Assembly: GCA_964577465.1 (NCBI GenBank) | Contig: CAZNZF010000004.1 | Coordinates: 834-64,833 of the forward strand | DNA length: 64,000 nucleotides | Direction: 5' to 3' | From: an uncultured bacterium | GTDB lineage: Bacteria > RBG-13-66-14 | Shown here: positions 1 through 64,000 of the stretch, one piece after another | Layout of the letters: each line of letters starts with the position of its first letter | How positions within the stretch are numbered: position 1 is the first letter of the stretch | Made by a program: the position numbers and the translations under genes | The notes under the pieces: model-generated | Databases searched by the model: none | Seen by the model: only the letters and a program-made list of their open reading frames with translations | Told to the model about the DNA's origin: nothing

Positions 1-701
1 TCGAGGTAGAGGCGTACGTCGCCGGTGAACCCACCGCGACGGAGCTCTCCTACATCGAGACCACCATCACCGGGCTCCCCGGCGTCGAGGCGGTGCGCTA
101 CGTGTCCAAAGCCGAGGCCCTCGAGGAGCTGCGCGTCATGCTCGGCGAGGACCAGTACCTCCTGTCCGAAATCGAGGAGAATCCCCTCCCGGCCTCGTTC
201 CGCCTCACTATGGCCCCGGATTACCGCACCGACGAGCGTCTGGCCCAGACCGCCTTGCAGCTCGAGCTCGTCCCGGGCGTGACCCGCGTCTCTTACGGGC
301 GGGAATGGGTGGAATCTCTTTCGGAAATCGTGCGCATAGCGGGGCTCGGCGGGCTGGTCATCGGCGGGGTGCTGGCGCTGGCCTCGGTGCTGGTGGTGGG
401 CAACGCCGTGGCGCTCTCCGTTTATATGCGGCGGGAGGAGATAACGATTCTCAAGATCGTCGGCGCCACGCACGGCTTCATCCGGCGACCCTTCGTCGTC
501 GAGGGCTTTCTGGTGGGAATACTGGGGGGGGCAATCGGGGTGCTGCTCGTGTACGTCCTCTACGCCACGGTGGGCCGACTCGTCGGAGCCAGCACGTTCC
601 TGCCCTGGGAGTGGTGGCTGGGGCTGGTGGGTCTGGGCGCGCTCGTCGGCGTCATCGGGAGCTTCTTCGCCGCCGCCGGCCACGTCCACCGCGCGAAGTA
701 G
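1..701 (+). CDS. ftsX: Cell division permease FtsX, C-terminal part (5' end outside window)
   Basis: Open frame from window start. C-terminal FtsX-like periplasmic loop plus 3 TM helices (..ILKIVGATHGFIRRPF..). Stop at 701 followed by a terminator hairpin. Confidence 0.75.
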   Translation, partial: EVEAYVAGEPTATELSYIETTITGLPGVEAVRYVSKAEALEELRVMLGEDQYLLSEIEENPLPASFRLTMAPDYRTDERLAQTALQLELVPGVTRVSYGREWVESLSEIVRIAGLGGLVIGGVLALASVLVVGNAVALSVYMRREEITILKIVGATHGFIRRPFVVEGFLVGILGGAIGVLLVYVLYATVGRLVGASTFLPWEWWLGLVGLGALVGVIGSFFAAAGHVHRAK

Positions 702-712
702 GGGCCGTTCAA

Positions 713-745
713 ATAGAAAAAACGCCCTCAGTGGGCGTTTTTTTA
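713..745. terminator. Rho-independent terminator, bidirectional (between ftsX + and the convergent minus-strand gene)
   Basis: AAAAACGCCCTCAGTGGGCGTTTTTTT: GC stem with a T-run on the plus strand and an A-run on the other. Confidence 0.7.
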
Positions 746-762
746 TGTAACCTGGTCCGGCG

Positions 763-1317
763 TCAAAACAGGGACTTTATCCGACCCCAGGACGCCTCTT
801 CCACCCCGCCCTCGTCCTGGATGGTGATGTAATAAGGACCTTGGTTGTCTAATTCTTCAATGGGATCTCCGTCGTAAGTGTGACCTAAGACAAAATAAAA
901 AGAGAATGAACCGAGCCTTTCGTCGTTTAAAACGTCAAATTCAGCGTGGGCATTGGAATACATCCCATCTTCTACATAACTATCGGTTAAGAACCCCTTC
1001 CAACGGTAACCATCCGGTGCGGGATGTGTGGCCTCGAGCCAGTCGGTGCATTCCTGATTAGGTATGAGCTGGCCTTCACCCTTGCCCCACGACTCGTCCC
1101 ACCAGTAATTGGCATCTTCGGCTAACCACGCGTCGGGAAATAAAATACCAAAGACACCGTATAACATCTCTTCTGCGTAAACTTCAATGGTGACTGAGAC
1201 GTGAAAATTGCTGTCGGGCGGCGCATCTTCGGGCATAGATACGTCCAAAATTTCTGCGTAGCACGTGAGTAGCACGAGACTCCCGATAACAAGTACGAGC
1301 ACCTCCCGTTTTTTCAT
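763..1317 (-). CDS. Secreted hypothetical protein (signal peptide MKKREVLVLVIGSLVLL..). Low-GC paralog of the next gene. C-terminal tail ..SWGRIKSLF
   Basis: ORF 763..1347 trimmed to the MKKREV start. Shares the motif THPAPDGYRWKGF / NDPAPEGFRWSGF with the 1562..2119 product. Visibly AT-richer (~45-50% GC) than the surrounding DNA. Confidence 0.55.
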   Translation of the reverse strand: MKKREVLVLVIGSLVLLTCYAEILDVSMPEDAPPDSNFHVSVTIEVYAEEMLYGVFGILFPDAWLAEDANYWWDESWGKGEGQLIPNQECTDWLEATHPAPDGYRWKGFLTDSYVEDGMYSNAHAEFDVLNDERLGSFSFYFVLGHTYDGDPIEELDNQGPYYITIQDEGGVEEASWGRIKSLF

Positions 1318-1532
1318 GGCTGCACCCCTCCCGTTCGACCTATGCACATCCTAAATTAACTGTATCAAAGCGTTTTTTCACCGTCAACCTTATTAATAAC
1401 TTCATCTCCTCGAACGAACACGACGGCGCTGGCAGGCGCGGTCGAGGAACGTTTCCGCCGCCGGCCACGTCCACCGCGCGAAGTAATACTCGAATACGCT
1501 GGAACGGCGGGGAGGTAGCTCCCCGCTTTATT

Positions 1533-1551
1533 ATTCGTGGGCGAGGGGCTT
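1533..1551. repeat. Palindromic element family A copy (AGGGGCTTAAGCCCCT), downstream of a minus-strand gene, next to a second hairpin GGGGAGGTAGCTCCCC (~1500-1517)
   Basis: Perfect palindrome related to CAAGGGGTTTAAACCCCTTG copies elsewhere in the window. Terminator-like position. Confidence 0.6.
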
Positions 1552-1561
1552 AAGCCCCTTG

Positions 1562-2119
1562 TCATCCGCTCAACGCCTTCAGTTTTCCCCAGGAGAGGCG
1601 GACGGTCCCGGCGTCGCCCGTCAGTTTGACCCAGACCTCGCGCCGGTCCAGCTCCTTCCACACCGAGCCCGACGGTCCCTCGCAGGCACCGACGACGAAG
1701 ACCAGCCGTACGTCGCCTCCCCGACCGTTCGGCGTGATGAAGAGTTCGGCGTGGTACGCGCCGCGACCGACGAGGGCCCGGTCGGTGACGAAGCCCGACC
1801 AGCGAAAACCCTCCGGCGCGGGGTCGTTGAACTCCAGCCAGGCGGACGAGCTCCGGCCGGGCTCGAGCCGCCCCGCGGCGTACCCGCCGTACCCTTCGGC
1901 TTCGACCGACCAATCGTCCGGTGTCAGGACGCCGAGAAAGCCGCAGGCCGTTTGGTCGGAGTCGGCCATCACGTGGAGCGTAACGGGGAAGCGCTCGCCG
2001 GGCGCAATCCGCGGCGGCGCCTCCACGGAGGTGAAGTCCAAGCAGCCCGTCGCCAGAATCCCGGCCAGCAGCGCGCAAACCGAGCGTAGCGAGCTACGCC
2101 CCTGGCGAAATGCCTTCAT
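1562..2119 (-). CDS. Secreted lipoprotein (..LLAGILATGC lipobox-like), paralog of 763..1317. C-terminal ..SWGKLKALSG
   Basis: ORF 1562..2416 trimmed to ATG at 2119 with a GGAGG RBS upstream. Shared internal motif with the neighbouring gene. The first ~11 codons are encoded by a copy of repeat family B. Confidence 0.55.
   Translation of the reverse strand: MKAFRQGRSSLRSVCALLAGILATGCLDFTSVEAPPRIAPGERFPVTLHVMADSDQTACGFLGVLTPDDWSVEAEGYGGYAAGRLEPGRSSSAWLEFNDPAPEGFRWSGFVTDRALVGRGAYHAELFITPNGRGGDVRLVFVVGACEGPSGSVWKELDRREVWVKLTGDAGTVRLSWGKLKALSG
2078..2112 (-). repeat. Repeat family B copy (ATTTCGCCAGGGGCGTAGCTCGCTACGCTCGGTTT on the minus strand) embedded in the 5' end of the lipoprotein CDS
   Basis: Matches copies at 9648, 27781, 28998, 29086, 29824, 51448 and 63940. 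Read in frame as ..KAFRQGRSSLRSV.. (the N-region of the signal peptide). Confidence 0.7.
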
Positions 2120-2390
2120 GGAAACCTCCCCCGGATTGCGGCTCGAAGACGGCCGTACACCACCGAAACGCGTTTCCGGCGGAAATGGTTCCCCCCGAAT
2201 GCCGCCCTTGACAGGCCCCCGGAGGCCCCGTAAACTTGGCGCCGACATGCGAAGGAACACGACGACAGCCGAAGGCTCCCGGAGAAAGGGGGGCGGCGCG
2301 ACGCCGCGCACGGTCGTCGAGGTGCGCTGAACCCCGACGGTCCGGCGATGGGCGCCGGTCACCCAGCCATTTTTTCCGGGAGATGACACC

Positions 2391-5069
2391 ATGACGGATA
2401 AGACCATCCCCTCCAAGTACGACCCGACGGAAATCGAGGCCCGCTGGTATCCCCATTGGGAGCGGGCGGGTCATTTCCGCCTTAACGAGAATGCTCCGGG
2501 GCCGGTGTTCACCGTGGTCATCCCGCCGCCCAACATCACCGGCTCCCTGCACATGGGCCACGCCCTGAACAACACCATCCAGGACATCACCATCCGCTTC
2601 AAAAGGATGCAGGGGTACAAGGTCCTGTGGCAGCCGGGCACCGACCACGCCGGAATAGCCACCCAGAACAAGGTGGAGCAGGCGCTGGCCGCCGAGGGCC
2701 TCACCCGGCACGACCTGGGGCGGGAGAAGTTCGTCGAGCGCTGCTGGGCCTGGCGCGATCAGTACGGCCGCGAAATCGTCGAGCAGCTCAGGCTCCTGGG
2801 GTGCTCCTGCGACTGGGAGCGGGAGCGCTTCACCATGGACGAGGGGCTGTCGCGGGCCGTGCGCACCGCCTTCAAGGCGTACTACGACGCGGGGATGATC
2901 TACCGCGGCGCGCGCATGGTCAACTGGTGCACCCGCTGCCACACCTCGATTTCCGACCTCGAGGTGGAGTACGAGGACCAGAGCTCCCACCTGTGGTACG
3001 TCCGCTATTCCCTGGCCGACGGCTCGGGGAGCCTCGTCGTGGCCACCACGCGGCCGGAGACGATGCTGGGCGATACGGCGGTGGCGGTCCATCCCGAGGA
3101 CGAGCGGTACGAATCCTTCATCGGCCAAGAGGTGGACCTGCCGCTCACCGGGCGGAAAATCCCGGTCATCGCCGACGACCGCGTGGACCCCGCCTTCGGC
3201 ACCGGGGCGGTGAAGGTGACCCCGGCCCACGACCCCAACGACTACGAGATGGCCGGGCGTCACGGCCTGGAAAGCCGGGTGGTCATCGACTTCGAGGGGC
3301 GGATGACCGCCGAGGCCGGGGCCGGTTACGCGGGGCTCGGCGTGGAGGAGTGCCGGAAGAGGGTCGTGGCCGACCTCGAAGGATTGGGCCTGTTGGAGAA
3401 GACCGAGGACTACGCCCATTCCGTGGGCACCTGCTACCGGTGCCACGAGACCATCGAGCCGCTGGTGAGCGAGCAGTGGTGGATGGACATGAGCCCCCTG
3501 AAGGGACCCGCCATCCGCGTCGTGGAGACGGGGGAGGTGCGGTTCATCCCCGAGCGCTGGACCAGGGTCTACCTCGACTGGATGGAGAACCTGCGGGACT
3601 GGAACATCGGCCGCCAGCTCTGGTGGGGCCACCGGATGCCGCTGTGGTACTGCGACGCCTGCGGCGGAATCGTGGTGGAAATCGAGACCCCCGAGCGGTG
3701 CCCGGAATGCGGCGGGCCGCTGCGCCAGGAGGAGGACGTCCTGGACACTTGGTTCTCCTCGGCGCTCTGGCCGCTTTCCACGCTGGGATGGCCCGACGAC
3801 GAAGAAGAGTTGAAACGGCTGTACCCCACCGCCGTCCTCTCCACCGCGCCGGACATCATCTACCTCTGGGTGGCGCGGATGATAATGAGCGGGATGCACT
3901 TCCGCGGCGAAAAGCCCTTCAGCCACGTGTACCTCCACGCCACCATCCTGGCCCAGGACGGCCGGCGGATGAGCAAATCCCTGGGAACCGGCGTGGACCC
4001 GCGCGAGGTCATCACCGACTTCGGCACCGACGCCCTGCGCTTCACCCTGGTCATTCTCACCGGCCAGGGGCAGTCGGTGCGGCTGTGGGAGGACCGCTTC
4101 ACCGTGGGGCGCAATTTCGCCAACAAGGTGTGGAACGCCGCCCGCTTCCTCCAGCTCAACCTGGCCGGGAGTCATCTGGCCGACGAGGCCCCGCTCAGCG
4201 CCGCAGAGCTGCCCGACGACCGCGAGCTCAACCTGGAGGACCGCTGGGTCATCTCCAAGCTCGGCCGGCTGGCCGGGGAGGTGACCGACGCGCTGGAGGC
4301 GTACCGTTTCAACGAGGCGGCGCACCTCGCGTACGAGGCGTTCTGGCACGACTACTGCGACTGGTATCTGGAGCTCATCAAGCCGCGCCTGTACGGCGAC
4401 GACTATAAGGCCAAGGGTGTGGCGCTCGCGGTGGCGCTCCACGGGATGCGCCTGCTGTTGAAGCTCCTGCACCCGTTCATGCCCTTCATCACCGAGGAGC
4501 TCTTCCACCGCCTGTTCCCCAACGCGCCCGCGGACCTCATGGTCTCGCCCTGGGAGGACCACGAGGACTGGCCGGGGTACGCGGGGGACGAGGAGCACGT
4601 GGAGCGGCTGCAGAAGCTCATCGACGCCGTGCGCAACATCCGGGGCGAGATGGGCGTCCCGCCCGGGGCCAAGGTCCGGCTCCTGGTGAAGACCACCGAC
4701 GGCGACCTGGCCGCCCTCGCCCTGGCCCAGGCCGGATTCTTCGCCAACCTGGCCGGCGTGGAGGGAATCCAGACCGGCCCGGAGGTGGTCAAGCCCAAGG
4801 GGGCCGCCGTGGGCGTGGCGGGCGACGTGGAGCTCTACGTGCCGCTGGCCGGGGTGGTGGATTTCTCCGCCGAGCTGGAGCGCGTGAAGAAGGAGCTGGG
4901 GAAGGTCCGCGAGCGGCTGTCCAAGGTCGATAAAAAGCTGGCCGACTCCCAGTTTCGGGAAAAGGCCCCCGCCGAGGTCGTCCGGGGCGAGGAGGAGAAG
5001 CGGGACCGGCTGGTGGCCGAGCTCGAGGCCCTCCAGCGGCACCTGGCCCATGTGGAAGAGATGCTCTAA
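2391..5069 (+). CDS. valS: Valyl-tRNA synthetase
   Basis: 892 aa. Class I HIGH-type motif (SLHMGHA) and KMSKS-type motif (RMSKSLG). Editing domain and a C-terminal coiled coil typical of ValRS. Confidence 0.95.
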   Translation: MTDKTIPSKYDPTEIEARWYPHWERAGHFRLNENAPGPVFTVVIPPPNITGSLHMGHALNNTIQDITIRFKRMQGYKVLWQPGTDHAGIATQNKVEQALAAEGLTRHDLGREKFVERCWAWRDQYGREIVEQLRLLGCSCDWERERFTMDEGLSRAVRTAFKAYYDAGMIYRGARMVNWCTRCHTSISDLEVEYEDQSSHLWYVRYSLADGSGSLVVATTRPETMLGDTAVAVHPEDERYESFIGQEVDLPLTGRKIPVIADDRVDPAFGTGAVKVTPAHDPNDYEMAGRHGLESRVVIDFEGRMTAEAGAGYAGLGVEECRKRVVADLEGLGLLEKTEDYAHSVGTCYRCHETIEPLVSEQWWMDMSPLKGPAIRVVETGEVRFIPERWTRVYLDWMENLRDWNIGRQLWWGHRMPLWYCDACGGIVVEIETPERCPECGGPLRQEEDVLDTWFSSALWPLSTLGWPDDEEELKRLYPTAVLSTAPDIIYLWVARMIMSGMHFRGEKPFSHVYLHATILAQDGRRMSKSLGTGVDPREVITDFGTDALRFTLVILTGQGQSVRLWEDRFTVGRNFANKVWNAARFLQLNLAGSHLADEAPLSAAELPDDRELNLEDRWVISKLGRLAGEVTDALEAYRFNEAAHLAYEAFWHDYCDWYLELIKPRLYGDDYKAKGVALAVALHGMRLLLKLLHPFMPFITEELFHRLFPNAPADLMVSPWEDHEDWPGYAGDEEHVERLQKLIDAVRNIRGEMGVPPGAKVRLLVKTTDGDLAALALAQAGFFANLAGVEGIQTGPEVVKPKGAAVGVAGDVELYVPLAGVVDFSAELERVKKELGKVRERLSKVDKKLADSQFREKAPAEVVRGEEEKRDRLVAELEALQRHLAHVEEML

Positions 5070-5081
5070 GAGTAATTGGAC

Positions 5082-5112
5082 CGGTGGGCGGGTTTTATAC
5101 CCGCCTTTTTTA
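5082..5112 (+). terminator. Rho-independent terminator after valS
   Basis: GGGCGGGTTTTATACCCGCC hairpin followed by TTTTTT. Confidence 0.7.
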
Positions 5113-5114
5113 TG

Positions 5115-5150
5115 TTGACAGCCCGTCGGTAGGGTAGTATTTTAATAATT
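5115..5150 (+). promoter_or_regulatory. Sigma70-like promoter (TTGACA, 17-nt spacer, TATTTT) for the low-GC two-gene islet
   Basis: TTGACAgcccgtcggtagggtagTATTTTaat, located ~60 nt upstream of the GGAGG RBS and ATG at 5211. Confidence 0.55.
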
Positions 5151-5210
5151 TGCGTCTAACTCATTGTCACAATGATACTTATAGTCGTCACCCATGCAAA
5201 GGGAGGAGAG

Positions 5211-5621
5211 ATGCGCCGGTTATGTATGTTCCTGGGCCTGCTGGCGGTATCGGCCGTGCTCATAACGGGATGTGTCCCACCTTACGATCCTGCGGCCCTG
5301 GCGGAGGCCAAACAGCTCAAGGAGGTTTCGCTGGCTTTGTTGGAGAAGGCCGTGGAACCTTTCACGGCCCATGAGCCCGCAGTTACGGCGCTGCGGGCCC
5401 GCCTCGATACTGCCCTGGAAAACAACACTGCGAAGAAAGGCAACGTGGAGCTAACAGATGCGTGGAGGGAACTTCTGGATAGAGAATCAGGCAACCTCGG
5501 CGCTATCCTTGTATTTTGGGAGACTGACGGCACGTTAGGCGCCCATTACATAAAAAGCGCCAGTTTGCTTGTAGAAAAATCTTTCGACGAAATCATACGC
5601 CAAGAAGAAGCGCGTAAGTAA
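5211..5621 (+). CDS. Small lipoprotein, hypothetical (MRRLCMFLGLLAVSAVLITGC..)
   Basis: ORF 5172..5621 trimmed to the ATG preceded by AAGGGAGGAG. Lipobox LITGC. Region is ~50% GC against a ~68% background. Confidence 0.55.
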   Translation: MRRLCMFLGLLAVSAVLITGCVPPYDPAALAEAKQLKEVSLALLEKAVEPFTAHEPAVTALRARLDTALENNTAKKGNVELTDAWRELLDRESGNLGAILVFWETDGTLGAHYIKSASLLVEKSFDEIIRQEEARK

Positions 5622-5632
5622 GGAGGCAACCT

Positions 5633-5956
5633 ATGAGCGTCAAGAACGTGCTCGATGAGCTTCTTGAGAGTGTTCCAGAATTGGCTCAAAAACACCTGGG
5701 TGGCTTTATCGAGGATGCACTTTCAGCTTCTAGGGAGTTCCTTCAAGAGATTGAGGGAATGCTGGATGGATGGCTGAATCAGTTTAAACGGGGTGAAATC
5801 AACCAAGTGGAGCTTGAGCGGTTGATGAAAGGCCTTGACTCCTACGTGAAGATACACGCACTCACCGAAGTCGGAATATCCCGAATCAAGGTGCAGCGGT
5901 TTTTTGAAGATGTGCTGGAGCTTCTTATCAAGCTCACCATCGCCGCAATCGTATGA
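5633..5956 (+). CDS. Small alpha-helical hypothetical protein (107 aa), co-transcribed with the 5211 gene
   Basis: AAGGAGG RBS 7 nt upstream of the ATG. 12-nt gap to the upstream gene. Low GC. No recognisable domain. Confidence 0.5.
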   Translation: MSVKNVLDELLESVPELAQKHLGGFIEDALSASREFLQEIEGMLDGWLNQFKRGEINQVELERLMKGLDSYVKIHALTEVGISRIKVQRFFEDVLELLIKLTIAAIV

Positions 5957-5984
5957 TGGGGTAGAGCTTCGGTGTCCGGGATTT

Positions 5985-6020
5985 TTGCCGTTGGCGGGTT
6001 TGGTACCCGCCATTTTGTTG
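5985..6020 (+). terminator. Rho-independent terminator closing the low-GC islet
   Basis: GGCGGGTTTGGTACCCGCC hairpin followed by ATTTTGTTG. Confidence 0.55.
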
Positions 6021-6054
6021 ACCCCGGGGAAACGGAGCCGTAGAATCGCGCTTG

Positions 6055-7218
6055 ATGAGCGACGCCTGCAACTTCTTCGTCAATCCGAGGAACCCGGCGG
6101 GGGTGGCGGGGTACCCCGTCGCGTCGGCCTGCGTCGGAGAGGACGCCCTCGCCTTCCACGAAAAAATCCGCGGTTACGCGCCCACGCCGCTCCTCGAATT
6201 GCCGGGGCTGGCGGCGGAGCTCGGCCTGGGCGCCATCCACGTCAAGGACGAGGCGCACCGCTTCGGGACCAAGGCCTTCAAGGCCCTGGGCGCGTCCTAC
6301 GCCGTTCACCGGTTTCTGGAAGAAAATCCAGGCGGCCATGTTTTTTGCACCGCTTCGGACGGGAACCACGGGATGGCGCTCGGGTGGTCGGCGCGGCTGT
6401 TCAATCGGAGGGCCGAGGTCTTCATGCCGGCCGGGACCGTCCCGGCCCGCATCCGGCGCATCGAGGCCATCGGCGCCCGGGTGACGGTCGTGGACGGAGA
6501 CTACGACGCCGCGGTGCGCGTCGCGGCTGAAGAAGCGGAGGAGCACGGCTGGGTCCTCGTCCAGGACACCGCCTGGGAGGGGTATACCGACATCCCTACC
6601 CGCATAATGGCCGGATACGTCACGATGTTGCGCGAGATGGAGGACGAGCTGTTCCCGCCGGATGAGCCCGGGGTGGACGTAGTTTTCCTCCAGGCCGGGG
6701 TGGGGAGTTGGGCCGCGGCGGCGGTCGCCTACCTCGCCGACCGTTACGGTGAGAGGATGCCCAAGGTGGTCTGCGTGGAGTCGGTGGGGGCGGACTGCTG
6801 CCTGGCCTCGGCGCGGGCCGGACGGCGGGTGAGCCTTCCCGCTGCGGAAACCATCATGGCCGGGCTGAACTGCGGCACGCCGTCGCTTTTAGCCTGGCCG
6901 ATTCTGGCCGCCGGCGCGGACCTCTTCCTCGCCGTGCCCGACGGGTACGCCCGCGAGGCGATGCGGGCCTATTTCAATCCAAAAAAAGGCGACCCGCGCG
7001 TCGTCTCCGGCGAATCTGGGGCGGCGGGGCTGGCCGCTCTTTTTGCCCTCCTGCGCGCCCCGGAATTAAATGAGCCCAGGGGATTCCTGGGCCTGGGCGC
7101 GGATTCGCGGATTCTTCTCGTCAACACCGAGGGCGACACCGACCCGGAAAATTTTAGCGAAATCGTCGGCGCCCGGCCTACCACTCCTCCGAGTCCGGCT
7201 CCTCGGCCAAGTCGCTGA
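6055..7218 (+). CDS. PLP-dependent diaminopropionate ammonia-lyase-like enzyme (YgeX/DpaL family)
   Basis: FGTKAFKALGASYAV lysine motif typical of the DpaL / Trp-synthase-beta-like fold. ~388 aa. The C-terminal Pro-rich tail overlaps the convergent gene and may be shorter in reality. Confidence 0.6.
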   Translation: MSDACNFFVNPRNPAGVAGYPVASACVGEDALAFHEKIRGYAPTPLLELPGLAAELGLGAIHVKDEAHRFGTKAFKALGASYAVHRFLEENPGGHVFCTASDGNHGMALGWSARLFNRRAEVFMPAGTVPARIRRIEAIGARVTVVDGDYDAAVRVAAEEAEEHGWVLVQDTAWEGYTDIPTRIMAGYVTMLREMEDELFPPDEPGVDVVFLQAGVGSWAAAAVAYLADRYGERMPKVVCVESVGADCCLASARAGRRVSLPAAETIMAGLNCGTPSLLAWPILAAGADLFLAVPDGYAREAMRAYFNPKKGDPRVVSGESGAAGLAALFALLRAPELNEPRGFLGLGADSRILLVNTEGDTDPENFSEIVGARPTTPPSPAPRPSR

Positions 7219-8323
7219 AGAGGTCGTCGGGGGTCATTCCGGCCAGAATCATCTCCTTCAGGTCCGTGTAGCTGAAAATCGTCACGCCGTCCGCGCCCGC
7301 CGCCCGGACGGCGTCTATGTGCGACCGCACCACGGCCGGGTCCAGCGGCTTCGACCCGTCGTCGTAGTTCCGCAGGGCGATGCCGGTGTAGATGCGGCCG
7401 GCCCCCTCGTGCGCCACGGCGTCCGCCGTCTGCCGCCCGATTTTCGCCGCGTTGAGCGAGTACGACATGGGGAGCGCCAGGTCGATGAGCCCTTCTTCCA
7501 GCCAGCGGCCCCAGTCCTGGCACACCCCGTCGTAGGCGTCCCCGCCGCGGTCGGCGAACACCGCCGCCGAGACGACGATGTCCGGGTTGATTTCCCGCGC
7601 CTCGCGCTGCACCCGGTCCACGAAGTCGGTGACGTTGTCCCGCCGCCACGCCCTCCACTCCTCGTCCTTCGGGTCCGCCTCCCGCCCCGTCCGCACCCAG
7701 TACTCGCTCACGGCGACCGGCGCGAAGCCCATGTCCGGGCCCTCGTAGCGCACGTAGTCCAGGTGCAGCCCGTCCACCTCGTAGTTGGACACGATGTCCA
7801 GGAGCACCGAGGCGGTGTAGTCGCGCACCTCGGGGATGCCCGGGTCGAGCCAGGCCCGGTGACCGACGTTCATCCGGTTCCCCCGCCGGTCGCAGGAGAC
7901 CCACTCGGGGTGGCGGTTGACCACGTGGTTCTCGTCCTTGGGCGCGAAGCCGCCGGTGACCTCGAAGCAGGTGACCCAGGCGTGGACCGACAGGCCCCAG
8001 GCGTGCCCCTCCTCCACGGCCAGCGCCAGCGGGTCGAAGTCCTCGGGCCGGCCCTTCATGTAGATGGAGCGCGGCTCGGGATTGGCGTAATACGAGGTGT
8101 AGCGGTGGGGGATGTACAGGGCGTCGCCGCGGTAGCGCACCTGGACGAAGACGGCGTTGAAGCGGAACTCGGCGGCCTGGATGATTGCGCTGCGGACGTC
8201 GGCGGGACTGGTGAGCTCCCAGGCGGGAATCCACAGGCCCCGGCCTTCGACGGCGGGCTCATCCCCGAACGCCGCCGAGGTCGACAGGGCGCTCGCCAAT
8301 AAAAACGCGGCTGCCCGCTTCAC
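7178..8323 (-). CDS. Secreted glycoside-hydrolase-like protein (GHL10 / DUF187-type TIM barrel)
   Basis: Signal peptide MKRAAAFLLASALS... Resembles the YngK / GHL10 family over its length. Confidence 0.5.
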   Translation of the reverse strand: MKRAAAFLLASALSTSAAFGDEPAVEGRGLWIPAWELTSPADVRSAIIQAAEFRFNAVFVQVRYRGDALYIPHRYTSYYANPEPRSIYMKGRPEDFDPLALAVEEGHAWGLSVHAWVTCFEVTGGFAPKDENHVVNRHPEWVSCDRRGNRMNVGHRAWLDPGIPEVRDYTASVLLDIVSNYEVDGLHLDYVRYEGPDMGFAPVAVSEYWVRTGREADPKDEEWRAWRRDNVTDFVDRVQREAREINPDIVVSAAVFADRGGDAYDGVCQDWGRWLEEGLIDLALPMSYSLNAAKIGRQTADAVAHEGAGRIYTGIALRNYDDGSKPLDPAVVRSHIDAVRAAGADGVTIFSYTDLKEMILAGMTPDDLFSDLAEEPDSEEW

Positions 8324-8386
8324 GCCGATGGTCGCAATCCTTGTGAATGGACGGACGGGTCCCTGCGCGCCGGGGCCGCCGGAGGG

Positions 8387-8836
8387 TCAGTACCCCAGGT
8401 AGTGGAAGTACTCGGTCAGCGATTCGCAGTTGTGGCGGAGCGAGGCGATGAAGTACGCCCCCCGCTCGAACTGCCCGTCCAGGAAGACGGCGATGGTGAT
8501 CGACACATTGTCGAAGATGTCGTAGATCAGACTTTTCAGCGCCTCGCTGACGCCCCCGGGGGAGTCGAGTATCCCGCGGTCGGTCAGGTCCGCGATCCAG
8601 AACGACAGGTCGCCGTTGAGGCGCTCCAGCAGGTCCTTCGTCTGGGGGAAGAGGGCCAGAAACTCCTCGTCGGTCTTCTCGGTCACGATGCCGTAGGCGC
8701 GGGTGAGGTCGAAGAGCTCGTTGGCATAGACCCAGAGCGCGCTCTCGTTGGGCGGCAGCTCGTACTCCCCCGCCTCGGCGGCCGCCGCGGACAGCGCCGC
8801 GACGAGGAGAGCGGTTGTCAGCAGTCGTATGTTCAT
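8387..8836 (-). CDS. Secreted hypothetical protein (149 aa)
   Basis: Signal peptide MNIRLLTTALLVAALSAAAA. No known domain recognised. Confidence 0.45.
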   Translation of the reverse strand: MNIRLLTTALLVAALSAAAAEAGEYELPPNESALWVYANELFDLTRAYGIVTEKTDEEFLALFPQTKDLLERLNGDLSFWIADLTDRGILDSPGGVSEALKSLIYDIFDNVSITIAVFLDGQFERGAYFIASLRHNCESLTEYFHYLGY

Positions 8837-8850
8837 GATAGTTTTTTGCT

Positions 8851-9594
8851 TTAAGTTAGGAAGAGCCAGTAGTTCAGGGTGACCATGCCGATGCCTAAGA
8901 GGGCCCCGGCCACTATCTCTCTCCAGGTGTGCACGCCGCGGCGGATGCGGGCGTCGGAGATGATGAGCGCCAGGAGGAACACGAGCACCGACACCAGCGG
9001 GTTCTCGGTCACCAGGGTGACGATGGCGAAGACGGCGAAGCTGACCGCGGAGTGGCCCGAGGGCATCCCCCCGTGGAGCGGCGTCCCGCGCCCGAGGAGC
9101 ACCTTGCCCAGGATGACCAGCACTATCACCAGGGTGAAGCTGATGAGGGTGACGTACTCGGGGCTGCCCTTCACGGCGCGGATGGCGGAGAAGATGTGGG
9201 GCTTCAGGTCCTTGAACAGAACCAGATAGCCGACGATGACCGCCGTGATGGCCGCGATGAAGACCGCCCCCGCCGAGATGTCCTTCACCAGTTTGGCCAG
9301 GGGGTGGTAGGTGGTGGTCATCAGGTCCAGCGCCTTCTCCAGCGCCGTGTTGATGAGCTCCGTCACCAGGACGAAGGCCACCGCCAGGATGACCAGGACG
9401 AGGTCGCTGCGGTCGATGTTTAAAAACAGCGACCCGGCGATGACCAGGACGCCGACGAGGAAGTGGATGCGGATGTTGCGCTCGGTCTTGAGGGTGTAGA
9501 TTATCCCCTCGAGGGCGTTGTTGAGGGACTGGGACATCCGGGGCTTCGTCCCGATGGTGCTCCGGCGCCGTTTCTGTTTTTCCTCGGGCATCAA
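8851..9594 (-). CDS. dgkA: Diacylglycerol/undecaprenol kinase (DgkA) fused to a PAP2 phosphatase domain
   Basis: N-terminal ..LNNALEGIIYTLKTERNIRIHF.. matches prokaryotic DgkA. C-terminal PSGH ... SDARIRRGVHTWREI matches PAP2 motifs. Start may be M1 or M20. Confidence 0.65.
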   Translation of the reverse strand: MMPEEKQKRRRSTIGTKPRMSQSLNNALEGIIYTLKTERNIRIHFLVGVLVIAGSLFLNIDRSDLVLVILAVAFVLVTELINTALEKALDLMTTTYHPLAKLVKDISAGAVFIAAITAVIVGYLVLFKDLKPHIFSAIRAVKGSPEYVTLISFTLVIVLVILGKVLLGRGTPLHGGMPSGHSAVSFAVFAIVTLVTENPLVSVLVFLLALIISDARIRRGVHTWREIVAGALLGIGMVTLNYWLFLT

Positions 9595-9684
9595 TCGCTA
9601 CGCTTCGTTTACGGTTGCGCCGTCGCAGGTATGCCGGGGCATTACCCGGTTTGCCGGGGGCATAGCTCGCTTCGCTTCGTTTCC
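9594..9684 (+). repeat. Repeat family B copy (full copy ~9648-9684: GGTTTGCCGGGGGCATAGCTCGCTTCGCTTCGTTTCC) plus partial fragments and one family-C-like unit (ACGGTTGCGCCGTCGCAGGTATGCC)
   Basis: Intergenic, between the ybeY stop and the dgkA start. Sequence identity to other copies. Confidence 0.65.
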
Positions 9685-9695
9685 GTCGACGATCC

Positions 9696-10171
9696 TCAAG
9701 TCTTCTTCGTGTAGGCGGAAAGCCACTCGTGGTCGGCCGTCAACACCGCCTTGGCCATCATTTCGTCCCGTCCCCGCTCCTCGGCGTCCGTGTATCCCAA
9801 CAGGTGCAGCACCCCGTGGGCGACGAGGATGGCCAGCTCGCGCCCCAGGCTGTGTCCCTCGGCTCCGGCCTGGCGCACGGCCGCCTCCACGTTCACGAAG
9901 ACGTCCCCCAGCAGCTCCGGCTCCTCCCCCGGCATCTCCTCCCCGCCGTCGGGCCCGAGGTCGAAGGCCAGCACGTCGGTGGCCCGGTGCGTCCCGGTAT
10001 AGGTCTCGTTGAGCCGGGACATCTGGACGTCGTCGAAGAGCACGACGGCGATGCTTCGCTCCGGCGCCTCCTCGAGGGTGAGCGTGAGCACCGCCGCCCG
10101 CCGGGGCAGCTCGGGATCTACCCAGACCACCTTCTGGTGGTCGTGTATCAGGACTTCGTAGTTCCGGCTCA
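9696..10171 (-). CDS. ybeY: Endoribonuclease YbeY
   Basis: HGVLHLLGYTD zinc-binding motif. ~158 aa after trimming the ORF 9696..10310 to a TTG with GGAG upstream (start uncertain). Confidence 0.8.
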
Positions 10172-10233
10172 ACCGTGCTCCTACCGACCGGGTCGATATT
10201 CGGCCAAAGTCACCCCGCCGCCGGGAAGACCGC

Positions 10234-12483
10234 TCAGACTTCCTCTTCCCCCGCGTCCCCGGGCTTGTCCGCGTCCTTCGTCCCTTCGGGCTCGTCCACC
10301 GCGGAATCATCCGGGTACTCCACCCGGGAGTGGAGGATGCCGGTGAGGGTGCTGGCGAAGGAATCGCTTATGGTCGAGAGGTCGGCCAGGGTCAGGTCGC
10401 ACTCGGCCAGCTGGCCGTCCATGAACCGCGAGTTCACGACGTTGCGCACCAACAGTCGGATGGCGGATACGCTCGTGTTCGTGAGCGTGCGACCGGCGCT
10501 CTCCACGGCGTCGGCCAGCATGACGATGGCCGTTTCCTTGGACTGGGCCAGGGGGCCCGGATAGCGGAAGTCGTCCTTGTCGAGGCTCTTGTGCTCGTCC
10601 AGGCGCAGCGCCTGCTGGTAGAAGAAGCTGATGAGGCTGGTCCCGTGATGCTCGGCGATGAAGTCCACGATGCCCCGGGGGAGCCGGTGTCGTCTTGCCA
10701 GTTCGACACCCTCCTTGACGTGGCTCTTTATGACCAGGGTGCTCATCGAGGGCGAGAGGTTCTCGTGCTTGGACGCCTGCTCGGGGCTGTTCTCGGAGAA
10801 GTACTCCGGTTTGGTCAGCTTGCCGATATCGTGGTAATAGGCCCCCACGCGGGCCAATAGGGCGTTGGCCCCGACGGCCCCCGCCGCCGCCTCGGCCAGT
10901 ATGCCCACGTTCAGACTGTGGTAGAAGGTGCCCGGCGCTTCCTGTTTCAGCCGCACCAGGATGGGCTGGTTCAGGTCGGAGAGCTCGAGGAGCTTGACCG
11001 ACGTGGTGACGTGGAAGAGGTTCTCGAAGAGGGGCAGGACGAGGCTGGCTAGGAAAACACCGATTATGGCCCCCACGGTACCCAGGACGGCGTTGGAGAG
11101 GGTGGCGGTCCAGGTGTCGGAGACGGCGAGGCTGATGGCGGCGATTATCAACAGCTTGGCCCCGGCCACCTTGAGGGAGATCCAGTAGAGCGAGCTCCGG
11201 TGCCGCAGCGTGCTGGCCGATAGGACCGCCGCCAGCCCGCCGGTCAGGAAGACGAAGAGGTAGCGGACCTCGAAGCCGGTCAGGAGCCCCAAAAGCACGC
11301 TCGTGACCAGCACGCCGACGACGGCGATGGAGACGTCCAGGAGTGTGGCCAGGAGAACGCCGGCCAGGGCGGCGGGCAGGAGATACCCGATCTGGGGCAC
11401 CCGCTGGAAGAAGGCCGTGACCAGCGCCTGGGACAGGCCGACGGTCAGGATTAGAACCAGGCCGATGAGGATCCAGGACCGCGTGTCCGTATAGGTTTCC
11501 CGACGGTACTTGTAGAGGAACAGGCCGAAGATGAAGAGGAACACGGCTATTATAGCCGCCCGCCCCAGCGTGACGTAAACGATGCCCTTGCTGGTGCGGA
11601 AGGCCTCCAGGGCCTCCAGCTTGCGGTACACCTCCGGGGTGACGACCTCGTGGTCCGTGGCGATGCGTTCGTTCTCGCTCACCCAGAAGGCGACGCGGTC
11701 CACCGATGCCTCGGCGGCATCCAGCCGTTCCCGGGTCGCCTGTTCGTCGAGGTAGATGGTCGGGCGGCAGAAGCCCAGAGCGAGCGTCACGAGCTCCTCG
11801 GTAAGCTCGGGCGAGGACAACCGGGTCTCGAAGAGGTCGGTTATCTTCCCCCGGACCGTTTCGAGATCGGCGATCTGCGAGTAGTTCAACCCGTAGTAGA
11901 GCTCGTCGCCGGGGTAGCGCAGGAGGATGCCGTTGGCGATGTCCGCCTCGGAGAGTCGTTTCCGGTCCTCGAGCACCCCGCCCTTGAACGTGTCCTGCAG
12001 GCTGTAGGGGAGGTTGGCGAGCTCGTCGAAGAGCTCGTCGTTGCGGTCCAGTCTTCGCAGGAGCTCGGTGGAGATGGAGAGGCGGTAGCGTCCCTCCAGG
12101 CTGTTCGCCAGCTCTTTATAGCCCTGCGCCTCCGCGCCCCCCGGCTCCTCGAAGGCCTGCTTGAGGTCGTCCACGAGGTTGGCGAACTCGCGCCAGCTCG
12201 CCTGGAGCTCGTCCTCGGAGTAAACGTAAGCCGAGCGCACAGAGGCGCGCTTACTCGCGAGTTCCTTCTCGAGCTCATCCGGGGTTTTCAGGACGGGGTA
12301 TTTGATCGGGCTGATGACGTCCTCGGACGCCACGTCGCCCACCTGGAGGTCGAAGGAGTAGAGGGTCTTCGAGGGGAAGGTTATCACGGCGAGGACCGTG
12401 ATTATCCCGGCGCCGATGAACAGGCGTTTTAAAACGTCGGGCCCGGAGATGCGGAGGGGCTGGATTTTATTGTCCCGGCTCAT
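10234..12483 (-). CDS. pgpH: 7TM-receptor HD phosphohydrolase (PgpH/YqfF family, c-di-AMP phosphodiesterase-like)
   Basis: N-terminal extracytoplasmic domain, 7 TM helices, C-terminal HD domain (..YYHDIGK..). Sits between phoH and ybeY as in the B. subtilis yqfEFG-dgkA arrangement. Confidence 0.8.
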   Translation of the reverse strand: MSRDNKIQPLRISGPDVLKRLFIGAGIITVLAVITFPSKTLYSFDLQVGDVASEDVISPIKYPVLKTPDELEKELASKRASVRSAYVYSEDELQASWREFANLVDDLKQAFEEPGGAEAQGYKELANSLEGRYRLSISTELLRRLDRNDELFDELANLPYSLQDTFKGGVLEDRKRLSEADIANGILLRYPGDELYYGLNYSQIADLETVRGKITDLFETRLSSPELTEELVTLALGFCRPTIYLDEQATRERLDAAEASVDRVAFWVSENERIATDHEVVTPEVYRKLEALEAFRTSKGIVYVTLGRAAIIAVFLFIFGLFLYKYRRETYTDTRSWILIGLVLILTVGLSQALVTAFFQRVPQIGYLLPAALAGVLLATLLDVSIAVVGVLVTSVLLGLLTGFEVRYLFVFLTGGLAAVLSASTLRHRSSLYWISLKVAGAKLLIIAAISLAVSDTWTATLSNAVLGTVGAIIGVFLASLVLPLFENLFHVTTSVKLLELSDLNQPILVRLKQEAPGTFYHSLNVGILAEAAAGAVGANALLARVGAYYHDIGKLTKPEYFSENSPEQASKHENLSPSMSTLVIKSHVKEGVELARRHRLPRGIVDFIAEHHGTSLISFFYQQALRLDEHKSLDKDDFRYPGPLAQSKETAIVMLADAVESAGRTLTNTSVSAIRLLVRNVVNSRFMDGQLAECDLTLADLSTISDSFASTLTGILHSRVEYPDDSAVDEPEGTKDADKPGDAGEEEV

Positions 12484-13445
12484 TCCGTAGGCTCTTTCTC
12501 GAAGTGCTCGTAGGCCTCGACGATGCGGGCCACCAGGCCGTGCCGGACGATGTCGGCCTTGGTCAGGTACACGAAGGCGATGCCCTCTATCCCGGCGAGG
12601 ATTCTCTGGGCCAGCACCAACCCGCTCGCCGCCGGGTCGGGGAGGTCGATCTGGGTGATGTCCCCCACCACCGCCGCCCGGCTGTTCTGCCCCAGGCGGG
12701 TGAGGAACATCTTCATCTGATTCTGCGTGCAGTTCTGCGCCTCGTCGAGGATGACGTAGGCGTTGTCCAGGGTGCGGCCGCGCATGTAGGCCAGCGGGAC
12801 GATTTCGATAATCCCGTGCTCGATGAGGTTGCGGATGCGCTCGCCCTTGAGCATGGCGTAGAGGGCGTCGTACAGGGGCCGCAGGTAGGGCGCGATTTTC
12901 TCCTCGGGCGCCCCGGGCAGGTAACCCAGACTCTCCCCGGCCTCCACCGCCGGTCGGGCCAGCACCAGGCGGCTGACCGAGCCGCGGTGGAGATAGGAGA
13001 GCCCCGTCGCCACGGAGAGGTAGGTCTTCCCCGTGCCCGCCGGGCCGATGGCCAGGGTGATGTCGTGGGCGAAGAGCGCCTCGATTAAGTACTTCTGACC
13101 GGCGGTGCGCGGCTTGACGACCCTCCGGGCGCCCACCGGGATGTCGGTGCCCACGACCTCGTCGAAGCCCTGCCGCCGCTGGACGGGTTCATCGAGGTTG
13201 GCCACCGCCGACCGGATTTCGGCTTGGGTCACGGTGTGGCCCCGGGCCGCCGCCAGCGCGAGGTGGGTCAAAAGGTCGCCGGTAGCCGCCACCGCCCCAT
13301 CCTCACCGCTCAGGGTGGCCCGGTCGTCCCGCAGGACCAGGCGCACGCCGGTGAGCTCCTCCAGCAGGCGCAGGTTGGCGTCGGCCGGGCCGCAGAGCTC
13401 GGCGTAGCGCCCGTTGAGGTCCAAATTCAGGGTCGTCGTCTGCAC
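12480..13445 (-). CDS. phoH: PhoH-like ATPase (YbeZ)
   Basis: Walker A GPAGTGKT and PhoH family similarity throughout. ORF trimmed to an internal GTG (start uncertain; ORF extends to 13568). Confidence 0.8.
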   Translation of the reverse strand: MQTTTLNLDLNGRYAELCGPADANLRLLEELTGVRLVLRDDRATLSGEDGAVAATGDLLTHLALAAARGHTVTQAEIRSAVANLDEPVQRRQGFDEVVGTDIPVGARRVVKPRTAGQKYLIEALFAHDITLAIGPAGTGKTYLSVATGLSYLHRGSVSRLVLARPAVEAGESLGYLPGAPEEKIAPYLRPLYDALYAMLKGERIRNLIEHGIIEIVPLAYMRGRTLDNAYVILDEAQNCTQNQMKMFLTRLGQNSRAAVVGDITQIDLPDPAASGLVLAQRILAGIEGIAFVYLTKADIVRHGLVARIVEAYEHFEKEPTE

Positions 13446-13584
13446 GGTCGTTTTCTCGGGTTGGTTTCGCGCCGGGGCGGACCCCGGCACTCGATGGTTC
13501 CACACCCCAGGAATGAGCCGGGGCCGATGCTGCGCGTGAATTATACCCCAGGGCCGAGGGATAGGCAACCGACGGGGGTCGGGG

Positions 13585-14115
13585 TCAACGGGGGGCGGGG
13601 TCGGGGAGGCTTTCGTTGCGGCGGAGCGCGCGCCTTTTCAGGTACGCCTCGACCGCCTTGTACCCCAGGAAGTAGAACACCAGGGCCAGCCCGACGGCCA
13701 GGACTGTGTTGCCGGCCAGGTAGGTCCAGACGACGTCGCCGGCGGCCGTCCAGATCCGCCCCTCGTCCAGCATCTGCGCCAGACCGCCCACCTCCACCCC
13801 GGTGAGCCAGGAGCCCAGGGTGAAGGACAGGCCCCAGAAGAAGGGGGAGGTGATGGGGTTCATGATGGCCGAGCCGACGACGGCGGACACCTTGGAGAAG
13901 CGGAAGAGGAAGGCCAGGCCGAGGGCCAACAGCGCCCCCAGGCCGAAGGTGGGGAAGATGCCGATGAACACGCCCACGGCCAGCCCGATGGCCGCCCGGT
14001 GGGGCGAGGCGTCGGAGCGCAGGAAGCGCAGGTACTGGAGCCGGAGCCAGCGCCTCGTCCGCTGCCAGATGGTCTTGCCCTTGAGGCGCCTTTTTTTCCT
14101 TACCGTCGAGGTCAT
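13585..14115 (-). CDS. DUF2062-like small membrane protein
   Basis: Basic N-terminus (RKKRRLKGK), then 4 predicted TM segments. Trimmed to MTSTV. Confidence 0.4.
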   Translation of the reverse strand: MTSTVRKKRRLKGKTIWQRTRRWLRLQYLRFLRSDASPHRAAIGLAVGVFIGIFPTFGLGALLALGLAFLFRFSKVSAVVGSAIMNPITSPFFWGLSFTLGSWLTGVEVGGLAQMLDEGRIWTAAGDVVWTYLAGNTVLAVGLALVFYFLGYKAVEAYLKRRALRRNESLPDPAPR

Positions 14116-14223
14116 GGCTTCGGTTGGGGCGACAAACGGCCGTGGGCCCGTCCGGCCCGGTGATAGCGGGCGGGTGTGGACACCCGCCCCTACATCCAGC
14201 CGCATCCCCCTCGGTGACTTTTT

Positions 14224-15282
14224 TTACGGGACGGTCACCGTGTGGCACGCCGTGCAATCCGAACCCTGGACGCCGTAGAGGCCGTGCACGTCGCCGTCGG
14301 CTCCGGTGAACAGGCAACGGATTCCGCCCGCCCCGGTCTCGGTCAGCTCCTCGTGACATACCAGGCAGTCCCGGCCGCCCAGCGGCGGATGCTCGCCCAC
14401 CAGTCCCATGTCGGGGTATTCGTCCAAAACCTCGCTGGCGCCGCCGCGCTGGAAGCCGAACTCGTGGCAGCGGAAGCAGGTGCTGGCAGGCAGCGAGGGA
14501 TGCGCTTCGCTCCACGGGGTCCGGCGGTAGGCGAAGACGTAGCGGTCGCCGCCGGCGCGCATCTTATCCAGGCGCGTATCCCCCGGCGTCACGGCGTCGG
14601 CCTGCGGAGCGTGGGGGTTGTGGCAGTCCGAGCAGTGGTGGGTGCCGGGGAAGAGGCCGGCGGGAACGACCGCGCCCTCGGCGTCGACCCGGTCCACGGA
14701 GTGCCAGAAGTAGTTCACCAGCCGGGGGTCGTCCAGGTGGCAGGTCATGCAATTCTCGTCGAGCACCGCCCCGTGGGCGGCGACGCCCACCGGGTTCCGC
14801 GGGCCTTCCCAGTGGCCGTGGCAGCGGTAGCAGAGGCCCCACTCGGCCCCCGGAGTGTTGTTGGAGCCCTGGGGGACGGCGAAGAAACCGTAGGCCGCGT
14901 AGAGCCCGAGCCAGCCCAGGATGAACAGGCCGCCGAGGACGGCCGTCACCCGCTTGGCCTTGACCGTCCGGCGGTCGCCGGGGTCCAGGTGGGGGATGAA
15001 GAACAGCAGGATGACGAAGCCGACGGCGAGGCCGATGCCGACGGCCACCAGCCAGCCGGGCAGGACGCCCAGGCTGTGGTAGATGAAGCTCTCGGGCTCC
15101 CCGCCCCCCTTGGGGTCGGCGGCCGGCCCCGCGACCCCGGGCCAGACGAGGGCCGCGACCACCAACAGGACCACCAGGATGAGCCCCACCAGGAGCTCGA
15201 ACATGGCGAAGTCGGGGAAGAAGGGCTTGTCCTTGGGCGGCTCCTTCTCCCTGCGCCGGAAGATTTTCAAGGTTTTCGCCAT
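14224..15282 (-). CDS. Cytochrome bc-complex subunit IV-like membrane domain fused to a hexaheme c-type cytochrome
   Basis: Three N-terminal TM helices. Six CxxCH motifs (CYRCH, CMTCH, CSDCH, CFRCH, CLVCH, CTACH). Lies immediately downstream of cytochrome b. Confidence 0.7.
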   Translation of the reverse strand: MAKTLKIFRRREKEPPKDKPFFPDFAMFELLVGLILVVLLVVAALVWPGVAGPAADPKGGGEPESFIYHSLGVLPGWLVAVGIGLAVGFVILLFFIPHLDPGDRRTVKAKRVTAVLGGLFILGWLGLYAAYGFFAVPQGSNNTPGAEWGLCYRCHGHWEGPRNPVGVAAHGAVLDENCMTCHLDDPRLVNYFWHSVDRVDAEGAVVPAGLFPGTHHCSDCHNPHAPQADAVTPGDTRLDKMRAGGDRYVFAYRRTPWSEAHPSLPASTCFRCHEFGFQRGGASEVLDEYPDMGLVGEHPPLGGRDCLVCHEELTETGAGGIRCLFTGADGDVHGLYGVQGSDCTACHTVTVP

Positions 15283-15286
15283 CGGT

Positions 15287-15967
15287 TTACAGCGGTTCGG
15301 CGATTCCCTGACGCCGTATCATCACGAAGTGGAACAGGAGCAGGACTAAAATCACCAGGGGCAGCACGATGACGTGGTTGTCGAAGAAGAAGCCCAACGC
15401 CTCGCCGCCCACCGGCGTCACAGTGGTGACGATTCCGGCGAGGAGGTCGCCGACGAGGGGAATCTGCTTGAGCCCCGCGACGATGGAGGCGGCGATTTCG
15501 AACCCCCGCTGGTCCCAGGGGAGGACGAAGCCGGAGATGTAGAACCCGGCGGTGGTGACCAGGAGCAGCACGCCGGCAATCCAGTTCAGCTCGCGCGGCT
15601 TTTTGTAGGCCCCGGTCAAAAAGACGCGCACCATGTGGGCCACGATTAAGACCATCATCACGTTGGCGGCCCAGTGGTGAATGCCCCGGACGAGCCAGCC
15701 CAGCCATACGTCGTTCATGATGTAGCCGATGGACTCCGCCGCCCCGTCGGGCGTGGGCCGGTAGTGCTGGAGGAGGATGAGCCCGGTGACCACCAGGACC
15801 AAAAAGGTCACCAGGGTCAGCCCGCCGAGGCAGTAGTACCACTTCCTGGCCCAGGGGTGGACCGGCTTCTGTATGGCCTCGACGACCCAGCGCTTAACGC
15901 GGAAGCGCTCGTCGAGCCACTTCAGCCACCGGCTTTCGCCTATTTTCTTACGGGTCGCTTCGGACAT
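15287..15967 (-). CDS. Cytochrome b (b6/QcrB-type, N-terminal four-helix heme-bearing part)
   Basis: 226 aa. Conserved His pairs in TM helices (..RGIHHWAANVMM.. / ..PWDQ..), typical of split cytochrome b6. Confidence 0.8.
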   Translation of the reverse strand: MSEATRKKIGESRWLKWLDERFRVKRWVVEAIQKPVHPWARKWYYCLGGLTLVTFLVLVVTGLILLQHYRPTPDGAAESIGYIMNDVWLGWLVRGIHHWAANVMMVLIVAHMVRVFLTGAYKKPRELNWIAGVLLLVTTAGFYISGFVLPWDQRGFEIAASIVAGLKQIPLVGDLLAGIVTTVTPVGGEALGFFFDNHVIVLPLVILVLLLFHFVMIRRQGIAEPL

Positions 15968-15984
15968 GATAACCTAGTGTAAGG

Positions 15985-16004
15985 CAAGGGGTTTAACCCC
16001 CTTG
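15985..16004. repeat. Palindrome family A copy (CAAGGGGTTTAACCCCCTTG)
   Basis: Between the propeller gene stop (16012) and the cytochrome b start (15967). Confidence 0.65.
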
Positions 16005-16011
16005 TCTCATC

Positions 16012-16878
16012 TTAGAAAGAGTCGAAGTACGTTTCCCAGCCGCCGTCCTCGCGCATCACGCAGAATTTTCCCGTCCCGTCCAGCGCCGCGATGTAGTAGC
16101 GGTCCTCGCCCTCGTGGACCAGGGACCCCACCTCGAAGGGCGGTTCGCCGGGGAGGGGCTCCCCCAGGGTGACGTAATCGCCATCCTCGTCTGAATAAAC
16201 CTGCCCCGCGGCGTCGGTGACCATGACGAAGACGTTCAGGGTTTCCGGCTCGTAGAACCCGGTCACGGAATACGGGGCGGCCCCGGTGTCGTGCATGACC
16301 GCGTGGGTTTCCCAGTTATCATCGAAGCGCGTGTAGAGCGCGCCTTCGGCATCCACGGCCAGGAAGAGGGTGACGCCGGTCGGGGCGTAGTGCAGGACGT
16401 CCAGGTCGTAGGGCGGCGTTCCGACGATGGGGTCCGCGGCGGTCTCCCAGGTGTCGCCGTACCGCCAGAGCCGGCCCCCCGAATCCAGGGCGAAAAGCTC
16501 CACCGCGCCGTCGGCCTCCGCGTACCCCCCGAGGCGGTAGGGAGCCTCCCCGGGGAGGGCGTCCCCCTCGGTCCGCCACTCGTCGCCGCTGACCTCGTAG
16601 AGCCGGCCCGCGGAGTCCAGGACGAAGATGTTGACCATTCCGGGCGTGTCCGGCCGGTTCAGCACCAGGAGGTCGTAGGGGCCCCCGCCCGGGCAGGGGG
16701 TGTTCACCGCGCTCCAGCCTCCGGTTTTCCCCTGGTGGAGCTGTCCGGCTTCGTCCAGGGCGAAGATGACGTCGGTGTCGGAGTCGGGTACGTACACCGC
16801 GCTGAGCCGCGCGGCGAAAGCCGGGGCTGCGGCGATTACTACGAGCAGGATAATAGCTTTATGAATACGCAACCGCAC
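16012..16878 (-). CDS. Secreted beta-propeller-like repeat protein A (paralog of B)
   Basis: ORF 16012..17040 trimmed to a GTG start (MRLRIHKAIILLVVIAAAPAFA signal peptide) 9 nt after the stop of gene B, with GGAGGA upstream. ~6 repeats of ~45 aa (..PY.L....LD..G.LY....W..). Confidence 0.55.
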   Translation of the reverse strand: MRLRIHKAIILLVVIAAAPAFAARLSAVYVPDSDTDVIFALDEAGQLHQGKTGGWSAVNTPCPGGGPYDLLVLNRPDTPGMVNIFVLDSAGRLYEVSGDEWRTEGDALPGEAPYRLGGYAEADGAVELFALDSGGRLWRYGDTWETAADPIVGTPPYDLDVLHYAPTGVTLFLAVDAEGALYTRFDDNWETHAVMHDTGAAPYSVTGFYEPETLNVFVMVTDAAGQVYSDEDGDYVTLGEPLPGEPPFEVGSLVHEGEDRYYIAALDGTGKFCVMREDGGWETYFDSF

Positions 16879-16892
16879 GGTTCCTCCACACC

Positions 16893-17891
16893 TCACTCGA
16901 AGGAGTCGCAGAGCGTGACCCACCCGCCGTCGGGCTTCATGATAAAGAGCGCTCCGGTCGAGTCCACCGCGAAAATCATGTGTGTGTCGCGGCTCTGTGC
17001 CCGGTACACTGCCAGGTCCAGGGGGGGCGTTCCGCCGCACGGCTCACCGAACGGCTCGTACGCGTCGTCCTGGGGAAGGTAGAGCCGACCGGTACCGTCC
17101 AGGACCTGGAGCTCGGTGAAGACCCTCCCGTCGGCGGCGGATTTGATGAAGCCGTCCAGCCGGTAGGGCGCCGTGCCGCCGGTGATTTGGCCAAACTCCT
17201 CCCAGCCGGCATCCGTGCACCGGCTGATGCGGCCCGTCTCGTCAATCACGACGATGTACGTCTCCCCGAGGGCGGCGATGTCGGTGGTGGTCAGGGCCAG
17301 GAAGTCGGTGGGGGCGGCACCGGTGTAATCCACGTCGAAGGGGTACGGTTCCCAGACGAGCTTCAGTGCGTCGAAGAACCACAGGCGGCCGTCGCCGTCC
17401 AGCGCGATGGGGTACACACCGGACACCTTCGGGTCCTGGGCGGAGGACAACTGGTAGGGCGGCGGTCCCGGAACGGGCTTGCCCTTGGGATTCCAGCCCG
17501 TGTGGGTCAGGCTGTAGAGCTGCCCCGCGCCGTCCAGGGCGAGGAAGGCCCAGTTTTCAGCCTGCTGGTCCCAGTGCAGCACCAGCTCGTACGGACCGTC
17601 GCCGGGGCAATTTTCACCCGATGTAACCCAGTTCCACCGCTTCCCCTCGATGTAGTACCCGCCAGTGGAGTCCCACCTCAGAACCTCGTCCCGCTCCACG
17701 GACGACCCCTCCCGCGTGTAACCGGCCAGCTCCAGCTCCAGGTCGCCGCCGGGGCGGCGGTGGAACGTCCCGGAGTCGTCCACGACCCCGATGATGTTCT
17801 GGTTCGTCGCCGGATTCCACGCCAGGTCCAGGTCCAGGGCGCGGCCCGAGACCGCGGTCAGAACAAGAATGCAGACGGGGAGTGGCTTCAT
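16893..17891 (-). CDS. Secreted beta-propeller-like repeat protein B
   Basis: Signal peptide MKPLPVCILVLTAVSG. Same repeat architecture, and a C-terminus (..DGGWVTLCDSFE) like that of A (..DGGWETYFDSF). Confidence 0.6.
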   Translation of the reverse strand: MKPLPVCILVLTAVSGRALDLDLAWNPATNQNIIGVVDDSGTFHRRPGGDLELELAGYTREGSSVERDEVLRWDSTGGYYIEGKRWNWVTSGENCPGDGPYELVLHWDQQAENWAFLALDGAGQLYSLTHTGWNPKGKPVPGPPPYQLSSAQDPKVSGVYPIALDGDGRLWFFDALKLVWEPYPFDVDYTGAAPTDFLALTTTDIAALGETYIVVIDETGRISRCTDAGWEEFGQITGGTAPYRLDGFIKSAADGRVFTELQVLDGTGRLYLPQDDAYEPFGEPCGGTPPLDLAVYRAQSRDTHMIFAVDSTGALFIMKPDGGWVTLCDSFE

Positions 17892-17910
17892 CTGGTGCCG
17901 CCGTTCGGGG

Positions 17911-19719
17911 CTAGCCCGTTTTGTACCGATAGTCGGGCAGTATCATGGGGCTCGTCCGGTCGGTCTCGACGCCGGCCTCCTTCAGCTCCCGTTCGTACCT
18001 CTCCACGTGGGCGAGGGTGAGCTCGCCGACCTCGGCGCCACGGGCGAATTTGGCCGCCGCGATGCCCGCGCGGCGCCCGAAGACGGTGATGTCCAACAGG
18101 CTGTTGCCCATCAGCCGGTTGCGCCCGTGTATCCCACCGGCGACCTCGCCGGCGGCGAAGAGCCCCGGGATTTGCGTCGAGGTGTCGGGTTTTATCGCCA
18201 GCCCGCCGTTCTGGTAGTGCAGGGTCGGGTAAACGAGCATCGGCTCCTTGGAGATGTCTATCCCGTGCCGCATGAACTGCTTGTACTTGGCCGGGAGCTC
18301 GTGCTGAATGGTGCCCGGCCCCTGGATGATTTCTATCATGGGCGAATCGAGCCAGACGCCGTGGCGGCCGGTGGGGGTCAGGACTCCCTTGCCGCGTTCC
18401 AGGCACTCGCGCATGAGGGCGGAGGACTCCACGTCGCGGGGCTCCTTGGGGAAGACGAAGTCCTCGCCGTCCCGGTTGACCGGCTCGGCGCCCAGGCCGC
18501 GGACCTTCTCCGTGATTAGGAGCCCTATGTTCTGCTCCGGATACGCCGCCCCGGTGGGATGGTATTGGATGGAGTCCATGAAGCGCAGCCCCACGCCGAC
18601 CCGGTAACCGAGGATGAGCCCGTCGGCGGTGGCGCCGTAGTGGTTGGTGGTCGGGAAGCCCTGGATGTGCAGCCGGCCGATGCCGCCGGTGGCGATGACC
18701 GTGGACTTGGCCCGGACGATTTTGAAGTCGCCGGTCTCCATGTTCTTCATCACGGCGCCGCCGCAGTGCCCCGCGTCGTCCAACAGGAGCTCCACCACGG
18801 GGGAGAACTCCACGACCTCTATCTGCGGGCGGTTGCGTATCTCGTCGCGCAGCACGCGCATTATTTCGGCGCCGGTCATGTCCCCGGCCGAGTGCATGCG
18901 CTTGCGGCTGGTGCCGCCGCCGTGGAGGGTGTACATGACGCCCTCGGCGTCCTTGCCGAACATGACGCCCAGCCGTTCGAGCCACTCGATGACCATCGGC
19001 GCGTCGTTGGTGAGTGCGGCGACCAATTCCCGGTCGTTGGAAAAGTGGCCTCCGCCGACGACGTCGAGGAAGTGGATGACCGGGTTGTCCTGGGGCTTGT
19101 CCGCCGCCTGGATGCCGCCCTCGGCCATGACCGTGTTGGAGTCTCCGTGGCGGAGCTTGGTCACCAGCAGGACCTTGGCCCCCTCCTCCTGGGCTATGAG
19201 CGCGGCCGAGGCCCCCGCCCCTCCGGCCCCGATGACCAGAACGTCGACGTCGTAGTTCGGTTTCCCGAGCTCGATTTGGGCATCGGCCAGGAGGGAGTGG
19301 GCCTCGATGAGGTCGGCGAACTCATCGGGCACCCGCTCACCCCTGTTCACCCCGACGACCAGCGGGCGCATCCCGGTGTCCTTGTAGTCCGGGTGGAACT
19401 TCTTCAGGACGCGCTCCCGCTCCGCCATCGTCATCGGCTTGAAGTAGCCGATGCCGTCGAGCTTCTCCAGTTCCTGGGCGTCGGCGGTGTTGACGTTGGT
19501 CTTGCCCGGCTCGTCGGTGAGGGATACCTGGCCCTTGATGGCCTCGAATATCTCGGCGTCTATGCCGGGCACGCGGGTCAGGTCGCGGATGTCGCGGAAG
19601 GGGCCCTTGTCCTCGCGGTAGGCGACGATGCGCTTGGGCGCCAGGCGCTTGGCGATGCGCTTCTCCCGGGTGGCGGCCACCTTCTCCGCCAGCTCCTTCA
19701 GTTCGGGGGTGTAACCCAT
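17911..19719 (-). CDS. Succinate dehydrogenase / fumarate reductase flavoprotein-like FAD oxidoreductase with an N-terminal helix-hairpin-helix extension
   Basis: GAGGAGASAAL dinucleotide fold. ..GLFAAGEVAGGIHGRNRLMGNSLLDITVFGR.. resembles SdhA/FrdA. The N-terminal ~100 aa have ComEA-like HhH motifs. Start trimmed to ATG (GAGGAG RBS); the ORF begins at a TTG at 19746. Confidence 0.65.
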   Translation of the reverse strand: MGYTPELKELAEKVAATREKRIAKRLAPKRIVAYREDKGPFRDIRDLTRVPGIDAEIFEAIKGQVSLTDEPGKTNVNTADAQELEKLDGIGYFKPMTMAERERVLKKFHPDYKDTGMRPLVVGVNRGERVPDEFADLIEAHSLLADAQIELGKPNYDVDVLVIGAGGAGASAALIAQEEGAKVLLVTKLRHGDSNTVMAEGGIQAADKPQDNPVIHFLDVVGGGHFSNDRELVAALTNDAPMVIEWLERLGVMFGKDAEGVMYTLHGGGTSRKRMHSAGDMTGAEIMRVLRDEIRNRPQIEVVEFSPVVELLLDDAGHCGGAVMKNMETGDFKIVRAKSTVIATGGIGRLHIQGFPTTNHYGATADGLILGYRVGVGLRFMDSIQYHPTGAAYPEQNIGLLITEKVRGLGAEPVNRDGEDFVFPKEPRDVESSALMRECLERGKGVLTPTGRHGVWLDSPMIEIIQGPGTIQHELPAKYKQFMRHGIDISKEPMLVYPTLHYQNGGLAIKPDTSTQIPGLFAAGEVAGGIHGRNRLMGNSLLDITVFGRRAGIAAAKFARGAEVGELTLAHVERYERELKEAGVETDRTSPMILPDYRYKTG

Positions 19720-19795
19720 CGAATACTCCTCTGGGAATCGCTTCAATCGGGGCCGCCCGCGGGCGGGATGACCCCGAGCCGTTTCGGGGGAGGCG

Positions 19796-20494
19796 TCAAT
19801 CGGGTTCGCGGTCGGCCTGGGTCTCCTTGTATCGCCGCGTGAGCTCCTCGTCCTTCGCCTGGATGAGATGGGCCAGCTCCTCGTCGTACCTGCCGTTTTT
19901 TATCTCCTCGACCCGCGCCGTGAGGTCGGGCGCCTTGGGGCGCATGTGGCGCGCGTAGAGGCGCCGGGCGAGGATGCCGATGTTGTACTGCACGTTCTCG
20001 CCGGGACACCGGCTGGCGCACAGCCCGCACATGAGGCACTCGAAGGAGAGCTCGGCCACCCGCTCCAGCTCGCCCTTCATCGCCGCCGACATGTACTCCA
20101 TCACCTCCAGGTCCTGGGGGCAGACCTTCGAGCAGGCGTTGCACCCCATGCAGCGCAGCAACTCCGGGTAGCGCTCGATGAGGGCCTCCGCGGTGGGCTC
20201 CAGCTTCTCGATGTCGTAGGTGGCCTTGTTGGCCGGGTAGAAGGGTATCTGGGCCAGGTACATCTCCGGCTCGACCACGGTCTGGCAGGCGAGGCCGCTC
20301 TTGAGCTTGTAGTCGCCGGCGGTGCGGTACACCGTCCCGCAGGCGCCGCAGATTCCCCCGCGGCAGCCGCAGCCCCGGATGAACTGGTAACCGGAATACT
20401 CTATCGCCTTGAGGATGGTCAGCGTCTCGGGCACCTGGTACTTCTTGCCCATGATGTAGATGTCTATCATCCTCGCTTTGCCCTCTTCACCCAT
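19796..20494 (-). CDS. SdhB/FrdB-like iron-sulfur subunit ([2Fe-2S] plus two [4Fe-4S]/[3Fe-4S] motifs)
   Basis: CGCRGGICGACG, CMGCNACSKVCP and CLMCGLCASRCP. Confidence 0.7.
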   Translation of the reverse strand: MGEEGKARMIDIYIMGKKYQVPETLTILKAIEYSGYQFIRGCGCRGGICGACGTVYRTAGDYKLKSGLACQTVVEPEMYLAQIPFYPANKATYDIEKLEPTAEALIERYPELLRCMGCNACSKVCPQDLEVMEYMSAAMKGELERVAELSFECLMCGLCASRCPGENVQYNIGILARRLYARHMRPKAPDLTARVEEIKNGRYDEELAHLIQAKDEELTRRYKETQADREPD

Positions 20495-20558
20495 GACGTT
20501 GCTCCAGGTTTGGCTTACGGTTGACGACGAAAAGGACCCTCGGCTCGGGAGCCGCGTC

Positions 20559-21029
20559 CTACCAGGCGATGAGGATGCCCAGAAGTACGCCGAACAAAAA
20601 GCCGATGAGCGCGGCGAAGTAGCGGTCGAGCTGGTTGAGGGTCTTGCTCTTGGGCAGGGTTTCCACCACCCGCTTGTCCACGATGTACTGCTTGATGTCC
20701 AGGTCGGTCTGGGGGCAGGCCAGGGCGCAGGAGTAGCACTGCTCGCAGTCCTCGCCCACGATGGACTCCAGCGCCATGGAGGTGCGCTGGGCCGTGCGTT
20801 CCAGCCGCTCCGGCTCGCGCCGCAGCACCGGGCAGGAATCCACGCAGTTGCCGCAGGCGATGCACCCCTTGTCCGAGGCGAGGTCCCGGCCCTCGGAGTG
20901 GAGGCGGTTGTAAAGCTCCATGCCGGTGGACAGGAGCCTGGTCCGCGCCACCGGGGGCTCCTTCATGTCGAAGATGCGGTCCAGGGTCCGCTGGATTTGT
21001 TTCAGGTCGCGCTCTTTGGTGGCTGGCAT
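20559..21029 (-). CDS. Di-cluster [4Fe-4S] ferredoxin with a C-terminal transmembrane anchor
   Basis: CIACGNCVDSCP and CEQCYSCALACP, followed by a hydrophobic tail FAALIGFLFGVLLGILIAW. Confidence 0.6.
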   Translation of the reverse strand: MPATKERDLKQIQRTLDRIFDMKEPPVARTRLLSTGMELYNRLHSEGRDLASDKGCIACGNCVDSCPVLRREPERLERTAQRTSMALESIVGEDCEQCYSCALACPQTDLDIKQYIVDKRVVETLPKSKTLNQLDRYFAALIGFLFGVLLGILIAW

Positions 21030-21071
21030 GTTCGTTGACCGTCGGATGACGCCCCGCGGGGCGTGTGTTTG

Positions 21072-21818
21072 TTACGGCGCCAGGGCCGCGGCGAGGTCCG
21101 TGGAGAACCGGCCCAGGCAGTCGTTGGTCGCGGCGGAGACGACCCGGTTGTACGCCTCCAGGTCCGCGTCCTCGGCGTAGCCGGAGTATGTGCCGCTCAT
21201 GACCGTCCGCCCCCCGGCGTCGGTGAGCGCGTAGTCTATGTCCACCTCGGCGGCCAGGTACTCGCCGGCGAAACCGCCGATGGTTCCCGCCGTCGTGGCC
21301 GCGGCCCCCCCGCCCAGGGTCCACCAAATCCAGGCCGGGAAGCCGACCTCGGAGCAGGTGGCGAGGTTGGCGATGATGTAGACGCCCAGAGCGCCCATCC
21401 CGACGACGAAGGCGACGGAACCGGCGATGGCCAGGATTATCCAGCCCGTCGGCGTGCGGACCGCCAGACAGAAGCCGGTCAGGTTGCCCTTCAGGACGTA
21501 GTCGCCTTCCTCCGAGATGGATACCGCGCCGAAGAGGCGGCCGGCTTTCAGGTAATCCGCCGTGGCCAAGGTCAGGTACTCCTCGAGGTTCTCCACGTGG
21601 GGCGGCGGCGGGGTGATGATTTCGCCCATGTCCCGGCCGTACTTGGTCGGGCCGGTGACGATGAGCGACTCGACCCGCAGGGTGCCGGGGATGGACACCG
21701 CGCCCGGTTTCGCCGTCGGGACGAAGCCCGTTATCCTCTGGTACTGCGTCGCGCACGAGGTCACCAGAAACACGTAGAGCATCGCCGTGCACACCGCGCG
21801 CAGAAATGCTTTCCGCAT
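21072..21818 (-). CDS. Lipoprotein with C-terminal TM helices, hypothetical
   Basis: Trimmed to MRKAFLRAVCTAMLYVFLVTSC (GGAGG RBS). Gly-rich TM region near the C-terminus. Confidence 0.5.
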   Translation of the reverse strand: MRKAFLRAVCTAMLYVFLVTSCATQYQRITGFVPTAKPGAVSIPGTLRVESLIVTGPTKYGRDMGEIITPPPPHVENLEEYLTLATADYLKAGRLFGAVSISEEGDYVLKGNLTGFCLAVRTPTGWIILAIAGSVAFVVGMGALGVYIIANLATCSEVGFPAWIWWTLGGGAAATTAGTIGGFAGEYLAAEVDIDYALTDAGGRTVMSGTYSGYAEDADLEAYNRVVSAATNDCLGRFSTDLAAALAP

Positions 21819-22032
21819 TACGTCACCCTCCCCGGACCGGTCAATCTTTCGGCTGACGCGCGAGCCCCCGACCAACGGGATTTAAACCGTAAACCGCCGT
21901 ATTCTCCGCGTACCTGCCGGCCGGCCGACGGCTATTGCCATGCTACCAGATGACGCCCCCCGGCGGAACCCCCGTCGTCGGGCCTCGTTTGTCGAAAAAA
22001 ACCACCGGTGTCGCGACCCGCTCAGGTTCCAT

Positions 22033-23163
22033 TTACATTCCGCCGGACCCGCCGGCCACCTTGCGCGCCAGGCGGTTGACCACCTCGGAGAGGTCCTCCA
22101 CCGCCCCGGTATGCTCCGCCGTCTCGTTCAGCACGACCTGGGCGTCCGACACGTCCACCCCGCGCACGGACAGGATGTACTTGGAGCCCAGCTTCGAGAG
22201 CGAGCCGATGAGGATGACCTCGACGTCCAGAATCTGGCCGGCGGTTACGGCGCACTCCACGTCGGTGCAGCCCGACAGGACGAAGCCCTGCTCCTCGAAG
22301 ATTTCCCCCATGCGGCTGCGCTCGATGACGACGAAGCGCCGGGTGTTGAACAGGGCGGAGCGGAATAGCTCGCTCACCGTGGCCGCCTCGGATTCGGGGA
22401 CGCCGATGGGCTCGAAGTCCAGGATGGCGATGCGGGTCGCCTCGCTCAGATGGGCGCCGGCCCCGCCCCCCGGGGCGAAGTCCAGGTCGCGGACCACCGG
22501 GGTCAGCATGGTGAAGGCGCCGTCGAGGGCCTCGTTGACGGCCTGGCGCATCGCCTCGTCGAAGCCTTCGCCGTCCTCGGAGCGGCCCCGGCCGTAGAAC
22601 GTCCCCTCGTAGAAGGTCTCCCGGGTGTAGGGGTCGAGGAGCTCGACGTCCAGCTCCAACTCAGCCTTGACATAGGGAATTAAAAGCCCGGGCACGAGGC
22701 AGGCGGTGGAGAGACCGAGATAGACGGGCCAGGTTTTATGTAGCTCATTATCGGTCGGCTGAGCCAGGCTCATGACCGCGCCGGCTCCGTAAATGCCGCC
22801 GCATATATCCAGAACCAGCCCCCAGCCCTCGTTCTCCTGTTCGCAGTTGAAGCTGCGCAGGTCCAGCTTCAGGACCAGGTCGGATTCGCCGCTGTTGACG
22901 ATTTCCGAGAACAGCTCCTTTTCGAAGGCGTAGTACTTGCACGACTCGGTGAGGTAGTCGGTCAGGTTGGGGAACCGGGTGTCAGTGGTGAACGTGCCGT
23001 GGAGGTTGACCGGCTCGATGAAAACCGTGTAGGGCGTGGGTTCCTCTTCGGGTTTGGCCGTGGGCCGGTACTGGCTTAAGGTGTGCACCTCGACGGAGCA
23101 GCCCGCGACGAGAACGCCGAGCATAAGCGGAACGATGACAAACCTGAAATTCTTCTTCGACAT
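22033..23163 (-). CDS. Lipoprotein with a C-terminal CsgG/LpoB/TolB-N-like domain
   Basis: MSKKNFRFVIVPLMLGVLVAGC lipobox. C-terminal ..RIAILDFEPIG...RFVVIERSRMGEIFEEQGF...ILIGSLSKLGSKYILSVRGVDVSD.. follows the pattern of CsgG-like periplasmic domains. Confidence 0.45.
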   Translation of the reverse strand: MSKKNFRFVIVPLMLGVLVAGCSVEVHTLSQYRPTAKPEEEPTPYTVFIEPVNLHGTFTTDTRFPNLTDYLTESCKYYAFEKELFSEIVNSGESDLVLKLDLRSFNCEQENEGWGLVLDICGGIYGAGAVMSLAQPTDNELHKTWPVYLGLSTACLVPGLLIPYVKAELELDVELLDPYTRETFYEGTFYGRGRSEDGEGFDEAMRQAVNEALDGAFTMLTPVVRDLDFAPGGGAGAHLSEATRIAILDFEPIGVPESEAATVSELFRSALFNTRRFVVIERSRMGEIFEEQGFVLSGCTDVECAVTAGQILDVEVILIGSLSKLGSKYILSVRGVDVSDAQVVLNETAEHTGAVEDLSEVVNRLARKVAGGSGGM

Positions 23164-23291
23164 GGGTCCCCTCCCGGATAATTAAGCGATTTCCAGTGAA
23201 TGAACTTGACGTGAATTTTATCCCGGCCGGCCCGAATCGGAGGTGCCCGGCCGTTTCATACAGCTTATTTCCGTGCGCGGTGCCCGGCGCC

Positions 23292-24272
23292 TTAGAGCTC
23301 GAAGAGGCTCCGCTTGGCGGCGATGGCCTTCCCCGCCATGGAGACGGCGCTGATGCCGTTGGGGCAGCGCGCGGCGCAACGGGCGCAGCCCACGCAGTAC
23401 TTGGCCAGCTCCTCCACCCGGGCGTAGTTGCCCAGCCGCGTCTCCAGCACCATGGTCATCGGCAGCGGCACGTCGTCCTCCACCCGTCCCACGGGACACA
23501 CGCCGACGCAGGCCTGGCAGTTGTAGCAGTTCAGGCTCTCGCCGGTGTTGCGGACCACGACGCCGGAGATCATGAAGTCCAGCATGAAGATGATGCCGAA
23601 GATGATGCAGAGCTGGAAGAGGGTCTCGCGGGATACGTCTCCCACGGTGAGCCACTGCAGCGCCAGGATGGGCCAGGGCTGCTCCCCGGCGCCCCCGGCC
23701 TCGGCCAGCGCCTCCCGGCTGGCCGCGACGATGCCGTTGGTGGTGAAGGTGGCTCCGGAAATCGCGTCTACCTCCAGGCTCCTCGACGACGCGATGGCGG
23801 CGGGAACCTCGACCAGGGACCGTTCCACCGCGGGCCGGCCCCCGCTCTCCGACTGCGAGGTGACGGAAAGCTCGAGCGAACCGTCCTGCCCCACCACCGC
23901 CGTGACCTCGAGGGGCTCGACGGTGTTCTTCCCCACCCCGTGGCCGGTGTAGGTGCCGGGCTGGAGGGCATCGAAATCGATGCGCTCGGCGACCGTCAGG
24001 ACGTAACCCGCGGCCATGAAAAGCGTCGGAACCCCCAGGATGAGAAGCACCAGGACGAGGCGGTTCCTCTTCGCCCACCGGGAGGCGGGCCCCACGACGA
24101 GGAAGCTCGCGCCCAGAATCACGAGAAGGATCAAGCGGGAGGCGGGGAAGAATACCGCGATGAGGATGGTGGCGATGGCGATGCGCCAGGGGCGGCTCGG
24201 CATGAGCTTCCCCACCAGCGCCTTCCCCCTCCCGGGCGCTACACCGGCCGTGGTCGCCCTAGCGGACGGCAA
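23292..24272 (-). CDS. Membrane protein with an FMN-binding domain (flavinylation-type SGAT motif) and a C-terminal 2x[4Fe-4S] ferredoxin domain (mini NosR-like)
   Basis: TM helices. ISGATFTTNGIVAAS is an FMN_bind-like domain. CYNCQACVGVCP and CVGCARCAARCP. The true start may be an internal Met (~24203). Confidence 0.55.
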   Translation of the reverse strand: MPSARATTAGVAPGRGKALVGKLMPSRPWRIAIATILIAVFFPASRLILLVILGASFLVVGPASRWAKRNRLVLVLLILGVPTLFMAAGYVLTVAERIDFDALQPGTYTGHGVGKNTVEPLEVTAVVGQDGSLELSVTSQSESGGRPAVERSLVEVPAAIASSRSLEVDAISGATFTTNGIVAASREALAEAGGAGEQPWPILALQWLTVGDVSRETLFQLCIIFGIIFMLDFMISGVVVRNTGESLNCYNCQACVGVCPVGRVEDDVPLPMTMVLETRLGNYARVEELAKYCVGCARCAARCPNGISAVSMAGKAIAAKRSLFEL

Positions 24273-24903
24273 CGTTCACCTCCCTCTCCTTGATGATGCC
24301 CTGCATCTCGTTGTAGAGCTTGAGAACCTTCTCGTAGCCCGGTTTGGAGTACCGGGCGAGGGCGGCCGCCTCCGTCAAGGGCTCCCGGCTCTGCGGGTCC
24401 ACGAAGCCCTCGTTCAGGACGAGCCCGGCATCAATCTTGCCCGAGGCCAGGGCCTCCAGCGTCAGCTCCTGCATCCGGGCCGCCAGCTCGGGGATGTTGA
24501 TTTCCAGGATGCACCACTTGGTGCAGTTGCCGCACTGGGTGCAGCGCAGCCCGCCCTGGCGGATGAACCGCTCGTAGTCGGCCGTCCGCGACGCGACGAC
24601 CATCTCCACCGGGTAGATGTACTCGGGGCAGTTCTGCCCCTCGGGCTGAGACAAGACGCGCATGCAGGCGCGGTCCTCCAGGCAGTAAACCGAGTAGCCG
24701 GTGCCGGAGAATATCGCCTTGAAGATGATGAAGGCCAGGCTGAGGGCGATGATGACCATGGCGATGCGGTTGAGGTTCTTGGTGAGCATCCGGTGCTGGG
24801 ACTTGGAGATGAACTGGTAGCGCCGGACGCCGGGCAGAACCTCGATTTCCTCCCGGGGTGGGCCGTAAACGAGCCGCTCGTCTTTGTCGTTCTTTTTTGC
24901 CAT
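24259..24903 (-). CDS. Single-pass membrane ferredoxin-like protein
   Basis: One TM helix, then CLEDRAC...NCPEY and CTQCGNCTKWC Cys motifs. Overlaps the downstream gene by 14 nt (operon). Confidence 0.45.
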   Translation of the reverse strand: MAKKNDKDERLVYGPPREEIEVLPGVRRYQFISKSQHRMLTKNLNRIAMVIIALSLAFIIFKAIFSGTGYSVYCLEDRACMRVLSQPEGQNCPEYIYPVEMVVASRTADYERFIRQGGLRCTQCGNCTKWCILEINIPELAARMQELTLEALASGKIDAGLVLNEGFVDPQSREPLTEAAALARYSKPGYEKVLKLYNEMQGIIKEREVNVAVR

Positions 24904-24939
24904 TTTTAAATCACACCCGCGCCCTGGACCGGGTGGAGG

Positions 24940-25106
24940 TCAGGTAATCATGTACAGAATCGCCGCGATGATTCCGCCCAGGGCCCCCTGCAGGAGGCCC
25001 TTGCGCGTGCGGAAATCCATGGCGTACGCGATGACCGCCCCGGAGAATGCGCCGCCGAGGAGAAAGACGATCCAGGTTAAAAATGCGCCGGGTTCCAGCG
25101 TTCCCC
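24940..25106 (-). pseudogene. Orphan duplicate of the C-terminal ~50-aa module of the upstream membrane protein, with no canonical start codon
   Basis: Reads ..AFLTWIVFLLGGAFSGAVIAYAMDFRTRKGLLQGALGGIIAAILYMIT*, paralogous to ..ATWITFLVGGAFSGMVITFSL...LLQGAFGGIIAGALLLVT* at the end of 25107..26879. Lies in a different frame, immediately after that gene's stop. Confidence 0.4.
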
Positions 25107-26879
25107 CTAGGTCACTAGGAGCAGGGCTCCGGCGATGATCCCGCCGAAGGCCCCCTGCAGGAGGTAGGCGAGGAGGGGTCCGGAGCTGACGAAGCCCGAG
25201 GCCTGGTCGGGCCAGAACAGGGAGAAGGTGATGACCATGCCGGAGAAGGCGCCGCCCACCAGGAACGTTATCCAGGTGGCCAGGTTTTTCTCCTTCTCCT
25301 GGGTCGGCGTGCGTCGCTTCTTGAACGTGGCGGGATTGATGAACTTTATCATTCCCAGGTTGAGCACGAACAGGCCGGCGAGCAGGCCGAAAAAGATGAG
25401 CAGGTTCTCCAGGCGGAAGGGGTTGTGGGTGAGCACCAGGAATCGCATCACCAGCGCCGCCAGGGGGGTCATGGCCGCCATGATGCCGTAGCTCTGGGCG
25501 TTGCGCAGGTATCCGATATCGGAGCGCACCATCCCCTCGGAGATGGTGCCGATGCCGCCGATGGGACTCGGACCGCAGCTCGCCGCCGCGTTCACGATGA
25601 AGGCGGCCAGCACGATGGCCAGCTGGTTGTAGGTCAGAAGGCCCGAGGCGTTGGGCATCCAGCCGGTGGCCGGCCCCATGGCCACCACGATGGGGAGCAG
25701 CGCCGCCGCCAGAATCCGCCCGCAGGGCATGGGCATGATGGTCTCGAGCTGGACGAAGAGGGCTATCATACCCGCCACGCCCAGGCCGACCCCCGCGACC
25801 TTGAACTCCGACAGCCAGACGAGCACCTGGCTCAGGGCCTTGAACCCACCCGAGACCGCCAGCGAGCCGGCCATCAGGAATCCGGCCACCAGGGCGGTGA
25901 TGGGGTGGAGGATTATCCCGGCGATGACTTGACGGATGGAGAGCCGGGCGATGAGCATGATGACGACCGTGGCCACCAACAGGGTGGTGGTGATGGGGGT
26001 CTTGCCGAAGAGCCCGAAGACCGCCCCGATGAGGGCCACCAGGAAGATGCCCAGGGAGATGTAGCCGACGAGGGGCGCCTTGAACTTCCGGGCGATGACC
26101 TCCTCTTCGTGCGCGCGGGCCAGGCTCTCGTCGGAGGTCGAGGCGGCGCCACCGCTCACCGCGAGCTGACGACCCTCGGTGAGCCGGATTTTCTCCTCCA
26201 TGTCGAACTTGGTAACGAAGAGGCTGATGAAGAGCGCGGTGAAGGCGGTGCCGATCATGATGCCGAATTCCTGGGCGCTGGTCAGGAATCCGAGCTGCTG
26301 GAGGAAGCCCTCGCCGATTTGCCCGATGCCGCCGATCTGGCTGGGTCCGCAACTGGCCGCGGCGTTGACCGCCAGCGCGGTGACCAGAACCACCATCTGT
26401 TTCTTCGTTATCAGTCGCACGCCCTCGGGGCCGAGGGTGATGATGACGGGCAGGAGCGCCGCCGCCTGAATCCGTCCGCAGGGCATGGCGAAAATGGTGG
26501 CGAACTGGGCGATGAAAACCATCGTGCCCGCCATGCCGAGAGGGGTGCCGCGCATCTTGTTGATGACGACGCGCAGCGCGGCGAAGCCCCCGGAGCCTTC
26601 CAAGGCGCCGGCGACCAGGAACCCGCCGGCCATGGCCATGATGGGCAGGAGGATGACGTTGGACCCCACCGCCGAGCCCAGGGAGAGCATCTCGGAGAGG
26701 GACCCGCCGTCCAGCCAGATCGCCAGGGCGGTCATGACGATGTTGACCAGCGCCCCGACTATGAGCAGCGACTGAAGCGGTATCGGAATCAGCCGTCGTC
26801 CGCCCACCATGATGAGCGGGCCCAGGACGGTGAAGACGAAGACGAGAAGACTCAGGATGCCGACAATCTCGTGGGCCAA
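25107..26879 (-). CDS. Large polytopic membrane protein with internal tandem duplication (transporter-like, family not identified)
   Basis: 590 aa. Two homologous halves, each with MPCGRI..AALLP and NAAASCGPSxIGGIG motifs. The overlapping alternate-frame ORF 24940..26904 is rejected. Confidence 0.55.
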   Translation of the reverse strand: MAHEIVGILSLLVFVFTVLGPLIMVGGRRLIPIPLQSLLIVGALVNIVMTALAIWLDGGSLSEMLSLGSAVGSNVILLPIMAMAGGFLVAGALEGSGGFAALRVVINKMRGTPLGMAGTMVFIAQFATIFAMPCGRIQAAALLPVIITLGPEGVRLITKKQMVVLVTALAVNAAASCGPSQIGGIGQIGEGFLQQLGFLTSAQEFGIMIGTAFTALFISLFVTKFDMEEKIRLTEGRQLAVSGGAASTSDESLARAHEEEVIARKFKAPLVGYISLGIFLVALIGAVFGLFGKTPITTTLLVATVVIMLIARLSIRQVIAGIILHPITALVAGFLMAGSLAVSGGFKALSQVLVWLSEFKVAGVGLGVAGMIALFVQLETIMPMPCGRILAAALLPIVVAMGPATGWMPNASGLLTYNQLAIVLAAFIVNAAASCGPSPIGGIGTISEGMVRSDIGYLRNAQSYGIMAAMTPLAALVMRFLVLTHNPFRLENLLIFFGLLAGLFVLNLGMIKFINPATFKKRRTPTQEKEKNLATWITFLVGGAFSGMVITFSLFWPDQASGFVSSGPLLAYLLQGAFGGIIAGALLLVT

Positions 26880-26930
26880 AAATGCTCCAACGCAGGTTGT
26901 TCAATCCGCCCGGATGAGCTCAGCAATCCG

Positions 26931-27314
26931 TTAGGGTGTACTTCCGGGACCCGGAGCCAGCAGCTTCTCGATGCGCTTGACCACGTCGAGGGGGTTGAAC
27001 GGCTTGGTCACGTGCAGCGCGATGCCGATCTCCCGGCTGATTCTCTTGTAGAGCGGTCCCGAGTGACCCGTGATTATGGCGACGGGGGTCGACGACAGAA
27101 GCTCGTCGGCCATCAGGTCGTGGTACAGCTTGTAGCCGTCCAGGCCCGGCATAAGGAGGTCCAGGATGATGACGTCGGGCCGTTCCCGCATCGCCGCGGA
27201 GAGGACGGTGGCGGGATCGGAGAGGGAGATGGTTTCATGCCCCCGGCTCTTGAAGGCGAGTCCCAGCGTCTCGACGATGTGCCGTTCGTCGTCCACGATC
27301 ATGATTCGGGCCAT
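26931..27314 (-). CDS. Stand-alone response-regulator receiver (CheY-like)
   Basis: MIVDDERHIVETL.. with an acceptor Asp in ..VIILDLLMPGLDG.. and ..TKPF... Confidence 0.8.
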   Translation of the reverse strand: MARIMIVDDERHIVETLGLAFKSRGHETISLSDPATVLSAAMRERPDVIILDLLMPGLDGYKLYHDLMADELLSSTPVAIITGHSGPLYKRISREIGIALHVTKPFNPLDVVKRIEKLLAPGPGSTP

Positions 27315-27334
27315 TTAGGATGCCTCCCGGCACA

Positions 27335-27757
27335 TCATCGAACGCCCGTGCCCGCCTCGCGGTTCACGGCCGGCTCGTCGGCGGACCCCGGCGCTCGTCC
27401 GAGCAGGCGCTCCACCTGCTCGACCACCGCGTACGGCTTGAAGGGCTTGGTCAGATGCAGCCCGGCGCCTAACCCATCGCTGATGCGCCGGTAGATTTCG
27501 TCGGGCTTCGCGGTGAGCAGGACCACCGGAATCCGCGACACCCGTTCCTCCTCGCCCAGACGGTTGAGCACCTCGTAGCCGTCCATACCGGGCATCATGA
27601 GGTCGAGGATGATGGCGTCGGGTCTTTCCCGGTCGGCGAGGGGGACGCACAGCGTCGCGTCGGACACGCCCACGACCTGGTAGCCCCGTTTCTCGAAGGC
27701 CAGGGAGAGTGTCTCGACGATGTGCCGCTCGTCGTCCACTATCATTATCTTCGGCAT
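27335..27757 (-). CDS. Stand-alone response-regulator receiver (CheY-like), tandem paralog
   Basis: N-terminus identical to the neighbour over MIVDDERHIVETL. ..AIILDLMMPGMDG.. and ..TKPF... Confidence 0.8.
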   Translation of the reverse strand: MPKIMIVDDERHIVETLSLAFEKRGYQVVGVSDATLCVPLADRERPDAIILDLMMPGMDGYEVLNRLGEEERVSRIPVVLLTAKPDEIYRRISDGLGAGLHLTKPFKPYAVVEQVERLLGRAPGSADEPAVNREAGTGVR

Positions 27758-27780
27758 GGATCCCGCCCCGCCCCTTTCTT

Positions 27781-27831
27781 TTTACCGGGGCATTACTCGC
27801 TTCGTTTGGTTTTCAAGGGGTCTCAAGCCCC
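27781..27831 (+). repeat. Repeat family B copy (TTTACCGGGGCATTACTCGCTTCGTTTGG, missing one CTTCG unit) followed by a degenerate family A half-palindrome (CAAGGGGTCTCAAGCCCC)
   Basis: Intergenic, upstream of the REC gene at 27757. Confidence 0.6.
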
Positions 27832-27985
27832 CCGGTTCCCGGCCCTCCGCCGTGTAGCTGATTTAATTCCCACCACGCAAGTGTATAATACACCGCCGCC
27901 CGTTCCCGCGCAACCCCTCAGACGCGGCGACTTCCGATTTTACACCTCTTCAATCCCCGCGGCCGCGGCCGTTCCGAGGCCGCGA

Positions 27986-28960
27986 TTACCCCGGGTAGTC
28001 GCCCTTCCGGTCCGCGGCCCCGCCCTCCGTAGTTCCCCGTCGCTCGTGGACCACTATGTTTCCGGGTTTGCCCTTGCCGAACTTCTTCAGCTCGGTGACG
28101 ACGTCGGCAATCTCGGCGGTGGTGGTGAAGCGCCGCTTCTCGCTCGACACCAGCTCGATGGTCAGGGTGAGCGTGGCGGGATACCGGCGCAGGCAGCCGG
28201 TGCGGTCCTTTATCTCGTAGTAATCCCGCCTCAGGTCGGCCTCGTCGAAGTAGTCCTTCACGCCCTCGCCGAAGAGCTCGATGACCCGGTCCGCCAGCTT
28301 CTCGGCCTCCTGGTGGTAGCAGAGCATCATGAAGTCGTCCCCGCCGATGTGCCCGACGAAGTCCTTCGGCTTGCCCAGCGCCCGGTTGGTCTGGACGAGG
28401 CAGTGCGTGAGAAGACGGATGACGGAATCGCCGCGGGCGTAGCCGTAGTAGTCGTTGAAGCTCTTGAAGCGGTCGATGTCGGCGTAGAAGAGGGAGTAGG
28501 GTTTGCCGGAGCGGATGACTTCCTTGAGCCGATGCTCGATCTCCAGGTTTCCCGGCAGGCCCGTCAGCGGGTTGCAGCCGAGTTGGTAGCGCGTGCGCGA
28601 CAGGACCATCTTCGCCCGGGCCAGGAGCTCCCGCTGGGAGAAGGGCTTGGCGATGTAGTCGTCGATGGAGTGCTCGACGCCCCGCTCGAGGTCGATGATG
28701 TCCTGCTTGGCCGTCAACAGAATCACCGGGATGTGGGCGGTCTCGAAGTCCTTCTTCAGCTCGGAGCACACCTGATAGCCGTCCATCCCCGGCATCATCA
28801 CGTCCAGGACGACGAGCTCCGGGTTGAAGACCTTGACCTGCTCCAGGGCCTCCTCGCCCGAAGGGCAGGTCAGGACCGTGTAGTTGTCGCCCTCGAATAC
28901 GGTCTTGACGATCGAGCGGATGTCGGGGTCATCGTCAACGACCATCACCCGTGTCGACAT
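27986..28960 (-). CDS. Response regulator with GGDEF domain (PleD-like; GGDDF variant motif)
   Basis: REC domain (VMVVDDDPDI.., ..VVLDVMMPGMDG..) followed by a GGDEF domain with ..HIGGDDFMML... Confidence 0.8.
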   Translation of the reverse strand: MSTRVMVVDDDPDIRSIVKTVFEGDNYTVLTCPSGEEALEQVKVFNPELVVLDVMMPGMDGYQVCSELKKDFETAHIPVILLTAKQDIIDLERGVEHSIDDYIAKPFSQRELLARAKMVLSRTRYQLGCNPLTGLPGNLEIEHRLKEVIRSGKPYSLFYADIDRFKSFNDYYGYARGDSVIRLLTHCLVQTNRALGKPKDFVGHIGGDDFMMLCYHQEAEKLADRVIELFGEGVKDYFDEADLRRDYYEIKDRTGCLRRYPATLTLTIELVSSEKRRFTTTAEIADVVTELKKFGKGKPGNIVVHERRGTTEGGAADRKGDYPG

Positions 28961-28997
28961 GCCTCGTCCTTTGGAAACGGACCGATTACGGACGGCG

Positions 28998-29030
28998 ATT
29001 TGCCAGGGGCATAGCTCGCTACGCTCGGTT
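28998..29030 (+). repeat. Repeat family B copy (ATTTGCCAGGGGCATAGCTCGCTACGCTCGGTT)
   Basis: Intergenic, between nadD and the REC-GGDEF gene. Confidence 0.7.
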
Positions 29031-29085
29031 CACCGGGGCGTCACTATCGCGCGAATCAGGGGGCCATTATAAAACTCCCCCCCCC

Positions 29086-29120
29086 GTTTTGCCAAGGCAC
29101 TACTCGCTTCGCTTCGTTTT
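29086..29120 (+). repeat. Repeat family B copy (GTTTTGCCAAGGCACTACTCGCTTCGCTTCGTTTT)
   Basis: Directly abuts the nadD stop at 29122. Preceded by a GGGGG...CCCCCCCCC hairpin (~29059-29084). Confidence 0.7.
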
Positions 29121-29121
29121 G

Positions 29122-29715
29122 TCAGCCATCGCGGTACAGACCATTGTCAACGATGTAGCGGGCCACCGGGTCGGGGACGAGCCACCGCAGGCTGAGCCCC
29201 GCCGCGGCTCTTTGGCGCACCAGCGTCGAGGACACGCCGAAGGGGGGCATGGGGATTGCCGACGCCCGGGTCCCGGGGGGGATCTTTTCGGGCGTAATTA
29301 CACTCCCGGGTCTCGGTGCGTAGGCGAAGCGGGCGAGCCGGACCAGCTCGTCCACCCGGTGCCAGGCGCCCAGGTCGTTCAGGTTGTCGGCGCCCACGAG
29401 GATGACCGGCTCCCCGCCGAGGAGCTCCCGGAAGCGCAGGACCGTGTCTATGGTGTAGGATACGCCGCCCCGCCGGAGCTCGATGTCGTCCGGGACGAAG
29501 GCCGGTTCACCCTCGAGCGCCAGCCGGAGCATGGCGAGACGGTGGGGTTCGGCGGCTTTCGGGGGGTGGTCGCGGTGGGGTCCCCGGGCGGCGGGGATGA
29601 AGTACACCCGGTCCAGGTCTAGTTTCTCGCGGGCGAAGGTCGCCAGGAGCAGGTGGCCCAGGTGCACCGGGTCGTAGCTGCCGCCGAAGAGGGCGTACTT
29701 CCCTGGTGTGTCCAT
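29122..29715 (-). CDS. nadD: Nicotinate-nucleotide adenylyltransferase
   Basis: GGSYDPVHLGHL (H/T-x-G-H nucleotidyltransferase motif). 197 aa. Confidence 0.85.
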   Translation of the reverse strand: MDTPGKYALFGGSYDPVHLGHLLLATFAREKLDLDRVYFIPAARGPHRDHPPKAAEPHRLAMLRLALEGEPAFVPDDIELRRGGVSYTIDTVLRFRELLGGEPVILVGADNLNDLGAWHRVDELVRLARFAYAPRPGSVITPEKIPPGTRASAIPMPPFGVSSTLVRQRAAAGLSLRWLVPDPVARYIVDNGLYRDG

Positions 29716-29823
29716 TCTTCGACCGCCGAGGATGGGAAGCGAAAAAGGTTACGGCCCGGCGAAAGGACCAGCATCAGGATTTTACCATAATAATGCGTCG
29801 GGACGGCGGGGTCTGGTAAGGAA

Positions 29824-29872
29824 CAAGGGGTTTTGCCAAGGGCATAGCTCGCTACGCTCGGTTAACCCCTTG
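29824..29872 (+). repeat. Composite: family A palindrome arms (CAAGGGGTT / TTAACCCCTTG) flanking a family B core (TTGCCAAGGGCATAGCTCGCTACGCTCGG)
   Basis: Same composite structure occurs in inverted orientation at 51448..51497. Confidence 0.7.
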
Positions 29873-29918
29873 TCTTAATCTGGGTGGTGAACGGGGGAAG
29901 CGGCGAAGGTAAAAAAAC

Positions 29919-29945
29919 CGGCCGAGACCGGTTTATACGATTCGT
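29919..29945 (-). terminator. Rho-independent terminator downstream of bamD
   Basis: Minus strand reads CCGGTCTCGGCCGG followed by TTTTTTT. Confidence 0.65.
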
Positions 29946-29957
29946 GAACCGCCCCAC

Positions 29958-30713
29958 CTAGCCGCCGTCCGGGTTCCCCAGCGTGGCCAGGCTCTCGCGG
30001 GCGTCCGCGGCGTACTCGTCGTCCGGGTACTCCGCCAGAATCCGCTCGAAATCGTCCTGGGCGTCGTCCGGGTATCCCAGCTCCGACAGCGCCTCCCCGC
30101 GGCGCCACAGGTTCCGCGGCACGTACATCGAGTCGGGGTAATCGCCCAGGAGCATATCGGCGTAGAGAATAACGGACCGCGGGTGGTCCATCCGGCGGTA
30201 CACGTAGGCGATGTAGTCCAGCTTGCGGGCCTCCAGCTCCTCGGCCTCCCGAATCGCCTCCTGTATCTGGGGGACGAGCTCCGAGCCGGGGAAGAGCTTC
30301 AGCGTGCGGCGGTATTCACCGATGGCCGCCTTGATGAGCTCCGTGTCACGCTGGTAGTCGGGCGCGCGCTTGAAGTAGCACCGCCCGATGTTGTAGCGGG
30401 CGTCGTCGGTGTAGGGCGAATTGGGGTAACTGGTGGCCATGTCATCGAAAATCGACTGGGCCTCGAGGTACATTCCGTCGTCGAAGTAGGCCATGCCCAG
30501 GAAGAACTGGGAGTCATCGGCGTACTTCGACGAGGGGTACACGATCATCACGTTCTCGAAGCAGCCCCGCGCCGCCTCCCATTCCTGCTTCTCGTAGTAG
30601 CCCTTGCCCAGCTCGAACCATTCCTGGGCGGTGAGCGAGAAGAGGTCCGGCAGCTCCACGGCGCAGCCGCAGAAGACGAGCGCGATGACCCCGACGATGA
30701 GTGCCGCCTTCAC
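29958..30713 (-). CDS. bamD: BamD/YfiO-like outer-membrane assembly lipoprotein (TPR-like)
   Basis: Signal peptide with Cys cluster (LVFCGCA). TPR-like repeats matching the BamD family (..AYFDDGMYLEAQSIFDDMATSYPNSPY..). Confidence 0.6.
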   Translation of the reverse strand: MKAALIVGVIALVFCGCAVELPDLFSLTAQEWFELGKGYYEKQEWEAARGCFENVMIVYPSSKYADDSQFFLGMAYFDDGMYLEAQSIFDDMATSYPNSPYTDDARYNIGRCYFKRAPDYQRDTELIKAAIGEYRRTLKLFPGSELVPQIQEAIREAEELEARKLDYIAYVYRRMDHPRSVILYADMLLGDYPDSMYVPRNLWRRGEALSELGYPDDAQDDFERILAEYPDDEYAADARESLATLGNPDGG

Positions 30714-30716
30714 AGC

Positions 30717-31433
30717 TTACTTCTTCTCCTCGGTCCTCGATTTTAAAAATGACATGTAGAGCTCCGCCTCGCGGCTCGTGCCTTTGGACAGCTCACGGGC
30801 CTTCTGGAGATGCCCCTTGGCGGTGTCGTATGCCCCCTGCTGGAAATGTACCAGGCCGAGCTCGAGCTGGCCGTTCTGGTAGTTGGGGTTGAGGGCGATG
30901 GCCTTTTCCAGGACCTCCTCGGCCTCGGCCAGCCGTCCACCCCGGCGGAGGATTTTTCCCCGGAAGACCAGCAGATCGACGTAGAACGGCGCCAGTTCCA
31001 CCGATTCGTTGATGAGCCGTTCCGCCTGGTCTATGCGGCCCATCTCCAGCTCGAGGGCGGCCAGCTCGCGGTAGCCCTCGGCCAGCCGGGCCTTGATGGC
31101 GGGGCTGAGCTCGTCGGACCGGATTTTCGTCGAGGCGAGCATGGCGGTGAGCTCGGCGTCCGCCTCCTCGTACTGGCCCAGGTCGGAGAGGGTGATGAGG
31201 AGGTTGAGCCGCGCCTCCTCGTAGGCCGGGTTCAGCTCCAGGGCCTTCTGGTAGTAGCTCACGGCGACCTTGTAGTCGGAGTTCATGGAGTTGCAGAGGC
31301 CCATCAGGTTGTACACGTCGGGGTACTCCTTGCCCTCCCCGATCGCCATCCGCAGCTCGTTGAGCGCCTCGGCGTACAAGCCCCGCTCGAAGAGGTGGCG
31401 GGCGTTGGCGACCCTGTTCTGTTCCGAAGACAC
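30717..31433 (-). CDS. TPR-repeat protein
   Basis: Multiple 34-aa TPR units (..YNLMGLCNSMNSDYKVAVSYYQKALELNPAY..). 4-nt gap to bamD. Confidence 0.65.
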   Translation of the reverse strand: MSSEQNRVANARHLFERGLYAEALNELRMAIGEGKEYPDVYNLMGLCNSMNSDYKVAVSYYQKALELNPAYEEARLNLLITLSDLGQYEEADAELTAMLASTKIRSDELSPAIKARLAEGYRELAALELEMGRIDQAERLINESVELAPFYVDLLVFRGKILRRGGRLAEAEEVLEKAIALNPNYQNGQLELGLVHFQQGAYDTAKGHLQKARELSKGTSREAELYMSFLKSRTEEKK

Positions 31434-31611
31434 CGCTACCCCCTTGGGTGGTGATTACGGCTGCGCCGTCGCAGATATACGGCTGCGCCGCCGCTACTTT
31501 TCCGCCAGTATAGCCACCCCGCCGGTTCGGAGTCAACCAGGGTCGTCCGTGGGGATACGGCACCGGGGGTATTTTGGTTTCGCGGCTGCGCCGCCGCAGA
31601 TACGCCGGCCG
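31434..31611. repeat. Cluster of GC-rich direct repeats, family C (ACGGCTGCGCCGYCGCAGATA, three units)
   Basis: Units at ~31454-31478, 31479-31497 and 31580-31606. A related unit lies at 9611-9635. Confidence 0.6.
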
Positions 31612-32057
31612 TTACCGGCCCCGCTTCGGGGGGGCGGGTCCGAAAGCCGGGCGCAGCGGCATCAGAAGGGAGTAGGCCAGGAGGATTCCGGCGATGGCCG
31701 CCGCGGCCCACGCCCACTCCTTCAGACCGGCCAGCGAGTCGTACGCCAGGGGGTACACGCTCACCGCGGTGATGTAAAGACCCGCCGAGGCCCCGAGCCA
31801 GCGTCCCCATCCCTTGACCAGGAGCAGGCCCGCGCCGGCGAGGCATAAATTCAGGCTCCACAGGCCGTACAGCGCGTAGAGCCAATCCCGCAGTTCCAGG
31901 GGCGGAAGGTCGAACCAGGCCAGCCCGGGCAGGACGCTGAGGGACAGGGCGGTCAGTACGCCGCCGCCCAGGCAGACCGCTCCGAGTATACGGATGAGCA
32001 CCCTCCCGGCCCGCCAGGGGTAGGGGCGGATGTCCTCCGGTCGGATGACGTTGGGCA

Positions 32058-32058
<1 letters not shown>
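31612..32058 (-). CDS. Hypothetical membrane protein (4 TM)
   Basis: Hydrophobic, Trp-rich. Stop abuts the alaS start. Confidence 0.4.
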
Positions 32059-34673
<2,615 letters not shown>

Positions 34674-34764
34674 TTTCTACCCGTTCGATGGGGGTGCGCC
34701 TCAACGGGGCGATTATAACAGGCCCCCGCCGGGGGGCCAAGCGTCCGCGGTCGGGCCGGTCGAA

Positions 34765-35973
34765 TCAGGGCACCGGCCGGAAGGCGAAGAGCGGCACCAG
34801 CTCCGCCGTGACCGCCTGCTCCGCCCGTTCCGGGTCGTTGGCAAAGCAGGTGAGCTCCACCGTCTCCACCACGCCGTCCACGGGGATGCGCTCGGGGCTC
34901 CCCCGCGGTGCGTCGGGGCTCTCGTAGGGTTGCAGCTCGAACCGCGTGTCCCAGGTGACCGAATCGTCCCGGCCGGTCTCCCCGCCCTCGACGTAACCGC
35001 CGACGACCAGAAAGCTCTCTAGGGGCAGCGGCCGGCCCAGGTCCACGGTAACCCCCTCACCCCGCCACGCGGTCCGGGGGTCGCCGTCGAACAGCCGTTC
35101 GGCGTCGGGGGGGTCGGTGGCGATGAGCGGCGTCAGCCCCCCCGTGGCCGGGTCCAGCTCCCACCACCGGGACAGGCCGTACGGCGGAAAGCCCGGATGG
35201 CAGCCCCAGGGCATGGTCCAGGACGCCGGGGCGTCGACCGTCTCCTCGGCCAGGATGACCGTCCGGCCGTCCCGACCGGCGACGGGCAGGACCCACCCGA
35301 CTCGCGGGAGCACCTCGGTCAGCCTGTCTGTCGTCAGGTTCCAGCGCAGGAGCGGCTGCAGGTCGAGAAATTCATCCGAGGCCGGGGAGTGGGGGTGGAA
35401 GTTCATGTAGAGCGACTCTCCGTCGTCGGACCACTCGAGCAGTTCGACTCTGACCCGGACCTGGTCCGTCTCCACGGGGAAGGTCCGCTCGTTGACGACC
35501 TCGCACACCCGCCCCAGTTTGTAGACGAGGACCTCCACCTTATGCTCATCGCCGCCCGTGGCCACGGCGAGCCGGTCCCCTCCCGGCGACAGGGCGAGGT
35601 CGGCGTAGTACTCGGGGACGCTCAGCTCGTACATGTCCACGATGAAGCCCAGGTCGGCGTCGTCTATGTGCATGCGCCGGATGCGCAGGCTCGTCGGGTC
35701 CGCCTCGTCCCATCGCTGCTGATAAAAGTAGAGGTAACCGTCCATGCAGCCCAGGAGAGAGTCGCCGTCGTCCATCGCCAGCTCGAACGTCCGGCCGTGC
35801 CGCTCCAGGACGGCGGCGTCGGTCCACGGCGTCCATTGCAGCCGGTAGCCCTCGCCGGCAATCTCGATGCCCGGCTCGTAGAGGTCGGACCAGGTGTAGT
35901 GGGACCGGTCGAGCCCGGCGGCGGCGAGCGATGCCGTCAACAGCATGATAATCAGCAGCTTGCGGATGAGCAT
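34765..35973 (-). CDS. Secreted hypothetical protein with a C-terminal discoidin (F5/8 type C)-like domain
   Basis: Signal peptide MLIRKLLIIMLLTASLAAAG. ..FDGDPRTAWRGEG.. is discoidin-like. Confidence 0.45.
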   Translation of the reverse strand: MLIRKLLIIMLLTASLAAAGLDRSHYTWSDLYEPGIEIAGEGYRLQWTPWTDAAVLERHGRTFELAMDDGDSLLGCMDGYLYFYQQRWDEADPTSLRIRRMHIDDADLGFIVDMYELSVPEYYADLALSPGGDRLAVATGGDEHKVEVLVYKLGRVCEVVNERTFPVETDQVRVRVELLEWSDDGESLYMNFHPHSPASDEFLDLQPLLRWNLTTDRLTEVLPRVGWVLPVAGRDGRTVILAEETVDAPASWTMPWGCHPGFPPYGLSRWWELDPATGGLTPLIATDPPDAERLFDGDPRTAWRGEGVTVDLGRPLPLESFLVVGGYVEGGETGRDDSVTWDTRFELQPYESPDAPRGSPERIPVDGVVETVELTCFANDPERAEQAVTAELVPLFAFRPVP

Positions 35974-35983
35974 TTGAACCCCT

Positions 35984-36616
35984 TTAGAAAAAGCGGCCGA
36001 GGAGATACCACCAGGCGCCGGTGGCGAACATGACGAGGTTTACCAACAGCAGCGCCCCGCCCACGATGTGGCAGACCCGCCACAGTTTCCAGCGCTTCTC
36101 GACGATGAGCACCTTGGCGGCGCAGAGCGCCAGCCCGACGAAGCCGATGACCGTGTGCAGCACCACGCGGTCCGTGTTGCCGCGGACGCCGTGGGCTACG
36201 AGGCAGATGCCGGTCAACAGGACGTAGAGCCCCAGGGTCGTCCAGCCGAAGACGCGGTGCCTGCGACGCAGCTTCGCGCCACGCTCCGGGTCCCGCTTGG
36301 CCGCCGGGCGGGAGGTGTAGATGAGGATGTACGCGGTGAGCGCCGCCAGGAGCGTCAGCACGGTCAGGCTGCTCTTGAGGAGCCACAGCGGCGAGGCGGT
36401 CACCGGAGGCTGCGGGATGTCGTGCCCCGCCTCGACCCACCCCGCGAGGCTGTGGCCGTGGGCCGCGTAGTACAGCCCGCGCTCGTTGCGCTCCCCGCCG
36501 CCCTGGGGGTTGAGGTGGCAGTAAACGCAGTCTCTGCGCTCCCGGTCCGCGTACTCCGGCCGGGCCCAGGCGCATAAAACGAAAATGAAAAGTAGAAGAA
36601 CGGCGGTCTTTTTCAT
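35984..36616 (-). CDS. Membrane mono-heme c-type cytochrome (signal peptide + CVYCH, then 4 TM helices)
   Basis: One CxxCH motif after the signal peptide, followed by hydrophobic helices. The start overlaps the stop of the giant gene by 4 nt. Confidence 0.55.
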   Translation of the reverse strand: MKKTAVLLLFIFVLCAWARPEYADRERRDCVYCHLNPQGGGERNERGLYYAAHGHSLAGWVEAGHDIPQPPVTASPLWLLKSSLTVLTLLAALTAYILIYTSRPAAKRDPERGAKLRRRHRVFGWTTLGLYVLLTGICLVAHGVRGNTDRVVLHTVIGFVGLALCAAKVLIVEKRWKLWRVCHIVGGALLLVNLVMFATGAWWYLLGRFF

Positions 36617-39600
36617 GGCGCCCTGCGGGTGAAAACGCCGAAGCCGCCCCAGTACGCCGGGCTCGGGAAACTGGCCCGGGTCGAGAGCTGGGCCAGCCGG
36701 AGCGCCTCGGCGGGCGGGAGGCCGTCGGCGAGGCCCAGGAAGAGGTTGCGGACGGTGATGGCGGTGGCGATGTCCGAGGTGCGCCAGAATGTGGCGGCCA
36801 CGGCGTCCGCCCCGGCGATGAGGAAGGCCCGCGCCAGGGACAAGAATTCCAGGCCGTCGGCCCCCTCGGGCACCGCCGTCTCGCAGGCCGAGAGGACCGC
36901 CAGCTCGCAGTCCAGCGGCAGGGCGAGAATGTCCCGCACGGTCAGGAGGCCGTCGTCGCCCGTTCCCTCGTCCGGCGTCAGGAGCAGGGCGGAGGAGAGC
37001 GGGTCGCCCGGGGCGAGCCGGGTGTGGGTGGCCAGGTGCAGCCGACGGGCACGGCCTGCCAGCTCGGTGTAACGGCTCTTCAGGGCGGCCCGGCCGGTGA
37101 ACGGTGCGGGCCCTCCGGGGAACAGGCCGGCGATGCTCTCCGCCTCCTTCTCGGCGAAGGGGAGGTCGTCCCGGGGATTTCCCGTGGTCGGGTTGGCGAA
37201 GCTGACCAGCGGCAGCTCGCCGTATGCGTCGTTCACGGGCGTGAGCCAGGCGGTGAAGCTCGGGGCGTAGGCCAGGGGGAAGCGGTCAAGCAGGCAGCCG
37301 TCACCGAAGGGCAGGACGGCGAAGGGCACGTAGGCCAGCTCGCCATCGGGGATAATCAACAGCTCGTCCGGGTCCGCCGCGGATAGCTCGTCGGCCCAGG
37401 GTCCGATGACCTCGGCGGCCAGGGCGGCGGCGAGCGCGTCGAAGCGGTCCGGGTCGCCCCGGGAGGTGAAGAGGGTGGTCAGCTCCCGGACGGCGTTCCG
37501 GGCGGCCTGGGCCGGCCTCTCGACGACCCTCACCCCGTCTCCGTCCACCAGCCAGCTCCAGAGGCGGTCGCCGTCCATGTGATAGACGAGGGCTGCGCGG
37601 CGGTCGCCGACGCCCCGGATGATTTCCTCCGCCGTCGCCGTTTTGCCGACGACCCCGGCGAAGGCGGGCCACCGCTCGGCTATCTCATCCACGAGCGCGT
37701 CCTCTTCCGCCAGCGCCCCGTCCAGCCCCGCGTCGCTCTCCGCCCCGAGGAGGAGGGAAATCCGCCGGGACAGCTCGGTGTACCGGGTCAGGGCCTGCCC
37801 GAGCTCCGCGTCCCGCCAGGGGATGTCCGCCGACAACAGGGTCCGCTCGCCGACGACGGAGCGGCAGATTTCCTCCAGCTCCAGGCTGCGGCGAAAATCC
37901 CCGGATTCGAGGGCGAGCCCGATGCCGTGGGTGAAGAGCTGCTTGGCCCCGACGAAGATGCCCTGAAGAGCAGCGGAGAGGGGCGACTCGGGCGCGGCCT
38001 GCCGGACGGTTTCCAGGGCCAGGTCGAACTCGGCCAGCGCGGTCGGCCGGTCCCCGCTATTTTCGGCCAGCCGGCTCAACTGGTGGTGGACCCGCCAGAG
38101 GAGGTCCGGCCGGTCGGCGGCGACCGCCCCCCTCCGGGCCCGGTCAAGGCAGTCGGCCGCCTTCGCCGGGTCGTCGGGGAGGACGAGGCGGGCCACGTCG
38201 CAGTAGCCCAGAATCGTCCGCGGGTTCGTCAGGTCCGCGTCCGCCAGGTAGCGCTCGTGGAAGGTTCTCGCCTCGGCGGTATTCCCCTCCAGCTCGGCCA
38301 CGGCGGCCAGGTGCCGCAGGTCGTTCGACACCCCCTGGGAGTAGCCGATCCGCCGGTCCTCGGCGAGCGCCTCCTCGAAGTGGACGCGGGCGATTCCCAG
38401 GCGGCCGCTCGAGCGGTACACGAGCCCCAGGTTGGAGTGGGCGGCGGCGGTTTCCTGGGCGTCGCCGGAGGCCTCGGCCTTCTCCAGGGCGGCCGTCGCC
38501 GCGGCGAGCGCCTCGTCGGTCCGGCGCATCCCCAGCAGCGACAGCGCCTCGCTGCCCAGGAAACGGGCGATGAGGCCGGGCGGCCCGTTCTCCCCCAGCT
38601 CCGCGAGGACCTTTTGGCTTATCTCCAGGGATTGGTTGAAGGACCGGTCCTTCCAGTACGCCTTGGCCAGGCCGAAGAGGTTGTCCAGGCGCGCCGCGGG
38701 GGTGTCGGGCTCGCCGGGGTACTTCTCCGCCTTGGCCAGGCCTTCCGTGTGGTACGCCCGGGCGGCGGGGAGGTCGCCCTTCTCCGTGGCGATGAAGCCC
38801 AGGAGCGCCAGGGCCCTCGCCTCACCCACCGGGTCGCCCAGGGAGACGAAGGTCAGTCGGCTGAGCTCGGCGTAACCCCCGGCCCGTTCCTGGTCGTCCA
38901 GGTTGGCCTGGTAGAGGTTTCCCAGCTCGAGCGTTACCTGGGCCCGCGTAGCCTCGCGCTCCGCCCCCACTGCCAGGTCGGCGGCCAGGTTGTACTCGAC
39001 CGCCGCCTCCTCGAAGCGGTAGGCGCGCACCAGCAGACGGGCGCGGTCGAGGTGGCCGGAGATGTAGGGGTCGACGAGGGCGGCGACCTCGGGTCCGCCC
39101 AGTTCCCCCAGGGTATCCAGGTAATGGCCGTTGGCCTCCAGCCCCGCGTCCAGGTCGCCCGTCTCGGCCTCCAGGGCGCTCAGGCGCCGATAGGCCTTGG
39201 CGCGGGAGACCGGGTCGCGGGCGGCCTCGAGGAGCTTCACCTGGTACTCCAGCGCCAGCTTCAGCTTCCCGGAATCGTGCGCAGCGCTGACGGCGGCCCC
39301 CCAGAGCTGCAGCTTCTTCTCGTCGTCCCCCAGCCGCTCCGCCATCCCCGCGGCCTTGAGGAACTGGTACAGGGCGGTCTCGAAATCCCCCTCCCCCTGG
39401 TAGGCCAGGGCCGAGCGGACCGTGTTCGAGAACTGCTCCTCGGCGAAGGTGCGCGCCTCGACGTCGGAAAATCCGGCGAACCCCAGGAGTATCGCCCCGG
39501 CCCAGTCCATCGTGGACGGGTACTTCTCCCGCACCTCGAGCTGGGCCCGGCGCACCGCCTCGGCCGGAGGCTCGCTCAACCGCCAGCGCGCGAAGGCTTC

Positions 39601-42600
39601 CGCGAAGAGGTTCCGCGCGCCGTCGGCGGCGGTGTTGGGGGAGGTGCAACCTACGAAGATGAGGCTCGGCACCCCGGCGTAGGTGAAGCACCGGGTCAGG
39701 ACGGCCAGGCCGTTGCCGAGGCCGGGCCCCAGCTCGATACGGTTCCCGGTGTCGTTGAGGCTCACGACGTTGATGTCGAGGGTGTTGCCCAACAGGGCGT
39801 TGAAGTTCAACAGCCCCTGGTCGCGGCGGGCGAGGCGGCCGGTCTGTGCCTCGGAGAGCCGGAAACCGAAGGAGAGCGGGTCTCCGCCCGAGAACTCCAG
39901 GGGCACCGTCATGTCCAGGTGGCCCTTCGAGGTGATGGTTTCCACCAGCTCCGACTCGGTGACGTCGGCGGGGGCCATGTCGCCGGAAACCTCCGCGCTT
40001 CTCTCCTGCGCGGCCCGGCGGTCCGCATCCGGAACGCCGACGCGGCCGACGAAGAACATCGGTTTCGAGTAGCTCGCGTTCCGGGCGTCGTAGCAGTATG
40101 TCAGCTCGGAGAAGGAGGCCACGACCGCCACCGGGGTGGTCTCCACCAGGGGCCGGCCGTCACCCGCGGGGAGGGCGGGCCAGGGTACGCGCCAGAGCAC
40201 GCCGTCCGGCGCGACGTAAACGGTTCTGGCGCCGCTCAACTCCCCCGCGTACGGGGAGAGGAGGAGGTGTCCCAATTCGGCGAGGGCGCCCGAGTCCCCG
40301 GCGTCCGCCCGGTCCACCAGCTCCCGGGCCGCCGCGCGGCTGAGCCCGATTCTCGCCTGCCGCACGCCGCCGGAATCCAGGAGCCAGGCGTAGAGGGCGT
40401 CGCCGGCGAAGAAGTACGTCAGCAGAATCTCGCCCCCGCGCAGCACCTCCGCGGCATCCTCGAGCCCGGTGGGATACACTCCCACCAGGGCGGTCAGGAT
40501 GCGTTTCCGGCCGTGCTGCTCCTCGACTATCTCGCGGTAGTGAAGCCGCTCGTCCACCAGTTGCTTTCGCAGCGTCTCCAGCCCCCCGGCCACCGCGGGG
40601 TCCGCGGAGAGGCTTTGGGCGGAGATTCGGTCGCTCAACTCCGATATCCGTTCCTGGGTGAAGAGCTCGTCGCCCAGGAACAGCTTGTCCATCTCGCTGG
40701 CCAGCTCGAGCTCCCGGTCGGCGAATATGCTCGCCATGTACGCCTGCTGCTCACGGTCCACCAGTCGGAGCGCGTCCTCGGCGGCCCCGGCGTCGGCCGA
40801 CAGGACGATCATCTTCTCGTACAGGTCGCGGATCTCGGCGAAGGTCACCGAGAGGGGCACGGTTTGGGTTTTCTGGCCGATTTCGCGCTCCACCGTTTCC
40901 AGGGCCTGTTCCAGGTAAACCTTGGCCCGGCCGGGCTCCCCGCGTGAGAGGTAGAGCTCGGCCAGTGAGCGGCTCGCCCGCCAGGACAGCCGGTCCAGGG
41001 CGAAGAGGTTCGCCCGGTCCCGCGCCCGCTGCAGGAGGTTCTCCGCCTCGGCGAAGCCTAGCTGCACCAGCGCCACCCCCCGGTTGTGCTCGCAGGCCAC
41101 TGCGCCGGCGGCGTCCCCCAGCGTTTCGTAGGTGGTCTGGGCGGTGAAGAAGGCGGCCTCGGCCTTTCGTATGCGCTCGTACCGCTCGACGGAGGTTTCG
41201 TTCTCGCCCACGAGGTACAGGCGGAGGAGCCCGCGGGCGTTGGCGATGCGCGCCCCGAGCTTCGGGTCCGCCACGCTGTAGAGTTTGGGGGCGTACTCCT
41301 CGAGCGCGCCCTGGACCTCGGCGGCGATGCCGTGGAGGTCGGTCGTCCCCTCGTCCGTCCCCCAATCGGGGAACAGCTCCTCGACGGGCGTCCCCTCCGT
41401 GCGCACCCGGTCGGCGATGTTCATGGCGATTTCCGCCAGGTTGGAGAGCGCCACGAGCGCGCCCCGGTACGCGCCGCCCGCCAGGCACGCCTGCATGGAG
41501 GCGAGGTAGTTCTTCGCCGCCTCGGCCAGGTCGCCCAGCTTGTACGACAGGTAACCGATGCGGTTGTAGATTCTCCCCCTCTCGGCGGAGACCACCTCCT
41601 CGTTCTTCTCGCCGGAGGTTTCCTCGAAGAGGGCCAGGCGCTCCTCGTAGCAGGAGATGGACGCGCGGTAATCGCCCCGACGGGAGTGGCACTTGGCCGC
41701 GAAGGTGTAGATGAGCTCCTTCTCGCCGGCGAGGTCGAACCCCCGGGCCGCCTCCGAAGTGTCGCCCACCAGCCCCGCGCTGAAGGAGAAATCCAGCAGG
41801 CCGCTCGAGGCGGTCGAGTAGCGGGCCCGACCGAGCTGGTCCAGGACGTCGAGCGCCTGCTGGAAATAATCGAGGGCGTCGGCGTAGAGCTGGAGGAAGT
41901 AGTAGCAGACGCCGATGTTTCTCAGGGCGTAGGAGCGCTTGGCTCGGGCGGCCAGGGCCGTCTCGGCGGCGCGGGTACGGTCGCCCAGGTCCGGCAGGTC
42001 CGCGGCGGCGGCCTCCTCCCGCCGGGCCACCCGGTCGTACAGGTCGGCGGATTGGATGAAGCAGTTCAGCGCCTTGTCGTAGGCCTCCTGCTCGAAGTAG
42101 ACCAGCGCCTGGCCGTCGGTGCACATGAGGACGCCCACGTCGTTGCCCATTTCGGCGAAGATGTCCCGGGCGGCCCCGTAGTGTCGGACGGCCTCGGGGT
42201 AGTTCTCGGTGTGGCGGGCGCAGCGGCCGGCGTTGAAGTGGTAGCGGGCTTCCACCTCCGCCTCGCCGGGCCCGGTCATCAACTCCTCGCGCCTCGCGTA
42301 GTGCTCGTAGGCCGGGCCGAAGTTGTACAACAGGTAGCTGGCGTTGCCGAGGGCCAGCTCGATGTCGGCCTCGAAGGCCGGGTACTCCGTCTCGTCGTTC
42401 TGGGCGCGGGCGAGGCTCAGGTAATCCAGCGCTTTTTCCAGATAATCGCCGGCCTCCCGCTCGTTGTCGTTTTCCCTCTCCCGCATGGCGCGCTCGAGAT
42501 CGATCCAGCCCAGGGTGAACCAGGCGGCCGGAAAGACGAAGCGGAGGCCCACCGCCCGGTTGAGCTCGGCCTCCGCCTCGGTCAGCTCGACGTAGTTGAC

Positions 42601-44919
42601 CCCGCTCCCCGGCCCGGTGGAGGGGTAGGTCAGGGCCAATCCGAGGGCGTAGCGGGCGATGGGGTCGTCGGGGTCGTCCCGGAGGCGGTCCCGGTACTCC
42701 CGCACGATGTCGTCCCGCTTGCCCATGTCCTCGCAGTAGAGCTTGACCAGTGCGTGGTGGCCCCGGTCGTTGGAGTAATCGAAGTCCATGGCGCGGCGGA
42801 TGAGCGCCTCGGCGCGCTGGAGGTCGTTGCGCCGGCGATAGCCGTCCGCCTCCTCCAACAGGAGGCGGCGCAGGGTCTGGGAGGCGCGGATGGACTCCAA
42901 CCCCCCCGAAAGCTCGCCGTAGGAGCCCACGATGCGCTCCAGGGCCGTCGCGGCCTCCTCGGGGTGTCCGAGGTCCTTTTCCACGTCGGCTATCTTGAAC
43001 AGGACGCTCACACCGAGGAAGCTCGCCCGCGGGTAAGCCGTCAGCACCTCGCGGTAGGCTACCAGGGCCTCCTCCTCCTGACCCATCCGCCGGAGTTCGT
43101 CGCCGATTTGACCCTGGGCGTAACCGGCCAGCTCTGGGTAGTCGGCAAAATCGCGGGTCATCTCCTCCAGGGCCACGATCCGCTCCACGTCCCGCAGGCT
43201 GCCCACGGTGAGGCTGACCAGGTCGCGCTGGGTCAGGTTCTGCCACCTCTTCTCGGCGGGGTAGTTCGTGAGGATGTAGAGGTAGCGGTCCCGGGCCTCG
43301 CCGTGGCGTCCGAGCCGCTCCAGGGAGCGGGCCGCCTTGAAGTCCGCCTCGGCGCGCAGGCTGAAATCGGAGCCCAGACGCGCGGCCGCGTCGTAGCTTT
43401 CCAGCGCCTCCTGGACCCGGCCCACCCGGTACAGGACGTCCCCGGCCAGGACGAGGCTGCCGCAGGCGACCTCGGGGACGTACTCCACGGTCTCCGCCGC
43501 CAGGTCCCGCGCGCGGGCCAGGATGTCGGGGGTCGCCTCCTCCACCGTCCGGCCCTCGTCCACGTACCGGTACGCCGCGGGGAGTTGGTCGAAGTAGATG
43601 GCCCCGAGCCACTCCTGCTGGAGCTTGGACAGCACGCTGGCCGCCCCGGCGGTTATGCCCCCCGGCCAGCGGCCGGCTACACCCGCGCGTTCGAGACCGG
43701 CCTGCCGGCTCCAGCCGAGGTTCTCCATGTCGGAGGCGAGCTCGAGCTGCGCCCGGGCGGCCAGGTCCTCCTGGCGGTAAAAGGCGTCCACGAAAAGGGT
43801 GAAGGCCAGCAGCCGGGCGGTGGGGTCCTCGACGACCCCCCGCGCCAGACGCAGGGCGGTGGAGGGATTTTCCGGCAGCTCGGGGGGGGCGAGCGGCATG
43901 CTCCAGATGTCGCCGTTAAAGGAGCGGTCGGAGCTGAAATAGACGAGGGTGCCGTCGGTGTCGGCGAACCCGTCCCAGTCGGCGCCCGCAGTGAGGCGGC
44001 GGTAGGCCGCCTGACCGGGTTTAAGGCGGTCGGCCGCGGCTGCTCCGGGCGTCGAACCCTCCAGAATGCGCTCCAGCGCCTCCGCTTCCAGAAAGCAGAG
44101 CTGGGCGTTGTCCCGGGTGTCAATGACGCCGTCGGAGTTGGTGTCCAGGGCGAAACGGGTGAAGAGGAGGCCCTCCGGTCTCCAGCGCGGCCGGACCATG
44201 ACCCCCGCCTCGGATACCAGGGGCCGGCGAAGGCCGTCCGAGAGCCGCCGGGCCTCCAGGGTGCTGCCGCCCATTCCGGGGACGACGTAGCACAGCCAGG
44301 ACCCGTCGGGGGAGAGGGTCGGGTTGGCGCCGCCCGCCTCGGTGATGCGCTGGAGCCCCTCTCCCGTCCGCTCCACTCGGAAGACGTTGGACAGGTTCGG
44401 GGGCGGTTCCCATTCCGCGTCCACCGCCCCGGGAGGCGGCCGATAGTCGGCGGGCTCCGACCGGGTGAAGTAGATGTAGTTCTCGTCGGGCGTGGGTATG
44501 GGGGTCTCGTCGCGGCCCAGGTGGGTCGTCAGCCGCGTGGCGAAGCCCAGCTCGATGCTGTAGCAGTAAATCTCGCCCTCGGGGTCGTCACGGGTGCTGG
44601 TGAAGTAGATTTTCGTCCCGTCGGGCGACCAGACCGGGTTGTAGTCGTCGGCGGTGTTGGTCGTGAGCTGGGTCTGCTCGCGGCTCTCCAGGTCCATGAG
44701 CCAGATGTCCGAGTTCCCGCTCGCGTCGGACACGAAGGCCAGCCGGTTGTCCCGGCGGTCGACCGCCGGGGAGGACTCGAAAGAAATGCGGGTGGTGATT
44801 TGGACCGACTCGGGCAGGGGGAACGTCTCCAGCCCCTCCCCCTCTGGGGCGTCGGCTCCGACGGCCGGCGCGAGGAGGACCGGGAGAAACGCGCAGATGA
44901 ACGGGTAAAGACGCGGCAT
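36613..44919 (-). CDS. Giant secreted multidomain protein: TolB-like propeller + TPR arrays + degenerate CHAT + TPR arrays + C-terminal CHAT (caspase-like) domain
   Basis: 2768 aa, single open frame. Signal peptide MPRLYPFICAFLPVLLAPAVG. N-terminal SPDG...IYF repeats. C-terminal ..LHLATHT.. and ..LAVLSACETA.. His/Cys dyad. The internal CHAT-like region has no Cys at the catalytic position (..VVSLNDTGN..). Confidence 0.75.
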   Translation of the reverse strand: MPRLYPFICAFLPVLLAPAVGADAPEGEGLETFPLPESVQITTRISFESSPAVDRRDNRLAFVSDASGNSDIWLMDLESREQTQLTTNTADDYNPVWSPDGTKIYFTSTRDDPEGEIYCYSIELGFATRLTTHLGRDETPIPTPDENYIYFTRSEPADYRPPPGAVDAEWEPPPNLSNVFRVERTGEGLQRITEAGGANPTLSPDGSWLCYVVPGMGGSTLEARRLSDGLRRPLVSEAGVMVRPRWRPEGLLFTRFALDTNSDGVIDTRDNAQLCFLEAEALERILEGSTPGAAAADRLKPGQAAYRRLTAGADWDGFADTDGTLVYFSSDRSFNGDIWSMPLAPPELPENPSTALRLARGVVEDPTARLLAFTLFVDAFYRQEDLAARAQLELASDMENLGWSRQAGLERAGVAGRWPGGITAGAASVLSKLQQEWLGAIYFDQLPAAYRYVDEGRTVEEATPDILARARDLAAETVEYVPEVACGSLVLAGDVLYRVGRVQEALESYDAAARLGSDFSLRAEADFKAARSLERLGRHGEARDRYLYILTNYPAEKRWQNLTQRDLVSLTVGSLRDVERIVALEEMTRDFADYPELAGYAQGQIGDELRRMGQEEEALVAYREVLTAYPRASFLGVSVLFKIADVEKDLGHPEEAATALERIVGSYGELSGGLESIRASQTLRRLLLEEADGYRRRNDLQRAEALIRRAMDFDYSNDRGHHALVKLYCEDMGKRDDIVREYRDRLRDDPDDPIARYALGLALTYPSTGPGSGVNYVELTEAEAELNRAVGLRFVFPAAWFTLGWIDLERAMRERENDNEREAGDYLEKALDYLSLARAQNDETEYPAFEADIELALGNASYLLYNFGPAYEHYARREELMTGPGEAEVEARYHFNAGRCARHTENYPEAVRHYGAARDIFAEMGNDVGVLMCTDGQALVYFEQEAYDKALNCFIQSADLYDRVARREEAAAADLPDLGDRTRAAETALAARAKRSYALRNIGVCYYFLQLYADALDYFQQALDVLDQLGRARYSTASSGLLDFSFSAGLVGDTSEAARGFDLAGEKELIYTFAAKCHSRRGDYRASISCYEERLALFEETSGEKNEEVVSAERGRIYNRIGYLSYKLGDLAEAAKNYLASMQACLAGGAYRGALVALSNLAEIAMNIADRVRTEGTPVEELFPDWGTDEGTTDLHGIAAEVQGALEEYAPKLYSVADPKLGARIANARGLLRLYLVGENETSVERYERIRKAEAAFFTAQTTYETLGDAAGAVACEHNRGVALVQLGFAEAENLLQRARDRANLFALDRLSWRASRSLAELYLSRGEPGRAKVYLEQALETVEREIGQKTQTVPLSVTFAEIRDLYEKMIVLSADAGAAEDALRLVDREQQAYMASIFADRELELASEMDKLFLGDELFTQERISELSDRISAQSLSADPAVAGGLETLRKQLVDERLHYREIVEEQHGRKRILTALVGVYPTGLEDAAEVLRGGEILLTYFFAGDALYAWLLDSGGVRQARIGLSRAAARELVDRADAGDSGALAELGHLLLSPYAGELSGARTVYVAPDGVLWRVPWPALPAGDGRPLVETTPVAVVASFSELTYCYDARNASYSKPMFFVGRVGVPDADRRAAQERSAEVSGDMAPADVTESELVETITSKGHLDMTVPLEFSGGDPLSFGFRLSEAQTGRLARRDQGLLNFNALLGNTLDINVVSLNDTGNRIELGPGLGNGLAVLTRCFTYAGVPSLIFVGCTSPNTAADGARNLFAEAFARWRLSEPPAEAVRRAQLEVREKYPSTMDWAGAILLGFAGFSDVEARTFAEEQFSNTVRSALAYQGEGDFETALYQFLKAAGMAERLGDDEKKLQLWGAAVSAAHDSGKLKLALEYQVKLLEAARDPVSRAKAYRRLSALEAETGDLDAGLEANGHYLDTLGELGGPEVAALVDPYISGHLDRARLLVRAYRFEEAAVEYNLAADLAVGAEREATRAQVTLELGNLYQANLDDQERAGGYAELSRLTFVSLGDPVGEARALALLGFIATEKGDLPAARAYHTEGLAKAEKYPGEPDTPAARLDNLFGLAKAYWKDRSFNQSLEISQKVLAELGENGPPGLIARFLGSEALSLLGMRRTDEALAAATAALEKAEASGDAQETAAAHSNLGLVYRSSGRLGIARVHFEEALAEDRRIGYSQGVSNDLRHLAAVAELEGNTAEARTFHERYLADADLTNPRTILGYCDVARLVLPDDPAKAADCLDRARRGAVAADRPDLLWRVHHQLSRLAENSGDRPTALAEFDLALETVRQAAPESPLSAALQGIFVGAKQLFTHGIGLALESGDFRRSLELEEICRSVVGERTLLSADIPWRDAELGQALTRYTELSRRISLLLGAESDAGLDGALAEEDALVDEIAERWPAFAGVVGKTATAEEIIRGVGDRRAALVYHMDGDRLWSWLVDGDGVRVVERPAQAARNAVRELTTLFTSRGDPDRFDALAAALAAEVIGPWADELSAADPDELLIIPDGELAYVPFAVLPFGDGCLLDRFPLAYAPSFTAWLTPVNDAYGELPLVSFANPTTGNPRDDLPFAEKEAESIAGLFPGGPAPFTGRAALKSRYTELAGRARRLHLATHTRLAPGDPLSSALLLTPDEGTGDDGLLTVRDILALPLDCELAVLSACETAVPEGADGLEFLSLARAFLIAGADAVAATFWRTSDIATAITVRNLFLGLADGLPPAEALRLAQLSTRASFPSPAYWGGFGVFTRRAP

Positions 44920-45138
44920 TTTTCTTGCGGGTTACGGCGCGGCGCCTCGGAACGGGCTTTTCCCACCAGGATTATACACGCCGTCCGTTACGTTGGGTAG
45001 CGCTCGAGGGGGCGGCGCCTTGCCAAAGGACCGCGGAGGTGCTACCATTCGAGTGAAAAGAGACGTTGTCCCGTAAGGCGATGCGTTTTCCGTAAGTCAC
45101 TGTTCCACGCAGGTGGGCGAACACCCTGGGAGGTTGAG

Positions 45139-45795
45139 ATGAAGCCAACGGTGGTAGTGCTCCTCTTCGTCGCCCTCGTCGCCTCGTTCTCGGCCGATTT
45201 TTCCGGAAAGAGGGGCTACGGTCGTTTCGGTTTCCGCGCCGCCTATCCCATCGCCCTCACCGAGCCCTACCCGCAATCGTTCGATAACGAGAACGTCGCG
45301 ACCACGGAGTACACGACCAGCGTTTACGCGGCCCTGGAGGGCGGGGTCGGCTTCTCCGACTACCTGGAGCTGACGATCGGGTTGAACTTCCACTTCGCCA
45401 CCGCGTCGGCCACCAACGACCTGGGCGACCATCTGCCGAACTACGACCTCACGGCGGGCGAGGGCTCGATTGCGGCCGGCCTGAACGCCTACTTCATCAG
45501 GGGGAACATCCGGCCCTATGGCCACGTGGACCTGGGCGTCTCCTTCAACTACACCGATTTCGACAACGCGCCGGGCTACACCCGCTCCCTGGCCCTGGGC
45601 GTGGGGATCGGCGTCGGCTGCCAGTTCGTCCTCAGCCAGGTTTTTTACCTGGAGCCCTTCGTCCACTACCGCCTCCACGCGAGCGGCACCTACACCTTCA
45701 ACATCGACCAGCCGAACCCCAAACCGCGCGAGCAGGATTTCCTGGCCACGCCGATGGTTCTGTGCTGCGGTCTGGGGTTCGGGTTCCTCTTCTAG
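45139..45795 (+). CDS. Small outer-membrane beta-barrel protein (OmpW/OmpA-like, 8-strand class)
   Basis: Signal peptide MKPTVVVLLFVALVASFSA. Alternating amphipathic strands. C-terminal aromatic (..GFGFLF). Confidence 0.55.
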   Translation: MKPTVVVLLFVALVASFSADFSGKRGYGRFGFRAAYPIALTEPYPQSFDNENVATTEYTTSVYAALEGGVGFSDYLELTIGLNFHFATASATNDLGDHLPNYDLTAGEGSIAAGLNAYFIRGNIRPYGHVDLGVSFNYTDFDNAPGYTRSLALGVGIGVGCQFVLSQVFYLEPFVHYRLHASGTYTFNIDQPNPKPREQDFLATPMVLCCGLGFGFLF

Positions 45796-45833
45796 CGGCC
45801 GGTCCCGTTCAATGGCGGTTATCGCAGTGTCGG

Positions 45834-45867
45834 GCAAGGGGTAAGGCAAGGGGTTTAAACCCCTTGT
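45834..45867. repeat. Palindrome family A copy with a duplicated left arm (GGGCAAGGGGTAAGGCAAGGGGTTTAAACCCCTTG)
   Basis: Intergenic, after the OMP gene. Confidence 0.65.
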
Positions 45868-45939
45868 TCCGCGCCTTGTCTCCATTGATTCTTGACCAAA
45901 GGGGTCGTCCTTTATATCATGGGGGCCGTGAGGACGGCG

Positions 45940-47247
45940 ATGAACGATTCCGCAAGCTCCGACCGCGCCCCCCGCCTGACCATCGGCGTGCCACGCGCCC
46001 TGGACTACTTCATCCATTACCCCCTGGTGCGCGAGCTCCTCGGCGGCCTCGGTTTCAAGATCAAGCTCAGCACGCCCACCAACCGCGCCGTCCTGGACGC
46101 CGGCACGACCTACACCGTCACCGACGCCTGCATCCCGGTCAAGGTCTTCCACGGTCACGTGCACTCCCTCCTCGGCGCGTGCGACGCGATCTACCTCCCC
46201 CGGTTGGTCAAGGTCCGGCGGCTGAAGCACCGGGGCCGTTCCTACCGCGAATCCTTCTGCCCGAAATTCATCGGCCTGCCAGACATCGTCCGGAACACGA
46301 TGGGACTGGAGACGGTGGAGCAGCTCGGTCCCGGGGCGCGGGCCCGCCGGTCGCTCCGCCGCCGCCTCCGGCTCGCCCAGCCCCCGCCGCCCGACGGCGT
46401 GCGCGAGCTGCCCATCGTCCGGCGCGGACAGCCCGACGCGAGCCTCCCCTCCGACAATCCCGTCCTCATCGACATCAACGTGGACCTCACCCGCCGCTTC
46501 GCCACCCTGTACCGCGTGGCGAACCAGCTCCGCCGCCTCAAGTACTTCAGCTACGTCCACCTCTACCGCGTTTACCGCAGGGCGCTGCGGTTCCAGCGCC
46601 GGTACGAGAGGCTGCTGGGGCTGGGTCTTTCGCCCGACGAGGCGCTGCGCGTCCTGGATAAAGACGGGCAGCCGCCCTCTCCCACCGTCGGCGCCAGGGG
46701 CGTGCTGGCCGTGGTCGGCTACCCCTACCTCCTCTTCGACCCCTACCTGGGGGCGGGGGTGGTCAAGCGGTTCGCGGAACGGGGATACGACGTCTGTACC
46801 CCCTGGCGGCTCTGGCGGGACAAGCGTTCCCTGGTCCTAGGCGCCCTGCACAAGGAGCGGCCCTTCTTCTGGTATTTCTCCAACATCGTCGCCGACGCGG
46901 CGCTGTACCTCATCCATTACGGGGCCACCCCGGAGCAGGCGGCCGGGGAGCGGCTGACCCGGCGGGGGTTCCTGGGTCATCTGCTGGCGAGGAGTCGGGG
47001 GAAGCGGGCCGGGGCGCCCACCGTGGGGCTGGTGCACGTGACCAGCGCCACCTGCGGCCCCGACGCCTTCGTGGGCAAGATGCTGGAGCAGGAGGCGAAG
47101 AAGGCGGGGGTCCCCATGCTGATCCTCCAGGTGGACGAGCAGTCCGGCGAGGCGGGCATCCTCACCCGCATCGAGGCGTTTTGCGACATGCTGGAACGGA
47201 GCGGAAACGGTCCCACGGCCAAGGGGGGCGGGGTTGGGCTCGCCTAG
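45940..47247 (+). CDS. DUF2229-like protein (domain family found in acyl-CoA dehydratase 'CoA-substrate-specific enzyme activase' proteins)
   Basis: ..LTIGVPRALDYFIHYPLVRELLGGLGFKIKLSTPTN.. resembles the DUF2229 N-terminal signature. Start trimmed to MNDSASS (GAGGA RBS); the ORF begins at 45892. Confidence 0.45.
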   Translation: MNDSASSDRAPRLTIGVPRALDYFIHYPLVRELLGGLGFKIKLSTPTNRAVLDAGTTYTVTDACIPVKVFHGHVHSLLGACDAIYLPRLVKVRRLKHRGRSYRESFCPKFIGLPDIVRNTMGLETVEQLGPGARARRSLRRRLRLAQPPPPDGVRELPIVRRGQPDASLPSDNPVLIDINVDLTRRFATLYRVANQLRRLKYFSYVHLYRVYRRALRFQRRYERLLGLGLSPDEALRVLDKDGQPPSPTVGARGVLAVVGYPYLLFDPYLGAGVVKRFAERGYDVCTPWRLWRDKRSLVLGALHKERPFFWYFSNIVADAALYLIHYGATPEQAAGERLTRRGFLGHLLARSRGKRAGAPTVGLVHVTSATCGPDAFVGKMLEQEAKKAGVPMLILQVDEQSGEAGILTRIEAFCDMLERSGNGPTAKGGGVGLA

Positions 47248-48571
47248 AACCGACGGGTTCGCCCGGGAGCTGGCGCGCTGCGTGGCCTGCGGGAAGTGCC
47301 GCGCCGTCTGCCCCGTCTTCGCCGTGGAGGGCTCCGAGGCCAGCTCGGCCCGGGGGAAGCTGAAGCTCCTGGCCGCCGCCGAGGCCGGGGAACTGGCCTA
47401 CGACGCCGACCTGGCGAAGCTCATCGGCGACTGCCTGGGCTGCAGGATGTGCGTGGAGGAGTGCCCGCAGGGGACGCGGGTGCAGGAGCTGGTCTTCGCC
47501 GCTCGGGAGCGCATCGCCGGTCGGCGGGGCCGCGGAATTTTGAGTCTTTTAATACTGCGGTATCTGCTCCCCCGGCGGGCGCTCCTGGCGTCCGCGGCCT
47601 CGGCGGTGGGACGTCTGCAGGCCGTAGGAGCCGCTCTATTCAGCCTGTTCAGTCCACGTTCCGGTGACCACCTTTCGTCTTCGCAACGCACCCAGCGCGC
47701 CCTGGCCGGCGTTTATCACTTTCTCCTCCCCCTGGCCGGGCTCTCGCCCCGCCTCGTGCCCCCGACGCTGGCCCGCCGCCCCTTCGGACTCGACCGGGGC
47801 GAGGTGCTCGCGCGAGGCGGTCCCGGCGCCCCGCGCTACGGTCTCTTCACGGGCTGCGCCGTGGACCTGGCCTACCCCGCCGCGGGCGAGGCGGTAATCC
47901 GGCTGGCCGAGGCCCTGGGCGTCACGCTGGTCGCCCCAAAGAACCAGGCGTGCTGCGGGCTGCCCGCCTGGGGGAACGGCGACCGCCGGGTGTCGGCGTC
48001 ACTCGCCGAAGCCAACGCGGCCGCCTTCGCCGACCATCAACTCGACGGAATCGTCACCCCCTGCGCCTCCTGTGCGAGCTTCCTCCGCGGGCACTACACC
48101 GGCCCACTCGCCGATACCCTGACCTTCGAAGAACTCCTAGTCCGCCGCCTGGACGACCTGCCCCTCGTGCGCGACCCGTCGCTCGTAATCACCTACCACC
48201 AGCCGTGCCACCTGGCCCGTTATTTAAAGGTGGACCTGGCCGAGGGCATCCTGCGCCGGCTGGGGGAGTACGTCGAGCTGTCCGAGCGGGACGTGTGCTG
48301 CGGCGGGGCGGGGAGCTACTTCATAAAAAATCCCGACACGGCGGCGCGCATCGGGGAGCGCAAGGCGAAGAATATTCTCGCCACCGGCGCCGGGGTCGTC
48401 GCCACCTCGTGCCCGGGGTGCGCGGTTCAGATAGAGGCTTCGCTGGCCCGGCTCGGCGCCGACGTCCGCGTGGCCCTGTTGGGGGAGCTGGTGGCCGAGT
48501 CCCTCGCCCGGTCTACTTCTCCGCCCGGCAGACCAGATAGCCGCCGCTCGGCGCAAACGTCCGGTCCCTGA
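47234..48571 (+). CDS. Fe-S oxidoreductase (GlcF/LutA/HdrD-like: two [4Fe-4S] ferredoxin motifs plus two CCG domains)
   Basis: CVACGKCRAVCP and CLGCRMCVEECP, then CCG-type Cys motifs (QACCGLP, TPCASCASF, VCCGGAGSYF, TSCPGCAVQ). Overlaps the upstream gene by 14 nt. Confidence 0.65.
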   Translation: MGSPRTDGFARELARCVACGKCRAVCPVFAVEGSEASSARGKLKLLAAAEAGELAYDADLAKLIGDCLGCRMCVEECPQGTRVQELVFAARERIAGRRGRGILSLLILRYLLPRRALLASAASAVGRLQAVGAALFSLFSPRSGDHLSSSQRTQRALAGVYHFLLPLAGLSPRLVPPTLARRPFGLDRGEVLARGGPGAPRYGLFTGCAVDLAYPAAGEAVIRLAEALGVTLVAPKNQACCGLPAWGNGDRRVSASLAEANAAAFADHQLDGIVTPCASCASFLRGHYTGPLADTLTFEELLVRRLDDLPLVRDPSLVITYHQPCHLARYLKVDLAEGILRRLGEYVELSERDVCCGGAGSYFIKNPDTAARIGERKAKNILATGAGVVATSCPGCAVQIEASLARLGADVRVALLGELVAESLARSTSPPGRPDSRRSAQTSGP

Positions 48572-49526
48572 ACCGGTTCCCCAGCAGCTTTTCCGCGGGG
48601 AGCTCCCGCCGCAGCACAATCCACAGGTTCCCCCCATCGCGCAGCGCGTCCGACGCGGCCTCGACGAATTTCACGATGAGGCTGAACGCATGCCCCGACC
48701 CGTTGTGGAAGGGCGGGTTGCAGAGGATGACGTCGTAGAGGCCGTCCAGCGTGTCGCCCGCCTCGGCGGCGCGGACCTCCGCATTATCGAATCCGGTAAG
48801 GGTGGCCTTCGCCGAGGTCAGGGCGAGGGCCGACGAGTCTACGGCAGTGACCCTGACCGCGCCTTTAACCGCCCCGTGCAGGGCGAGCACCCCGGTTCCG
48901 CAGCCCAGGTCGAGGACCCTCTTCCCCTCCCACCGCTCCGGGAGTTCTTCCAGCAAATGCTCCGTCCCCCCGTCCAGGGCGCGCCAGGCGAAGACGCCGG
49001 GGAGGGAATGCACCGCGCCCAGACCGGGGACCTCGTACGCGGGCCGGGGTTCCGTGTCGGGCGGCTCGCCCCCCATCGGTTCCGCGCAGCGCCACAGGCG
49101 GCAGTGGTAACGCGAGACGGCCTCGACCCGCCCGAAGCGCTCTTTGAGGTGCCTACCGTATCCCGCGATTCCGGCCCCCTTCTCCCCGACGACGAGAAGC
49201 GCCCCCTCCCGGTCCAGATGGTTCGCCGACCAGGCGATGCGCGCCCGGCCCCGTTCCCGGTCCCTATCCCCCCGGAGGGTGATGAGGTCGAACGGGCGGT
49301 CGGGCGGGAAACACGCGTGGAGGGCCGAACCGGGGGGCAGGGCGCGGACGGCGCCTAGAGCGTCCTCCACGACGGCGATCTCCCGGGATGGGCGTCCGAG
49401 GTCGGCCGTCAGCTCGACGGAGCCCAAATCCCAGGCCAGGGTTCTGACCCCGGATTCGCCCAGCTCTTCGATAAGGAGCTTCTCGGGGGGTGTCAGCACG
49501 TGTATCCTCCCGCGCCATCTTAGCAC
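48513..49526 (-). CDS. RsmC/RlmG-like rRNA (guanine-N2)-methyltransferase
   Basis: SAM-binding motif VLDLGCGTGVL and NPPFH N-methyltransferase motif. Tandem MTase-like N-terminal domain. Confidence 0.7.
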   Translation of the reverse strand: MLRWRGRIHVLTPPEKLLIEELGESGVRTLAWDLGSVELTADLGRPSREIAVVEDALGAVRALPPGSALHACFPPDRPFDLITLRGDRDRERGRARIAWSANHLDREGALLVVGEKGAGIAGYGRHLKERFGRVEAVSRYHCRLWRCAEPMGGEPPDTEPRPAYEVPGLGAVHSLPGVFAWRALDGGTEHLLEELPERWEGKRVLDLGCGTGVLALHGAVKGAVRVTAVDSSALALTSAKATLTGFDNAEVRAAEAGDTLDGLYDVILCNPPFHNGSGHAFSLIVKFVEAASDALRDGGNLWIVLRRELPAEKLLGNRFRDRTFAPSGGYLVCRAEK

Positions 49527-49642
49527 AGGGACGGGCTTGGAAGCTCTTGGGGGTTATGTTAGTATTTCCCCTGTTCGCTTTTTGGTGAGATTTATTTCAC
49601 GAGCACCGGTCTTCGGTGAAAACCTGAACCTTTGGAGTAGGG

Positions 49643-51430
49643 ATGAGTCCACGAATTTCGATGGATGAGCTGCACCCCTTCAAGGTGACCTACATCACCA
49701 ACCCGACCCAGGAGAAGCTCCGGCAGTTGACGCTGGAGCACACCCCGGCGGTGATGAAGACGGCCCACGGCAGCCTGAACAAGATTACATTCAACAAGGC
49801 CCGCAAAGCCCCGTACACCTACATCGTCGCCGTCGAGGCCGACGCCGGCCGCTACTCGGGGAAGACCATCGACCCCGATTCCGCCGTCTGCCTTATAGAC
49901 AGCGTCAGGAAGTACGTCGAGGAGAAGGGGACCCTGATCGATATACAGGGCTACGAGGGTCTCGGTCCGCGCGCCGTCGGCGTGCAGTGGCTCTACTCCC
50001 TGGACATCACCAACGTCGCCGCCATGCAGCAAATCCTCTCCTTCCCCCGGGAGATGGTGGAGACCGAGGAGCAGCTCTCCCGGCCCTTCGAGCCCACCCT
50101 GCGCCTGGTCATGACGCCGGGCCTTGAGGCGAAGGGGATGCCCGGCGGCCAGGCCATGGTCGTGGACCTGGACAACTGGACCACCTACGTCATCGGGGCG
50201 GACTACTTCGGCGAGAGCAAGAAGGGCGCCCTGCGCATGCTCAACGAGTACACCTACCAGCGCGGCGGCCTGACCCTCCACGCCGGGGCCAAGGCGGTGA
50301 CCATCGGCGGGAAGACCGTCACCATGGCAATCCTCGGTCTCTCCGGCACCGGGAAGACCACCACCACCTTCTCCAAGCAGGGCGAGCTGACCCAGCCCAT
50401 CCAGGACGACATGGTGACCCTGTGGCCCGGGGGCGAGATTTCCATTACCGAGAACGGCTGCTTCGCCAAGACCTACGGGTTGGCCGAGGAGTCCGAGCCG
50501 GTCATCTACGCCGGCACCACCGACCCCTCCGCCTGGACCGAGAACGTGTACGTGGACGAAAAGGGCGGGTTCGACTTCTCCAAGAGCCGGCTGACGGTGG
50601 AGGAGGTAAAGCGCTATCACGACATCCTCCTCGCCACCAAGGCCCCCGCGGGAAACGTGGAGAAGTTCATCCGGGGGGAGGTCAAAATCGACGACGTGGT
50701 GGACTCCTACGACACCCCCGCCGACGGCTGGGACTTCCTCGTCTGGACCCAGAACGGCCGCTCGATCATCCCGATGAAGGCGATAAAGAACGCGGCCGAC
50801 CTGTACAAGATCCCGCCCCTCAAGTACATGGGCATCCTCAACCGCGACGAGGGTCCAGACGCGGCCTACCCGGGCATCATCCGCTTCGTCAGCCCGGAAC
50901 AGGCCGGCGGATACTTCATGCTCGGCGAGACGACCAAGACCTCGGCGGCCGGCAAGGAGCGCGGCCGCACGCGCAGCCCCTTCACGCAGCCCTTCTTCCC
51001 CCAGCAGAACGGGCTCCAGCCGAAGCGCTTCGCCGAGCTGGTGGCCACGATGCCGGGCGTGGTCTGCTGGGCCATGAACACGGGCTGGGTCGGCGGCGAC
51101 GCCCTGGACGTCAAGGCGGGGAAGGCCCTGAAGGTGAAGATTCCCCACTCCTCCGCCATGCTCGAGGCCATGCTCATGGGGGGTGTTGTTTGGAAGAAGG
51201 ACCCCGACTTCGGCTACGAGATTGTGGACGTGGACGATTCCGCCAACGCGGCGCTCCTGGCCAAGGTGCCCGCGGAGATTCTGAACCCCGTGCTCTTCTT
51301 CTCCAAGGCCGGCCGGATGGACGAGTACCGGGCCTGGGTGGAGAAGATGCTGCAGGAGCGGCGCGAGTTTTTGGAGAAATACGCCGTGGACCCCGTCATC
51401 GTCCGCGCAGTCTGCGACGCCCGCAGCTAA
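49643..51430 (+). CDS. pckA: Phosphoenolpyruvate carboxykinase (ATP)
   Basis: Kinase-1a loop ..LGLSGTGKTTT... Length and overall similarity to ATP-dependent PEPCK. Confidence 0.9.
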   Translation: MSPRISMDELHPFKVTYITNPTQEKLRQLTLEHTPAVMKTAHGSLNKITFNKARKAPYTYIVAVEADAGRYSGKTIDPDSAVCLIDSVRKYVEEKGTLIDIQGYEGLGPRAVGVQWLYSLDITNVAAMQQILSFPREMVETEEQLSRPFEPTLRLVMTPGLEAKGMPGGQAMVVDLDNWTTYVIGADYFGESKKGALRMLNEYTYQRGGLTLHAGAKAVTIGGKTVTMAILGLSGTGKTTTTFSKQGELTQPIQDDMVTLWPGGEISITENGCFAKTYGLAEESEPVIYAGTTDPSAWTENVYVDEKGGFDFSKSRLTVEEVKRYHDILLATKAPAGNVEKFIRGEVKIDDVVDSYDTPADGWDFLVWTQNGRSIIPMKAIKNAADLYKIPPLKYMGILNRDEGPDAAYPGIIRFVSPEQAGGYFMLGETTKTSAAGKERGRTRSPFTQPFFPQQNGLQPKRFAELVATMPGVVCWAMNTGWVGGDALDVKAGKALKVKIPHSSAMLEAMLMGGVVWKKDPDFGYEIVDVDDSANAALLAKVPAEILNPVLFFSKAGRMDEYRAWVEKMLQERREFLEKYAVDPVIVRAVCDARS

Positions 51431-51447
51431 TTTGATGCATAATGAGA

Positions 51448-51497
51448 CAAAGGGGTTAACCGGGCGTAGCGAGCTATGCCCTTGGCAAAACCCCCTG
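51448..51497 (-). repeat. Composite family A arms + family B core, inverted orientation relative to the 29824 copy
   Basis: CAAAGGGGTTAACCGGGCGTAGCGAGCTATGCCCTTGGCAAAACCCCCTG. Confidence 0.7.
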
Positions 51498-51500
51498 CCT

Positions 51501-51535
51501 TCAGGCGGCCGTCCCCATGGACGGCCGTTTTATTG
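51501..51535 (+). terminator. Rho-independent terminator after pckA
   Basis: GGCGGCCGTCCccatGGACGGCCG followed by TTTTATT. Confidence 0.7.
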
Positions 51536-51656
51536 CCGGGAACCGGAGGCGGTCCGGCTGCGTTTCGATAGCGATACACCGGCCGGGAACGAAAGTCCCG
51601 GGGACGCCCCCGAGGGGAGTAAGGCGGGGCCTTGCGGAGATGGATTTGCACAACGC

Positions 51657-51692
51657 GTTGACTTTTGGGGGGTTCTTCTGTTATACTACGTG
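51657..51692 (+). promoter_or_regulatory. Sigma70-like promoter (TTGACT, 17-nt spacer, TATACT) heading a ~230-nt rng leader
   Basis: TTGACTtttggggggttcttctgtTATACT. The downstream leader contains a long polypyrimidine tract, CCTTTTTACCTTTTTCCCCTTTTTTCCCTTTTTTT. Confidence 0.55.
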
Positions 51693-51919
51693 TGTAAGTT
51701 AAACGGTTTAACCCTTTTTACCTTTTTCCCCTTTTTTCCCTTTTTTTGAACCGATTATGCAGGCCAACGACTCCAGAATAGTCGTACGCCCGAACCACCG
51801 GGGGTTCCGTCGTCTCGTCGTCGGAACCCCGCTTTTGTGCCCGCCGGGGCGCTCGGCTCCCCGACCGGTCAATGGACGGCCTGCCTCGGTTCGCTCAGCT
51901 TTAAAGCACGAGGTTTTGG

Positions 51920-53485
51920 TTGAAAAAAGAAATCTTGGTCAGCGTCTCCCCCCTCGAGACTCGGGTGGCTACGCTCGAGGACGAGGATTTGGTGGAGATA
52001 ATGACCGAATCCGCCGATGCTCGTCACATCGTCGGGAACATATACAAAGGACGTGTTAGCGAGGTTCTCCCCGGGCTCCAGGCGGCCTTCATCGACATCG
52101 GGCTCGACCGCAACGCCTTCCTCCACGCCGAAGATCTGGTCACCGACGCGCAGGACATCGGCGCCTTCCTGGACTCCGATTACGACAACCTGATCGACCA
52201 CCGGCGGGGCCGGCGGCGCGAGGTTCCGCCCATCGAGAAGCTCCTCTCCCGGAGCCAGGAGATTCTCGTCCAGATCACCAAGGAGCCCATCGGGAAGAAG
52301 GGTCCCCGGGCCACCGCCAACATCACCATCGCCGGACGCTACCTGGTGCTGATGCCCTACGCCGACCACGTGGGCGTCAGCCGTAAAATCGCCTCGGCCT
52401 CCGAGCGCAACCGCCTGCGCAAGCTGGTGAAGAACCTGCGCGCGGGCGACACCGGGTTCATCGTCCGCACCGTCGGCGAAGGCTCCTCCAAGACGGCCAT
52501 CCGCGCCGAGATGGGCTATCTGAACCGGCTCTCCCGGGAGATAGTCCGCAATGCGAAAAAAACCGAGGCACCGGCCCTGGTCTACGACGACCTGGGGCTG
52601 GTGTTTTCCATCATCCGCGACGTCCTGTCCGAAGAGGTGGACTCCCTCGTCATAGACGACCGGGAGCTCTACAACCGCATCCGGAACTTCGCCCGCCGCA
52701 CCGCCCCGAAGCTCTCCACCCGCATCGAGCTCTACTCGGGCCGCTACCCCCTCCTGGAGGCCTACGGCGTAGAGCGTGAGCTGGAACGCATGCTCCAGCG
52801 GCGGAATTGGCTCAAGTGCGGCGGCTACATCGTCATCGAGCAGACCGAGGCGCTGACGTCCATCGACGTCAACACCGGCAAGAACATCGGCAAAACGGAC
52901 CTGGAGCGGACGGTCTTCGAGACCAACCTGGAGGCGGCGGTGGAGATACCCCGCCAGCTCCGCCTCCGGGACATGGGCGGCATCATCATCATCGACTTCA
53001 TCGACATGGAGGTCCAGGGGCACCGCGACGAGGTGGTCAAGCGTCTCAGCCAGTCCCTGCAGAAGGACCGCTCCAAGACCCGGGTGCGGCGGATGAGCGA
53101 CCTGGGCCTGGTCGAGATGACCCGGAAACGGGTCCGGCGCAGCGTAACGGCCCAGATGACCGGCCGATGCCCCTGTTGCGGCGGCACCGGGCTCGTGCTG
53201 TCCGACACGTCCCTGGCCCTGCACGTGGAGAACACCCTCCGGCGGGCGCTCTGCCAGGCCGGGGAATCCACCGTCCAGCTCGTCTGCAACCCCAACGTCG
53301 TGCAGCTTCTCAAGACCCGATACCCCACCATCCTCGAGCGTCTGCAGCAGGAGTTCGGGCGGGAGATAGCCCTGCAGGCGAATCCGCTCCAGCCCTTCGA
53401 CGAGCTGACGGTCAAAGGGGTGGACGACGCGAAGAAACCGCGGCGGTCGCGGGGCAGGCGTCGGCATGTCCGGAAGAAGACCTGA
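51920..53485 (+). CDS. rng: Ribonuclease G (RNase E/G family)
   Basis: N-terminal S1 domain plus RNase E/G catalytic domain. 521 aa (RNase G size). Confidence 0.85.
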   Translation: MKKEILVSVSPLETRVATLEDEDLVEIMTESADARHIVGNIYKGRVSEVLPGLQAAFIDIGLDRNAFLHAEDLVTDAQDIGAFLDSDYDNLIDHRRGRRREVPPIEKLLSRSQEILVQITKEPIGKKGPRATANITIAGRYLVLMPYADHVGVSRKIASASERNRLRKLVKNLRAGDTGFIVRTVGEGSSKTAIRAEMGYLNRLSREIVRNAKKTEAPALVYDDLGLVFSIIRDVLSEEVDSLVIDDRELYNRIRNFARRTAPKLSTRIELYSGRYPLLEAYGVERELERMLQRRNWLKCGGYIVIEQTEALTSIDVNTGKNIGKTDLERTVFETNLEAAVEIPRQLRLRDMGGIIIIDFIDMEVQGHRDEVVKRLSQSLQKDRSKTRVRRMSDLGLVEMTRKRVRRSVTAQMTGRCPCCGGTGLVLSDTSLALHVENTLRRALCQAGESTVQLVCNPNVVQLLKTRYPTILERLQQEFGREIALQANPLQPFDELTVKGVDDAKKPRRSRGRRRHVRKKT

Positions 53486-53486
53486 C

Positions 53487-53931
53487 CGTGGGCCGTCCGC
53501 CGTCCGCCGGCGTCATCCGTCTGCGCCCCCATCACCTCTTGTGCCTTGTGGCCTTTCAGGGTGAGGGGTACTCGCCGGAATTCATCGAGAAGGCTCTGGG
53601 GCTCCAGCGTGCCCTCCTGGCCGACGACGCGGTAGTCGAGCTGGTCCGCGGTCCGGACGACCTGTGCGACGGCTGCCCGGAGATGAGCCGGGAGTGCGTT
53701 TCCCTCGCTCCGGATTCGGGCGTGGAAAAGCTCGACCGCGCCGCCTCCGCCCTTCTGGGTGTTACACCAGGGCGCCGCCGGGCGGCGGAACTGCTCCTGT
53801 CCATGAGGAAAACCTTCACCCCCGAGCGCGGGTACAAGGTCTGCGCCGGTTGTTCCTGGCTGCCCCGGATGGACTGCCCGCGGGTCATCGCAATCCGGCT
53901 GAAGGAGCTTTTCCCGAAACAAGGGGCTTGA
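53487..53931 (+). CDS. DUF1284-family Cys-rich protein
   Basis: ..IRLRPHHLLCLVAFQGEGYSPEFI.. matches the DUF1284 N-terminal signature. Conserved Cys pairs (CDGC, CAGC). Only a GTG start is available, 2 nt after the rng stop. Confidence 0.5.
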
Positions 53932-53939
53932 GCCCCTTG
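53920..53939. repeat. Palindrome family A copy (CAAGGGGCTTGAGCCCCTTG) overlapping the stop codon of the DUF1284 gene
   Basis: The last codons ..K Q G A * are encoded by the left arm and loop of the palindrome. Confidence 0.65.
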
Positions 53940-53955
53940 CCACGGCGGAGGATAC

Positions 53956-55746
53956 GTGCATAGACGCGGCGACGAGAGAGGGGTGGCGCTGGCCATGGCG
54001 TTGATCGTCCTGGCGGTGCTCTCGACCTTCGCCGCGCTCCTTCTGGCCCTGGCGAACTACGAGAACGTCTCCGCCGAGGACGCGCGCCTGGCCGTCCAGT
54101 GCGAGGCGCTGGCCGAGTCCGGCTGGAACCTGGTGTTCCGCGAGCTGGCCGCCACCCGCTTCGACGGCCGGTCCACCCACGCCCTGGGCGCCGACGGCCG
54201 GCTGGTCGTCAACGAGGACACCCCCCTCGTCCCCCAAATCACCAGCCCGCTCACCGGCGAGGTGGTGGCGGTCATCGACGGTCCCGGCAATACAGAAGGC
54301 CTCGACCGCAATCTCGACGACGGGGCCTACGTCTGGCGTTGGTATCCCGGGGCCGGCTGGAGCTCCCTTTCCAGCGCCGGCGTACCGGAGGAGCTCCGGG
54401 TCATCGCCTACTACAACGACCCCGACCGGTTGAGCTTCACCATCCAGGTCGAGGCCGTCCTCTACACCGCGGCGAATCCCATCACGAGGCGACTGCGGGT
54501 CACCGGGCGCACGCAGCCCCTCGAGCAGTACGTCCTCTTCTCGGCTTCGGAGCTCGCCCTGGCCGGCAGGGCGACCTGGTACGTGGACGGCGCGGTCCAC
54601 GCCAACGGCGACCTCTGCCTCATGCCCGAGGGGACCCAGGTGCGCCTGGACGGCCAGGAGGTCACCTCGGCGGCCAAGCTGCTGCGCCTGCGCGACCCCT
54701 GGGGGCGGGAGGCGCTCCTGGGGGACGTGCTGGTAATCGTCCCCGACGAGGAGGAGGAGTCGGGCTTCCGCGAGGAGGAGTGGTTCACCGACCCCCCCTT
54801 CGATTCGGAGCACGTGGCCCAGAACGAGGGCTACGCCTTTTACGACAACGACCCGACCAACGACGTCACCGGCTGCCAGGAGCTCTTCGCCGGGGCGGTG
54901 CGCGACGGCTTCATGGGAATAGGCAGCTTCCAGCCGCCGTTCCTGGCCGATATGGGCTACCTCCGGCCTCAGGCCGCCTACGCTATCTTCACCGACGGCG
55001 CCGTGGTCACCTGCCTCGACGCCGACGGGGTGTACTACGCCGAACCGCTGGTCGCGGTGGAGTGGTCGGTTTTCACGAACCCCGCCACGGGCGAGAACGC
55101 GGACCTGTTGGAGCTGGACCTGGCCAAGCTGGCCGACCCCAACGGCGACGGGGATTTGAAGGATTCGCTCTGGCCCGCCAACGGCATCCTCTACGTGGGC
55201 GGTGACTGCCGGCTCAAGGGTGCGCGCGCCCTGCCCGGCGACCTGGCCATCCTCTGCTCCGGTGACATCTACCTCCAGGGCGACGTCAACGTCGAGGCGC
55301 CCCGCCTGCTGGAGCTGGTCGCCCCCTTGGGCCGAATCTGGCTCCTGTCGGAGAACTGGAAAGACGAAAACGCGGCGCTCCCCGTCGAGCGGCGCATACC
55401 CAAAGCCCTGCGCGTGGTGGCGGTGCTGGTGGACGGACAGCCGGTGGTGTCCGAGGCCGGTTTCGCCGGCGGCGAGGGGACGGCTCCCCCGGCGGCCCTG
55501 CCACTCCTGGAAGCCTGGGGACCTGTGGCTGAGATAAACATCGAAGGCGCCTGGATTCACCTGCGCACGGCCGTCATGGCCACGCTCGGCTCGCCGCCCA
55601 AGGAGGGTCAAATCGCCTGGCTCACCGCCGAGGCCTACACCCCGCCGGTCATCCGGCTGACCTACGACCGGCGGCTGGAATCGCAGCGGCTGCCCTTCCC
55701 GCTCACCGGCGCTCGGGTGACCGCCTGGCAACGGGTGACGGAGTAA
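53956..55746 (+). CDS. PilX_N-domain protein (type IV pilus assembly PilX-like), orphan
   Basis: N-terminus RGVALAMALIVLAVLSTFAALLLALANYENVS...AVQCEALAESGWNLV matches the PilX N-terminal domain pattern. 596 aa. Confidence 0.55.
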   Translation: MHRRGDERGVALAMALIVLAVLSTFAALLLALANYENVSAEDARLAVQCEALAESGWNLVFRELAATRFDGRSTHALGADGRLVVNEDTPLVPQITSPLTGEVVAVIDGPGNTEGLDRNLDDGAYVWRWYPGAGWSSLSSAGVPEELRVIAYYNDPDRLSFTIQVEAVLYTAANPITRRLRVTGRTQPLEQYVLFSASELALAGRATWYVDGAVHANGDLCLMPEGTQVRLDGQEVTSAAKLLRLRDPWGREALLGDVLVIVPDEEEESGFREEEWFTDPPFDSEHVAQNEGYAFYDNDPTNDVTGCQELFAGAVRDGFMGIGSFQPPFLADMGYLRPQAAYAIFTDGAVVTCLDADGVYYAEPLVAVEWSVFTNPATGENADLLELDLAKLADPNGDGDLKDSLWPANGILYVGGDCRLKGARALPGDLAILCSGDIYLQGDVNVEAPRLLELVAPLGRIWLLSENWKDENAALPVERRIPKALRVVAVLVDGQPVVSEAGFAGGEGTAPPAALPLLEAWGPVAEINIEGAWIHLRTAVMATLGSPPKEGQIAWLTAEAYTPPVIRLTYDRRLESQRLPFPLTGARVTAWQRVTE

Positions 55747-55812
55747 TTATTTAGATAATGTTAAAAACTAATAAAATGAGATAGTTAACTCCGCGGATGT
55801 TTGAGGGGTAGC

Positions 55813-56790
55813 ATGGGCAAGACAGTGGTTATCTTCTTATTTTTCGCCGTCGTCGCCCTGCCCGCCGCCGCCGCGGAAATCACCGCTGTTGACCTGGGTG
55901 TCCCCGGTGTGGAAATAGCCGAAGGTGAGGAGGAGGCCGAGCTGTCGCCGGAGATGCGCGCCCAGCTCGAAGAGAGCGCGGACAGCTACTTCCGCATTGC
56001 TCTGGAGAACCTGAATACCCCGGACATCGCCGGTGTATACCCCGCAGTGCTCTTCAAGGCCGGGGAGTGCTATGAAAAGGTAGGTAACTGGACCAAAACC
56101 CAGGAAGCTTTCACCCTCTACGGCCAGAGGTATGGTGAGACGGGCGTTCCGGACCTGGTAGTGGATTCCTTCTACCGCGCCGGTCACGCTGCGTTGATGT
56201 TGGGCAAAGTGGAGGAGGGTCGCGAGCTTCTCTTAGAGTGTGTAGATGCGTATAAGGATTTCAACTCCAGGCCCGGCGTCGAGGTGAACTTCGATATCCC
56301 GGCCAAGGCCTATATAGAGTTAGGCGACCTGCTCTTCGATAACTACGCGGCGATCACCCTCGAGGGCGACCTGATGGACCTGGACCCCCTGGTGCAGACG
56401 GCGACGAAGAAGTACGGGCTGATGAACGAGCTGGCCGAGTTATACGGCCGTGCCGCCAGGGCCGCCGATACAGAGGTGAACTTCTCAGCCCGCTACAAGG
56501 CCGGATTGGTGTACGAGCTGTTCTACCGCACCGTCAGCCAGATGAAGCTCAGTTTCGCCACCCTGGACCAGCTCATGGAGGAGAACCCGGATGAAGCCGC
56601 CGAGCTCGAGGAAATCGTCATGGAGCAGCTGGCCGAGTTCCAGGCCCAGATGGACTCCTGGGCGGAGGAGAACGGGCTCAACAAAGCGATCCAGGTGTAC
56701 GAGTTCATTATCCGCAGCGCTGAGGAGCACGGCGAGACAAACCAGTGGGTGCTCAAGGCCAAGGAACGCCTGGCGGAAATCGTTCCGTAG
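55813..56790 (+). CDS. Secreted hypothetical protein (lower GC than neighbours)
   Basis: Signal peptide MGKTVVIFLFFAVVALPAAAA. Helical, possibly TPR-like. The ORF begins at 55801. Confidence 0.45.
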   Translation: MGKTVVIFLFFAVVALPAAAAEITAVDLGVPGVEIAEGEEEAELSPEMRAQLEESADSYFRIALENLNTPDIAGVYPAVLFKAGECYEKVGNWTKTQEAFTLYGQRYGETGVPDLVVDSFYRAGHAALMLGKVEEGRELLLECVDAYKDFNSRPGVEVNFDIPAKAYIELGDLLFDNYAAITLEGDLMDLDPLVQTATKKYGLMNELAELYGRAARAADTEVNFSARYKAGLVYELFYRTVSQMKLSFATLDQLMEENPDEAAELEEIVMEQLAEFQAQMDSWAEENGLNKAIQVYEFIIRSAEEHGETNQWVLKAKERLAEIVP

Positions 56791-56836
56791 GTCTACATGT
56801 TTTTTAACACCCCGCCTGGTGCCCGGTGGAGTAGAA

Positions 56837-56950
56837 ACCCCTCACCCGAGCCCGTAGGCGAGCCTCCCCCCAGAGGGCGATGGGATAAAAAGAACCCCCC
56901 TCCCCGGCCCGTAGGCGAGCCTCCCCCCAAGGGGGGGAGGGAGAACAAGG
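56837..56950 (+). repeat. Tandem ~56-bp direct repeat with G/C hairpins, immediately upstream of rph
   Basis: Two units sharing GCCCGTAGGCGAGCCTCCCCCCA. The second unit contains the perfect hairpin CCTCCCCCCaaGGGGGGGAGG. It ends at the rph RBS AAGGAG. Confidence 0.6.
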
Positions 56951-56956
56951 AGTAAA

Positions 56957-57676
56957 GTGTCCGCACGGTACGACAGCAGAAAGGCCGACGAGATGCGGCC
57001 CGTCAAGTTCACCCGCAACTACATCGAGCACGCCGAGGGCTCCGTCCTCGTCGAGTTCGGCGGCACCCGCGTGGTCTGCACGGCCACGGTGGAGCAGGGC
57101 GTCCCGACCTGGCTCAAGGGCGCGGGCAAGGGCTGGATAACCGCCGAGTACGCCATGCTCCCCCGCTCCACGGGCCAGCGGAGTAAGCGGGAGAGCTACG
57201 GCCGTCCCAGCGGGCGCTCCCTGGAAATCGGCCGTCTCATCGGGCGCAGCCTCCGGTCGGTCACCAGGCTCGAGAAACTCGGCGAGCGCACCGTCACCAT
57301 CGACTGCGACGTGCTCACCGCCGACGGCGGCACCCGCACCGCGGCGGTAACCGGCGGCTGGTTGGCCCTGCACGACGCTCTGGTCTGGCTCGGCGGCGGC
57401 GAGGAGACGGGCGCCCTGCCCATCGCCGACCACGTGGCCGCGGTGAGCGTGGGGGTCGTGGCCGGGGACGAGCTTCTGGACCTGTGCTACCGTGAGGACG
57501 TGGCCGCCGACGTGGACGCCAACATGGTGATGACCGGCGCCGGGAATTTAATCGAGGTCCAGGCCACCGCCGAGGGGAAGCCCTTCGACCGCGCCTGCCT
57601 CGACCGGCTTTTAAACCTGGCCACCAAGGGAATCAACGAGCTGGTGGCGCTCCAGCGCGAGGTCCTGCAAGGATAA
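56957..57676 (+). CDS. rph: Ribonuclease PH
   Basis: Near full-length similarity to RNase PH (..VKFTRNYIEHAEGSVLVEFGGTRVVCTA...TADGGTRTA..). Confidence 0.9.
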   Translation: MSARYDSRKADEMRPVKFTRNYIEHAEGSVLVEFGGTRVVCTATVEQGVPTWLKGAGKGWITAEYAMLPRSTGQRSKRESYGRPSGRSLEIGRLIGRSLRSVTRLEKLGERTVTIDCDVLTADGGTRTAAVTGGWLALHDALVWLGGGEETGALPIADHVAAVSVGVVAGDELLDLCYREDVAADVDANMVMTGAGNLIEVQATAEGKPFDRACLDRLLNLATKGINELVALQREVLQG

Positions 57677-57679
57677 CCG

Positions 57680-58159
57680 ATGCCGGATGCGGATAACGAG
57701 CTGTCCTGGTGGGTGTACCCCCCGGCGCTTTACCCCTGGCGAGCCCTGGCGGGGATCGCGGTCCTGAGCCTGGTGGTGATTTTCCTCATCTACTACGCCG
57801 GCGGCCCGGTGGTTGGAATCGTTGGCGGGGGTGTCATCTTCTTCGTCCTCAACGGGTTTTTCCTGCCCTCGAGTTATTCCCTCGACGAGGAGGGCGTGGT
57901 CTGGCGCCGGTTGTTTTTCCGCTTCAAGCGGCCCTGGAGCCACTTCCGCTGCTACTACGCCGACCGCTTCGGCGTGATGCTGACCCCGGGCAGCCGGCCG
58001 AGCCGGTTGGACCCCTGGCGCGGCATGAACCTGTGGTTCGGGCCGGTCGATGAAGAAAAAAATTCGAAAGGCACGAACCGGGACCGGGTGCTGGACTTCA
58101 TCAGACGGTACGTGAAGCCCTACCGTCCCCCGATGGACCACCGGGACGTTCTGGGTTGA
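57680..58159 (+). CDS. Membrane-anchored bacterial PH-like (bPH_2/DUF304-type) protein
   Basis: Two N-terminal TM helices followed by a ~90-aa soluble domain. Start 4 nt after the rph stop. Confidence 0.4.
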   Translation: MPDADNELSWWVYPPALYPWRALAGIAVLSLVVIFLIYYAGGPVVGIVGGGVIFFVLNGFFLPSSYSLDEEGVVWRRLFFRFKRPWSHFRCYYADRFGVMLTPGSRPSRLDPWRGMNLWFGPVDEEKNSKGTNRDRVLDFIRRYVKPYRPPMDHRDVLG

Positions 58160-58202
58160 TTTCCCCCGTTCCCCGTCGGAGCGGGATCGGAAAGAGTAGA
58201 AC

Positions 58203-60632
58203 ATGATGGGCATGGGTGGAGCGAAGCGGTTCGAGTGGCGGGCGTCGCCCCCCGACTGGCGGGGTCGGCACCGCATCTGCCGCGAGCTTCTCATCCACCC
58301 GGTCACGGCCCAGGTGCTCCTCAACCGCGGCATAGGCAACCCCGCCGAGGCTTTCAGTTTCCTCTACAGCGCCGTCCACCACGACCCGTTCAAGTTCCTC
58401 CAGATGGAGACGGTGGTCAAACGGATTCTCCGGGCGGTGGAGGACGGCGAGGGCATCTTCGTCTTCGGGGACTACGACGTGGACGGCATCACGGGCACGG
58501 TGGCGCTGGTGGACTTCCTCACCCGCATCGGCGCCCGCGTCGGCCACATGGTCCCCAACCGGCTGACCCAGGGGTACGACCTCTCCCCCAAGGTGGTGAC
58601 CGAGACGAAGGCCGCCGGGTACGGCCTCCTCGTGACCAACGACTGTGGGGTCACCGCCCACGAAGCCGCCCGGCACGCCAGGGAGCTGGGGCTGGACCTC
58701 ATCATCACCGACCACCACCTCCCCGACGAAAAGCTGCCCGACGCCCTGGCCATCATCAACGGCAACGTCGGCGGCTCCGGCTATCCCTTCTCCGGCCTGG
58801 CCGGGGTGGGGACCGTGTTCAAGGTCATCAGCGCCCTGTCCCGGACCCTCGGTCGGGGGCCGGACCCCGAGGAGTACCTGGACCTCGTCGCGCTGGGGAC
58901 GGTGGCCGACGTCTCGCCGCTGGTGGACGAGAACCGCGCCCTGGTGGTGGCCGGTCTGGCCCGGATGAACAGCATCCCCCGCCTGGGGCTGGCCGCGCTC
59001 ATCGACTCGGCCGGGCTGGGGGGGAGGCGCATCGGCGCGAAGCAGCTCTCCTACGTCCTGGCTCCGCGGCTCAATGCCGCCGGTCGTATCGCCACCGCCG
59101 AGGTCGGGGTGGAGCTCCTGCTCTGCGAGGACGCCGACGAGGCCTACCGCCTGGCGATGCGCGTGGAGTCGCTCAACCGTCAGCGGCGGTTGATCGAGTC
59201 CGAGACGACCCGGGAGGCCATGGCCCTGGCCGAGGACGACATCGCCTTCGAGGAGGTGCCGGTCATCGTCGTGGGGAGCAACGACTGGCATCCGGGTGTG
59301 GTGGGGATTGTGGCTGCCCGGCTGGCCGACCGTTTCTCCCGTCCGGCGGTGGTCTTCGGTGAGCTGGGACGCGGCTCGGCCCGGGGGTATGGCGATTTCG
59401 ACGTCATCGGTGCCCTGGACGAGTGCGCCGACGTCATCGAGGATTACGGCGGCCACCTCCACGCCGCCGGCGTCCGCATCAAGTTCCCCAACCTCCCGGA
59501 GCTGCGGCGGCGGATAAACGAAATCGCCCGGCGCAAGCCCATCGCTCCCCACCCACTCCTCGAGATTGACGCCGAGCTCCGCCTGACCGCCATCAACGAG
59601 CAGCTCCTGTGGGAAATCGAGAGGCTCGACCCGTACGGCATCGGCAATCCCGAGCCGGTGTTCCACGCCGGCGGGGTCATGCTGGCCGACGAGCCCCGTG
59701 TCGTGGGGAAGAACCATCTCAAGCTCGTCCTGACCCAGGACGGTGCCTCGTTGGAGGCCATCGCCTTCGGACGGGCCGACCTGGCCAGTTACCTGCCCCG
59801 CGCCCGACCCTTCGACATCGCCTACCACCTGGAGCGCAACACCTTCCACGCCGGCTCCAACATCCAGCTCCGGGTGCTGGATTTCGACCTGGAGGAGCGG
59901 GTCCAGAGCGGGCCCTCCAGCGTGTCAGTGGACGACCGCCGTGATTCGGCGGCCATGGAGGACCGACGGCGAGCCGTCCTGGAGATGGTGACCGCGGGAC
60001 CGACGGTCATCTACGCCGGCTCGGACCGACGCCGGGACATCCAGCGCTTCCTCGCCCTGAGCGGGTATCTGCCCGCCACCGTTCCCGCCGACCTCGACGA
60101 CCGGCACTACCTCTTCTGGGAGACCCTGACCATCGGTGGGTTCAAGGCCCTCCCCGAGGTGTGGGCCTGTGTCTGCGACCCCTTCGACAACCCCTACGAC
60201 GCGATTCTGCTGCGGGAGCTGGGCCGCATCGCCCGGGACCTGCATCTGGTCCTCCTCTACGAGCGGCACGACCTCAAGGAGTGGCACCGCAAGGCGCTGG
60301 ACCGCGTGCGCCTGGCGGAGATATACCGCGACCTGCCCAAGGACGAGCCGTTCAGCGACGACATCATCGTCCAGTTGAGCGGCCGGTGGCTGACCCGCGG
60401 TGAGGCCCGGCTGGCCCTCTCCATCTTTCTGGACCTGGGGCTTCTGACCCGGCGGAACGGCAGCTACGAGGTGGTGTCGGTGCAGGACCGGCGGGACCTA
60501 TCCAAGAGCTTCACCTACCAGCGCCTGGTGCGTTTCGGGACCGAGGGGCGCCGCTTCTTCCGCCAGCAGATGGAGCTCGAGGGCCGGGAGCTCCTCCAGC
60601 TCCTGTTGAACATCTACAGCACCGTTGGCTAG
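58203..60632 (+). CDS. recJ: Single-stranded-DNA-specific exonuclease RecJ with a ~240-aa C-terminal extension
   Basis: DHH motifs (..FVFGDYDVDGITG.., ..IITDHHLP..), DHHA1 domain (..GGHLHAAG..), OB fold. 809 aa, versus ~570 aa for typical RecJ. Confidence 0.8.
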   Translation: MMGMGGAKRFEWRASPPDWRGRHRICRELLIHPVTAQVLLNRGIGNPAEAFSFLYSAVHHDPFKFLQMETVVKRILRAVEDGEGIFVFGDYDVDGITGTVALVDFLTRIGARVGHMVPNRLTQGYDLSPKVVTETKAAGYGLLVTNDCGVTAHEAARHARELGLDLIITDHHLPDEKLPDALAIINGNVGGSGYPFSGLAGVGTVFKVISALSRTLGRGPDPEEYLDLVALGTVADVSPLVDENRALVVAGLARMNSIPRLGLAALIDSAGLGGRRIGAKQLSYVLAPRLNAAGRIATAEVGVELLLCEDADEAYRLAMRVESLNRQRRLIESETTREAMALAEDDIAFEEVPVIVVGSNDWHPGVVGIVAARLADRFSRPAVVFGELGRGSARGYGDFDVIGALDECADVIEDYGGHLHAAGVRIKFPNLPELRRRINEIARRKPIAPHPLLEIDAELRLTAINEQLLWEIERLDPYGIGNPEPVFHAGGVMLADEPRVVGKNHLKLVLTQDGASLEAIAFGRADLASYLPRARPFDIAYHLERNTFHAGSNIQLRVLDFDLEERVQSGPSSVSVDDRRDSAAMEDRRRAVLEMVTAGPTVIYAGSDRRRDIQRFLALSGYLPATVPADLDDRHYLFWETLTIGGFKALPEVWACVCDPFDNPYDAILLRELGRIARDLHLVLLYERHDLKEWHRKALDRVRLAEIYRDLPKDEPFSDDIIVQLSGRWLTRGEARLALSIFLDLGLLTRRNGSYEVVSVQDRRDLSKSFTYQRLVRFGTEGRRFFRQQMELEGRELLQLLLNIYSTVG

Positions 60633-60637
60633 TGAGG

Positions 60638-60659
60638 GCAAGGGGTTTAAACCCCTTGT
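60638..60659. repeat. Palindrome family A copy (GGCAAGGGGTTTAAACCCCTTG)
   Basis: Starts 6 nt after the recJ stop. Confidence 0.65.
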
Positions 60660-60689
60660 CTCCTCTAGGATCGGCTAGGACGGTCTTTC

Positions 60690-62903
60690 GTGCGTGGATT
60701 GACGCTTCTTTCCGTAGCCCTCGCCCATCTCGCCGCCGGTCAGACGACCGTCTCGCCCCAGGGCGAGCTCATCCAGCCGGTTTCGAGCCCCCCTTCACCC
60801 ACCGCCCAGGACTACTCGCCGGCGCCCTACTCCGACGAGGTGGCGGCGCTGGTGGACCTCGTCGACGCCGGGGACGTCGACGACGCCCTCGACCTCGTCC
60901 TCGCCGAGGATACCCGCTTCACCCCCACCACGGGCTGCTTCGACACCGGCACCTCGCTGGCCGTCTCCCTGCGCGCCTGGGGTTACGGGGTAAAAGAGGA
61001 CCCATTCTACACCACGCTGGTCTTCTCCGACGTGGACGCGGCCGGTGAAAACCTGTGCGCCGTGGGGCAGGCCGGGCTCATCTTCACCTCCTCCGACGGC
61101 GGGGTTCTCTGGACGCGACGGGACGACGGGACCGTTCCCGCGAGTCTTTACGAGGTCGCCTTTGCCGCCGCCGACCCGCTAAACGTATGCGCGGCCGGCT
61201 CCTCGGGGACGTTTCTTTCGAGCGACGACGGCGGGGCGACCTGGACGGCCCGTGAGCTCCCCGGCGAGGGCTCCCTCACGGTCACCGCGTTGGCGCGGCC
61301 GGCGACGGATACGGTTTACCTCGCCGGCTACACCCCCGACGGGATGGCGGCCCTGAAGAGCACGGACGGCGGAAGGCACTGGGATTACCTGAACCACGGC
61401 TTCCCGGCCGGCGCCGTCTGCTTCGGGATGTGCTTCCTCGACGAGGACACGGGCTGGCTCTGCGGCGGGACGACCGGCTCGCCCTACCGGGCTTGCATCT
61501 CCCGGACCACCGACGGCGGGGAGACCTGGGGGCTCTGGTCGGTCGACGGCCCGCTCGTCGTCAACCTGTCCTTCGCCGACGCCGACACCGGTTTCGCCGC
61601 GGGGAACGACTACGAGACGATTTTTCGCACTACCGACGGCGGTGAGAGCTGGGAGACGGTCCATAGCCTCGACGGCCCGGATTACGAGTACCTGGGCGAC
61701 GTCGAGGCGCTGTCGGTCTCTAGCGCCGTGGCGGTGGGCTACGGCGGTTGCGTGCTCGCCACGGCCGACGGCGGCGACACCTGGGATTATCTGCGCGAGC
61801 CGTCCGACGACCCCGATTACGGGCACCGGACCGCCCTCGCCGTCGTGGACTCGGAGCGTTGGTTCGCCACGGGCTACGGCGCCTTCGAGCTCACCGAGAA
61901 CGGCGGGACGGGCTGGGAAGATGAAATCGCCGACCTGGGCCTGCCGCCGGCAGTGAACGTCTACGCCTTTAAAACCGGCGCCGCGCTGGAGCCGGGCCCG
62001 CTCGTCATCGCCCCCTACGACTGCACCTCGGAGAACCCCTGGTTCGATGCGCCGGGGGCCGACGCTAACGGCTCGGGGACGGCGGCCGCTCTGGTGGCCG
62101 CGAAGGCGCTGGGCGCCCTGGAGACCGAGCGCGACCTCGGCTTCCTCTTCACCGCCACCCGCTACTCGGGCGGAGATTTAGGCCAGTCGGGAGCCCGCCG
62201 CTTCCTGGCGGAATACCCCGACCGCGACTTCCGCTCGATTCTCGACCTGGAGGCGGTGGGCTACGCCAACGACGCGAACCTGGACCTCCTGTTGACCGGC
62301 AACGTCCCCGGGGAGGAGTTGACCGACGCCGTTTACGGCTACGCCCGCGATTACGTCCCCGACCTCCCCCTGTACCGGACGACCAACGGTTTCGATTTCG
62401 GCCACGACCACGGCGCCTTCTGGGACGCCGGCTTCCCGGCGGTGCTCCTCGAAGAGTACTACTCCGAGGAGGATGAGCGGAACTTCAACGCGGGCACCGT
62501 CCACGACACCCGCGGCACCCTTTGCCCGGGCCAGATGCTCCACGCCGCCCGGCTTACCGTCGCCTTCGCCGCCGCCGAGGCGCTCTTCGCCGACGAGGTG
62601 GCCCTGGAGCCGCGCGACCCCTACGTCTTCCCCAACCCATTCCGGCCCGGTCGGGGGCACACGACCGTCACCTTCGCCGGGATGCCCGCCGGCGGGCTGA
62701 TTCGGGTTTTCGACGTCACGGGCGCGCAGGTCTACGAGGGGACCGCCGACGAGGGGCCCTTCGTAGAGGGCGGCCTGGCCACCTGGCGCCACACCTGGGA
62801 CGCGACGAATTCCAGCGGCGCGCCCCTGGCGGGCGGCGTGTATATTTACCATGCTCAGGGTCCGAAGGGAGACGCCGTGGGCAAGCTGGCGGTCATCCCC
62901 TGA
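60690..62903 (+). CDS. Secreted BNR/Asp-box repeat + M28 zinc aminopeptidase protein with a T9SS/FlgD-Ig-like C-terminal sorting domain
   Basis: Signal peptide. Seven S/T-x-D-G-G-x-T-W Asp-box repeats. M28 motifs (..GADANGSGTAAALV.., ..GHDHGAFWDAG..). C-terminal ..FPNPFRPG.TTVTF...IRVFDVTGAQV...GVYIY......GKLAVI. Confidence 0.7.
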   Translation: MRGLTLLSVALAHLAAGQTTVSPQGELIQPVSSPPSPTAQDYSPAPYSDEVAALVDLVDAGDVDDALDLVLAEDTRFTPTTGCFDTGTSLAVSLRAWGYGVKEDPFYTTLVFSDVDAAGENLCAVGQAGLIFTSSDGGVLWTRRDDGTVPASLYEVAFAAADPLNVCAAGSSGTFLSSDDGGATWTARELPGEGSLTVTALARPATDTVYLAGYTPDGMAALKSTDGGRHWDYLNHGFPAGAVCFGMCFLDEDTGWLCGGTTGSPYRACISRTTDGGETWGLWSVDGPLVVNLSFADADTGFAAGNDYETIFRTTDGGESWETVHSLDGPDYEYLGDVEALSVSSAVAVGYGGCVLATADGGDTWDYLREPSDDPDYGHRTALAVVDSERWFATGYGAFELTENGGTGWEDEIADLGLPPAVNVYAFKTGAALEPGPLVIAPYDCTSENPWFDAPGADANGSGTAAALVAAKALGALETERDLGFLFTATRYSGGDLGQSGARRFLAEYPDRDFRSILDLEAVGYANDANLDLLLTGNVPGEELTDAVYGYARDYVPDLPLYRTTNGFDFGHDHGAFWDAGFPAVLLEEYYSEEDERNFNAGTVHDTRGTLCPGQMLHAARLTVAFAAAEALFADEVALEPRDPYVFPNPFRPGRGHTTVTFAGMPAGGLIRVFDVTGAQVYEGTADEGPFVEGGLATWRHTWDATNSSGAPLAGGVYIYHAQGPKGDAVGKLAVIP

Positions 62904-62913
62904 AAGGCGTCCC

Positions 62914-64000
62914 GTGACCGATTACCGGCCCACCATCGCCTTCGAGGTCCACCTGCAGCTCGACACCGCGTCGAAGGCCTACTGCGGCTGCGCCGTCGTC
63001 TTCGGCGCCGCGCCCAACACGGTCGTCTGCCCGGTGTGCACGGGGCAGCCCGGGGCGCTCCCCGTCCCCAACCGCGGCGTCTTCGAGAGGGCCGTCCGCG
63101 TCGCCCTGGCCCTGGGCTGCGAAATAGCGGAAAAAACCCACTTCGACCGGAAGAACTACTTCTACCCCGACCTGCCCAAGGGCTACCAAATCAGCCAGCA
63201 CCCGGTGCCCGTGGGCCGCGTTGGTGAGTTTCGCTTCCCCGCGGAGCGCTACGGCGAGGCGGCCGACGCGGTCGTCAAAATCAGCCGGGTGCACGTGGAG
63301 GAGGACACCGCCAAGGCGGTCCACGACGCAAAGGGCGACACCCTCATCGACTTCAACCGCGCCGGGGTGCCGCTCATGGAAATCGTCACCGAGCCCTGCA
63401 TCCCAAATCCAGACGTAGCCTACGCCTACCTCACCGCGTTGAAGGAGACCCTGGAGTACCTGGACGTCTCCTCGTGCAGCATGGAGGAGGGCTCGCTGCG
63501 GGTGGACACCAACATCTCCGTGGCCCCGGCGGATTCAATAAAGCTGGGGACCAAGGTGGAGGTGAAGAACCTGAACTCGTTCAAGGCGGTCAAGGCGGCG
63601 CTGGAGTACGAGTTCGAGCGCCAGACGGGGATTCTGGCCTCGGGGGGGAAGGTGGTTCAGGAGACGCGGCACTGGGACGACCGCGAGGGCGCGACCCTGC
63701 CCGGCCGGGTGAAGGAGGAGGCGATGGACTACCGCTACTTCCCCGAGCCGGACATCCCGCCGTTGGCGATTCCCCGGGAGTGGGTGGAGGAGATTCGGCA
63801 AAAACTGCCGGAGCTGCCGCAACAGGCCCGCGAGCGTCTGCACGCCGCCGGTCTTTCGGGCTACGACGCCTGGGTGCTGGTGGCGGAGCGGGACCGGCTG
63901 CGCTACTACGAGGCGGTCGTCGCGGCCGGCGCCCCCGCGAAACGAAGCGAAGCGAGTAATGCCCTGGCAAAACCGGCCGCCAACTGGGTCAACGGCGACC
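62914..64000 (+). CDS. gatB: Asp-tRNA(Asn)/Glu-tRNA(Gln) amidotransferase subunit B (3' end outside window)
   Basis: GTG start, then ..TIAFEVHLQLDTASKAYCGC...GALPVPN...NYFYPDLPKGYQISQ... Open to the window end, so not listed in the ORF track. Confidence 0.85.
   Translation, partial: MTDYRPTIAFEVHLQLDTASKAYCGCAVVFGAAPNTVVCPVCTGQPGALPVPNRGVFERAVRVALALGCEIAEKTHFDRKNYFYPDLPKGYQISQHPVPVGRVGEFRFPAERYGEAADAVVKISRVHVEEDTAKAVHDAKGDTLIDFNRAGVPLMEIVTEPCIPNPDVAYAYLTALKETLEYLDVSSCSMEEGSLRVDTNISVAPADSIKLGTKVEVKNLNSFKAVKAALEYEFERQTGILASGGKVVQETRHWDDREGATLPGRVKEEAMDYRYFPEPDIPPLAIPREWVEEIRQKLPELPQQARERLHAAGLSGYDAWVLVAERDRLRYYEAVVAAGAPAKRSEASNALAKPAANWVNGD
63940..63972 (-). repeat. Repeat family B copy inserted in frame within gatB
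   Basis: AAACGAAGCGAAGCGAGTAATGCCCTGGCAAAA is 33 nt and is read as KRSEASNALAK, between ..GAPA and PAANWVNG... Confidence 0.7.

Follow-up and report, generated by a model that had tools for sequence, protein, structure and literature searches.

A 30-nt dispersed repeat of Candidatus Coatesbacteria with the behaviour of a very small mobile element

We analysed a 64-kb stretch of a Candidatus Coatesbacteria genome (here called the window) and find that a short dispersed repeat, family B, is built from a unit of exactly 30 nt that is present at some orthologous sites and missing as an exact block from others. Family B is specific to this lineage, and its behaviour resembles that of a mobile DNA element that would be among the smallest in bacteria. 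The explanation that we favour, and consider probable, is that B is a mobile insertion element of minute size, non-autonomous and of the REP/SDR class. This apparent mobility is read from the comparison of sites; neither an intermediate of transposition nor an event in progress was seen.

The repeat unit and its copies

The B unit reads TGCC-RGR-GGCR-TAGCTCGCTWCGCTCGGTT, or in fuller spelling TGCC-RGR-GGCR-TAGCTCG-CTWCGCTCGGTT, sits immediately 3' of TT or TTT, and also ends in TT. There are two subtypes, of which the second (type 2) ends in TTACTCGCTTCGCTTCGTTT; the terminal bases are GGTT in type 1 and CGTTT in type 2. An earlier note on this DNA had described a unit of ~33-35 nt, which the true length of 30 nt and the placement after TT correct, while the microvariation that it reported (CTACGCTCGG versus CTTCGCTTCG) is genuine and reflects the two subtypes. 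Only 9 of 356 units have the full 7-bp stem that it proposed (GCGTAGC/GCTACGC). The conserved stem is a different one, located 5' in the unit, a 4-bp mini-hairpin with a 3-nt loop (YGCC-RGR-GGCR) within which positions 4 and 14 covary (T-A 246, C-G 84, other 26 among 356 units; Fisher p = 5e-57), far above the level of a control pair. In folding energy, naked units gain nothing over shuffled sequences (z -0.03, -0.17 and +1.5). The unit is not palindromic, carries no GTAG head 5' of the stem and has no terminal inverted repeats of its own, with at most 2-3 nt of T redundancy at its junctions. Internally it contains 9-nt sub-repeats (GCTCGSTT). Its reverse strand is free of stop codons and holds an ATG.

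The window contains nine full B units and one short unit, where none would be expected by chance (Table 1). The earlier note's claim of a dispersed family with at least nine copies is thus borne out, with all of its coordinates right to within a few bases. A 34-nt consensus at up to 3 mismatches finds five window sites versus none in 100 shuffles, and a 16-nt core, GGCRYWRCTCGCTWCG, has eight exact sites; allowing up to 2 mismatches in the core (mean expected 1.38) adds a diverged copy at 9587 (2 mismatches) and a spurious site at 32322. What had been called a partial copy at 9594 was correctly located, but is a diverged unit (9580-9609) and not a partial one. Copies are both intergenic and coding, as had been noted: seven are non-coding, two are coding (2078 and 63941) and one lies at the disputed 5' end of DagK (9580-9609). 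The non-coding share of the window is ~10% by our own crude gene caller, from which all gene calls come. Since the Pfam match to DagK begins only at residue 26 of the TTG-started ORF, the copy at 9580-9609 is probably in the 5' UTR.

Table 1. Features of the window, with pairs of orthologous sites that differ by one 30-nt block
Feature	Position	Strand	Context
Bare A palindrome (unfilled host hairpin)	1542..1561		directly after stop of ORF 1562-2119
B unit type 1, CGCC/GGCG stem variant	2078..2107	-	codons 5-14 of lipoprotein-like ORF 1562-2119 (minus), MKAFRQGRSSLRSVCALLAGILATGC
Diverged B unit TTCCTCGGGCATCAATCGCTACGCTTCGTT	9580..9609	+	YbeY-DagK intergenic region or DagK ORF 5' end
Short B unit, 20 nt, TGCCGGGGCATTACCCGGTT	9632..9651	+	abuts full unit 9652
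B unit, CTTCGTT tail	9652..9681	+	14 nt downstream of YbeY stop codon (YbeY on minus)
Bare A palindrome CAAGGGGTTTAACCCCCTTG	15985..16004		7 nt after stop codon; dG -7.9, z -3.6
B unit type 2-like (TTACTCG)	27782..27811	+	~24 nt upstream of response-regulator start (27335-27757, minus)
A-like hairpin	27815-27834		just after B unit 27782..27811
B unit type 1, naked	29001..29030	+	~40 nt upstream of response-regulator/GGDEF start (27986-28960, minus)
Degenerate partial B unit	29031-29052		directly after 29001..29030
B unit type 2, CTTCGCTTCGTT tail	29089..29118	+	3 nt after stop of cytidylyltransferase-like gene 29122-29715 (minus)
Composite, 10-bp A stem CAAGGGGTT.../...AACCCCTTG	29823..29873	+	encloses B unit 29834-29863
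Bare A palindrome	45847..45866
Composite, A-type stem and B unit 51458-51487	51450..51497	-	19 nt after PEPCK stop codon, then T-run terminator
Bare A palindrome CAAGGGGCTTGAGCCCCTTG	53920..53939
Bare A palindrome	60639..60658		6 nt after stop codon
B unit type 2	63941..63970	-	in frame within gatB (62914 to beyond 63999, plus)
Filled/empty pair L112/L052			C hairpin loop
Filled/empty pairs L086/L098, L003/L163, L189/L083			coding DNA
Filled/empty pairs L105/L048, L107/L025			inside another B unit
Filled/empty gatB			window GCG-(30 nt)-AAACCGG; L214 GTG-AAATCGG, L216 GTG-AAGGCGG

In the lipoprotein-like ORF the sense strand is the B forward strand, and the same copy is found at the orthologous site of the loci L008 (30/30) and L136 (29/30), where the flanks are 64-79% identical. 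The same two loci have other repeats in the YbeY-DagK intergenic region. The short unit at 9632 has the architecture of the 21-nt short units found in the arrays of relatives. The composites at 29823 and 51450 are 96% complementary to each other, and the latter is present in an independent contig (L209) and missing at the orthologous site of L007 (RBG_13_66_14).

Beyond the window, B was found in at least 48 stretches of one Coatesbacteria MAG, in two further Coatesbacteria MAGs and in at least 120 metagenome stretches; the sole viral match fails the B profile. A position-weight scan returned 153 units in the first set of loci versus none in reversed-sequence controls, and 356 units once metagenome loci were added. 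Single units are spread over more than 100 unlinked sites. The family is therefore abundant in other Coatesbacteria assemblies, and the window does not hold its only copies. Independent metagenome contigs reproduce the copies at 9580-9681 and 51458-51487 base for base (L133, 99.3% identical; L209, 99.8%). Together with the occurrence of the family in MAGs of different studies and many metagenomes, and with in-frame copies in conserved genes, this refutes an origin of the copies in faulty assembly or sequencing, through adapter or chimeric joins, a reading that could otherwise point to arrays ending in scaffold gaps (L033, L071, L085).

Among 229 B elements analysed, 39 (~17%) lie inside predicted ORFs, 75 have both stems of the family A palindrome described below and 83 are stemless. 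About one third of the copies scored as coding are within 30 nt of a predicted start. Coding elements are antisense by 31:8, naked intergenic elements are split 43:27, with a tendency to point at the downstream gene start, and hairpin-borne elements 23:52. These biases in orientation are slight and run in opposite directions in different classes, unlike the prediction of a simple replication-strand-specific mechanism.

Several familiar classes were considered for the unit. Rfam gave no matches at the gathering threshold in the window and none at E up to 1 in 28900-29950. ARAGORN found no tRNA or tmRNA, and a tRNA-fragment reading of the segment GGGGCGTAGCTC... was rejected on that ground and because the likeness stops after 12 nt. 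Sigma-70, sigma-54 and ECF promoters, judged by eye against the consensus, were dropped for misfitting spacings and inconsistent orientation; under the sigma-54 reading the GG/GC spacing is short by one base. A CRISPR-like array was rejected because units are adjacent, with no spacers. DNA uptake sequences (USS/DUS) build up by substitution with length unchanged, as a short core over-represented genome-wide including coding DNA, whereas B copies lengthen a site by 30 nt when compared with orthologs.

Exact gains and losses, host hairpins and arrays

Genomes that are 73-92% identical differ by exact 30-nt blocks at no fewer than seven orthologous sites, in settings as different as hairpin loops, coding DNA and other B units (Table 1), and B sites turn over between genomes that are ~90% identical. 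Upstream of 41 naked units the bases at -2/-1 are TT in 98% of cases and the base at -3 is T or A in 86%. Empty alleles retain the TT. Units also stand after T-runs, in ORFs and behind the GGTT of existing units; the last position yields nested as well as head-to-tail arrays, in which slippage at 9- and 21-nt sub-repeats follows. The note had taken B for a proliferating REP/MITE-like element and not a conserved binding site. Exact presence and absence at orthologous sites and the abundance of the family in other assemblies support that view, although B is neither a classical MITE nor a classical REP.

The direction of change is clearest in gatB. The insert consists of exactly 10 codons, encoding approximately AKRSEASNAL, and the reading frame is kept because 30 nt equals 10 codons. 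It is carried only by the window and by one relative, P0122 (95% identical), and is missing from nine full-length orthologs at 51-90% identity (90, 89, 88, 87, 81, 72, 71, 66% and more distant). As only the window and this close relative carry it, the polarity is that of an insertion and not of a deletion. The structural model puts the insert in a loop that connects helix 326-337 with helix 353-369, a position predicted to be tolerated. Indels within arrays and A loops could have gone either way, since the direct repeats on both sides (GGTT or GCTCGGTT) would favour precise deletion just as well.

B units occupy the loops of two mutually unrelated host palindromes, family A (GACAAGGGGTTT/AAACCCCTTGTC) and the REP-like family C (GGCGGGGATT/AAAATCCCCGCC), and they nest in B, C and D repeats. 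A stem of at least 6 bp encloses 104 of the 177 intergenic elements, with A and C hairpins both used as hosts. The copies at 29834 and 51458 sit in the loop of the GACAAGGGGTTT/AAACCCCTTGTC palindrome, which the first description of this DNA had overlooked. The composite at 29823 folds into an outer 10-bp stem with the 4-bp mini-hairpin (dG -11.7, z -2.4; opposite strand dG -12.8, z -3.9). A hairpins stand 0-7 nt after stop codons, and bare A palindromes are themselves polymorphic between relatives. At the position of the 1542..1561 hairpin L032 has a T-run terminator instead, and the loop of the L007 ortholog of the 53920 hairpin is filled by 2.6 tandem B units. B-bearing genomes also have typical GTAG-headed REPs (family C).

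Elements with several units are direct head-to-tail arrays with a 30-nt period. They comprise 2-5 or more units, commonly with short 21-nt units and extra 9-mers, and copy number differs between orthologous arrays. A purely nested-insertion model is supported by two filled/empty pairs, yet the balanced pattern of short unit, full unit and 9-mer tail is seen in only 11 of 40 arrays, so slippage must act too. The arrays in L033, L071 and L085 terminate in scaffold gaps, so such arrays are hard to assemble.

How the unit may move, and competing explanations

Under the explanation that we favour, an enzyme that acts in trans and uses single-stranded DNA would copy the unit from a donor at another genomic site. 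This enzyme would most likely be an HUH/Y1 'peel-and-paste' transposase of the IS200/IS605-RAYT type that recognises the mini-hairpin and joins the unit 3' of TT. The composite of A stem and B could also move or be lost as a larger unit, and surviving copies would mark tolerated places, namely gene ends, 5' leaders, protein termini and surface loops. Against an HUH/Y1 enzyme stand the mini-hairpin of only 4 bp and the single hairpin of B versus two in IS200/IS605 ends.

A search with phmmer, using IS608 and ISDra2 TnpA, and with a regular expression for the HUH motif returned nothing in the first 617 kb of the DNA examined. One Y1/RAYT gene was found in 1.37 Mb of B-bearing DNA from partial genomes, in L118 (NCBIfam REP_Tyr_transpos, 91.4 bits; cut-off 80). 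It is flanked by repeat D and not by B; one D copy holds a single B insertion, and three relatives of it elsewhere have D-like hairpins and no B. Within this 1.37 Mb no link between the L118 RAYT and B was seen and the mobilising enzyme was not found, nor was a parent IS with matching ends noticed in the loci examined.

A different identity of the mobile unit would make it the whole hairpin, a MITE- or REPIN-like element of A stems and B loop with 10-15-bp terminal inverted repeats, in which B is cargo and naked B a decayed remnant. Entire composites are indeed present or absent at orthologous sites (window 51450 versus L007, L012 versus window 30720, L033 versus L073, L008 versus window 8840, and L080 versus L175), those of the CSMAG_1439 MAG are nearly identical, including an 'AAGAC' ahead of the stem, and both the elements with two A stems and the polymorphism of bare A palindromes fit this picture. 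We regard it as unlikely, since exact 30-nt B units are gained and lost without an A stem (in C loops, in other B units, at three coding sites and in gatB), 83 of 229 elements are stemless, and decay of a 54-nt hairpin cannot give an in-frame 30-nt remnant. The gatB case thus argues against the derivation of all naked B from stemmed composites. Neither a longer IS with such ends in the loci examined nor a clean target-site duplication was noticed around whole composites, whose junctions lie in fast-evolving intergenic DNA and were too diverged.

The main mechanistic alternative, a templated copy-in in which template switching would be primed by TT microhomology, is rather doubtful. Here a 3' TT end, arising from a nick, fork stalling or a break in a hairpin loop, would anneal to a B template, either another copy or RNA used by a reverse transcriptase, copy one GGTT-ended unit and return, with repeated rounds giving arrays. 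Target and unit do share an end (type 1 GGTT at TT; type 2 CGTTT at ATTT in gatB), arrays are strictly head-to-tail with a 30-nt period, their 21- and 9-nt partials match jumps between internal GCTCG repeats, and no transposase is linked to B. However, the microhomology is only 2-3 nt, the target base at -3 is T or A and not the G of the unit's own end, and covariation in the mini-hairpin suggests that a folded strand is recognised, which templated copying would not require; no reverse transcriptase or template gene was noticed in the loci examined.

As an outside possibility, B could be the product of a single-strand DNA 'writer' of an undescribed kind, HUH/Y1-like or reverse-transcriptase-like, that adds a cassette of exactly 30 nt on the 3' side of TT at any single-stranded DNA (for example hairpin loops, existing units, transcribed or replicating genes). 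If so, B would be a mobile unit of precise definition, far below a REPIN or MITE in size, it would routinely edit proteins by 10-residue in-frame insertions, and its small and sharply defined unit, target and hairpin would make it a tractable system for how repeats of REP or SDR size disseminate.

It is quite unlikely that B is instead a non-mobile functional cis-element under selection, such as a protein-binding site, a 5'-leader or promoter module, a terminator or an mRNA-stability loop. The closeness of some coding copies to predicted starts, the orientation of naked copies towards the downstream gene start and the position of A hairpins just after stop codons would suit such a role, as would the identity of orthologous B copies (91%, versus 72% for their flanks). 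We do not rely on this last difference as evidence of purifying selection, because it is largely explained by ascertainment: one copy per pair was picked for its match to the consensus, and ~86% would be expected neutrally. Turnover of sites between ~90% identical genomes, tandem arrays, nesting in other repeats and the gatB insertion would be unexpected of such an element, which also has no Rfam match, no sigma-70 or sigma-54 consensus by inspection and no T-run after A hairpins. Exaptation of some copies is compatible with the mobile-element explanation.

That B is a local minisatellite only, its units arising and varying by replication slippage in place, is highly improbable: it would account for the variable copy number, the 9-nt sub-repeats, the short 21-nt units and the extra 9-mers, but slippage needs a local template, and single units occur at the unlinked sites counted above, including coding DNA with no neighbouring copy, so that isolated exact insertions refute slippage as the sole explanation and leave it as a secondary process.

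Relation to known repeats and significance

The nearest described systems share some features with B and lack others. REP and REPIN elements are mobilised by RAYT proteins (Bertels and Rainey 2011, PMC3116915). Like them, B is short (~30 nt), abundant, mostly intergenic, lineage-specific, hairpin-bearing and nested or clustered, is presumed to move in trans by way of single-stranded DNA, and shares its genomes with at least one RAYT (L118). It differs in being non-palindromic, with a 4-bp mini-stem and no GTAG head, where a REP is an imperfect palindrome of ~20-40 nt with a GTAG-type head; in forming direct tandem arrays and not inverted doublets; in its presence inside predicted ORFs (39 of 229 elements, the gatB insertion being verified against orthologs), unlike extragenic REPs and REPINs; and in that repeat D, not B, flanks the L118 RAYT.

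The small dispersed repeats (SDRs) of heterocystous cyanobacteria are reportedly 21-27 nt long, are said to have been shown to be inserted by the comparison of orthologous sites, and reportedly lie often within conserved hairpin-forming contexts, in tandem or nested. They are not known to have an identified mobiliser. B resembles these repeats in its very small size, in insertion seen by comparison of orthologous loci (at least seven exact 30-nt pairs), and in nesting and residence in host hairpins (104 of 177 intergenic elements, stem of at least 6 bp). It belongs to another phylum with other sequences, and it shows a defined TT target, covariation in its mini-hairpin and one ortholog-verified in-frame insertion (gatB).

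MITEs, for example Correia/NEMIS, ERIC and RUP, are matched in part by the composite of A and B (at least 54 nt), which has 10-15-bp terminal inverted repeats, is non-coding and intergenic, and is present or absent between relatives at gene ends. The B unit itself has no inverted termini, is far below MITE size and shows only TT-level redundancy (2-3 nt of T), with no parent IS noticed in the loci examined. B is accordingly neither a classical MITE nor a classical REP/REPIN. Rickettsia palindromic elements (RPEs) are reportedly palindromic and 100-150 bp long, and are said to be selfish elements that insert in frame in protein-coding genes and are tolerated as extra surface peptides. B likewise inserts in frame, gatB gaining 10 residues in a loop between helices, but is 30 nt long and non-palindromic, with ~17% of elements in ORFs. 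In the BIMEs of E. coli (RIP-RIB) a conserved linker joins two REPs, each arm is a complete REP hairpin, and the L linker, an IHF site, is not known to stand alone in genes. B is similarly a conserved non-palindromic module of ~30 nt between inverted arms, with a variable number of units, and differs in that it occurs alone and in two unrelated types of arm.

In summary, how repeats spread that are too small to encode anything or to carry two transposase-binding ends is poorly understood, and the evidence from B is unusually clean, combining exact 30-nt gains and losses, a fixed TT junction, a covarying 4-bp hairpin, a preference for loops of other palindromes, self-targeting arrays and a tolerated in-frame insertion in an essential gene. 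The repeats have practical consequences, as they break MAG assemblies through scaffold gaps inside arrays, could serve as a strain marker and, because the reverse strand is stop-free and contains an ATG, can mislead gene-start prediction. For Coatesbacteria, an almost unstudied candidate phylum, they mean that intergenic regions, and occasionally proteins, are remodelled on the time scale of ~90% identity.

Anatomy and distribution of the B unit

The dispersed repeat family reported in the earlier note (family B) is real in the window, where a 34-nt consensus with up to 3 mismatches matched 5 sites, against 0 in 100 dinucleotide-preserving shuffles. A 16-nt degenerate core, GGCRYWRCTCGCTWCG, occurs at 8 exact sites; allowing up to 2 mismatches (1.4 sites expected) adds a diverged copy at 9587 and one spurious site. 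As had been claimed, placement is both intergenic and coding: using a crude home-made codon-usage caller, which underlies all ORF, coding and intergenic classes here, two units are coding, one lies at the disputed 5' end of the DagK ORF and seven are non-coding, within the ~10% of the window so classed. The surrounding genes are ordinary housekeeping genes (ValRS, DagK/PAP2, YbeY, response regulators, cytidylyltransferase, BamD-like, PEPCK, RNase E/G, GatB). In a lipoprotein signal peptide the copy at 2078 codes for the n-region, which is positively charged; this copy is kept in three genomes. Three tandem response-regulator genes at 26931-28960 (-) share DNA segments 73-82% identical (repeat families D2 and D16), and units 27782 and 29001 lie within the regions upstream of these genes.

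The copies are neither assembly artefacts nor confined to this stretch. Those at 9580-9681 and 51458-51487 recur in independent metagenome contigs, two in number, that match the window at 99.3% and 99.8% identity, and when one genome from each GTDB species was scanned for the exact pattern, at least 89 stretches came up. Among the matches listed, at least 48 came from the MAG 'Candidatus Coatesbacteria bacterium RBG_13_66_14', with further stretches from Coatesbacteria CSMAG_1439 and 'uncultured bacterium binchicken_co150_225'; a metagenome scan gave at least 120 stretches, all such copy numbers being lower bounds. Single matches in unrelated phyla mostly failed a position-weight profile and are chance matches, and the sole viral match among those listed failed it too. 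Because the window is 88-93% identical to RBG_13_66_14 contigs over kilobases and its GatB has Coatesbacteria-labelled relatives, we assign it to a related Coatesbacteria genome; its relatives provide orthologous sites for comparison. Separately, a contig binned as Chloroflexi RBG_13_51_18 (L030), from the Coatesbacteria MAG's sample series, carries two identical B-filled A hairpins with identical flanks at 2689-2761 and 3179-3251, inverted and ~480 nt apart; this is probably a mis-binned contig, an inverted duplication or an assembly fold-back.

The profile, built from exact-core copies, detected 153 units in a first locus set and 0 in reversed-sequence controls, and 356 units (243 distinct sequences) in an enlarged set; since loci were ascertained by exact pattern, its core frequencies are inflated. 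The unit is an exact block of 30 nt, TGCC-RGR-GGCR-TAGCTCG-CTWCGCTCGGTT. Positions 4 (T/C) and 14 (A/G) covary near-perfectly (T-A 246, C-G 84, T-G 14, C-A 7, other 5; Fisher p = 5e-57) while polymorphic positions 14 and 24, taken as a control, are only weakly associated. The covariation is evidence that the 4-bp stem YGCC/GGCR, enclosing the 3-nt loop RGR, is real. The 7-bp stem-loop suggested previously did not hold up, being complete in 9 of 356 units, and naked units (those without flanking stems) showed no surplus folding energy (z about 0). The 3' half is built from a 9-nt sub-repeat, GCTCGSTT, present two or three times. Microvariation between copies, also described before, resolves into two subtypes: type 1 (...TAGCTCGCTWCGCTCGGTT) predominates in loops and arrays, and type 2 (...TTACTCGCTTCGCTTCGTTT; ~24 of 229 elements) is mainly naked or coding.

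Coordinates of B units (exact), host repeats and compared sites; window coordinates unless a locus of a relative or metagenome (L number) is named
Feature	Position or loci	Strand	Remarks
B full unit	2078-2107	-	
B full unit	9580-9609	+	
B full unit	9652-9681	+	
B full unit	27782-27811	+	
B full unit	29001-29030	+	
B full unit	29089-29118	+	
B full unit	29834-29863	+	
B full unit	51458-51487	-	
B full unit	63941-63970	-	in gatB, reverse orientation
B short unit, 20 nt	9632-9651		adjoins 9652 copy
A bare palindrome	1542-1561, 15985-16004, 45847-45866, 53920-53939, 60639-60658; also 27815-34 (A-like hairpin)		20-24 nt, perfect, GACAAGGGGTTTAAACCCCTTGTC
C hairpins	L008 7340-7420, L012 6960-7050, L136 13200-13330		
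Composite turnover	51450-51497 filled		L007 (RBG_13_66_14) empty
Composite turnover	53920-53939 bare palindrome		L007: 2.6 B units in A hairpin
Composite turnover	~8840 empty		L008 filled; third relative L136 also empty
Composite turnover	30720, genes abut		L012: 82-nt insert between same genes
Composite turnover	L033 filled		L073 empty; clean ~72-nt difference
Exact 30-nt difference	L112/L052		C hairpin loop, 92% identical; GGCGGGGATT|30|AAAATCCCC vs GGCGGGGATTAAAATCCCC
Exact 30-nt difference	L086/L098, L003/L163, L189/L083		coding DNA
Exact 30-nt difference	L105/L048, L107/L025		within another B unit, after GGTT
RAYT gene	L118 857-1620		metagenome contig Ga0209614_1013796

Host hairpins, junctions and arrays

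By the same crude gene calls, 177 of 229 non-redundant B elements are intergenic, 39 lie within predicted ORFs and 13 cross an ORF end. A complementary flanking stem of at least 6 bp surrounds 104 of the 177; hairpin loops are a frequent location. The main host is palindrome A (GACAAGGGGTTT|AAACCCCTTGTC), both arms of which are found at 75 elements; window A hairpins comprise 5 bare and 2 filled with B. Another 25 elements occupy an unrelated REP-like hairpin, C (GTAGGGCGGGGATT|AAAATCCCCGCCCTAC), and B and C are nested within one another. B sits at the exact palindrome centre, and the fold of the composite (A-type stem with B loop) has the mini-hairpin in the loop of a 10-bp outer stem. Loops carry from 1 to at least 5 head-to-tail units with a 30-nt period, besides 21-nt short units and extra 9-mers; scaffold gaps terminate several arrays.

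In several cases A palindromes lie 0-7 nt 3' of stop codons and they lack a T-run; the one at 1542 stands where L032 has a T-run terminator. A itself is present or absent between relatives, L008 and L136 having one upstream of the lipoprotein gene where the window has none. Family C consists of typical GTAG-headed REP-like hairpins (GTAGGGGCGGGGC...GCCCCGCCCCTAC), often inverted pairs, intergenic in relatives; at the tabulated sites the window has no C hairpins, carrying different sequence or B units instead. Between genes 55813-56790 and 56957-57676, two tandem 57-nt units (56836-56949; 81% identical, GTAGGCGAGCC cores, G/C-run arms) may represent another small repeat family.

Naked units have a fixed junction. 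Among 41 of them, 98% have TT immediately before the unit, 86% have T or A one base further out and 96% have C or T as the next base on the other side, in a genome context of ~66% G+C. Empty alleles keep the TT, so B, itself ending in TT, is inserted 3' of TT. Every new unit thus remakes a target, which would account for head-to-tail arrays. B also targets its own copies: the pattern 'short unit + full unit + 9-mer tail', seen in L105/L048, is precisely the one left when B enters a variant unit behind its internal GGTT. Since only 11 of 40 arrays are balanced for this pattern, sub-repeats must be slipping as well. Indels with flanking GGTT or GCTCGGTT repeats could equally be insertions or precise deletions.

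Turnover of B and its composites between relatives

Genomes ~90% identical already differ in which sites are occupied. At each intergenic site that allowed comparison, a whole composite distinguishes the window from RBG_13_66_14, and the 82-nt insert of L012 provides a new stop codon for the upstream gene. Differences of exactly 30 nt, in which B alone is gained or lost, carry more weight; they occur in a C hairpin loop, in coding DNA and within other B units (table). In the YbeY-DagK intergenic region the window has two B units, L008 one B and a REP pair, and L136 REPs only. Orthologous B copies are 91% identical vs 72% in flanks, a difference largely expected from ascertainment by exact pattern. 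A further ~860-bp low-G+C insert (~700-1560), absent at the orthologous sites of L032 and L136, contains an ORF, 763-1347(-), without a Pfam match; at its borders stands a 32-nt direct repeat (CGCCGCCGGCCACGTCCACCGCGCGAAGT), a duplicate of the FtsX gene 3' end.

The copy in gatB, a type 2 unit with junction TTT after ATTT, fixes polarity. Of 12 aligned GatB sequences, just two, those of the window and a 95%-identical relative, have the 10 extra residues (about AKRSEASNAL); orthologs at 90, 89, 88, 87, 81, 72, 71 and 66% identity lack them, as do more distant ones. The DNA differs by exactly 30 nt (...CCCGCG|AAACGAAGCGAAGCGAGTAATGCCCTGGCA|AAACCGG vs ...CCCGTG|AAATCGG and ...CCGGTG|AAGGCGG in two orthologs). 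On these two grounds the copy is an insertion and the derived state. AlphaFold modelling of the protein with the insert (mean pLDDT 87) shows these residues as an excursion, of lower confidence, from the loop that links helices 326-337 and 353-369, consistent with a tolerated insertion.

Orientation biases are modest and opposite by class: coding copies are antisense in 31 of 39 cases (31:8; crude gene calls), naked intergenic units lean 43:27 toward the downstream gene, and hairpin-borne units 23:52 the opposite way. The coding bias is partly explained by stop codons, as the reverse strand of the common subtype reads stop-free in all frames and the forward strand has TAG in one. About a third of 'coding' copies lie within 30 nt of a predicted start and four or five within 15 nt of a stop; some may really be in UTRs. 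At ~44920-45140 in the window, minus-strand genes (7178 to 44919) give way to diverging plus-strand genes (45139 to 64000), the cumulative GC skew peaks, and B orientation flips (7 plus-strand units to the left, 2 minus-strand to the right, 2078 excepted), a possible replication landmark. The gene at 36613-44919 (-) encodes a giant protein of 2768 residues, in which PD40 and TPR repeats are combined with a CHAT protease domain at the C-terminus.

Candidate mobilisation and relation to known repeats

HUH/Y1 transposases recognise small single-stranded DNA hairpins and integrate on the 3' side of a short target, which is not duplicated. These enzymes (IS200/IS605 TnpA, RAYTs) offer the closest mechanistic model for B, which is probably mobilised in trans via single-stranded DNA. 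Templated copy-in primed by TT microhomology is a live alternative for its spread. No enzyme linked to B was found in 1.37 Mb of B-bearing DNA, fragments of relatives' genomes in which absence is not conclusive. The sole Y1 gene there is the RAYT of L118 (Pfam Y1_Tnp 33 bits; NCBIfam REP-associated tyrosine transposase 91 bits, cut-off 80), whose G+C is 48% against 67% in its surroundings. The gene lies between direct copies of a distinct 56-nt repeat, D (GGAGAACGGACTCTTTAGTCCGTTTATCGCAGGTTGGAGAACCCGCGCTCCACGGG); its flanks hold three D copies, one of which bears a B insertion. Contig L127, 100% identical elsewhere, is missing the 522-nt RAYT segment between D repeats, so that the transposase itself is polymorphic, present in one contig and absent from the other. 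D-like GTAG hairpins flank three RAYT relatives from other organisms, which have no B.

In the way it works, B comes closest to REP/REPIN elements (PMC3116915) and to the small dispersed repeats (SDRs) of cyanobacteria (Elhai et al. 2008, cited in that paper). Membership of REP/REPIN itself is rejected: unlike those elements, B is not palindromic, lacks a GTAG head and inverted doublets and is not restricted to extragenic DNA. The B-bearing fragments examined yielded no cognate RAYT. In-frame coding copies recall Rickettsia RPEs, but these are 100-150-bp palindromes and B is 30 nt; the 'arm - conserved 30-nt module - arm' layout of B hairpins resembles E. coli BIME linkers. No Rfam family matched in the window. 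A MITE is dismissed, since B itself lacks terminal inverted repeats; a clear duplication was not seen, nor was a parent IS among the B-bearing fragments.

B is a genuine, abundant, lineage-specific 30-nt interspersed element. Comparison of orthologous sites gives good evidence that it is mobile, and it is of the REP/SDR kind, outside every defined family.

What the first reader, a model, noticed from the sequence alone, without database searches (positions are those of the whole stretch)
2078..2119. Repeat family B copy supplies the N-terminal region of a lipoprotein signal peptide
The only ATG/RBS-supported start of the 1562..2119 lipoprotein places codons 3-14 (..AFRQGRSSLRSV..) inside a family B copy. 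The element contributes the positively charged n-region preceding the hydrophobic core and lipobox. A mobile element may therefore have remodelled a 5' coding end.
Basis: partly seen in the sequence, partly recalled or inferred. Interest (0 to 1): 0.6.

Follow-up and report, generated by a model that had tools for sequence, protein, structure and literature searches.

The report
30-base repeat inserted into signal peptide
A 30-base unit of a genome-wide repeat from the uncultured phylum Coatesbacteria was inserted in frame just after the start of a lipoprotein gene, adding ten mostly positively charged amino acids to its export signal, and the same repeat lies in frame in several housekeeping genes.

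Summary
Window 2078-2107 (- strand) is one 30-nt unit of a dispersed and tandem repeat, consensus YGCCRRRGGCRTAGCTCGCTWCGCTCGGTT. It has 9 copies in the window. A genome-collection scan matched only Candidatus Coatesbacteria-type MAGs, plus one contig labelled Chloroflexi.

Ten orthologous loci read SD-ATG/GTG AAR GCN TTC TGC and give MKAF-CA.LA...LATGC. The window and two independent assemblies carry exactly 30 extra bases between codons 4 and 5, giving MKAF-RQGRSSLRSV-CALLAGILATGC. The ribosome-binding site and start codon are conserved upstream in both forms. No ATG, GTG or TTG lies between the repeat and the lipobox cysteine, so the unit is read as protein. It raises K/R in the n-region from 1 to 4 and leaves the hydrophobic core and lipobox intact.

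This is one case of a wider pattern. Units sit in frame in recG, ymdB, tsaB, an Hsp20 tail and gatB (window 63940-63973). The closest analogues are Rickettsia palindromic elements and the very small dispersed repeats of Nostoc. The insertion mechanism is unknown. Junctions carry TT on both sides even where the target dinucleotide was TC or AT. Verdict: a new variant of a known kind, of moderate interest.

The parts
2078..2107 (-). One 30-nt family-B repeat unit (CGCCAGGGGCGTAGCTCGCTACGCTCGGTT), read as codons 5-14 = RQGRSSLRSV of the lipoprotein precursor
   Evidence: Absent from 10 orthologous loci and present in 3. nhmmer E = 8e-9 to the family profile. It is the C..G..A subtype, 6 of 87 full units.
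2108..2110 (-). Junction codon 4 (TTT, Phe). It is TTT in all three filled alleles; empty alleles read TTC (CTC in L011/L012).
   Evidence: DNA alignment of orthologous loci
2117..2119 (-). ATG start codon of the lipoprotein gene
   Evidence: ATG or GTG is conserved at this position in every ortholog, followed by AAR GCN TTY
2125..2132 (-). Shine-Dalgarno-like GGGGGAGG, 5 nt upstream of the ATG
   Evidence: Sequence. GGAGG is conserved in all orthologous loci.
2084..2099 (-). Perfect 16-nt palindrome GCGTAGCTCGCTACGC inside the unit. It forms an 8-bp hairpin in the mRNA about 20-40 nt downstream of the AUG.
   Evidence: -13.6 kcal/mol for the unit, z = -2.1. The whole 5' region is no more stable than shuffles (z = 0.05).
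2042..2056 (-). Lipobox L-A-T-G-C (codons 22-26), with Cys26 as the predicted lipidated residue
   Evidence: G25 and C26 are conserved in at least 90% of aligned sequences. Passes a PS51257-type rule with and without the insert.
1562..2119 (-). Lipoprotein gene: 185 aa, unknown function, beta-sandwich mature domain
   Evidence: 13 homologues, all from Coatesbacteria-type contigs. No Pfam or NCBIfam match. AlphaFold2 pLDDT 80 with residues 1-23 below 50. Only generic cohesin/Ig-like fold matches.
1540..1569 (.). Family-A palindrome (GGCGAGGGGCTTAAGCCCCTTGTC) directly after the stop codon. This is the repeat family whose loops usually host family-B units.
63940..63973 (-). Second in-frame coding copy in the window: a family-B unit inside gatB, read as KRSEASNALAKP
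   Evidence: Alignment with GatB homologues shows an exact 10-residue gap.
28998..29030 (+). Intergenic family-B copy, 34 nt upstream of a response-regulator start
29830..29864 (+). Family-B unit nested in the loop of a family-A palindrome (29824-29871)
51457..51491 (-). Family-B unit nested in a family-A palindrome (51450-51497). The whole composite is absent from the orthologous site in L020.
9576..9682 (+). Two degenerate family-B copies (9576-9610 and 9649-9682) between ybeY and the DAGK/PAP2 gene
   Evidence: Degenerate copies also lie at the orthologous place in L001.
27779..27812 (+). Divergent family-B copy upstream of gene 27335-27757
29086..29119 (+). Divergent family-B copy just downstream of gene 29122-29715. 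It is shared in degenerate form with L094.

Best explanation
**What it is.** Window 2078-2107 (-) is one 30-nt unit of a repeat found almost only in Coatesbacteria-type genomes. It was inserted, in frame, between codons 4 and 5 of a lipoprotein gene.

**How it acts on the protein.** Translation still begins at the ancestral SD and ATG. The unit is therefore read as RQGRSSLRSV, and the signal-peptide n-region grows from MKAF to MKAFRQGRSSLRSV. K/R before the hydrophobic core rises from 1 to 4. The hydrophobic core and the lipobox LATGC are untouched, so the precursor should still be exported and lipidated.

**Why coding regions tolerate the unit.**
- Its length is 10 codons, and its partial forms (21 nt and 9 nt) are also multiples of three.
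- It is free of stop codons in 4 to 5 of the 6 reading frames.
- The same unit sits in frame in recG, ymdB, tsaB, gatB and other genes.

**Shown.**
- The insertion is present in three alleles and absent in ten.
- The start signals are conserved in both forms.
- The segment belongs to the repeat family.
- Units occur in frame in other genes.

**Inferred.**
- That the insert is translated.
- That it is neutral or nearly neutral for export.
- That all filled alleles descend from one insertion, later shuffled among lineages by homologous recombination.
- The copying mechanism. Junctions read TT-[28 nt]-TT even where the target dinucleotide was TC or AT. That fits microhomology-guided template switching, or an unknown recombinase acting at T-rich single-stranded loops, better than a cut-and-paste transposon with a target-site duplication.
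For: **The family is real and taxonomically restricted.**
- 9 copies in the window.
- 95 exact core matches in 78 loci. All come from three MAGs (two named Candidatus Coatesbacteria, one labelled only 'uncultured bacterium'), plus one contig labelled Chloroflexi from the same RBG_13 sample.
- Units form tandem arrays with an exact 30-nt period and nest in the loops of two palindrome families.

**Ortholog proteins and DNA.**
- The protein alignment shows +10 aa in the window protein and in P0004.
- At DNA level the empty loci are L001-L003, L005-L007 and L009-L012. The filled ones are the window, L004 and L008. The difference is exactly 30 nt.
- The locus lies between valS and ftsX in all of them.

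**Start codon.**
- GGAGG followed by ATG/GTG AAR GCN TTY is conserved in every locus.
- The lipoprotein rule is passed by both the filled form (Cys26) and the empty form (Cys16). It is failed by the downstream start annotated in L008.

**Single origin of the filled alleles.**
- All three carry the rare C..G..A unit subtype, 6 of 87 full units including two of these lipoprotein copies.
- The exact 30-mer occurs only in the lipoprotein genes.
- TTT is linked to the insert without exception; empty alleles read TTC, or CTC in L011/L012.

**Recombination at the locus.** The best-matching partner changes along the locus. L013 is 97% identical to the window around the start, but 95-98% identical to L004 in the 3' half.

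**In-frame copies in other genes.**
- RecG shows an exact 10-residue gap against PDB 1gm5.
- YmdB has about 11 extra residues against 4b2o.
- GatB shows a 10-residue gap against homologues.
- TsaB, a STAND protein, a glycosyltransferase, a response-regulator N-terminus and an Hsp20 tail also contain units.

**Junction pattern.**
- GCGT-TC-TGC becomes GCGT-TT-[28 nt]-TT-TGC.
- GGAA-AT-CGGG becomes GGAA-TT-[two units]-TT-CGGG.
- GGGGT-TT-AAACCCC becomes GGGGT-TT-[28 nt]-TT-AAACCCC.

**Internal structure of the unit.** Positions 1 and 11 covary: T-A in 89 units, C-G in 44, other combinations in 6.
Against: - There is no expression or proteomic evidence, because these organisms are known only from metagenome assemblies.
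- No signal-peptide predictor was available, so only a rule-based check was made.
- The filled alleles are not monophyletic in the CDS tree: L004 (filled) is sister to L013 (empty) with bootstrap 99. The insert also lies on two different flanking haplotypes. A single origin therefore requires short recombination tracts. Recurrent site-specific insertion is not excluded.
- The empty-to-filled junction needs one extra change (TTC versus TTT...GTT), so it is not a simple 30-nt insertion.
- No mobilising enzyme was identified (a weak negative).
- The insert creates an 8-bp hairpin close to the AUG that could lower expression.
Confidence: 0.85

Rival explanations
1. The true start lies downstream of the repeat, so the unit is in the 5' UTR and does not contribute to the protein.
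For: - The depositor's annotation of the RBG_13_66_14 ortholog (P0008) starts at a GTG after the repeat.
- The unit forms a hairpin near the AUG.
- In L013/L014 a TAG at codon 5 shows that the ancestral start can be lost and a downstream GTG called instead.
Against: - In the window there is no ATG, GTG or TTG between the repeat and Cys26. The next in-frame candidates, TTG at codon 27 and GTG at codon 32, would delete the signal peptide that all orthologs keep.
- The SD and ATG/GTG AAR GCN TTY are conserved in every locus, including L008.
- The short L008 form has no K/R and fails the lipoprotein rule.
- The insert preserves the reading frame in three alleles that differ by 14-17%.
Confidence: 0.06
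2. The insert arrived independently, two or three times, at exactly this site, because the site resembles a unit-to-unit junction (..CGGTT|YGCC..) that the copying mechanism targets.
For: - Filled and empty alleles occur on two distinct flanking haplotypes. The nearest relative of each filled allele around the start is an empty one: window with L013 and L004 with L001, each 97% identical.
- The insert shows 0-1 differences in 30 nt, against 14-17% divergence in the rest of the CDS (P about 0.01-0.05). This suggests the insert is younger than its flanks.
- 134 of 139 units are preceded by TT.
Against: - All three inserts are the same rare subtype, found in 4 of 85 full units elsewhere, with the identical junction including the extra T. 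The exact 30-mer is found nowhere else.
- Mosaic recombination at the locus is directly visible and can move one insertion between backgrounds.
Confidence: 0.2
3. The insertion damaged the gene, so the filled alleles are decaying pseudogenes or poorly exported variants and not working lipoproteins.
For: - The n-region of 14 residues is unusually long.
- A stable hairpin lies 20-40 nt after the AUG.
- Another allele of the same gene (L013/L014) has a premature stop at codon 5, so the 5' end is under relaxed constraint in at least one lineage.
Against: - The filled ORFs are intact over 185 codons in three lineages that differ by 14-17%.
- The lipobox and hydrophobic core are conserved.
- The added residues are basic or polar with no acidic residue, as expected of an n-region.
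Confidence: 0.1
4. The 30 nt are ancestral to the gene and were deleted in most lineages. The resemblance to the intergenic repeats would then be secondary.
For: The empty alleles are paraphyletic in the CDS tree.
Against: - All outgroups (L009, L015, P0011-P0014) and the adjacent paralog lack the segment.
- The segment belongs to a family of more than 100 copies, mostly in hairpin loops.
- No deletion of the filled sequence yields the empty TTC TGC sequence without an additional substitution.
Confidence: 0.03

Closest known systems
Rickettsia palindromic elements (RPE; Ogata et al. 2000, summarised in PMC10969869)
   Same: - A repeated element is found in frame inside many unrelated protein-coding genes, including housekeeping genes.
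- It adds a peptide segment without breaking the ORF.
- It was recognised by presence/absence between orthologs.
   Different: - RPEs are about 100-150 bp long palindromes of alphaproteobacterial endosymbionts. This unit is 30 nt and has only a 4-bp stem.
- This unit forms exact tandem arrays and usually sits in the loops of other palindromic repeats.
- No sequence relationship was tested or is expected.
Small dispersed repeats (SDR, 21-27 nt) of Nostocaceae (Elhai et al. 2008, PMID 18599681; cited; the paper itself was not held, so details are from memory)
   Same: - The repeats are under 30 nt, too small to encode anything.
- Mobility was inferred from ortholog comparison.
- They insert into other repeats or palindromes (nesting).
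   Different: - The phylum and the sequence are different.
- To my knowledge SDRs are not noted for systematic in-frame insertion into coding genes, nor for a 3n unit length.
REP/BIME elements and REPINs mobilised by RAYT transposases (PMC3116915)
   Same: - Short GC-rich repeats with a small stem-loop.
- They are clustered and mosaic with other motifs, and are mostly intergenic.
   Different: - REPs are extragenic, longer imperfect palindromes. REPINs are inverted doublets. Here the units are direct tandem repeats.
- No RAYT-like gene was detected in about 0.6 Mb of related DNA (weak test).
Bacterial lipoprotein (Sec/SPase II) signal peptides
   Same: The precursor has a basic n-region, an uncharged hydrophobic core and the lipobox L-A-T-G-C. 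Both the filled and the empty forms satisfy a PROSITE PS51257-type rule.
   Different: In the filled form, 10 of the 14 n-region residues are encoded by a repeat unit. That is not a described origin for signal-peptide sequence, as far as the papers searched show.

Membership tests
Family-B 30-nt repeat (defined here) | Matches the unit consensus YGCCRRRGGCRTAGCTCGCTWCGCTCGGTT over its full length | tested here: met
   29/32 identity to two other window copies, with 0 expected by chance. nhmmer E = 8e-9.
Family-B 30-nt repeat (defined here) | Preceded by TT, ends in GGTT, and positions 1 and 11 are complementary | tested here: met
   The copy reads TT-CGCC AGG GGCG...CGGTT, with C1 and G11.
Bacterial lipoprotein signal peptide (PROSITE PS51257-type rule) | K/R within the first 7 residues; 6 uncharged residues; then [LIVMFWSTAG]2-[LIVMFYSTAGCQ]-[AGS]-C, with the Cys at position 15-35 | tested here: met
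   The filled form passes with Cys26 and 2 K/R in the first 7 residues. The empty form passes with Cys16. The rule was written from memory of the PROSITE pattern.
Bacterial lipoprotein signal peptide | Actual cleavage by signal peptidase II and lipidation of Cys+1 | not testable with these tools
   The organism is uncultured, and neither SignalP nor LipoP was available.
MITE (miniature inverted-repeat transposable element) | Terminal inverted repeats, and a target-site duplication made from target sequence | tested here: not met
   - There are no terminal inverted repeats, only an internal 4-bp stem.
- The flanking TT..TT is present even where the empty site reads TC or AT.
Rickettsia palindromic elements | A repeat inserted in frame in many unrelated coding genes | tested here: met
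   Found in the lipoprotein, recG, ymdB, gatB, tsaB and others.
Rickettsia palindromic elements | A palindromic element of about 100-150 bp belonging to one of the described RPE families | tested here: not met
   The unit is 30 nt. Sequence similarity to RPEs was not tested.
REP / REPIN (RAYT-associated) | An imperfect palindrome of about 20-40 nt, often in inverted pairs, associated with a RAYT (Y1 HUH) gene | tested here: inconclusive
   - Typical units fold weakly and arrays are direct, not inverted.
- tblastn with IS200- and RAYT-like queries written from memory found nothing in the held loci.
CRISPR array | Repeats separated by unique spacers of similar length | tested here: not met
   Tandem units abut with an exact 30-nt period and no spacers.
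Any Rfam RNA family | A match at the family's gathering threshold | tested here: not met
   0 matches in the whole window.

The most novel reading that the evidence does not exclude
Family B would be a previously undescribed class of ultra-small, codon-compatible selfish element.
- Its unit is 30 nt, or 10 codons, with 21-nt and 9-nt sub-forms.
- It would copy itself by its own mechanism into T-rich single-stranded sites, such as hairpin loops and TT dinucleotides, leaving TT on both sides.
- It would routinely colonise the coding sequence of essential genes in Candidatus Coatesbacteria, adding decapeptides to proteins and, as here, building part of a signal peptide.
- That would make it the smallest known element creating protein-sequence novelty in frame.
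Probability: 0.3. Interest if true: 0.8.

Novelty: new variant of a known kind. Interest (0 to 1): 0.6.

Why it matters
- **A direct case of a repeat building coding sequence.** Ortholog comparison shows a tiny genomic repeat becoming part of a targeting signal, not only a loop in a folded domain. The ancestral and derived alleles both still exist in nature, so the two signal peptides can be compared experimentally.
- **A possible new system for an open question.** How sub-100-nt repeats without any coding capacity move is unresolved. A 30-nt unit that spreads into hairpin loops and, in frame, into recG, gatB, ymdB and tsaB in an uncultured phylum extends the 'selfish DNA in coding genes' phenomenon known from Rickettsia to a much smaller element.
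- **A practical annotation problem.** The repeat misleads gene callers. The deposited ortholog in RBG_13_66_14 was given a truncated start, so annotation of these genomes would benefit from masking or modelling the unit.

Tried and rejected
- **Known RNA families.** An Rfam scan of the whole window gave no match.
- **Known protein families.** Pfam and NCBIfam gave nothing for the lipoprotein or its paralog. An AlphaFold2 model plus Foldseek search gave only generic beta-sandwich matches with TM 0.4-0.5, so no function could be assigned.
- **RNA-level role tied to transcription.** All 8 intergenic copies in the window are antisense to their neighbouring genes. In the wider sample the split was 25 antisense to 24 sense, so the idea was rejected.
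- **Stable hairpin as the family's defining feature.** Typical units fold no better than shuffles. Only the 4-bp stem at positions 1-11 is supported, by covariation.
- **Adaptive Cys-to-Arg and His-to-Arg changes after insertion.** Rejected. The C and G variants are simply the second common subtype of the family.
- **Counting insertion events from the CDS tree.** Unreliable, because the locus is a recombination mosaic.
- **Looking for a mobilising HUH/Y1 transposase.** tblastn in the held loci found nothing. The queries were written from memory, so this is a weak negative.
- **Metagenome scan for empty sites of the four copies around 27.8-29.9 kb.** A scan seeded with the neighbouring response regulator gave only one close ortholog (L094) and no clean junction.
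- **gatB orthologs.** The database search returned only short, distant GatB fragments. These were enough to show the 10-residue gap but not the empty DNA site.
- **Elhai et al. 2008.** The paper could not be read because it is not held.

Full report
**1. The observation**

On the minus strand the region reads GGGGGAGG-tttcc-ATG AAG GCA TTT CGC CAG GGG CGT AGC TCG CTA CGC TCG GTT TGC GCG CTG CTG GCC GGG ATT CTG GCG ACG GGC TGC. This translates to MKAFRQGRSSLRSVCALLAGILATGC.

The 32-mer at 2079-2110 recurs at 28998-29029 and 29831-29862 with 3 mismatches each, and no match is expected in shuffled sequence. Repeat finding and a profile search give 9 copies in the window: 2077-2110, 9576-9610, 9649-9682, 27779-27812, 28998-29030, 29086-29119, 29830-29864, 51457-51491 and 63940-63973. 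The repeat family and the copy inside the 5' end of the ORF are therefore real.

**2. The repeat family**

An exact-pattern scan of one genome per prokaryotic species found 95 matches in 78 loci.
- All come from three MAGs: RBG_13_66_14 and CSMAG_1439, both named Candidatus Coatesbacteria, and binchicken_co150_225, labelled only 'uncultured bacterium'.
- The one exception is a contig labelled Chloroflexi, from the same RBG_13 sample.

Listing the flanks shows how the family is built.
- The unit is 30 nt, YGCCRRRGGCRTAGCTCGCTWCGCTCGGTT.
- It often forms head-to-tail arrays with an exact 30-nt period, together with truncated 21-nt and 9-nt units.
- Arrays are most often embedded in the loop of one of two palindrome families: GACAAGGGGTTT[..]AAACCCCTTGTC ('family A', which also occurs on its own in the window) and GTAGGGCGGGGATT[..]CCTATCCCCGCC.

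Further properties:
- Positions 1 and 11 covary (T-A in 89 units, C-G in 44, other in 6), which defines a 4-bp stem with a purine triloop. 134 of 139 units are preceded by TT.
- Typical units do not fold better than shuffled sequence.
- Nothing in the window matches Rfam.
- There is no orientation bias relative to transcription: 25 antisense against 24 sense.

**3. The gene and its orthologs**

The 185-aa product has 13 homologues, the named one from Candidatus Coatesbacteria. It matches no Pfam or NCBIfam family. The AlphaFold2 model has mean pLDDT 80. Residues 1-23 are below 50, and a beta-sandwich begins at residue 27 that resembles only generic cohesin/Ig-like folds.

The protein alignment gives the key result. 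Most orthologs are 175 aa and begin MKAF-CA.LA..LATGC. The window protein and P0004 carry ten extra residues (RQGRSSLRSV and RQRRSSLRSV) between F4 and C5.

I fetched the encoding contigs, where the gene lies between valS and ftsX, and aligned the DNA.
- Ten loci (L001-L003, L005-L007, L009-L012) read SD-ATG/GTG AAR GCN TTC TGC. L011/L012 have CTC in place of TTC.
- L013 and L014 also lack the insert, but carry TAG at codon 5.
- The window, L004 (a Logan assembly of SRR11721626) and L008 (RBG_13_66_14) read ...GCN TTT [CGCCAGRGGCGTAGCTCGCTACGCTCGGTT] TGC, exactly 30 nt more.

Three independent assemblies carry the insert, so it is not an assembly artefact. The outgroups and the neighbouring paralog (763-1347) lack it, and the segment belongs to a family with more than 100 copies. 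The polarity is therefore insertion, not deletion.

**4. Is the insert translated?**

- GGAGG plus ATG/GTG AAR GCN TTY is conserved in all loci, filled or empty.
- In the window no ATG, GTG or TTG lies between the insert and the lipobox cysteine. The next in-frame candidates are TTG at codon 27 and GTG at codon 32, and either would remove the signal peptide that every ortholog keeps.
- In L008 the depositor's gene call starts at a GTG after the insert (MLAPVLAAGC). That form has no basic residue and fails a PROSITE PS51257-type lipoprotein rule. The long filled form (Cys26) and the empty form (Cys16) both pass.
- The frame is intact in three filled alleles whose coding sequences differ by 14-17%.

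I conclude, with about 85% confidence, that the unit is translated. It lengthens the n-region from 4 to 14 residues and raises K/R before the hydrophobic core from 1 to 4. It adds no acidic residue. The hydrophobic core and the lipobox LATGC are unchanged.

The insert also creates an 8-bp hairpin about 20-40 nt after the AUG. The 5' region as a whole is not unusually stable (z = 0.05). Any effect on expression is unknown.

**5. History of the insertion**

A neighbour-joining tree of the CDS without the insert does not group the filled alleles. L004 (filled) pairs with L013 (empty) at bootstrap 99. However, a sliding comparison shows that the locus is a recombination mosaic.
- L013 is 97% identical to the window around the start, but 95-98% identical to L004 in the 3' half.
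- L004 is 97% identical to the empty L001 around the start.

Three facts favour a single origin.
- All filled alleles carry the same rare unit subtype (C..G..A: 6 of 87 full units, including two of these lipoprotein copies).
- The exact 30-mer occurs nowhere else in the held sequence.
- TTT at codon 4 is linked to the insert without exception; empty alleles read TTC, or CTC in L011/L012.

The insert differs at only 0-1 of 30 positions between alleles whose remaining CDS differs by 14-17% (P about 0.01-0.05). It has therefore spread more recently than its flanks diverged, or it is constrained. The most economical reading is one insertion, later moved between lineages by homologous recombination. 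Recurrent insertion at a preferred site remains possible (about 0.2).

**6. How the unit gets in**

The clean empty/filled pairs are:
- GCGT-TC-TGCGCG becomes GCGT-TT-[28 nt]-TT-TGCGCG (the lipoprotein).
- CTCGGAA-AT-CGGG (L055) against CTCGGAA-TT-[two units]-TT-CGGG (L081).
- GTCG-AA-TAG (L081) against GTGG-AA-[reverse-complement unit]-AA-TAA (L055). This adds 10 residues in front of an Hsp20 stop codon.
- GGGGT-TT-AAACCCC becomes GGGGT-TT-[28 nt]-TT-AAACCCC in hairpin loops.

The net gain is always 30 nt. TT flanks the core on both sides even where the target dinucleotide was TC or AT, so this is not a classical target-site duplication.

That pattern, the tandem and truncated units, and the preference for loops all fit copying by microhomology-guided template switching from an existing array, or an unknown recombinase acting on single-stranded T-rich sites. 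This step is inference. No HUH or RAYT-like gene was found in about 0.6 Mb of held Coatesbacteria DNA, but the queries were written from memory, so the negative is weak. Whole A+B composites also differ between orthologous sites (window 51450-51497 against L020, and L025 against the window). The host palindromes are therefore themselves mobile.

**7. The wider pattern**

I scanned all fetched copies for open frames with coding signal on both sides and found units in frame in real genes.
- RecG (L092): alignment to PDB 1gm5 shows a gap of exactly ten residues at PEPSEASYAS.
- YmdB (L071): about 11 extra residues against 4b2o.
- TsaB (L070): ICRGHSSLRSVS, in the same frame as the lipoprotein.
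- Also a STAND-type protein, a glycosyltransferase, a response-regulator N-terminus (L078) and an Hsp20 C-terminal tail.
- gatB in this window (63940-63973, KRSEASNALAKP): homologues show an exact ten-residue gap.

The common T..A subtype of the unit is stop-free in 5 of 6 frames, and the C..G..A subtype in 4 of 6. The full unit and its partial forms are all multiples of three. These two properties explain why coding regions tolerate it.

**8. Comparison with known systems**

The behaviour is that of Rickettsia palindromic elements, which are repeats inserted in frame in many unrelated genes (review PMC10969869). The unit here is four to five times smaller and is not a long palindrome.

In size and nesting it resembles the 21-27-nt small dispersed repeats of Nostocaceae (Elhai et al. 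2008; cited; the paper was not held).

It fails the defining tests for a MITE (no terminal inverted repeats, no true target-site duplication), for a CRISPR array (no spacers) and for any Rfam family. REP/RAYT membership is inconclusive.

The eight papers in the library that mention Coatesbacteria are community or taxonomy surveys. None has a title or abstract about repeats.

**9. Verdict**

It is a new variant of a known kind of phenomenon. It is interesting mainly for three reasons: the element is so small, it contributes to a signal peptide, and both allelic states are available for experiment. Interest 0.6.

Noticed in passing
window 63940-63973 (inside gatB, which runs off the window end at 64000): A second family-B unit lies in frame in a coding gene of this window. 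GatB reads ...VVAAGAPA[KRSEASNALAKP]AANWVNGD, and GatB homologues show an exact 10-residue gap at that place.
   Followed up: yes
window 1540-1569, 15983-16012, 45845-45874, 60637-60666; composites 29824-29871 and 51450-51497: A second repeat family ('A') is the palindrome GGCAAGGGGTTTAAACCCCTTGTC.
- Family-B units are usually nested in its TTTAAA loop.
- A copy is inserted just upstream of the lipoprotein SD in L004 and L008, but not in the window or L001.
- The whole A+B composite at 51450-51497 is absent from the orthologous site in L020.
   Followed up: partly
window 763-1347 (-): A paralog of the lipoprotein (32% identity, with its own signal sequence MKKREVLVLVIGSLVLLTC) lies between the lipoprotein and ftsX.
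- It is present here and in L009/L010, but absent from L001, L005, L006 and L008.
- The first 2 kb of the window has lower GC (0.61) than the rest.
   Followed up: partly
L013:1448-1465 and L014 (orthologous lipoprotein loci): These alleles read ATG AAA GCA TTC TAG GTG CTG. There is a stop at codon 5 exactly at the insertion site, and the gene is called from the next GTG, which loses the n-region.
   Followed up: no
L008:9953-10510 (RBG_13_66_14, MFAF01000015.1; protein P0008): The deposited annotation starts this ortholog at a GTG downstream of the repeat (169 aa). The conserved SD and GTG AAA GCG TTT start upstream are intact. This is probably a gene-caller error caused by the repeat.
   Followed up: yes
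L078:1983-2015 (RBG_13_66_14): A response-regulator gene appears to begin inside two reverse-complement family-B units: MKTEATRVTPRRTERSELRPRRT-VLIIDDEENLL. No other start codon lies before the receiver domain.
   Followed up: partly
L055:4212-4243 versus L081:460-482: An Hsp20 gene ends ...KVEVE* in L081, but ...KVEVEPSEASYASGK* in L055. In L055 a reverse-complement family-B unit sits between the last codon and the stop.
   Followed up: partly
L039 (MGMR01000092.1, labelled Chloroflexi bacterium RBG_13_51_18): This is the only scanned contig labelled with another phylum that carries the repeat. It holds two identical A+B composites in inverted orientation, 480 nt apart. It comes from the same sample as the Coatesbacteria MAG, so it may be mis-binned.
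   Followed up: no
window 56836-56949: A tandem pair of 57-nt units (AACCCCTCACCCGAGCCCGTAGGCGAGCCTCCCCCC...). The related motif CCCTCACCCTAGCCCGTAGGCGAGC also appears next to family-B copies in L046 and L060. It looks like a third repeat family.
   Followed up: no
L004 protein P0004, residues 5-9: In this filled allele the loop position of the unit is AGG, not GGG, giving QRRSSLR. That is a twin-arginine pair in the repeat-encoded n-region. It was not tested whether this resembles a Tat motif.
   Followed up: no

Follow-up and report, generated by a model that had tools for sequence, protein, structure and literature searches.

A putative membrane-associated fumarate reductase with a tail-anchored ferredoxin and an upstream membrane module in an uncultured bacterium

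Three minus-strand genes in the window, the whole 64,000-nucleotide stretch of DNA analyzed here, appear to code for the cytoplasmic portion of a fumarate reductase that is associated with the membrane and docks on a membrane module encoded upstream, a reading to which we assign a probability of about 0.6. The genes specify a flavoprotein of the 'short FrdA' family (17911..19719, 602 aa), an Fe-S subunit (19796..20494, 232 aa) and a tail-anchored HdrC-like ferredoxin of the 2x[4Fe-4S] type (20559..21029, 156 aa), and their codon-position composition is of the coding type (GC3 0.91-0.93, GC2 0.41-0.42). Fumarate reductase activity is suggested by active-site residues, the gene neighborhood and physiological and proteomic work in the literature, and the membrane hold is probably provided by the tail-anchored ferredoxin. 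A previous sequence-only reading of this DNA had placed the three ORFs in the same order and at the same coordinates and described a non-canonical succinate dehydrogenase/fumarate reductase-like system without cytochrome b or CCG anchor. Our analysis agrees with this description: SdhC/D, HdrB and other CCG genes were absent from the operon, the single CCG protein of the window was encoded 26 kb away, and no SdhC/D (FrdC/D) anchor was present in the operon or among its conserved neighbors. The notion that the three genes form the whole functional unit was not supported, as the unit reaches at least position 26879 and also comprises genes for a NosR-like protein, an N-terminally anchored di-cluster protein, a 52-aa protein and a DASS-like transporter.

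The flavoprotein gene was assigned an ATG start codon at 19719 with GAGGAG 5' of it, and the exact 602-aa product is present in public collections; a 611-aa ORF with a TTG start was rejected. The protein consists of an N-domain, the FAD-binding and capping domains and a short C-terminal tail (SPMILPDY). Pfam FAD_binding_2 matched residues 168-550 (E 2.5e-72), no Pfam match to Succ_DH_flav_C (PF02910) was obtained in the flavoprotein, and its alignment stopped approximately 130 residues short of the FrdA/SdhA C-terminus. The AF2 model (pLDDT 83.8) had E. coli FrdA and M. smegmatis Sdh1 as its best Foldseek matches (E about 1e-28). Closer examination of the alignment with E. coli FrdA, SdhA and NadB revealed that H387, T403, E404, R407, R428, H501 and R535 are invariant and that all catalytic and dicarboxylate-binding residues of Frd/Sdh are kept. 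The histidine of the covalent 8-alpha-N3-histidyl FAD bond is replaced by Asn195 (S-N-T versus S-H-T of FrdA/SdhA), which is invariant across 74 family sequences. FrdA variants without the covalent FAD bond retain fumarate reduction and lose succinate oxidation, and the lack of both the C-terminal domain and the covalent-FAD histidine thus points to fumarate reduction. No curated model reached its cut-off, which leaves the flavoprotein outside the curated families, in line with the previous reading of a non-canonical system: TfrA was the best NCBIfam match (336 bits versus a cut-off of 718), the NadB model TIGR00551 scored 274 bits versus 453, and scores of the SdhA/FrdA models were far under their cut-offs. 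In a neighbor-joining tree, the family was monophyletic relative to E. coli SdhA, FrdA and NadB.

The sequence-only reading had described an N-terminal extension with ComEA-like helix-hairpin-helix (HhH) motifs in the flavoprotein. The motifs themselves were recovered (Pfam HHH_3, PF12836: E 4.5e-14, residues 35-74, 52.8 bits versus a cut-off of 27), and PDB matches of the element include ComEA. The supposed extension, by contrast, comprises about 65 residues (~26-92, 19444..19644, minus strand) inserted into a pre-Rossmann N-domain of approximately 95 residues that is common to all family members. Compared with ComEA-type HHH_3, its two HhH motifs stand in circularly permuted order, since the native order matched the profile in two pieces (60 bits) and the re-permuted sequence gave one near full-length match (profile positions 7-64 of 65, 71 bits). 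The element therefore shares a significant profile match with ComEA-type (HhH)2 domains, but is permuted and resides in the N-domain of a redox enzyme. It was missing from relatives of 535-560 aa and occurred only in those with 73-95% identity, which makes it a lineage-specific insertion confined to the Coatesbacteria-like lineage rather than a defining trait. The related HhH domains of PsbU and T2SS protein K make protein contacts; nothing points to DNA binding by the element, and its role is most likely structural or in protein docking.

In the Fe-S subunit, the Pfam scan identified a Fer2-like region and two CxxCxxCxxxCP motifs. Alignment with FrdB/SdhB assigned the [2Fe-2S] ligands to Cys44/49/52/70 and the 4Fe-4S motifs to C115/118/121/125 and C153/156/159/163. 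Due to the extra Cys156, a 4Fe-4S cluster is predicted where complex II has a 3Fe-4S cluster, and this third cluster would be of the low-potential type. The subunit ends in a conserved tail of about 65 residues. In almost every locus its gene immediately precedes that of the flavoprotein, and in all family loci but one the two are on the same strand, mostly within about 250 bp.

Even though the flavoprotein/Fe-S core had been considered unusual, it belongs to a very widespread family with at least 597 species hits in anaerobic bacteria and archaea, and the flavoprotein is 61-69% identical to members from many phyla. The family is marked by the N-domain (MGYTPE...FHPDY), the C-terminal tail (SPMLLPDY), Asn in place of His and the adjoining upstream Fe-S gene, and the flavoprotein conforms to this pattern. 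Family neighbors are usually HdrBC or Flx-HdrA/MvhD and often fumarase, SucCD or Kor. Among 84 related loci, HdrB was encoded beside the pair in 35, HdrC in 34, SucC in 14 and Kor subunits in about 15, and in one locus (L072) the Fe-S and flavoprotein genes immediately follow a class I fumarase gene, which is itself preceded by malic enzyme. In the cultured Natranaerofaba carboxydovora (L093), the minimal set is flanked by fumarase upstream and SucCD downstream. This organism respires fumarate to succinate with only 'FrdAB' annotated, has no quinones, and its describers left the electron path unexplained (PMC8359318). It possesses the same six-gene set as the window; counting against the mechanism proposed below, no cytochromes adjoin this set and little succinate was formed with most donors (PMC8359318). 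FrdABEF of Syntrophobacter fumaroxidans goes up with fumarate (PMC5947623), and a 'succinate operon' has been described in Pseudoclostridium thermosuccinogenes (PMC7282089). Probable family members, matched by gene order, appear in the literature as FrdAB, 'type E Frd' or 'novel fumarate reductase' with Flx-Hdr (PMC3570798, PMC7282089, PMC8359318). From gene order and published descriptions rather than sequence, we infer that the genes of S. fumaroxidans and P. thermosuccinogenes belong to the same family.

The ferredoxin matched Pfam Fer4_10 and related families and contains two CxxCxxCxxxCP motifs, whose eight cysteines are invariant among 18 homologs. Its last 19 residues are hydrophobic (Kyte-Doolittle 2.55) and form the predicted transmembrane (TM) helix (residues 138-156, nt 20562..20618). 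NCBIfam HdrC matches remained under the cut-off, and hhalign against the HdrC neighbors of related loci yielded a probability of 90% (E 1.5e-6). The ferredoxin had been thought to stand in for cytochrome b anchors; such anchors are indeed absent, but judged by its sequence the protein is rather an HdrC homolog that acquired a tail anchor, and it represents one of several interchangeable partner modules. Homologs fall into at least 458 protein clusters, and the tail-less ones (Chloroflexi, metagenome) are soluble. The tail-anchored form was always found alongside the N-anchored di-cluster protein and the NosR-like protein, in every one of the 15 informative metagenome loci compared to none of 53 loci with a tail-less homolog, and the full membrane module was also present in L001, L053 and L089-L093. 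The search for the cassette in other genomes, which had been recommended, thus recovered it together with the membrane genes in phylogenetically scattered lineages (Coatesbacteria-like lineage, Thermodesulfobacteriota, KSB1 and Bacillota). A multiheme cytochrome gene adjoins the ferredoxin gene in 17 of the 23 complete tail-type metagenome loci. One tail-type locus (L102/L103) has no flavoprotein gene beside the Fe-S gene, which speaks against the proposed mechanism.

All genes of the upstream module are on the minus strand. The NosR/NapH-like protein (23292..24272, 326 aa) matched Pfam FMN_bind (E 9e-7) and Fer4_8, and together with hydropathy and charge these matches predict TM helices followed by an FMN_bind domain on the extracytoplasmic side, then a single additional TM helix and, at the C-terminus, a cytoplasmic HdrC-like di-cluster domain. 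No match to the NapH-type Fe-S membrane domain (PF12801) was detected in this protein, and the NapH model matched weakly (E 0.005). It has the outer FMN_bind domain with ApbE-type motif, the TM helices and the inner di-cluster ferredoxin domain in common with NosR, NapH and PceC, but is much smaller, with about four TM helices and without CX3CP pairs, and its associated reductase is cytoplasmic instead of periplasmic. The flavinylation motif (DAISGAT; D-x-x-S-G-A-T) is intact here and kept in L001 and N. carboxydovora; its degeneration in most other lineages, another difference from the known proteins, counts against the mechanism. The N-terminally anchored protein (24259..24903, 214 aa) has a conserved N-terminal LPGIRRYQF motif and two Fe-S cysteine motifs, with C74, C80, C92, C121, C124, C127 and C131 invariant in an alignment of seven homologs. 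Its Fer4 matches are weak, it co-occurs with the tail-anchored ferredoxin, and its ambiguous topology is a further point against the mechanism. A conserved two-TM protein (24940..25098, 52 aa) carries CTG at the position of the TTG start codon found in the relative L001, and genes of 49-52 aa were called at the equivalent position in L001 and L089-L092.

The remaining gene of the module (25107..26879) encodes a polytopic membrane protein of 590 aa with an internal repeat, which, judging from its structural model, is probably a C4-dicarboxylate (fumarate/succinate) transporter with a DASS/IT-superfamily fold. No Pfam family exceeded its cut-off (CitMHS was weak, E 4e-4, 20 bits versus 31.9), and its homologs, in 504 clusters, are all labelled 'hypothetical'. 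The best Foldseek matches of the AF2 model (pLDDT 80.4) were VcINDY, including fumarate- and malate-bound forms, NaDC3-succinate, ArsB and TRAP-M, with probability 1.00, E 8e-6 to 1e-4 and TM-scores of 0.4-0.6 for VcINDY, NaDC3 and NaS1. The SNT motifs are replaced by SCGPS. The transporter gene was present in seven of the nine tail-anchor metagenome loci that extend far enough upstream as well as in L001, L053 and L089-L093.

The mechanism we propose starts from the genes and motifs observed, the family to which the core belongs, the co-occurrence data and the modeled transporter fold. The flavoprotein, with non-covalently bound FAD and a dicarboxylate site that is complete and of the Frd type, would convert fumarate to succinate, a substrate and direction for which we see strong indications. 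Its FAD would be linked via the [2Fe-2S] and two [4Fe-4S] clusters of the Fe-S subunit to the di-cluster ferredoxin, which would lengthen the chain, tether the enzyme to the membrane by its C-terminal helix and serve as the docking point for the module encoded just upstream. The parts are proposed to form a complex, and the module consists of the NosR/NapH-like protein, with an inner di-cluster domain and an outer FMN_bind domain flavinylatable in the lineage of the window, the N-anchored di-cluster protein, the 52-aa protein and the DASS-fold transporter, which probably swaps fumarate and succinate. More tentatively, electrons may enter the module from membrane or periplasmic carriers. A candidate partner in the window is a cytochrome b/hexaheme c pair 2 kb downstream (14224..15967, minus strand), consisting of a PetB-like protein (226 aa; Pfam Cytochrome_B, E 2.6e-41) and a protein with six CxxCH motifs and three TM helices that matches multiheme families (352 aa). 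In Thermodesulfobacteriota/KSB1-type loci the source could be a Qrc-like NrfCD/Mo-like/multiheme module. The synteny with the cytochrome pair is common to the close relative L001 only, which counts against this link, and the absence of recognizable quinone-, NAD(P)H- or heme-binding domains from the conserved membrane proteins counts against the mechanism.

In vitro, Sdh and Frd work in both directions. A succinate dehydrogenase that sends electrons outward to periplasmic multiheme cytochromes or extracellular acceptors, by way of the ferredoxins and the FMN domain, would fit the multiheme cytochromes and Qrc-like modules among the frequent neighbors and the usual occurrence of FMN_bind domains in extracytosolic electron transfer (PMC8238504). 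We regard this oxidative direction as unlikely because the invariant Asn at the position of the covalent-FAD His disfavors succinate oxidation by established enzymology, a 4Fe-4S cluster of low potential is predicted at the third position, and N. carboxydovora takes fumarate as acceptor. The closest curated model, TfrA, the frequency of HdrB and HdrC in the related loci and an HdrD-like Fer4+2xCCG protein in the window (47234..48571) would be compatible with a soluble thiol- or Hdr-type fumarate reductase similar to TfrAB or type E, whose CCG partner is encoded elsewhere and whose tail anchor only localizes it. This appears quite unlikely, as no Hdr or MvhD homologs were found near the operon, the HdrD-like gene is 26 kb off and paired with a DUF2229/HGD-D gene, and the module with which the tail anchor strictly co-occurs is another one, bound to the membrane.

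As for the substrate, the family is about equally distant from FrdA, SdhA and NadB (31-34% identity), its HPTG..YPEQN loop is NadB-like in length, and an invariant His266-Gly267 occupies the discriminating position at which Frd/Sdh carry Phe and NadB carries Glu121. These residues count against a plain fumarate reading and make a related dicarboxylate possible; with the low succinate yields in N. carboxydovora they could indicate L-aspartate or some other dicarboxylate that is unsaturated or substituted. We consider such a substrate improbable, given that Gly267 replaces the NadB-specific Glu for the substrate amino group, the SdhB-like partner is always there, genes for fumarase, SucCD, Kor and malic enzyme adjoin, and the co-encoded transporter has a predicted dicarboxylate-transporter fold. 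That the cassette of three genes works on its own, with the upstream membrane genes as mere neighbors, could be argued from the two lipoprotein genes that intervene in the window and from L102, with membrane genes but no adjoining flavoprotein gene; the co-occurrence in 15 of 15 versus none of 53 metagenome loci and its recurrence in scattered lineages render this highly improbable.

The closest known systems are two-subunit fumarate reductases of anaerobes linked to Flx-Hdr or HdrBC. The fumarate reductase favored here shares its core with N. carboxydovora 'FrdAB' and probably with S. fumaroxidans 'FrdAB(EF)' and the P. thermosuccinogenes enzyme, including the ~95-aa N-domain, the missing C-terminal domain, Asn at the covalent-FAD position, the [2Fe-2S] motif, both 4Fe-4S motifs and an Fe-S gene that immediately precedes the flavoprotein gene. 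Most members have HdrB/HdrC or Flx-HdrA/MvhD as partner, whereas here a tail-anchored HdrC-like ferredoxin and membrane proteins take this place. TfrA also has non-covalent FAD, and methanogen TfrAB resembles the system in the lack of a membrane cytochrome and in the N-terminal half of TfrB, which is like the Fe-S subunit; however, the TfrB model reached 32 bits versus a cut-off of 385, the C-terminal ~120 positions of the TfrA profile are unmatched and the CCG domains of TfrB are absent, as is the CCG subunit of type E SQR/TfrAB (SdhE, HdrB-like or TfrB C-terminal half) from the cluster. Complex II of types A-E (E. coli FrdABCD, M. smegmatis Sdh1) has the FAD/capping fold, catalytic residues and order of cluster motifs in common with this system, which differs by lacking the C-terminal domain, the covalent-FAD His and an SdhC/D or SdhE anchor and by having the 4Fe-4S motif for 3Fe-4S and the extra N-domain.

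Complex II-type enzymes are classed by their membrane anchors, and to our knowledge the A-E/F classification contains no module such as the one reported here. The part in question is this attachment/electron-input module of HdrC-like tail-anchored ferredoxin, small NosR-like protein, second anchored Fe-S protein and dedicated DASS-fold transporter, of which we found no description in the literature searched, and which is not rare considering the cluster numbers of ferredoxin and transporter and the occurrence of members in several phyla. The combination of the same core with Hdr-BC, Flx-HdrA or the membrane module provides a clear case of modules being exchanged in anaerobic energy metabolism. 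It is conceivable, albeit doubtful, that the ferredoxin, the NosR-like and N-anchored proteins and the flavoprotein/Fe-S pair constitute an undescribed respiratory complex that needs neither a quinone nor a cytochrome b anchor to connect extracytoplasmic carriers (multiheme cytochromes, covalent FMN) with fumarate in the cytoplasm, and that may also conserve energy. If true, it would supply the link so far missing for fumarate respiration in anaerobes without quinones, such as N. carboxydovora, and the minimal set in this cultured fumarate respirer makes the question of the electron path directly testable.

Between the ferredoxin and the NosR-like gene, the window contains genes for two predicted lipoproteins of 267 aa and 376 aa, the latter with a CsgG-like segment (21072..23163, minus strand), whose membership in the system is uncertain. 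Homologs were found in the close relative L001 only, and the genes sit where other lineages have the Qrc-like NrfC/NrfD/Mo-like/multiheme module.

Three ORFs with the same direction on the minus strand (17911..21029) encode a flavoprotein (17911..19719), an Fe-S subunit (19796..20494) and a tail-anchored ferredoxin (20559..21029), and exhibit the GC3 (0.91-0.93) and GC2 (about 0.41) of real genes in 66% GC sequence. The GC3/GC2 filter served to tell real genes from spurious alternative-frame ORFs, which owe their great length to the high GC content; such Arg/Pro/Gly-rich ORFs lie over real genes on the minus strand, for example at 24940..26904 (654 aa) and 17888..18985 (365 aa). The cassette of the sequence-only reading is real, was described correctly and is non-canonical; its flavoprotein falls below every curated cut-off. 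The flavoprotein starts with an ATG at 19719 preceded by GAGGAG, and its 602-aa product (the numbering used for residues below) is identical to a public entry named 'succinate dehydrogenase/fumarate reductase flavoprotein subunit'. Close relatives are assigned to Candidatus Coatesbacteria. Scans of 13-29.5 kb did not delimit the operon, with 4 promoter-like sites against a shuffle expectation of 1.7±1.5 and 13 terminator-like sites against 8.9±3.7.

Domain searches of the flavoprotein returned FAD_binding_2 (E 2.5e-72, residues 168-550 of the 611-aa ORF) and HHH_3 (E 4.5e-14), and no match to the Sdh/Frd C-terminal domain. In alignment it is 31-34% identical to E. coli FrdA, SdhA and NadB, and the known dicarboxylate binding and turnover residues are all invariant: H387 (in HPTG), T403, E404, R407, R428, H501 and R535. 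The closest structural matches of the AF2 model (pLDDT 83.8) are E. coli FrdA and M. smegmatis Sdh1 SdhA. In place of the C-terminal helical domain, which is missing entirely, the protein has a short helix and the conserved tail SPMLLPDY. The position of the NadB-specific Glu121 is occupied by Gly, with an invariant His just before it (His266-Gly267). Classification as TfrA, NadB, SdhA/FrdA, flavocytochrome c or AprA was rejected, as scores against the curated NCBIfam models were far under the cut-offs for TfrA (336 bits, cut-off 718), Sdh/Frd (289 bits, cut-off 819) and NadB (274 bits, cut-off 453); AprA was also absent from the PDB sequence matches. The covalent-FAD histidine of FrdA/SdhA is replaced by an invariant Asn (S-N-T). 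Non-covalent FAD favors fumarate reduction over succinate oxidation in established Frd/Sdh enzymology. We consider the Fe-S/flavoprotein pair to be a fumarate reductase, with a probability of about 0.8.

The Fe-S subunit carries a CxxxxCxxC...C [2Fe-2S] pattern and two CxxCxxCxxxCP motifs. Like FrdB/SdhB it keeps the [2Fe-2S] and first [4Fe-4S] ligands, but an extra Cys converts the 3Fe-4S motif into a 4Fe-4S motif, the insertions of FrdB/SdhB are missing and a conserved C-tail of ~65 residues is added. The third protein, the ferredoxin, contains two CxxCxxCxxxCP motifs with eight invariant Cys and ends in a 19-residue hydrophobic helix. Judged from its match to the HdrC genes adjoining related loci (hhalign probability 90%, E 1.5e-6), it is an HdrC homologue, and its family comprises at least 458 clusters of 152-165 aa. 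Chloroflexi homologues (L035, L039, L061 and L072) possess neither the tail nor the membrane module detailed below. Many metagenome loci (L118-L121, L123-L153) encode a tail-less soluble ferredoxin homologue beside the Fe-S/flavoprotein pair and show no Hdr genes within reach. This suggests that a soluble three-subunit form of the enzyme exists.

Even though the enzyme is non-canonical, as had been proposed, its core is not rare: a scan of species-representative genomes identified at least 597 relatives in anaerobic bacteria and archaea, with cultured hosts including Sporomusa rhizae and Desulfopila sp. The Fe-S gene is located upstream of the flavoprotein gene on the same strand in all family loci but one, and directly adjacent in most. 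Neighbor clustering over 84 family loci revealed HdrA (46 loci), MvhD/FlpD (43), FrhB/Flx-like Fe-S protein (35), HdrB (35), HdrC (34), FlxA/NfnA-like (17), 2-oxoacid:ferredoxin oxidoreductase subunits (about 15) and SucC (14) as neighbors, and L072 has genes for malic enzyme and class I fumarase directly upstream. In another Chloroflexi relative (L002), a 1513-aa fusion with GltD-, HdrA- and Fer4-like regions (403..4944) is followed by MvhD/Flx-like genes and then the Fe-S/flavoprotein pair. This context agrees with the published 'succinate operon' of P. thermosuccinogenes, in which fumarase and Flx-Hdr stand together with a putative transporter and a fumarate reductase of two genes and for which electron bifurcation was proposed (PMC7282089), and with the 'type E' frdABEF of S. 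fumaroxidans, whose FrdB is without the 3Fe-4S motif (PMC3570798) and whose abundance is higher with fumarate (PMC5947623). From gene order we infer that both belong to the flavoprotein/Fe-S family, and the core enzyme is a widespread family whose probable members have already been annotated in the literature. In an NJ tree without bootstrap, a long branch of its own separates the family from E. coli SdhA, FrdA and NadB; the partner types are scattered across the tree, which points to swapping of partner modules. BLAST with neighbor-cluster representatives detected no Hdr/MvhD/Flx homologues in the window, and the sole such find in a Pfam search was an HdrD-like gene distant from the cassette.

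The undescribed part of the system is the membrane module that goes with the tail-anchored ferredoxin. Four independent contigs (L089-L092) and L053 share one gene order, which runs from an NHL protein, a ~100-aa protein, a ~560-aa membrane protein and a ~50-aa protein to a ~185-aa N-anchored Cys-rich protein and a ~325-aa polytopic protein with a C-terminal di-cluster domain, followed by NrfC-like, NrfD, molybdopterin-like and multihaem cytochrome c genes (the Qrc-like block) and finally the tail-anchored ferredoxin, Fe-S and flavoprotein genes. The window and its close relative L001 contain homologues of six non-Qrc genes of this order. Shared are the minus-strand genes for a 590-aa membrane protein (25107..26879), a 52-aa protein (24940..25098), a 214-aa protein (24259..24903) and a 326-aa protein (23292..24272), as well as the ferredoxin and the Fe-S/flavoprotein pair. 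Where the Qrc-like block would stand, both carry two lipoprotein genes instead. Of 80 loci retrieved by an unbiased search of metagenomes with the ferredoxin profile, 25 are tailed (two of them cut at the contig end) and 53 tail-less. The 326-aa homologue was present in 15 of the 15 tail-type loci with enough upstream sequence versus none of the 53 soluble-type loci, and a multihaem cytochrome gene adjoins the ferredoxin gene in 17 of the 23 complete tail-type loci. The functional unit therefore measures about 9 kb, and perhaps some 13 kb, rather than 3 kb. One tail-anchor locus (L102/L103; metagenome contigs Ga0307380_10005676, Ga0307378_10006143) has N-anchored, NosR-like, NHL, NapC-like cytochrome, ferredoxin and Fe-S subunit genes, with no flavoprotein gene after the Fe-S gene.

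The 590-aa protein belongs to no Pfam family, with a weak CitMHS match only, and all of its 504 homologous clusters are annotated 'hypothetical'. It has an internal repeat with invariant PCGRI and SCGPS motifs. The two repeats and four invariant Cys would be in line with an RnfA/E- or NqrD/E-like intramembrane Fe-S carrier, but this reading was rejected on the AF2 model (pLDDT 80.4), which fits the DASS protein VcINDY (including its fumarate- and malate-bound forms), NaDC3-succinate, plant dicarboxylate transporters, ArsB and TRAP-M and no Rnf/Nqr subunit. Because of these matches we read the protein as a predicted C4-dicarboxylate transporter. Located 3' of its gene, the conserved 52-aa ORF (24940..25098, minus strand) has two TM helices, a C-terminal half like the last helices of the 590-aa protein, and a CTG in the window at the position of the TTG start of L001. 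The 326-aa protein is predicted to consist of TM helices, an outward FMN_bind domain, one more TM helix and an inward HdrC-like di-cluster domain, a miniature of the NosR/NapH/PceC plan known from flavinylated extracytosolic systems (PMC8238504). Its ApbE motif (D-x-x-S-G-A-T) is intact in the window, L001 and Natranaerofaba carboxydovora and degenerate in Qrc-containing loci. In the 214-aa protein, a conserved LPGIRRYQF motif near the N-terminus is accompanied by a single TM helix and by two Cys motifs for Fe-S clusters.

The minimal contiguous set in a cultured organism was found in N. carboxydovora (CP054394), where fumarase alpha and beta, two small genes, the transporter and the N-anchored protein are followed by an FMN_bind plus di-cluster protein, tail-anchored ferredoxin, Fe-S, flavoprotein, sucC and sucD, with neither cytochromes nor NrfD nearby. 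This organism is reported to grow with fumarate as electron acceptor, forming at most 5.7 mM succinate when formate is supplied, and to have neither lipoquinones nor menaquinone genes; only 'FrdAB' is annotated, and its describers called the connection to an electron donor unknown (PMC8359318). The published 'FrdAB' is likely this locus, and its four membrane proteins are obvious candidates for the donor link. Direct observations in the present analysis comprise gene content, motifs, family placement, co-occurrence statistics and folds. It is quite probable that the ferredoxin holds the pair at the membrane and acts together with the conserved module, in which no intramembrane cofactor was recognizable. 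Entry of electrons from the cytochrome b/hexahaem pair described below or from Qrc-like modules via the NosR-like 326-aa protein is a tentative and rather doubtful proposal.

The HhH match noted in the sequence-only reading was recovered, although not as an N-terminal extension. A pre-Rossmann N-domain of ~95 residues (MGYTPEMKELIKKVEATRP.R ... FHPDYK ... in a 25-sequence alignment) is common to the whole family, and inside it the window flavoprotein and its 73-95% identical relatives carry ~65 extra residues that are absent from all aligned 535-560 aa relatives of other phyla. An apparent full-length match in L011 was a tblastn alignment extending into the upstream Fe-S gene, with no insertion. 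In native order the insert matched HHH_3 in two pieces (60 bits), versus a single near full-length match (profile 7-64 of 65, 71 bits) with the last 22 residues put first. On this evidence the element appears to be a circularly permuted ComEA-type (HhH)2 domain inserted in the Coatesbacteria-like lineage only; its pLDDT in the AF2 model is >90. The segment also yields weak sub-threshold matches to the PsbU and T2SS protein K families, which mediate protein contacts, so a role in protein contact is as plausible as DNA binding.

Both the window and L001 have, 2 kb downstream, genes for a cytochrome b and a 3-TM/hexahaem c protein; in the window (14224..15967, minus strand) these encode a PetB-like cytochrome b of 226 aa and a protein that has three TM helices at its N-terminus and six CxxCH motifs, a pair similar to a Cbc-type cytochrome bc module. 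The cluster ORFs examined included no Rieske gene, and homology of the hexahaem protein to the multihaem proteins encoded in L053 and L089-L092 was not detected. Immediately following the flavoprotein gene, two ~330-aa paralogues (16012..17891, minus strand) with repeated 'LDxxGxLY'-type, beta-propeller-like units have no Pfam match; the L089-L091 clusters are headed by NHL-repeat propeller genes. The region just upstream of the cluster (26931..28960, minus strand) encodes two single-domain response regulators and one response-regulator-GGDEF protein, an arrangement shared with L001 that suggests c-di-GMP or two-component control.

At 45892..48571 on the plus strand, a DUF2229/HGD-D ('CoA enzyme activase'-type) protein precedes the HdrD-like protein, which combines a di-cluster domain with two CCG domains and is the sole CCG protein of the window. 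An ATP-type PEP carboxykinase (49643..51430, plus strand) fits a PEP to oxaloacetate, malate, fumarate and succinate branch; neither malate dehydrogenase nor fumarase was seen among the window ORFs examined. Finally, a giant, secreted-looking protein of 2768 aa adjoins a DUF6529/DUF4079 membrane protein with a CxxCH motif (35984..44919, minus strand).
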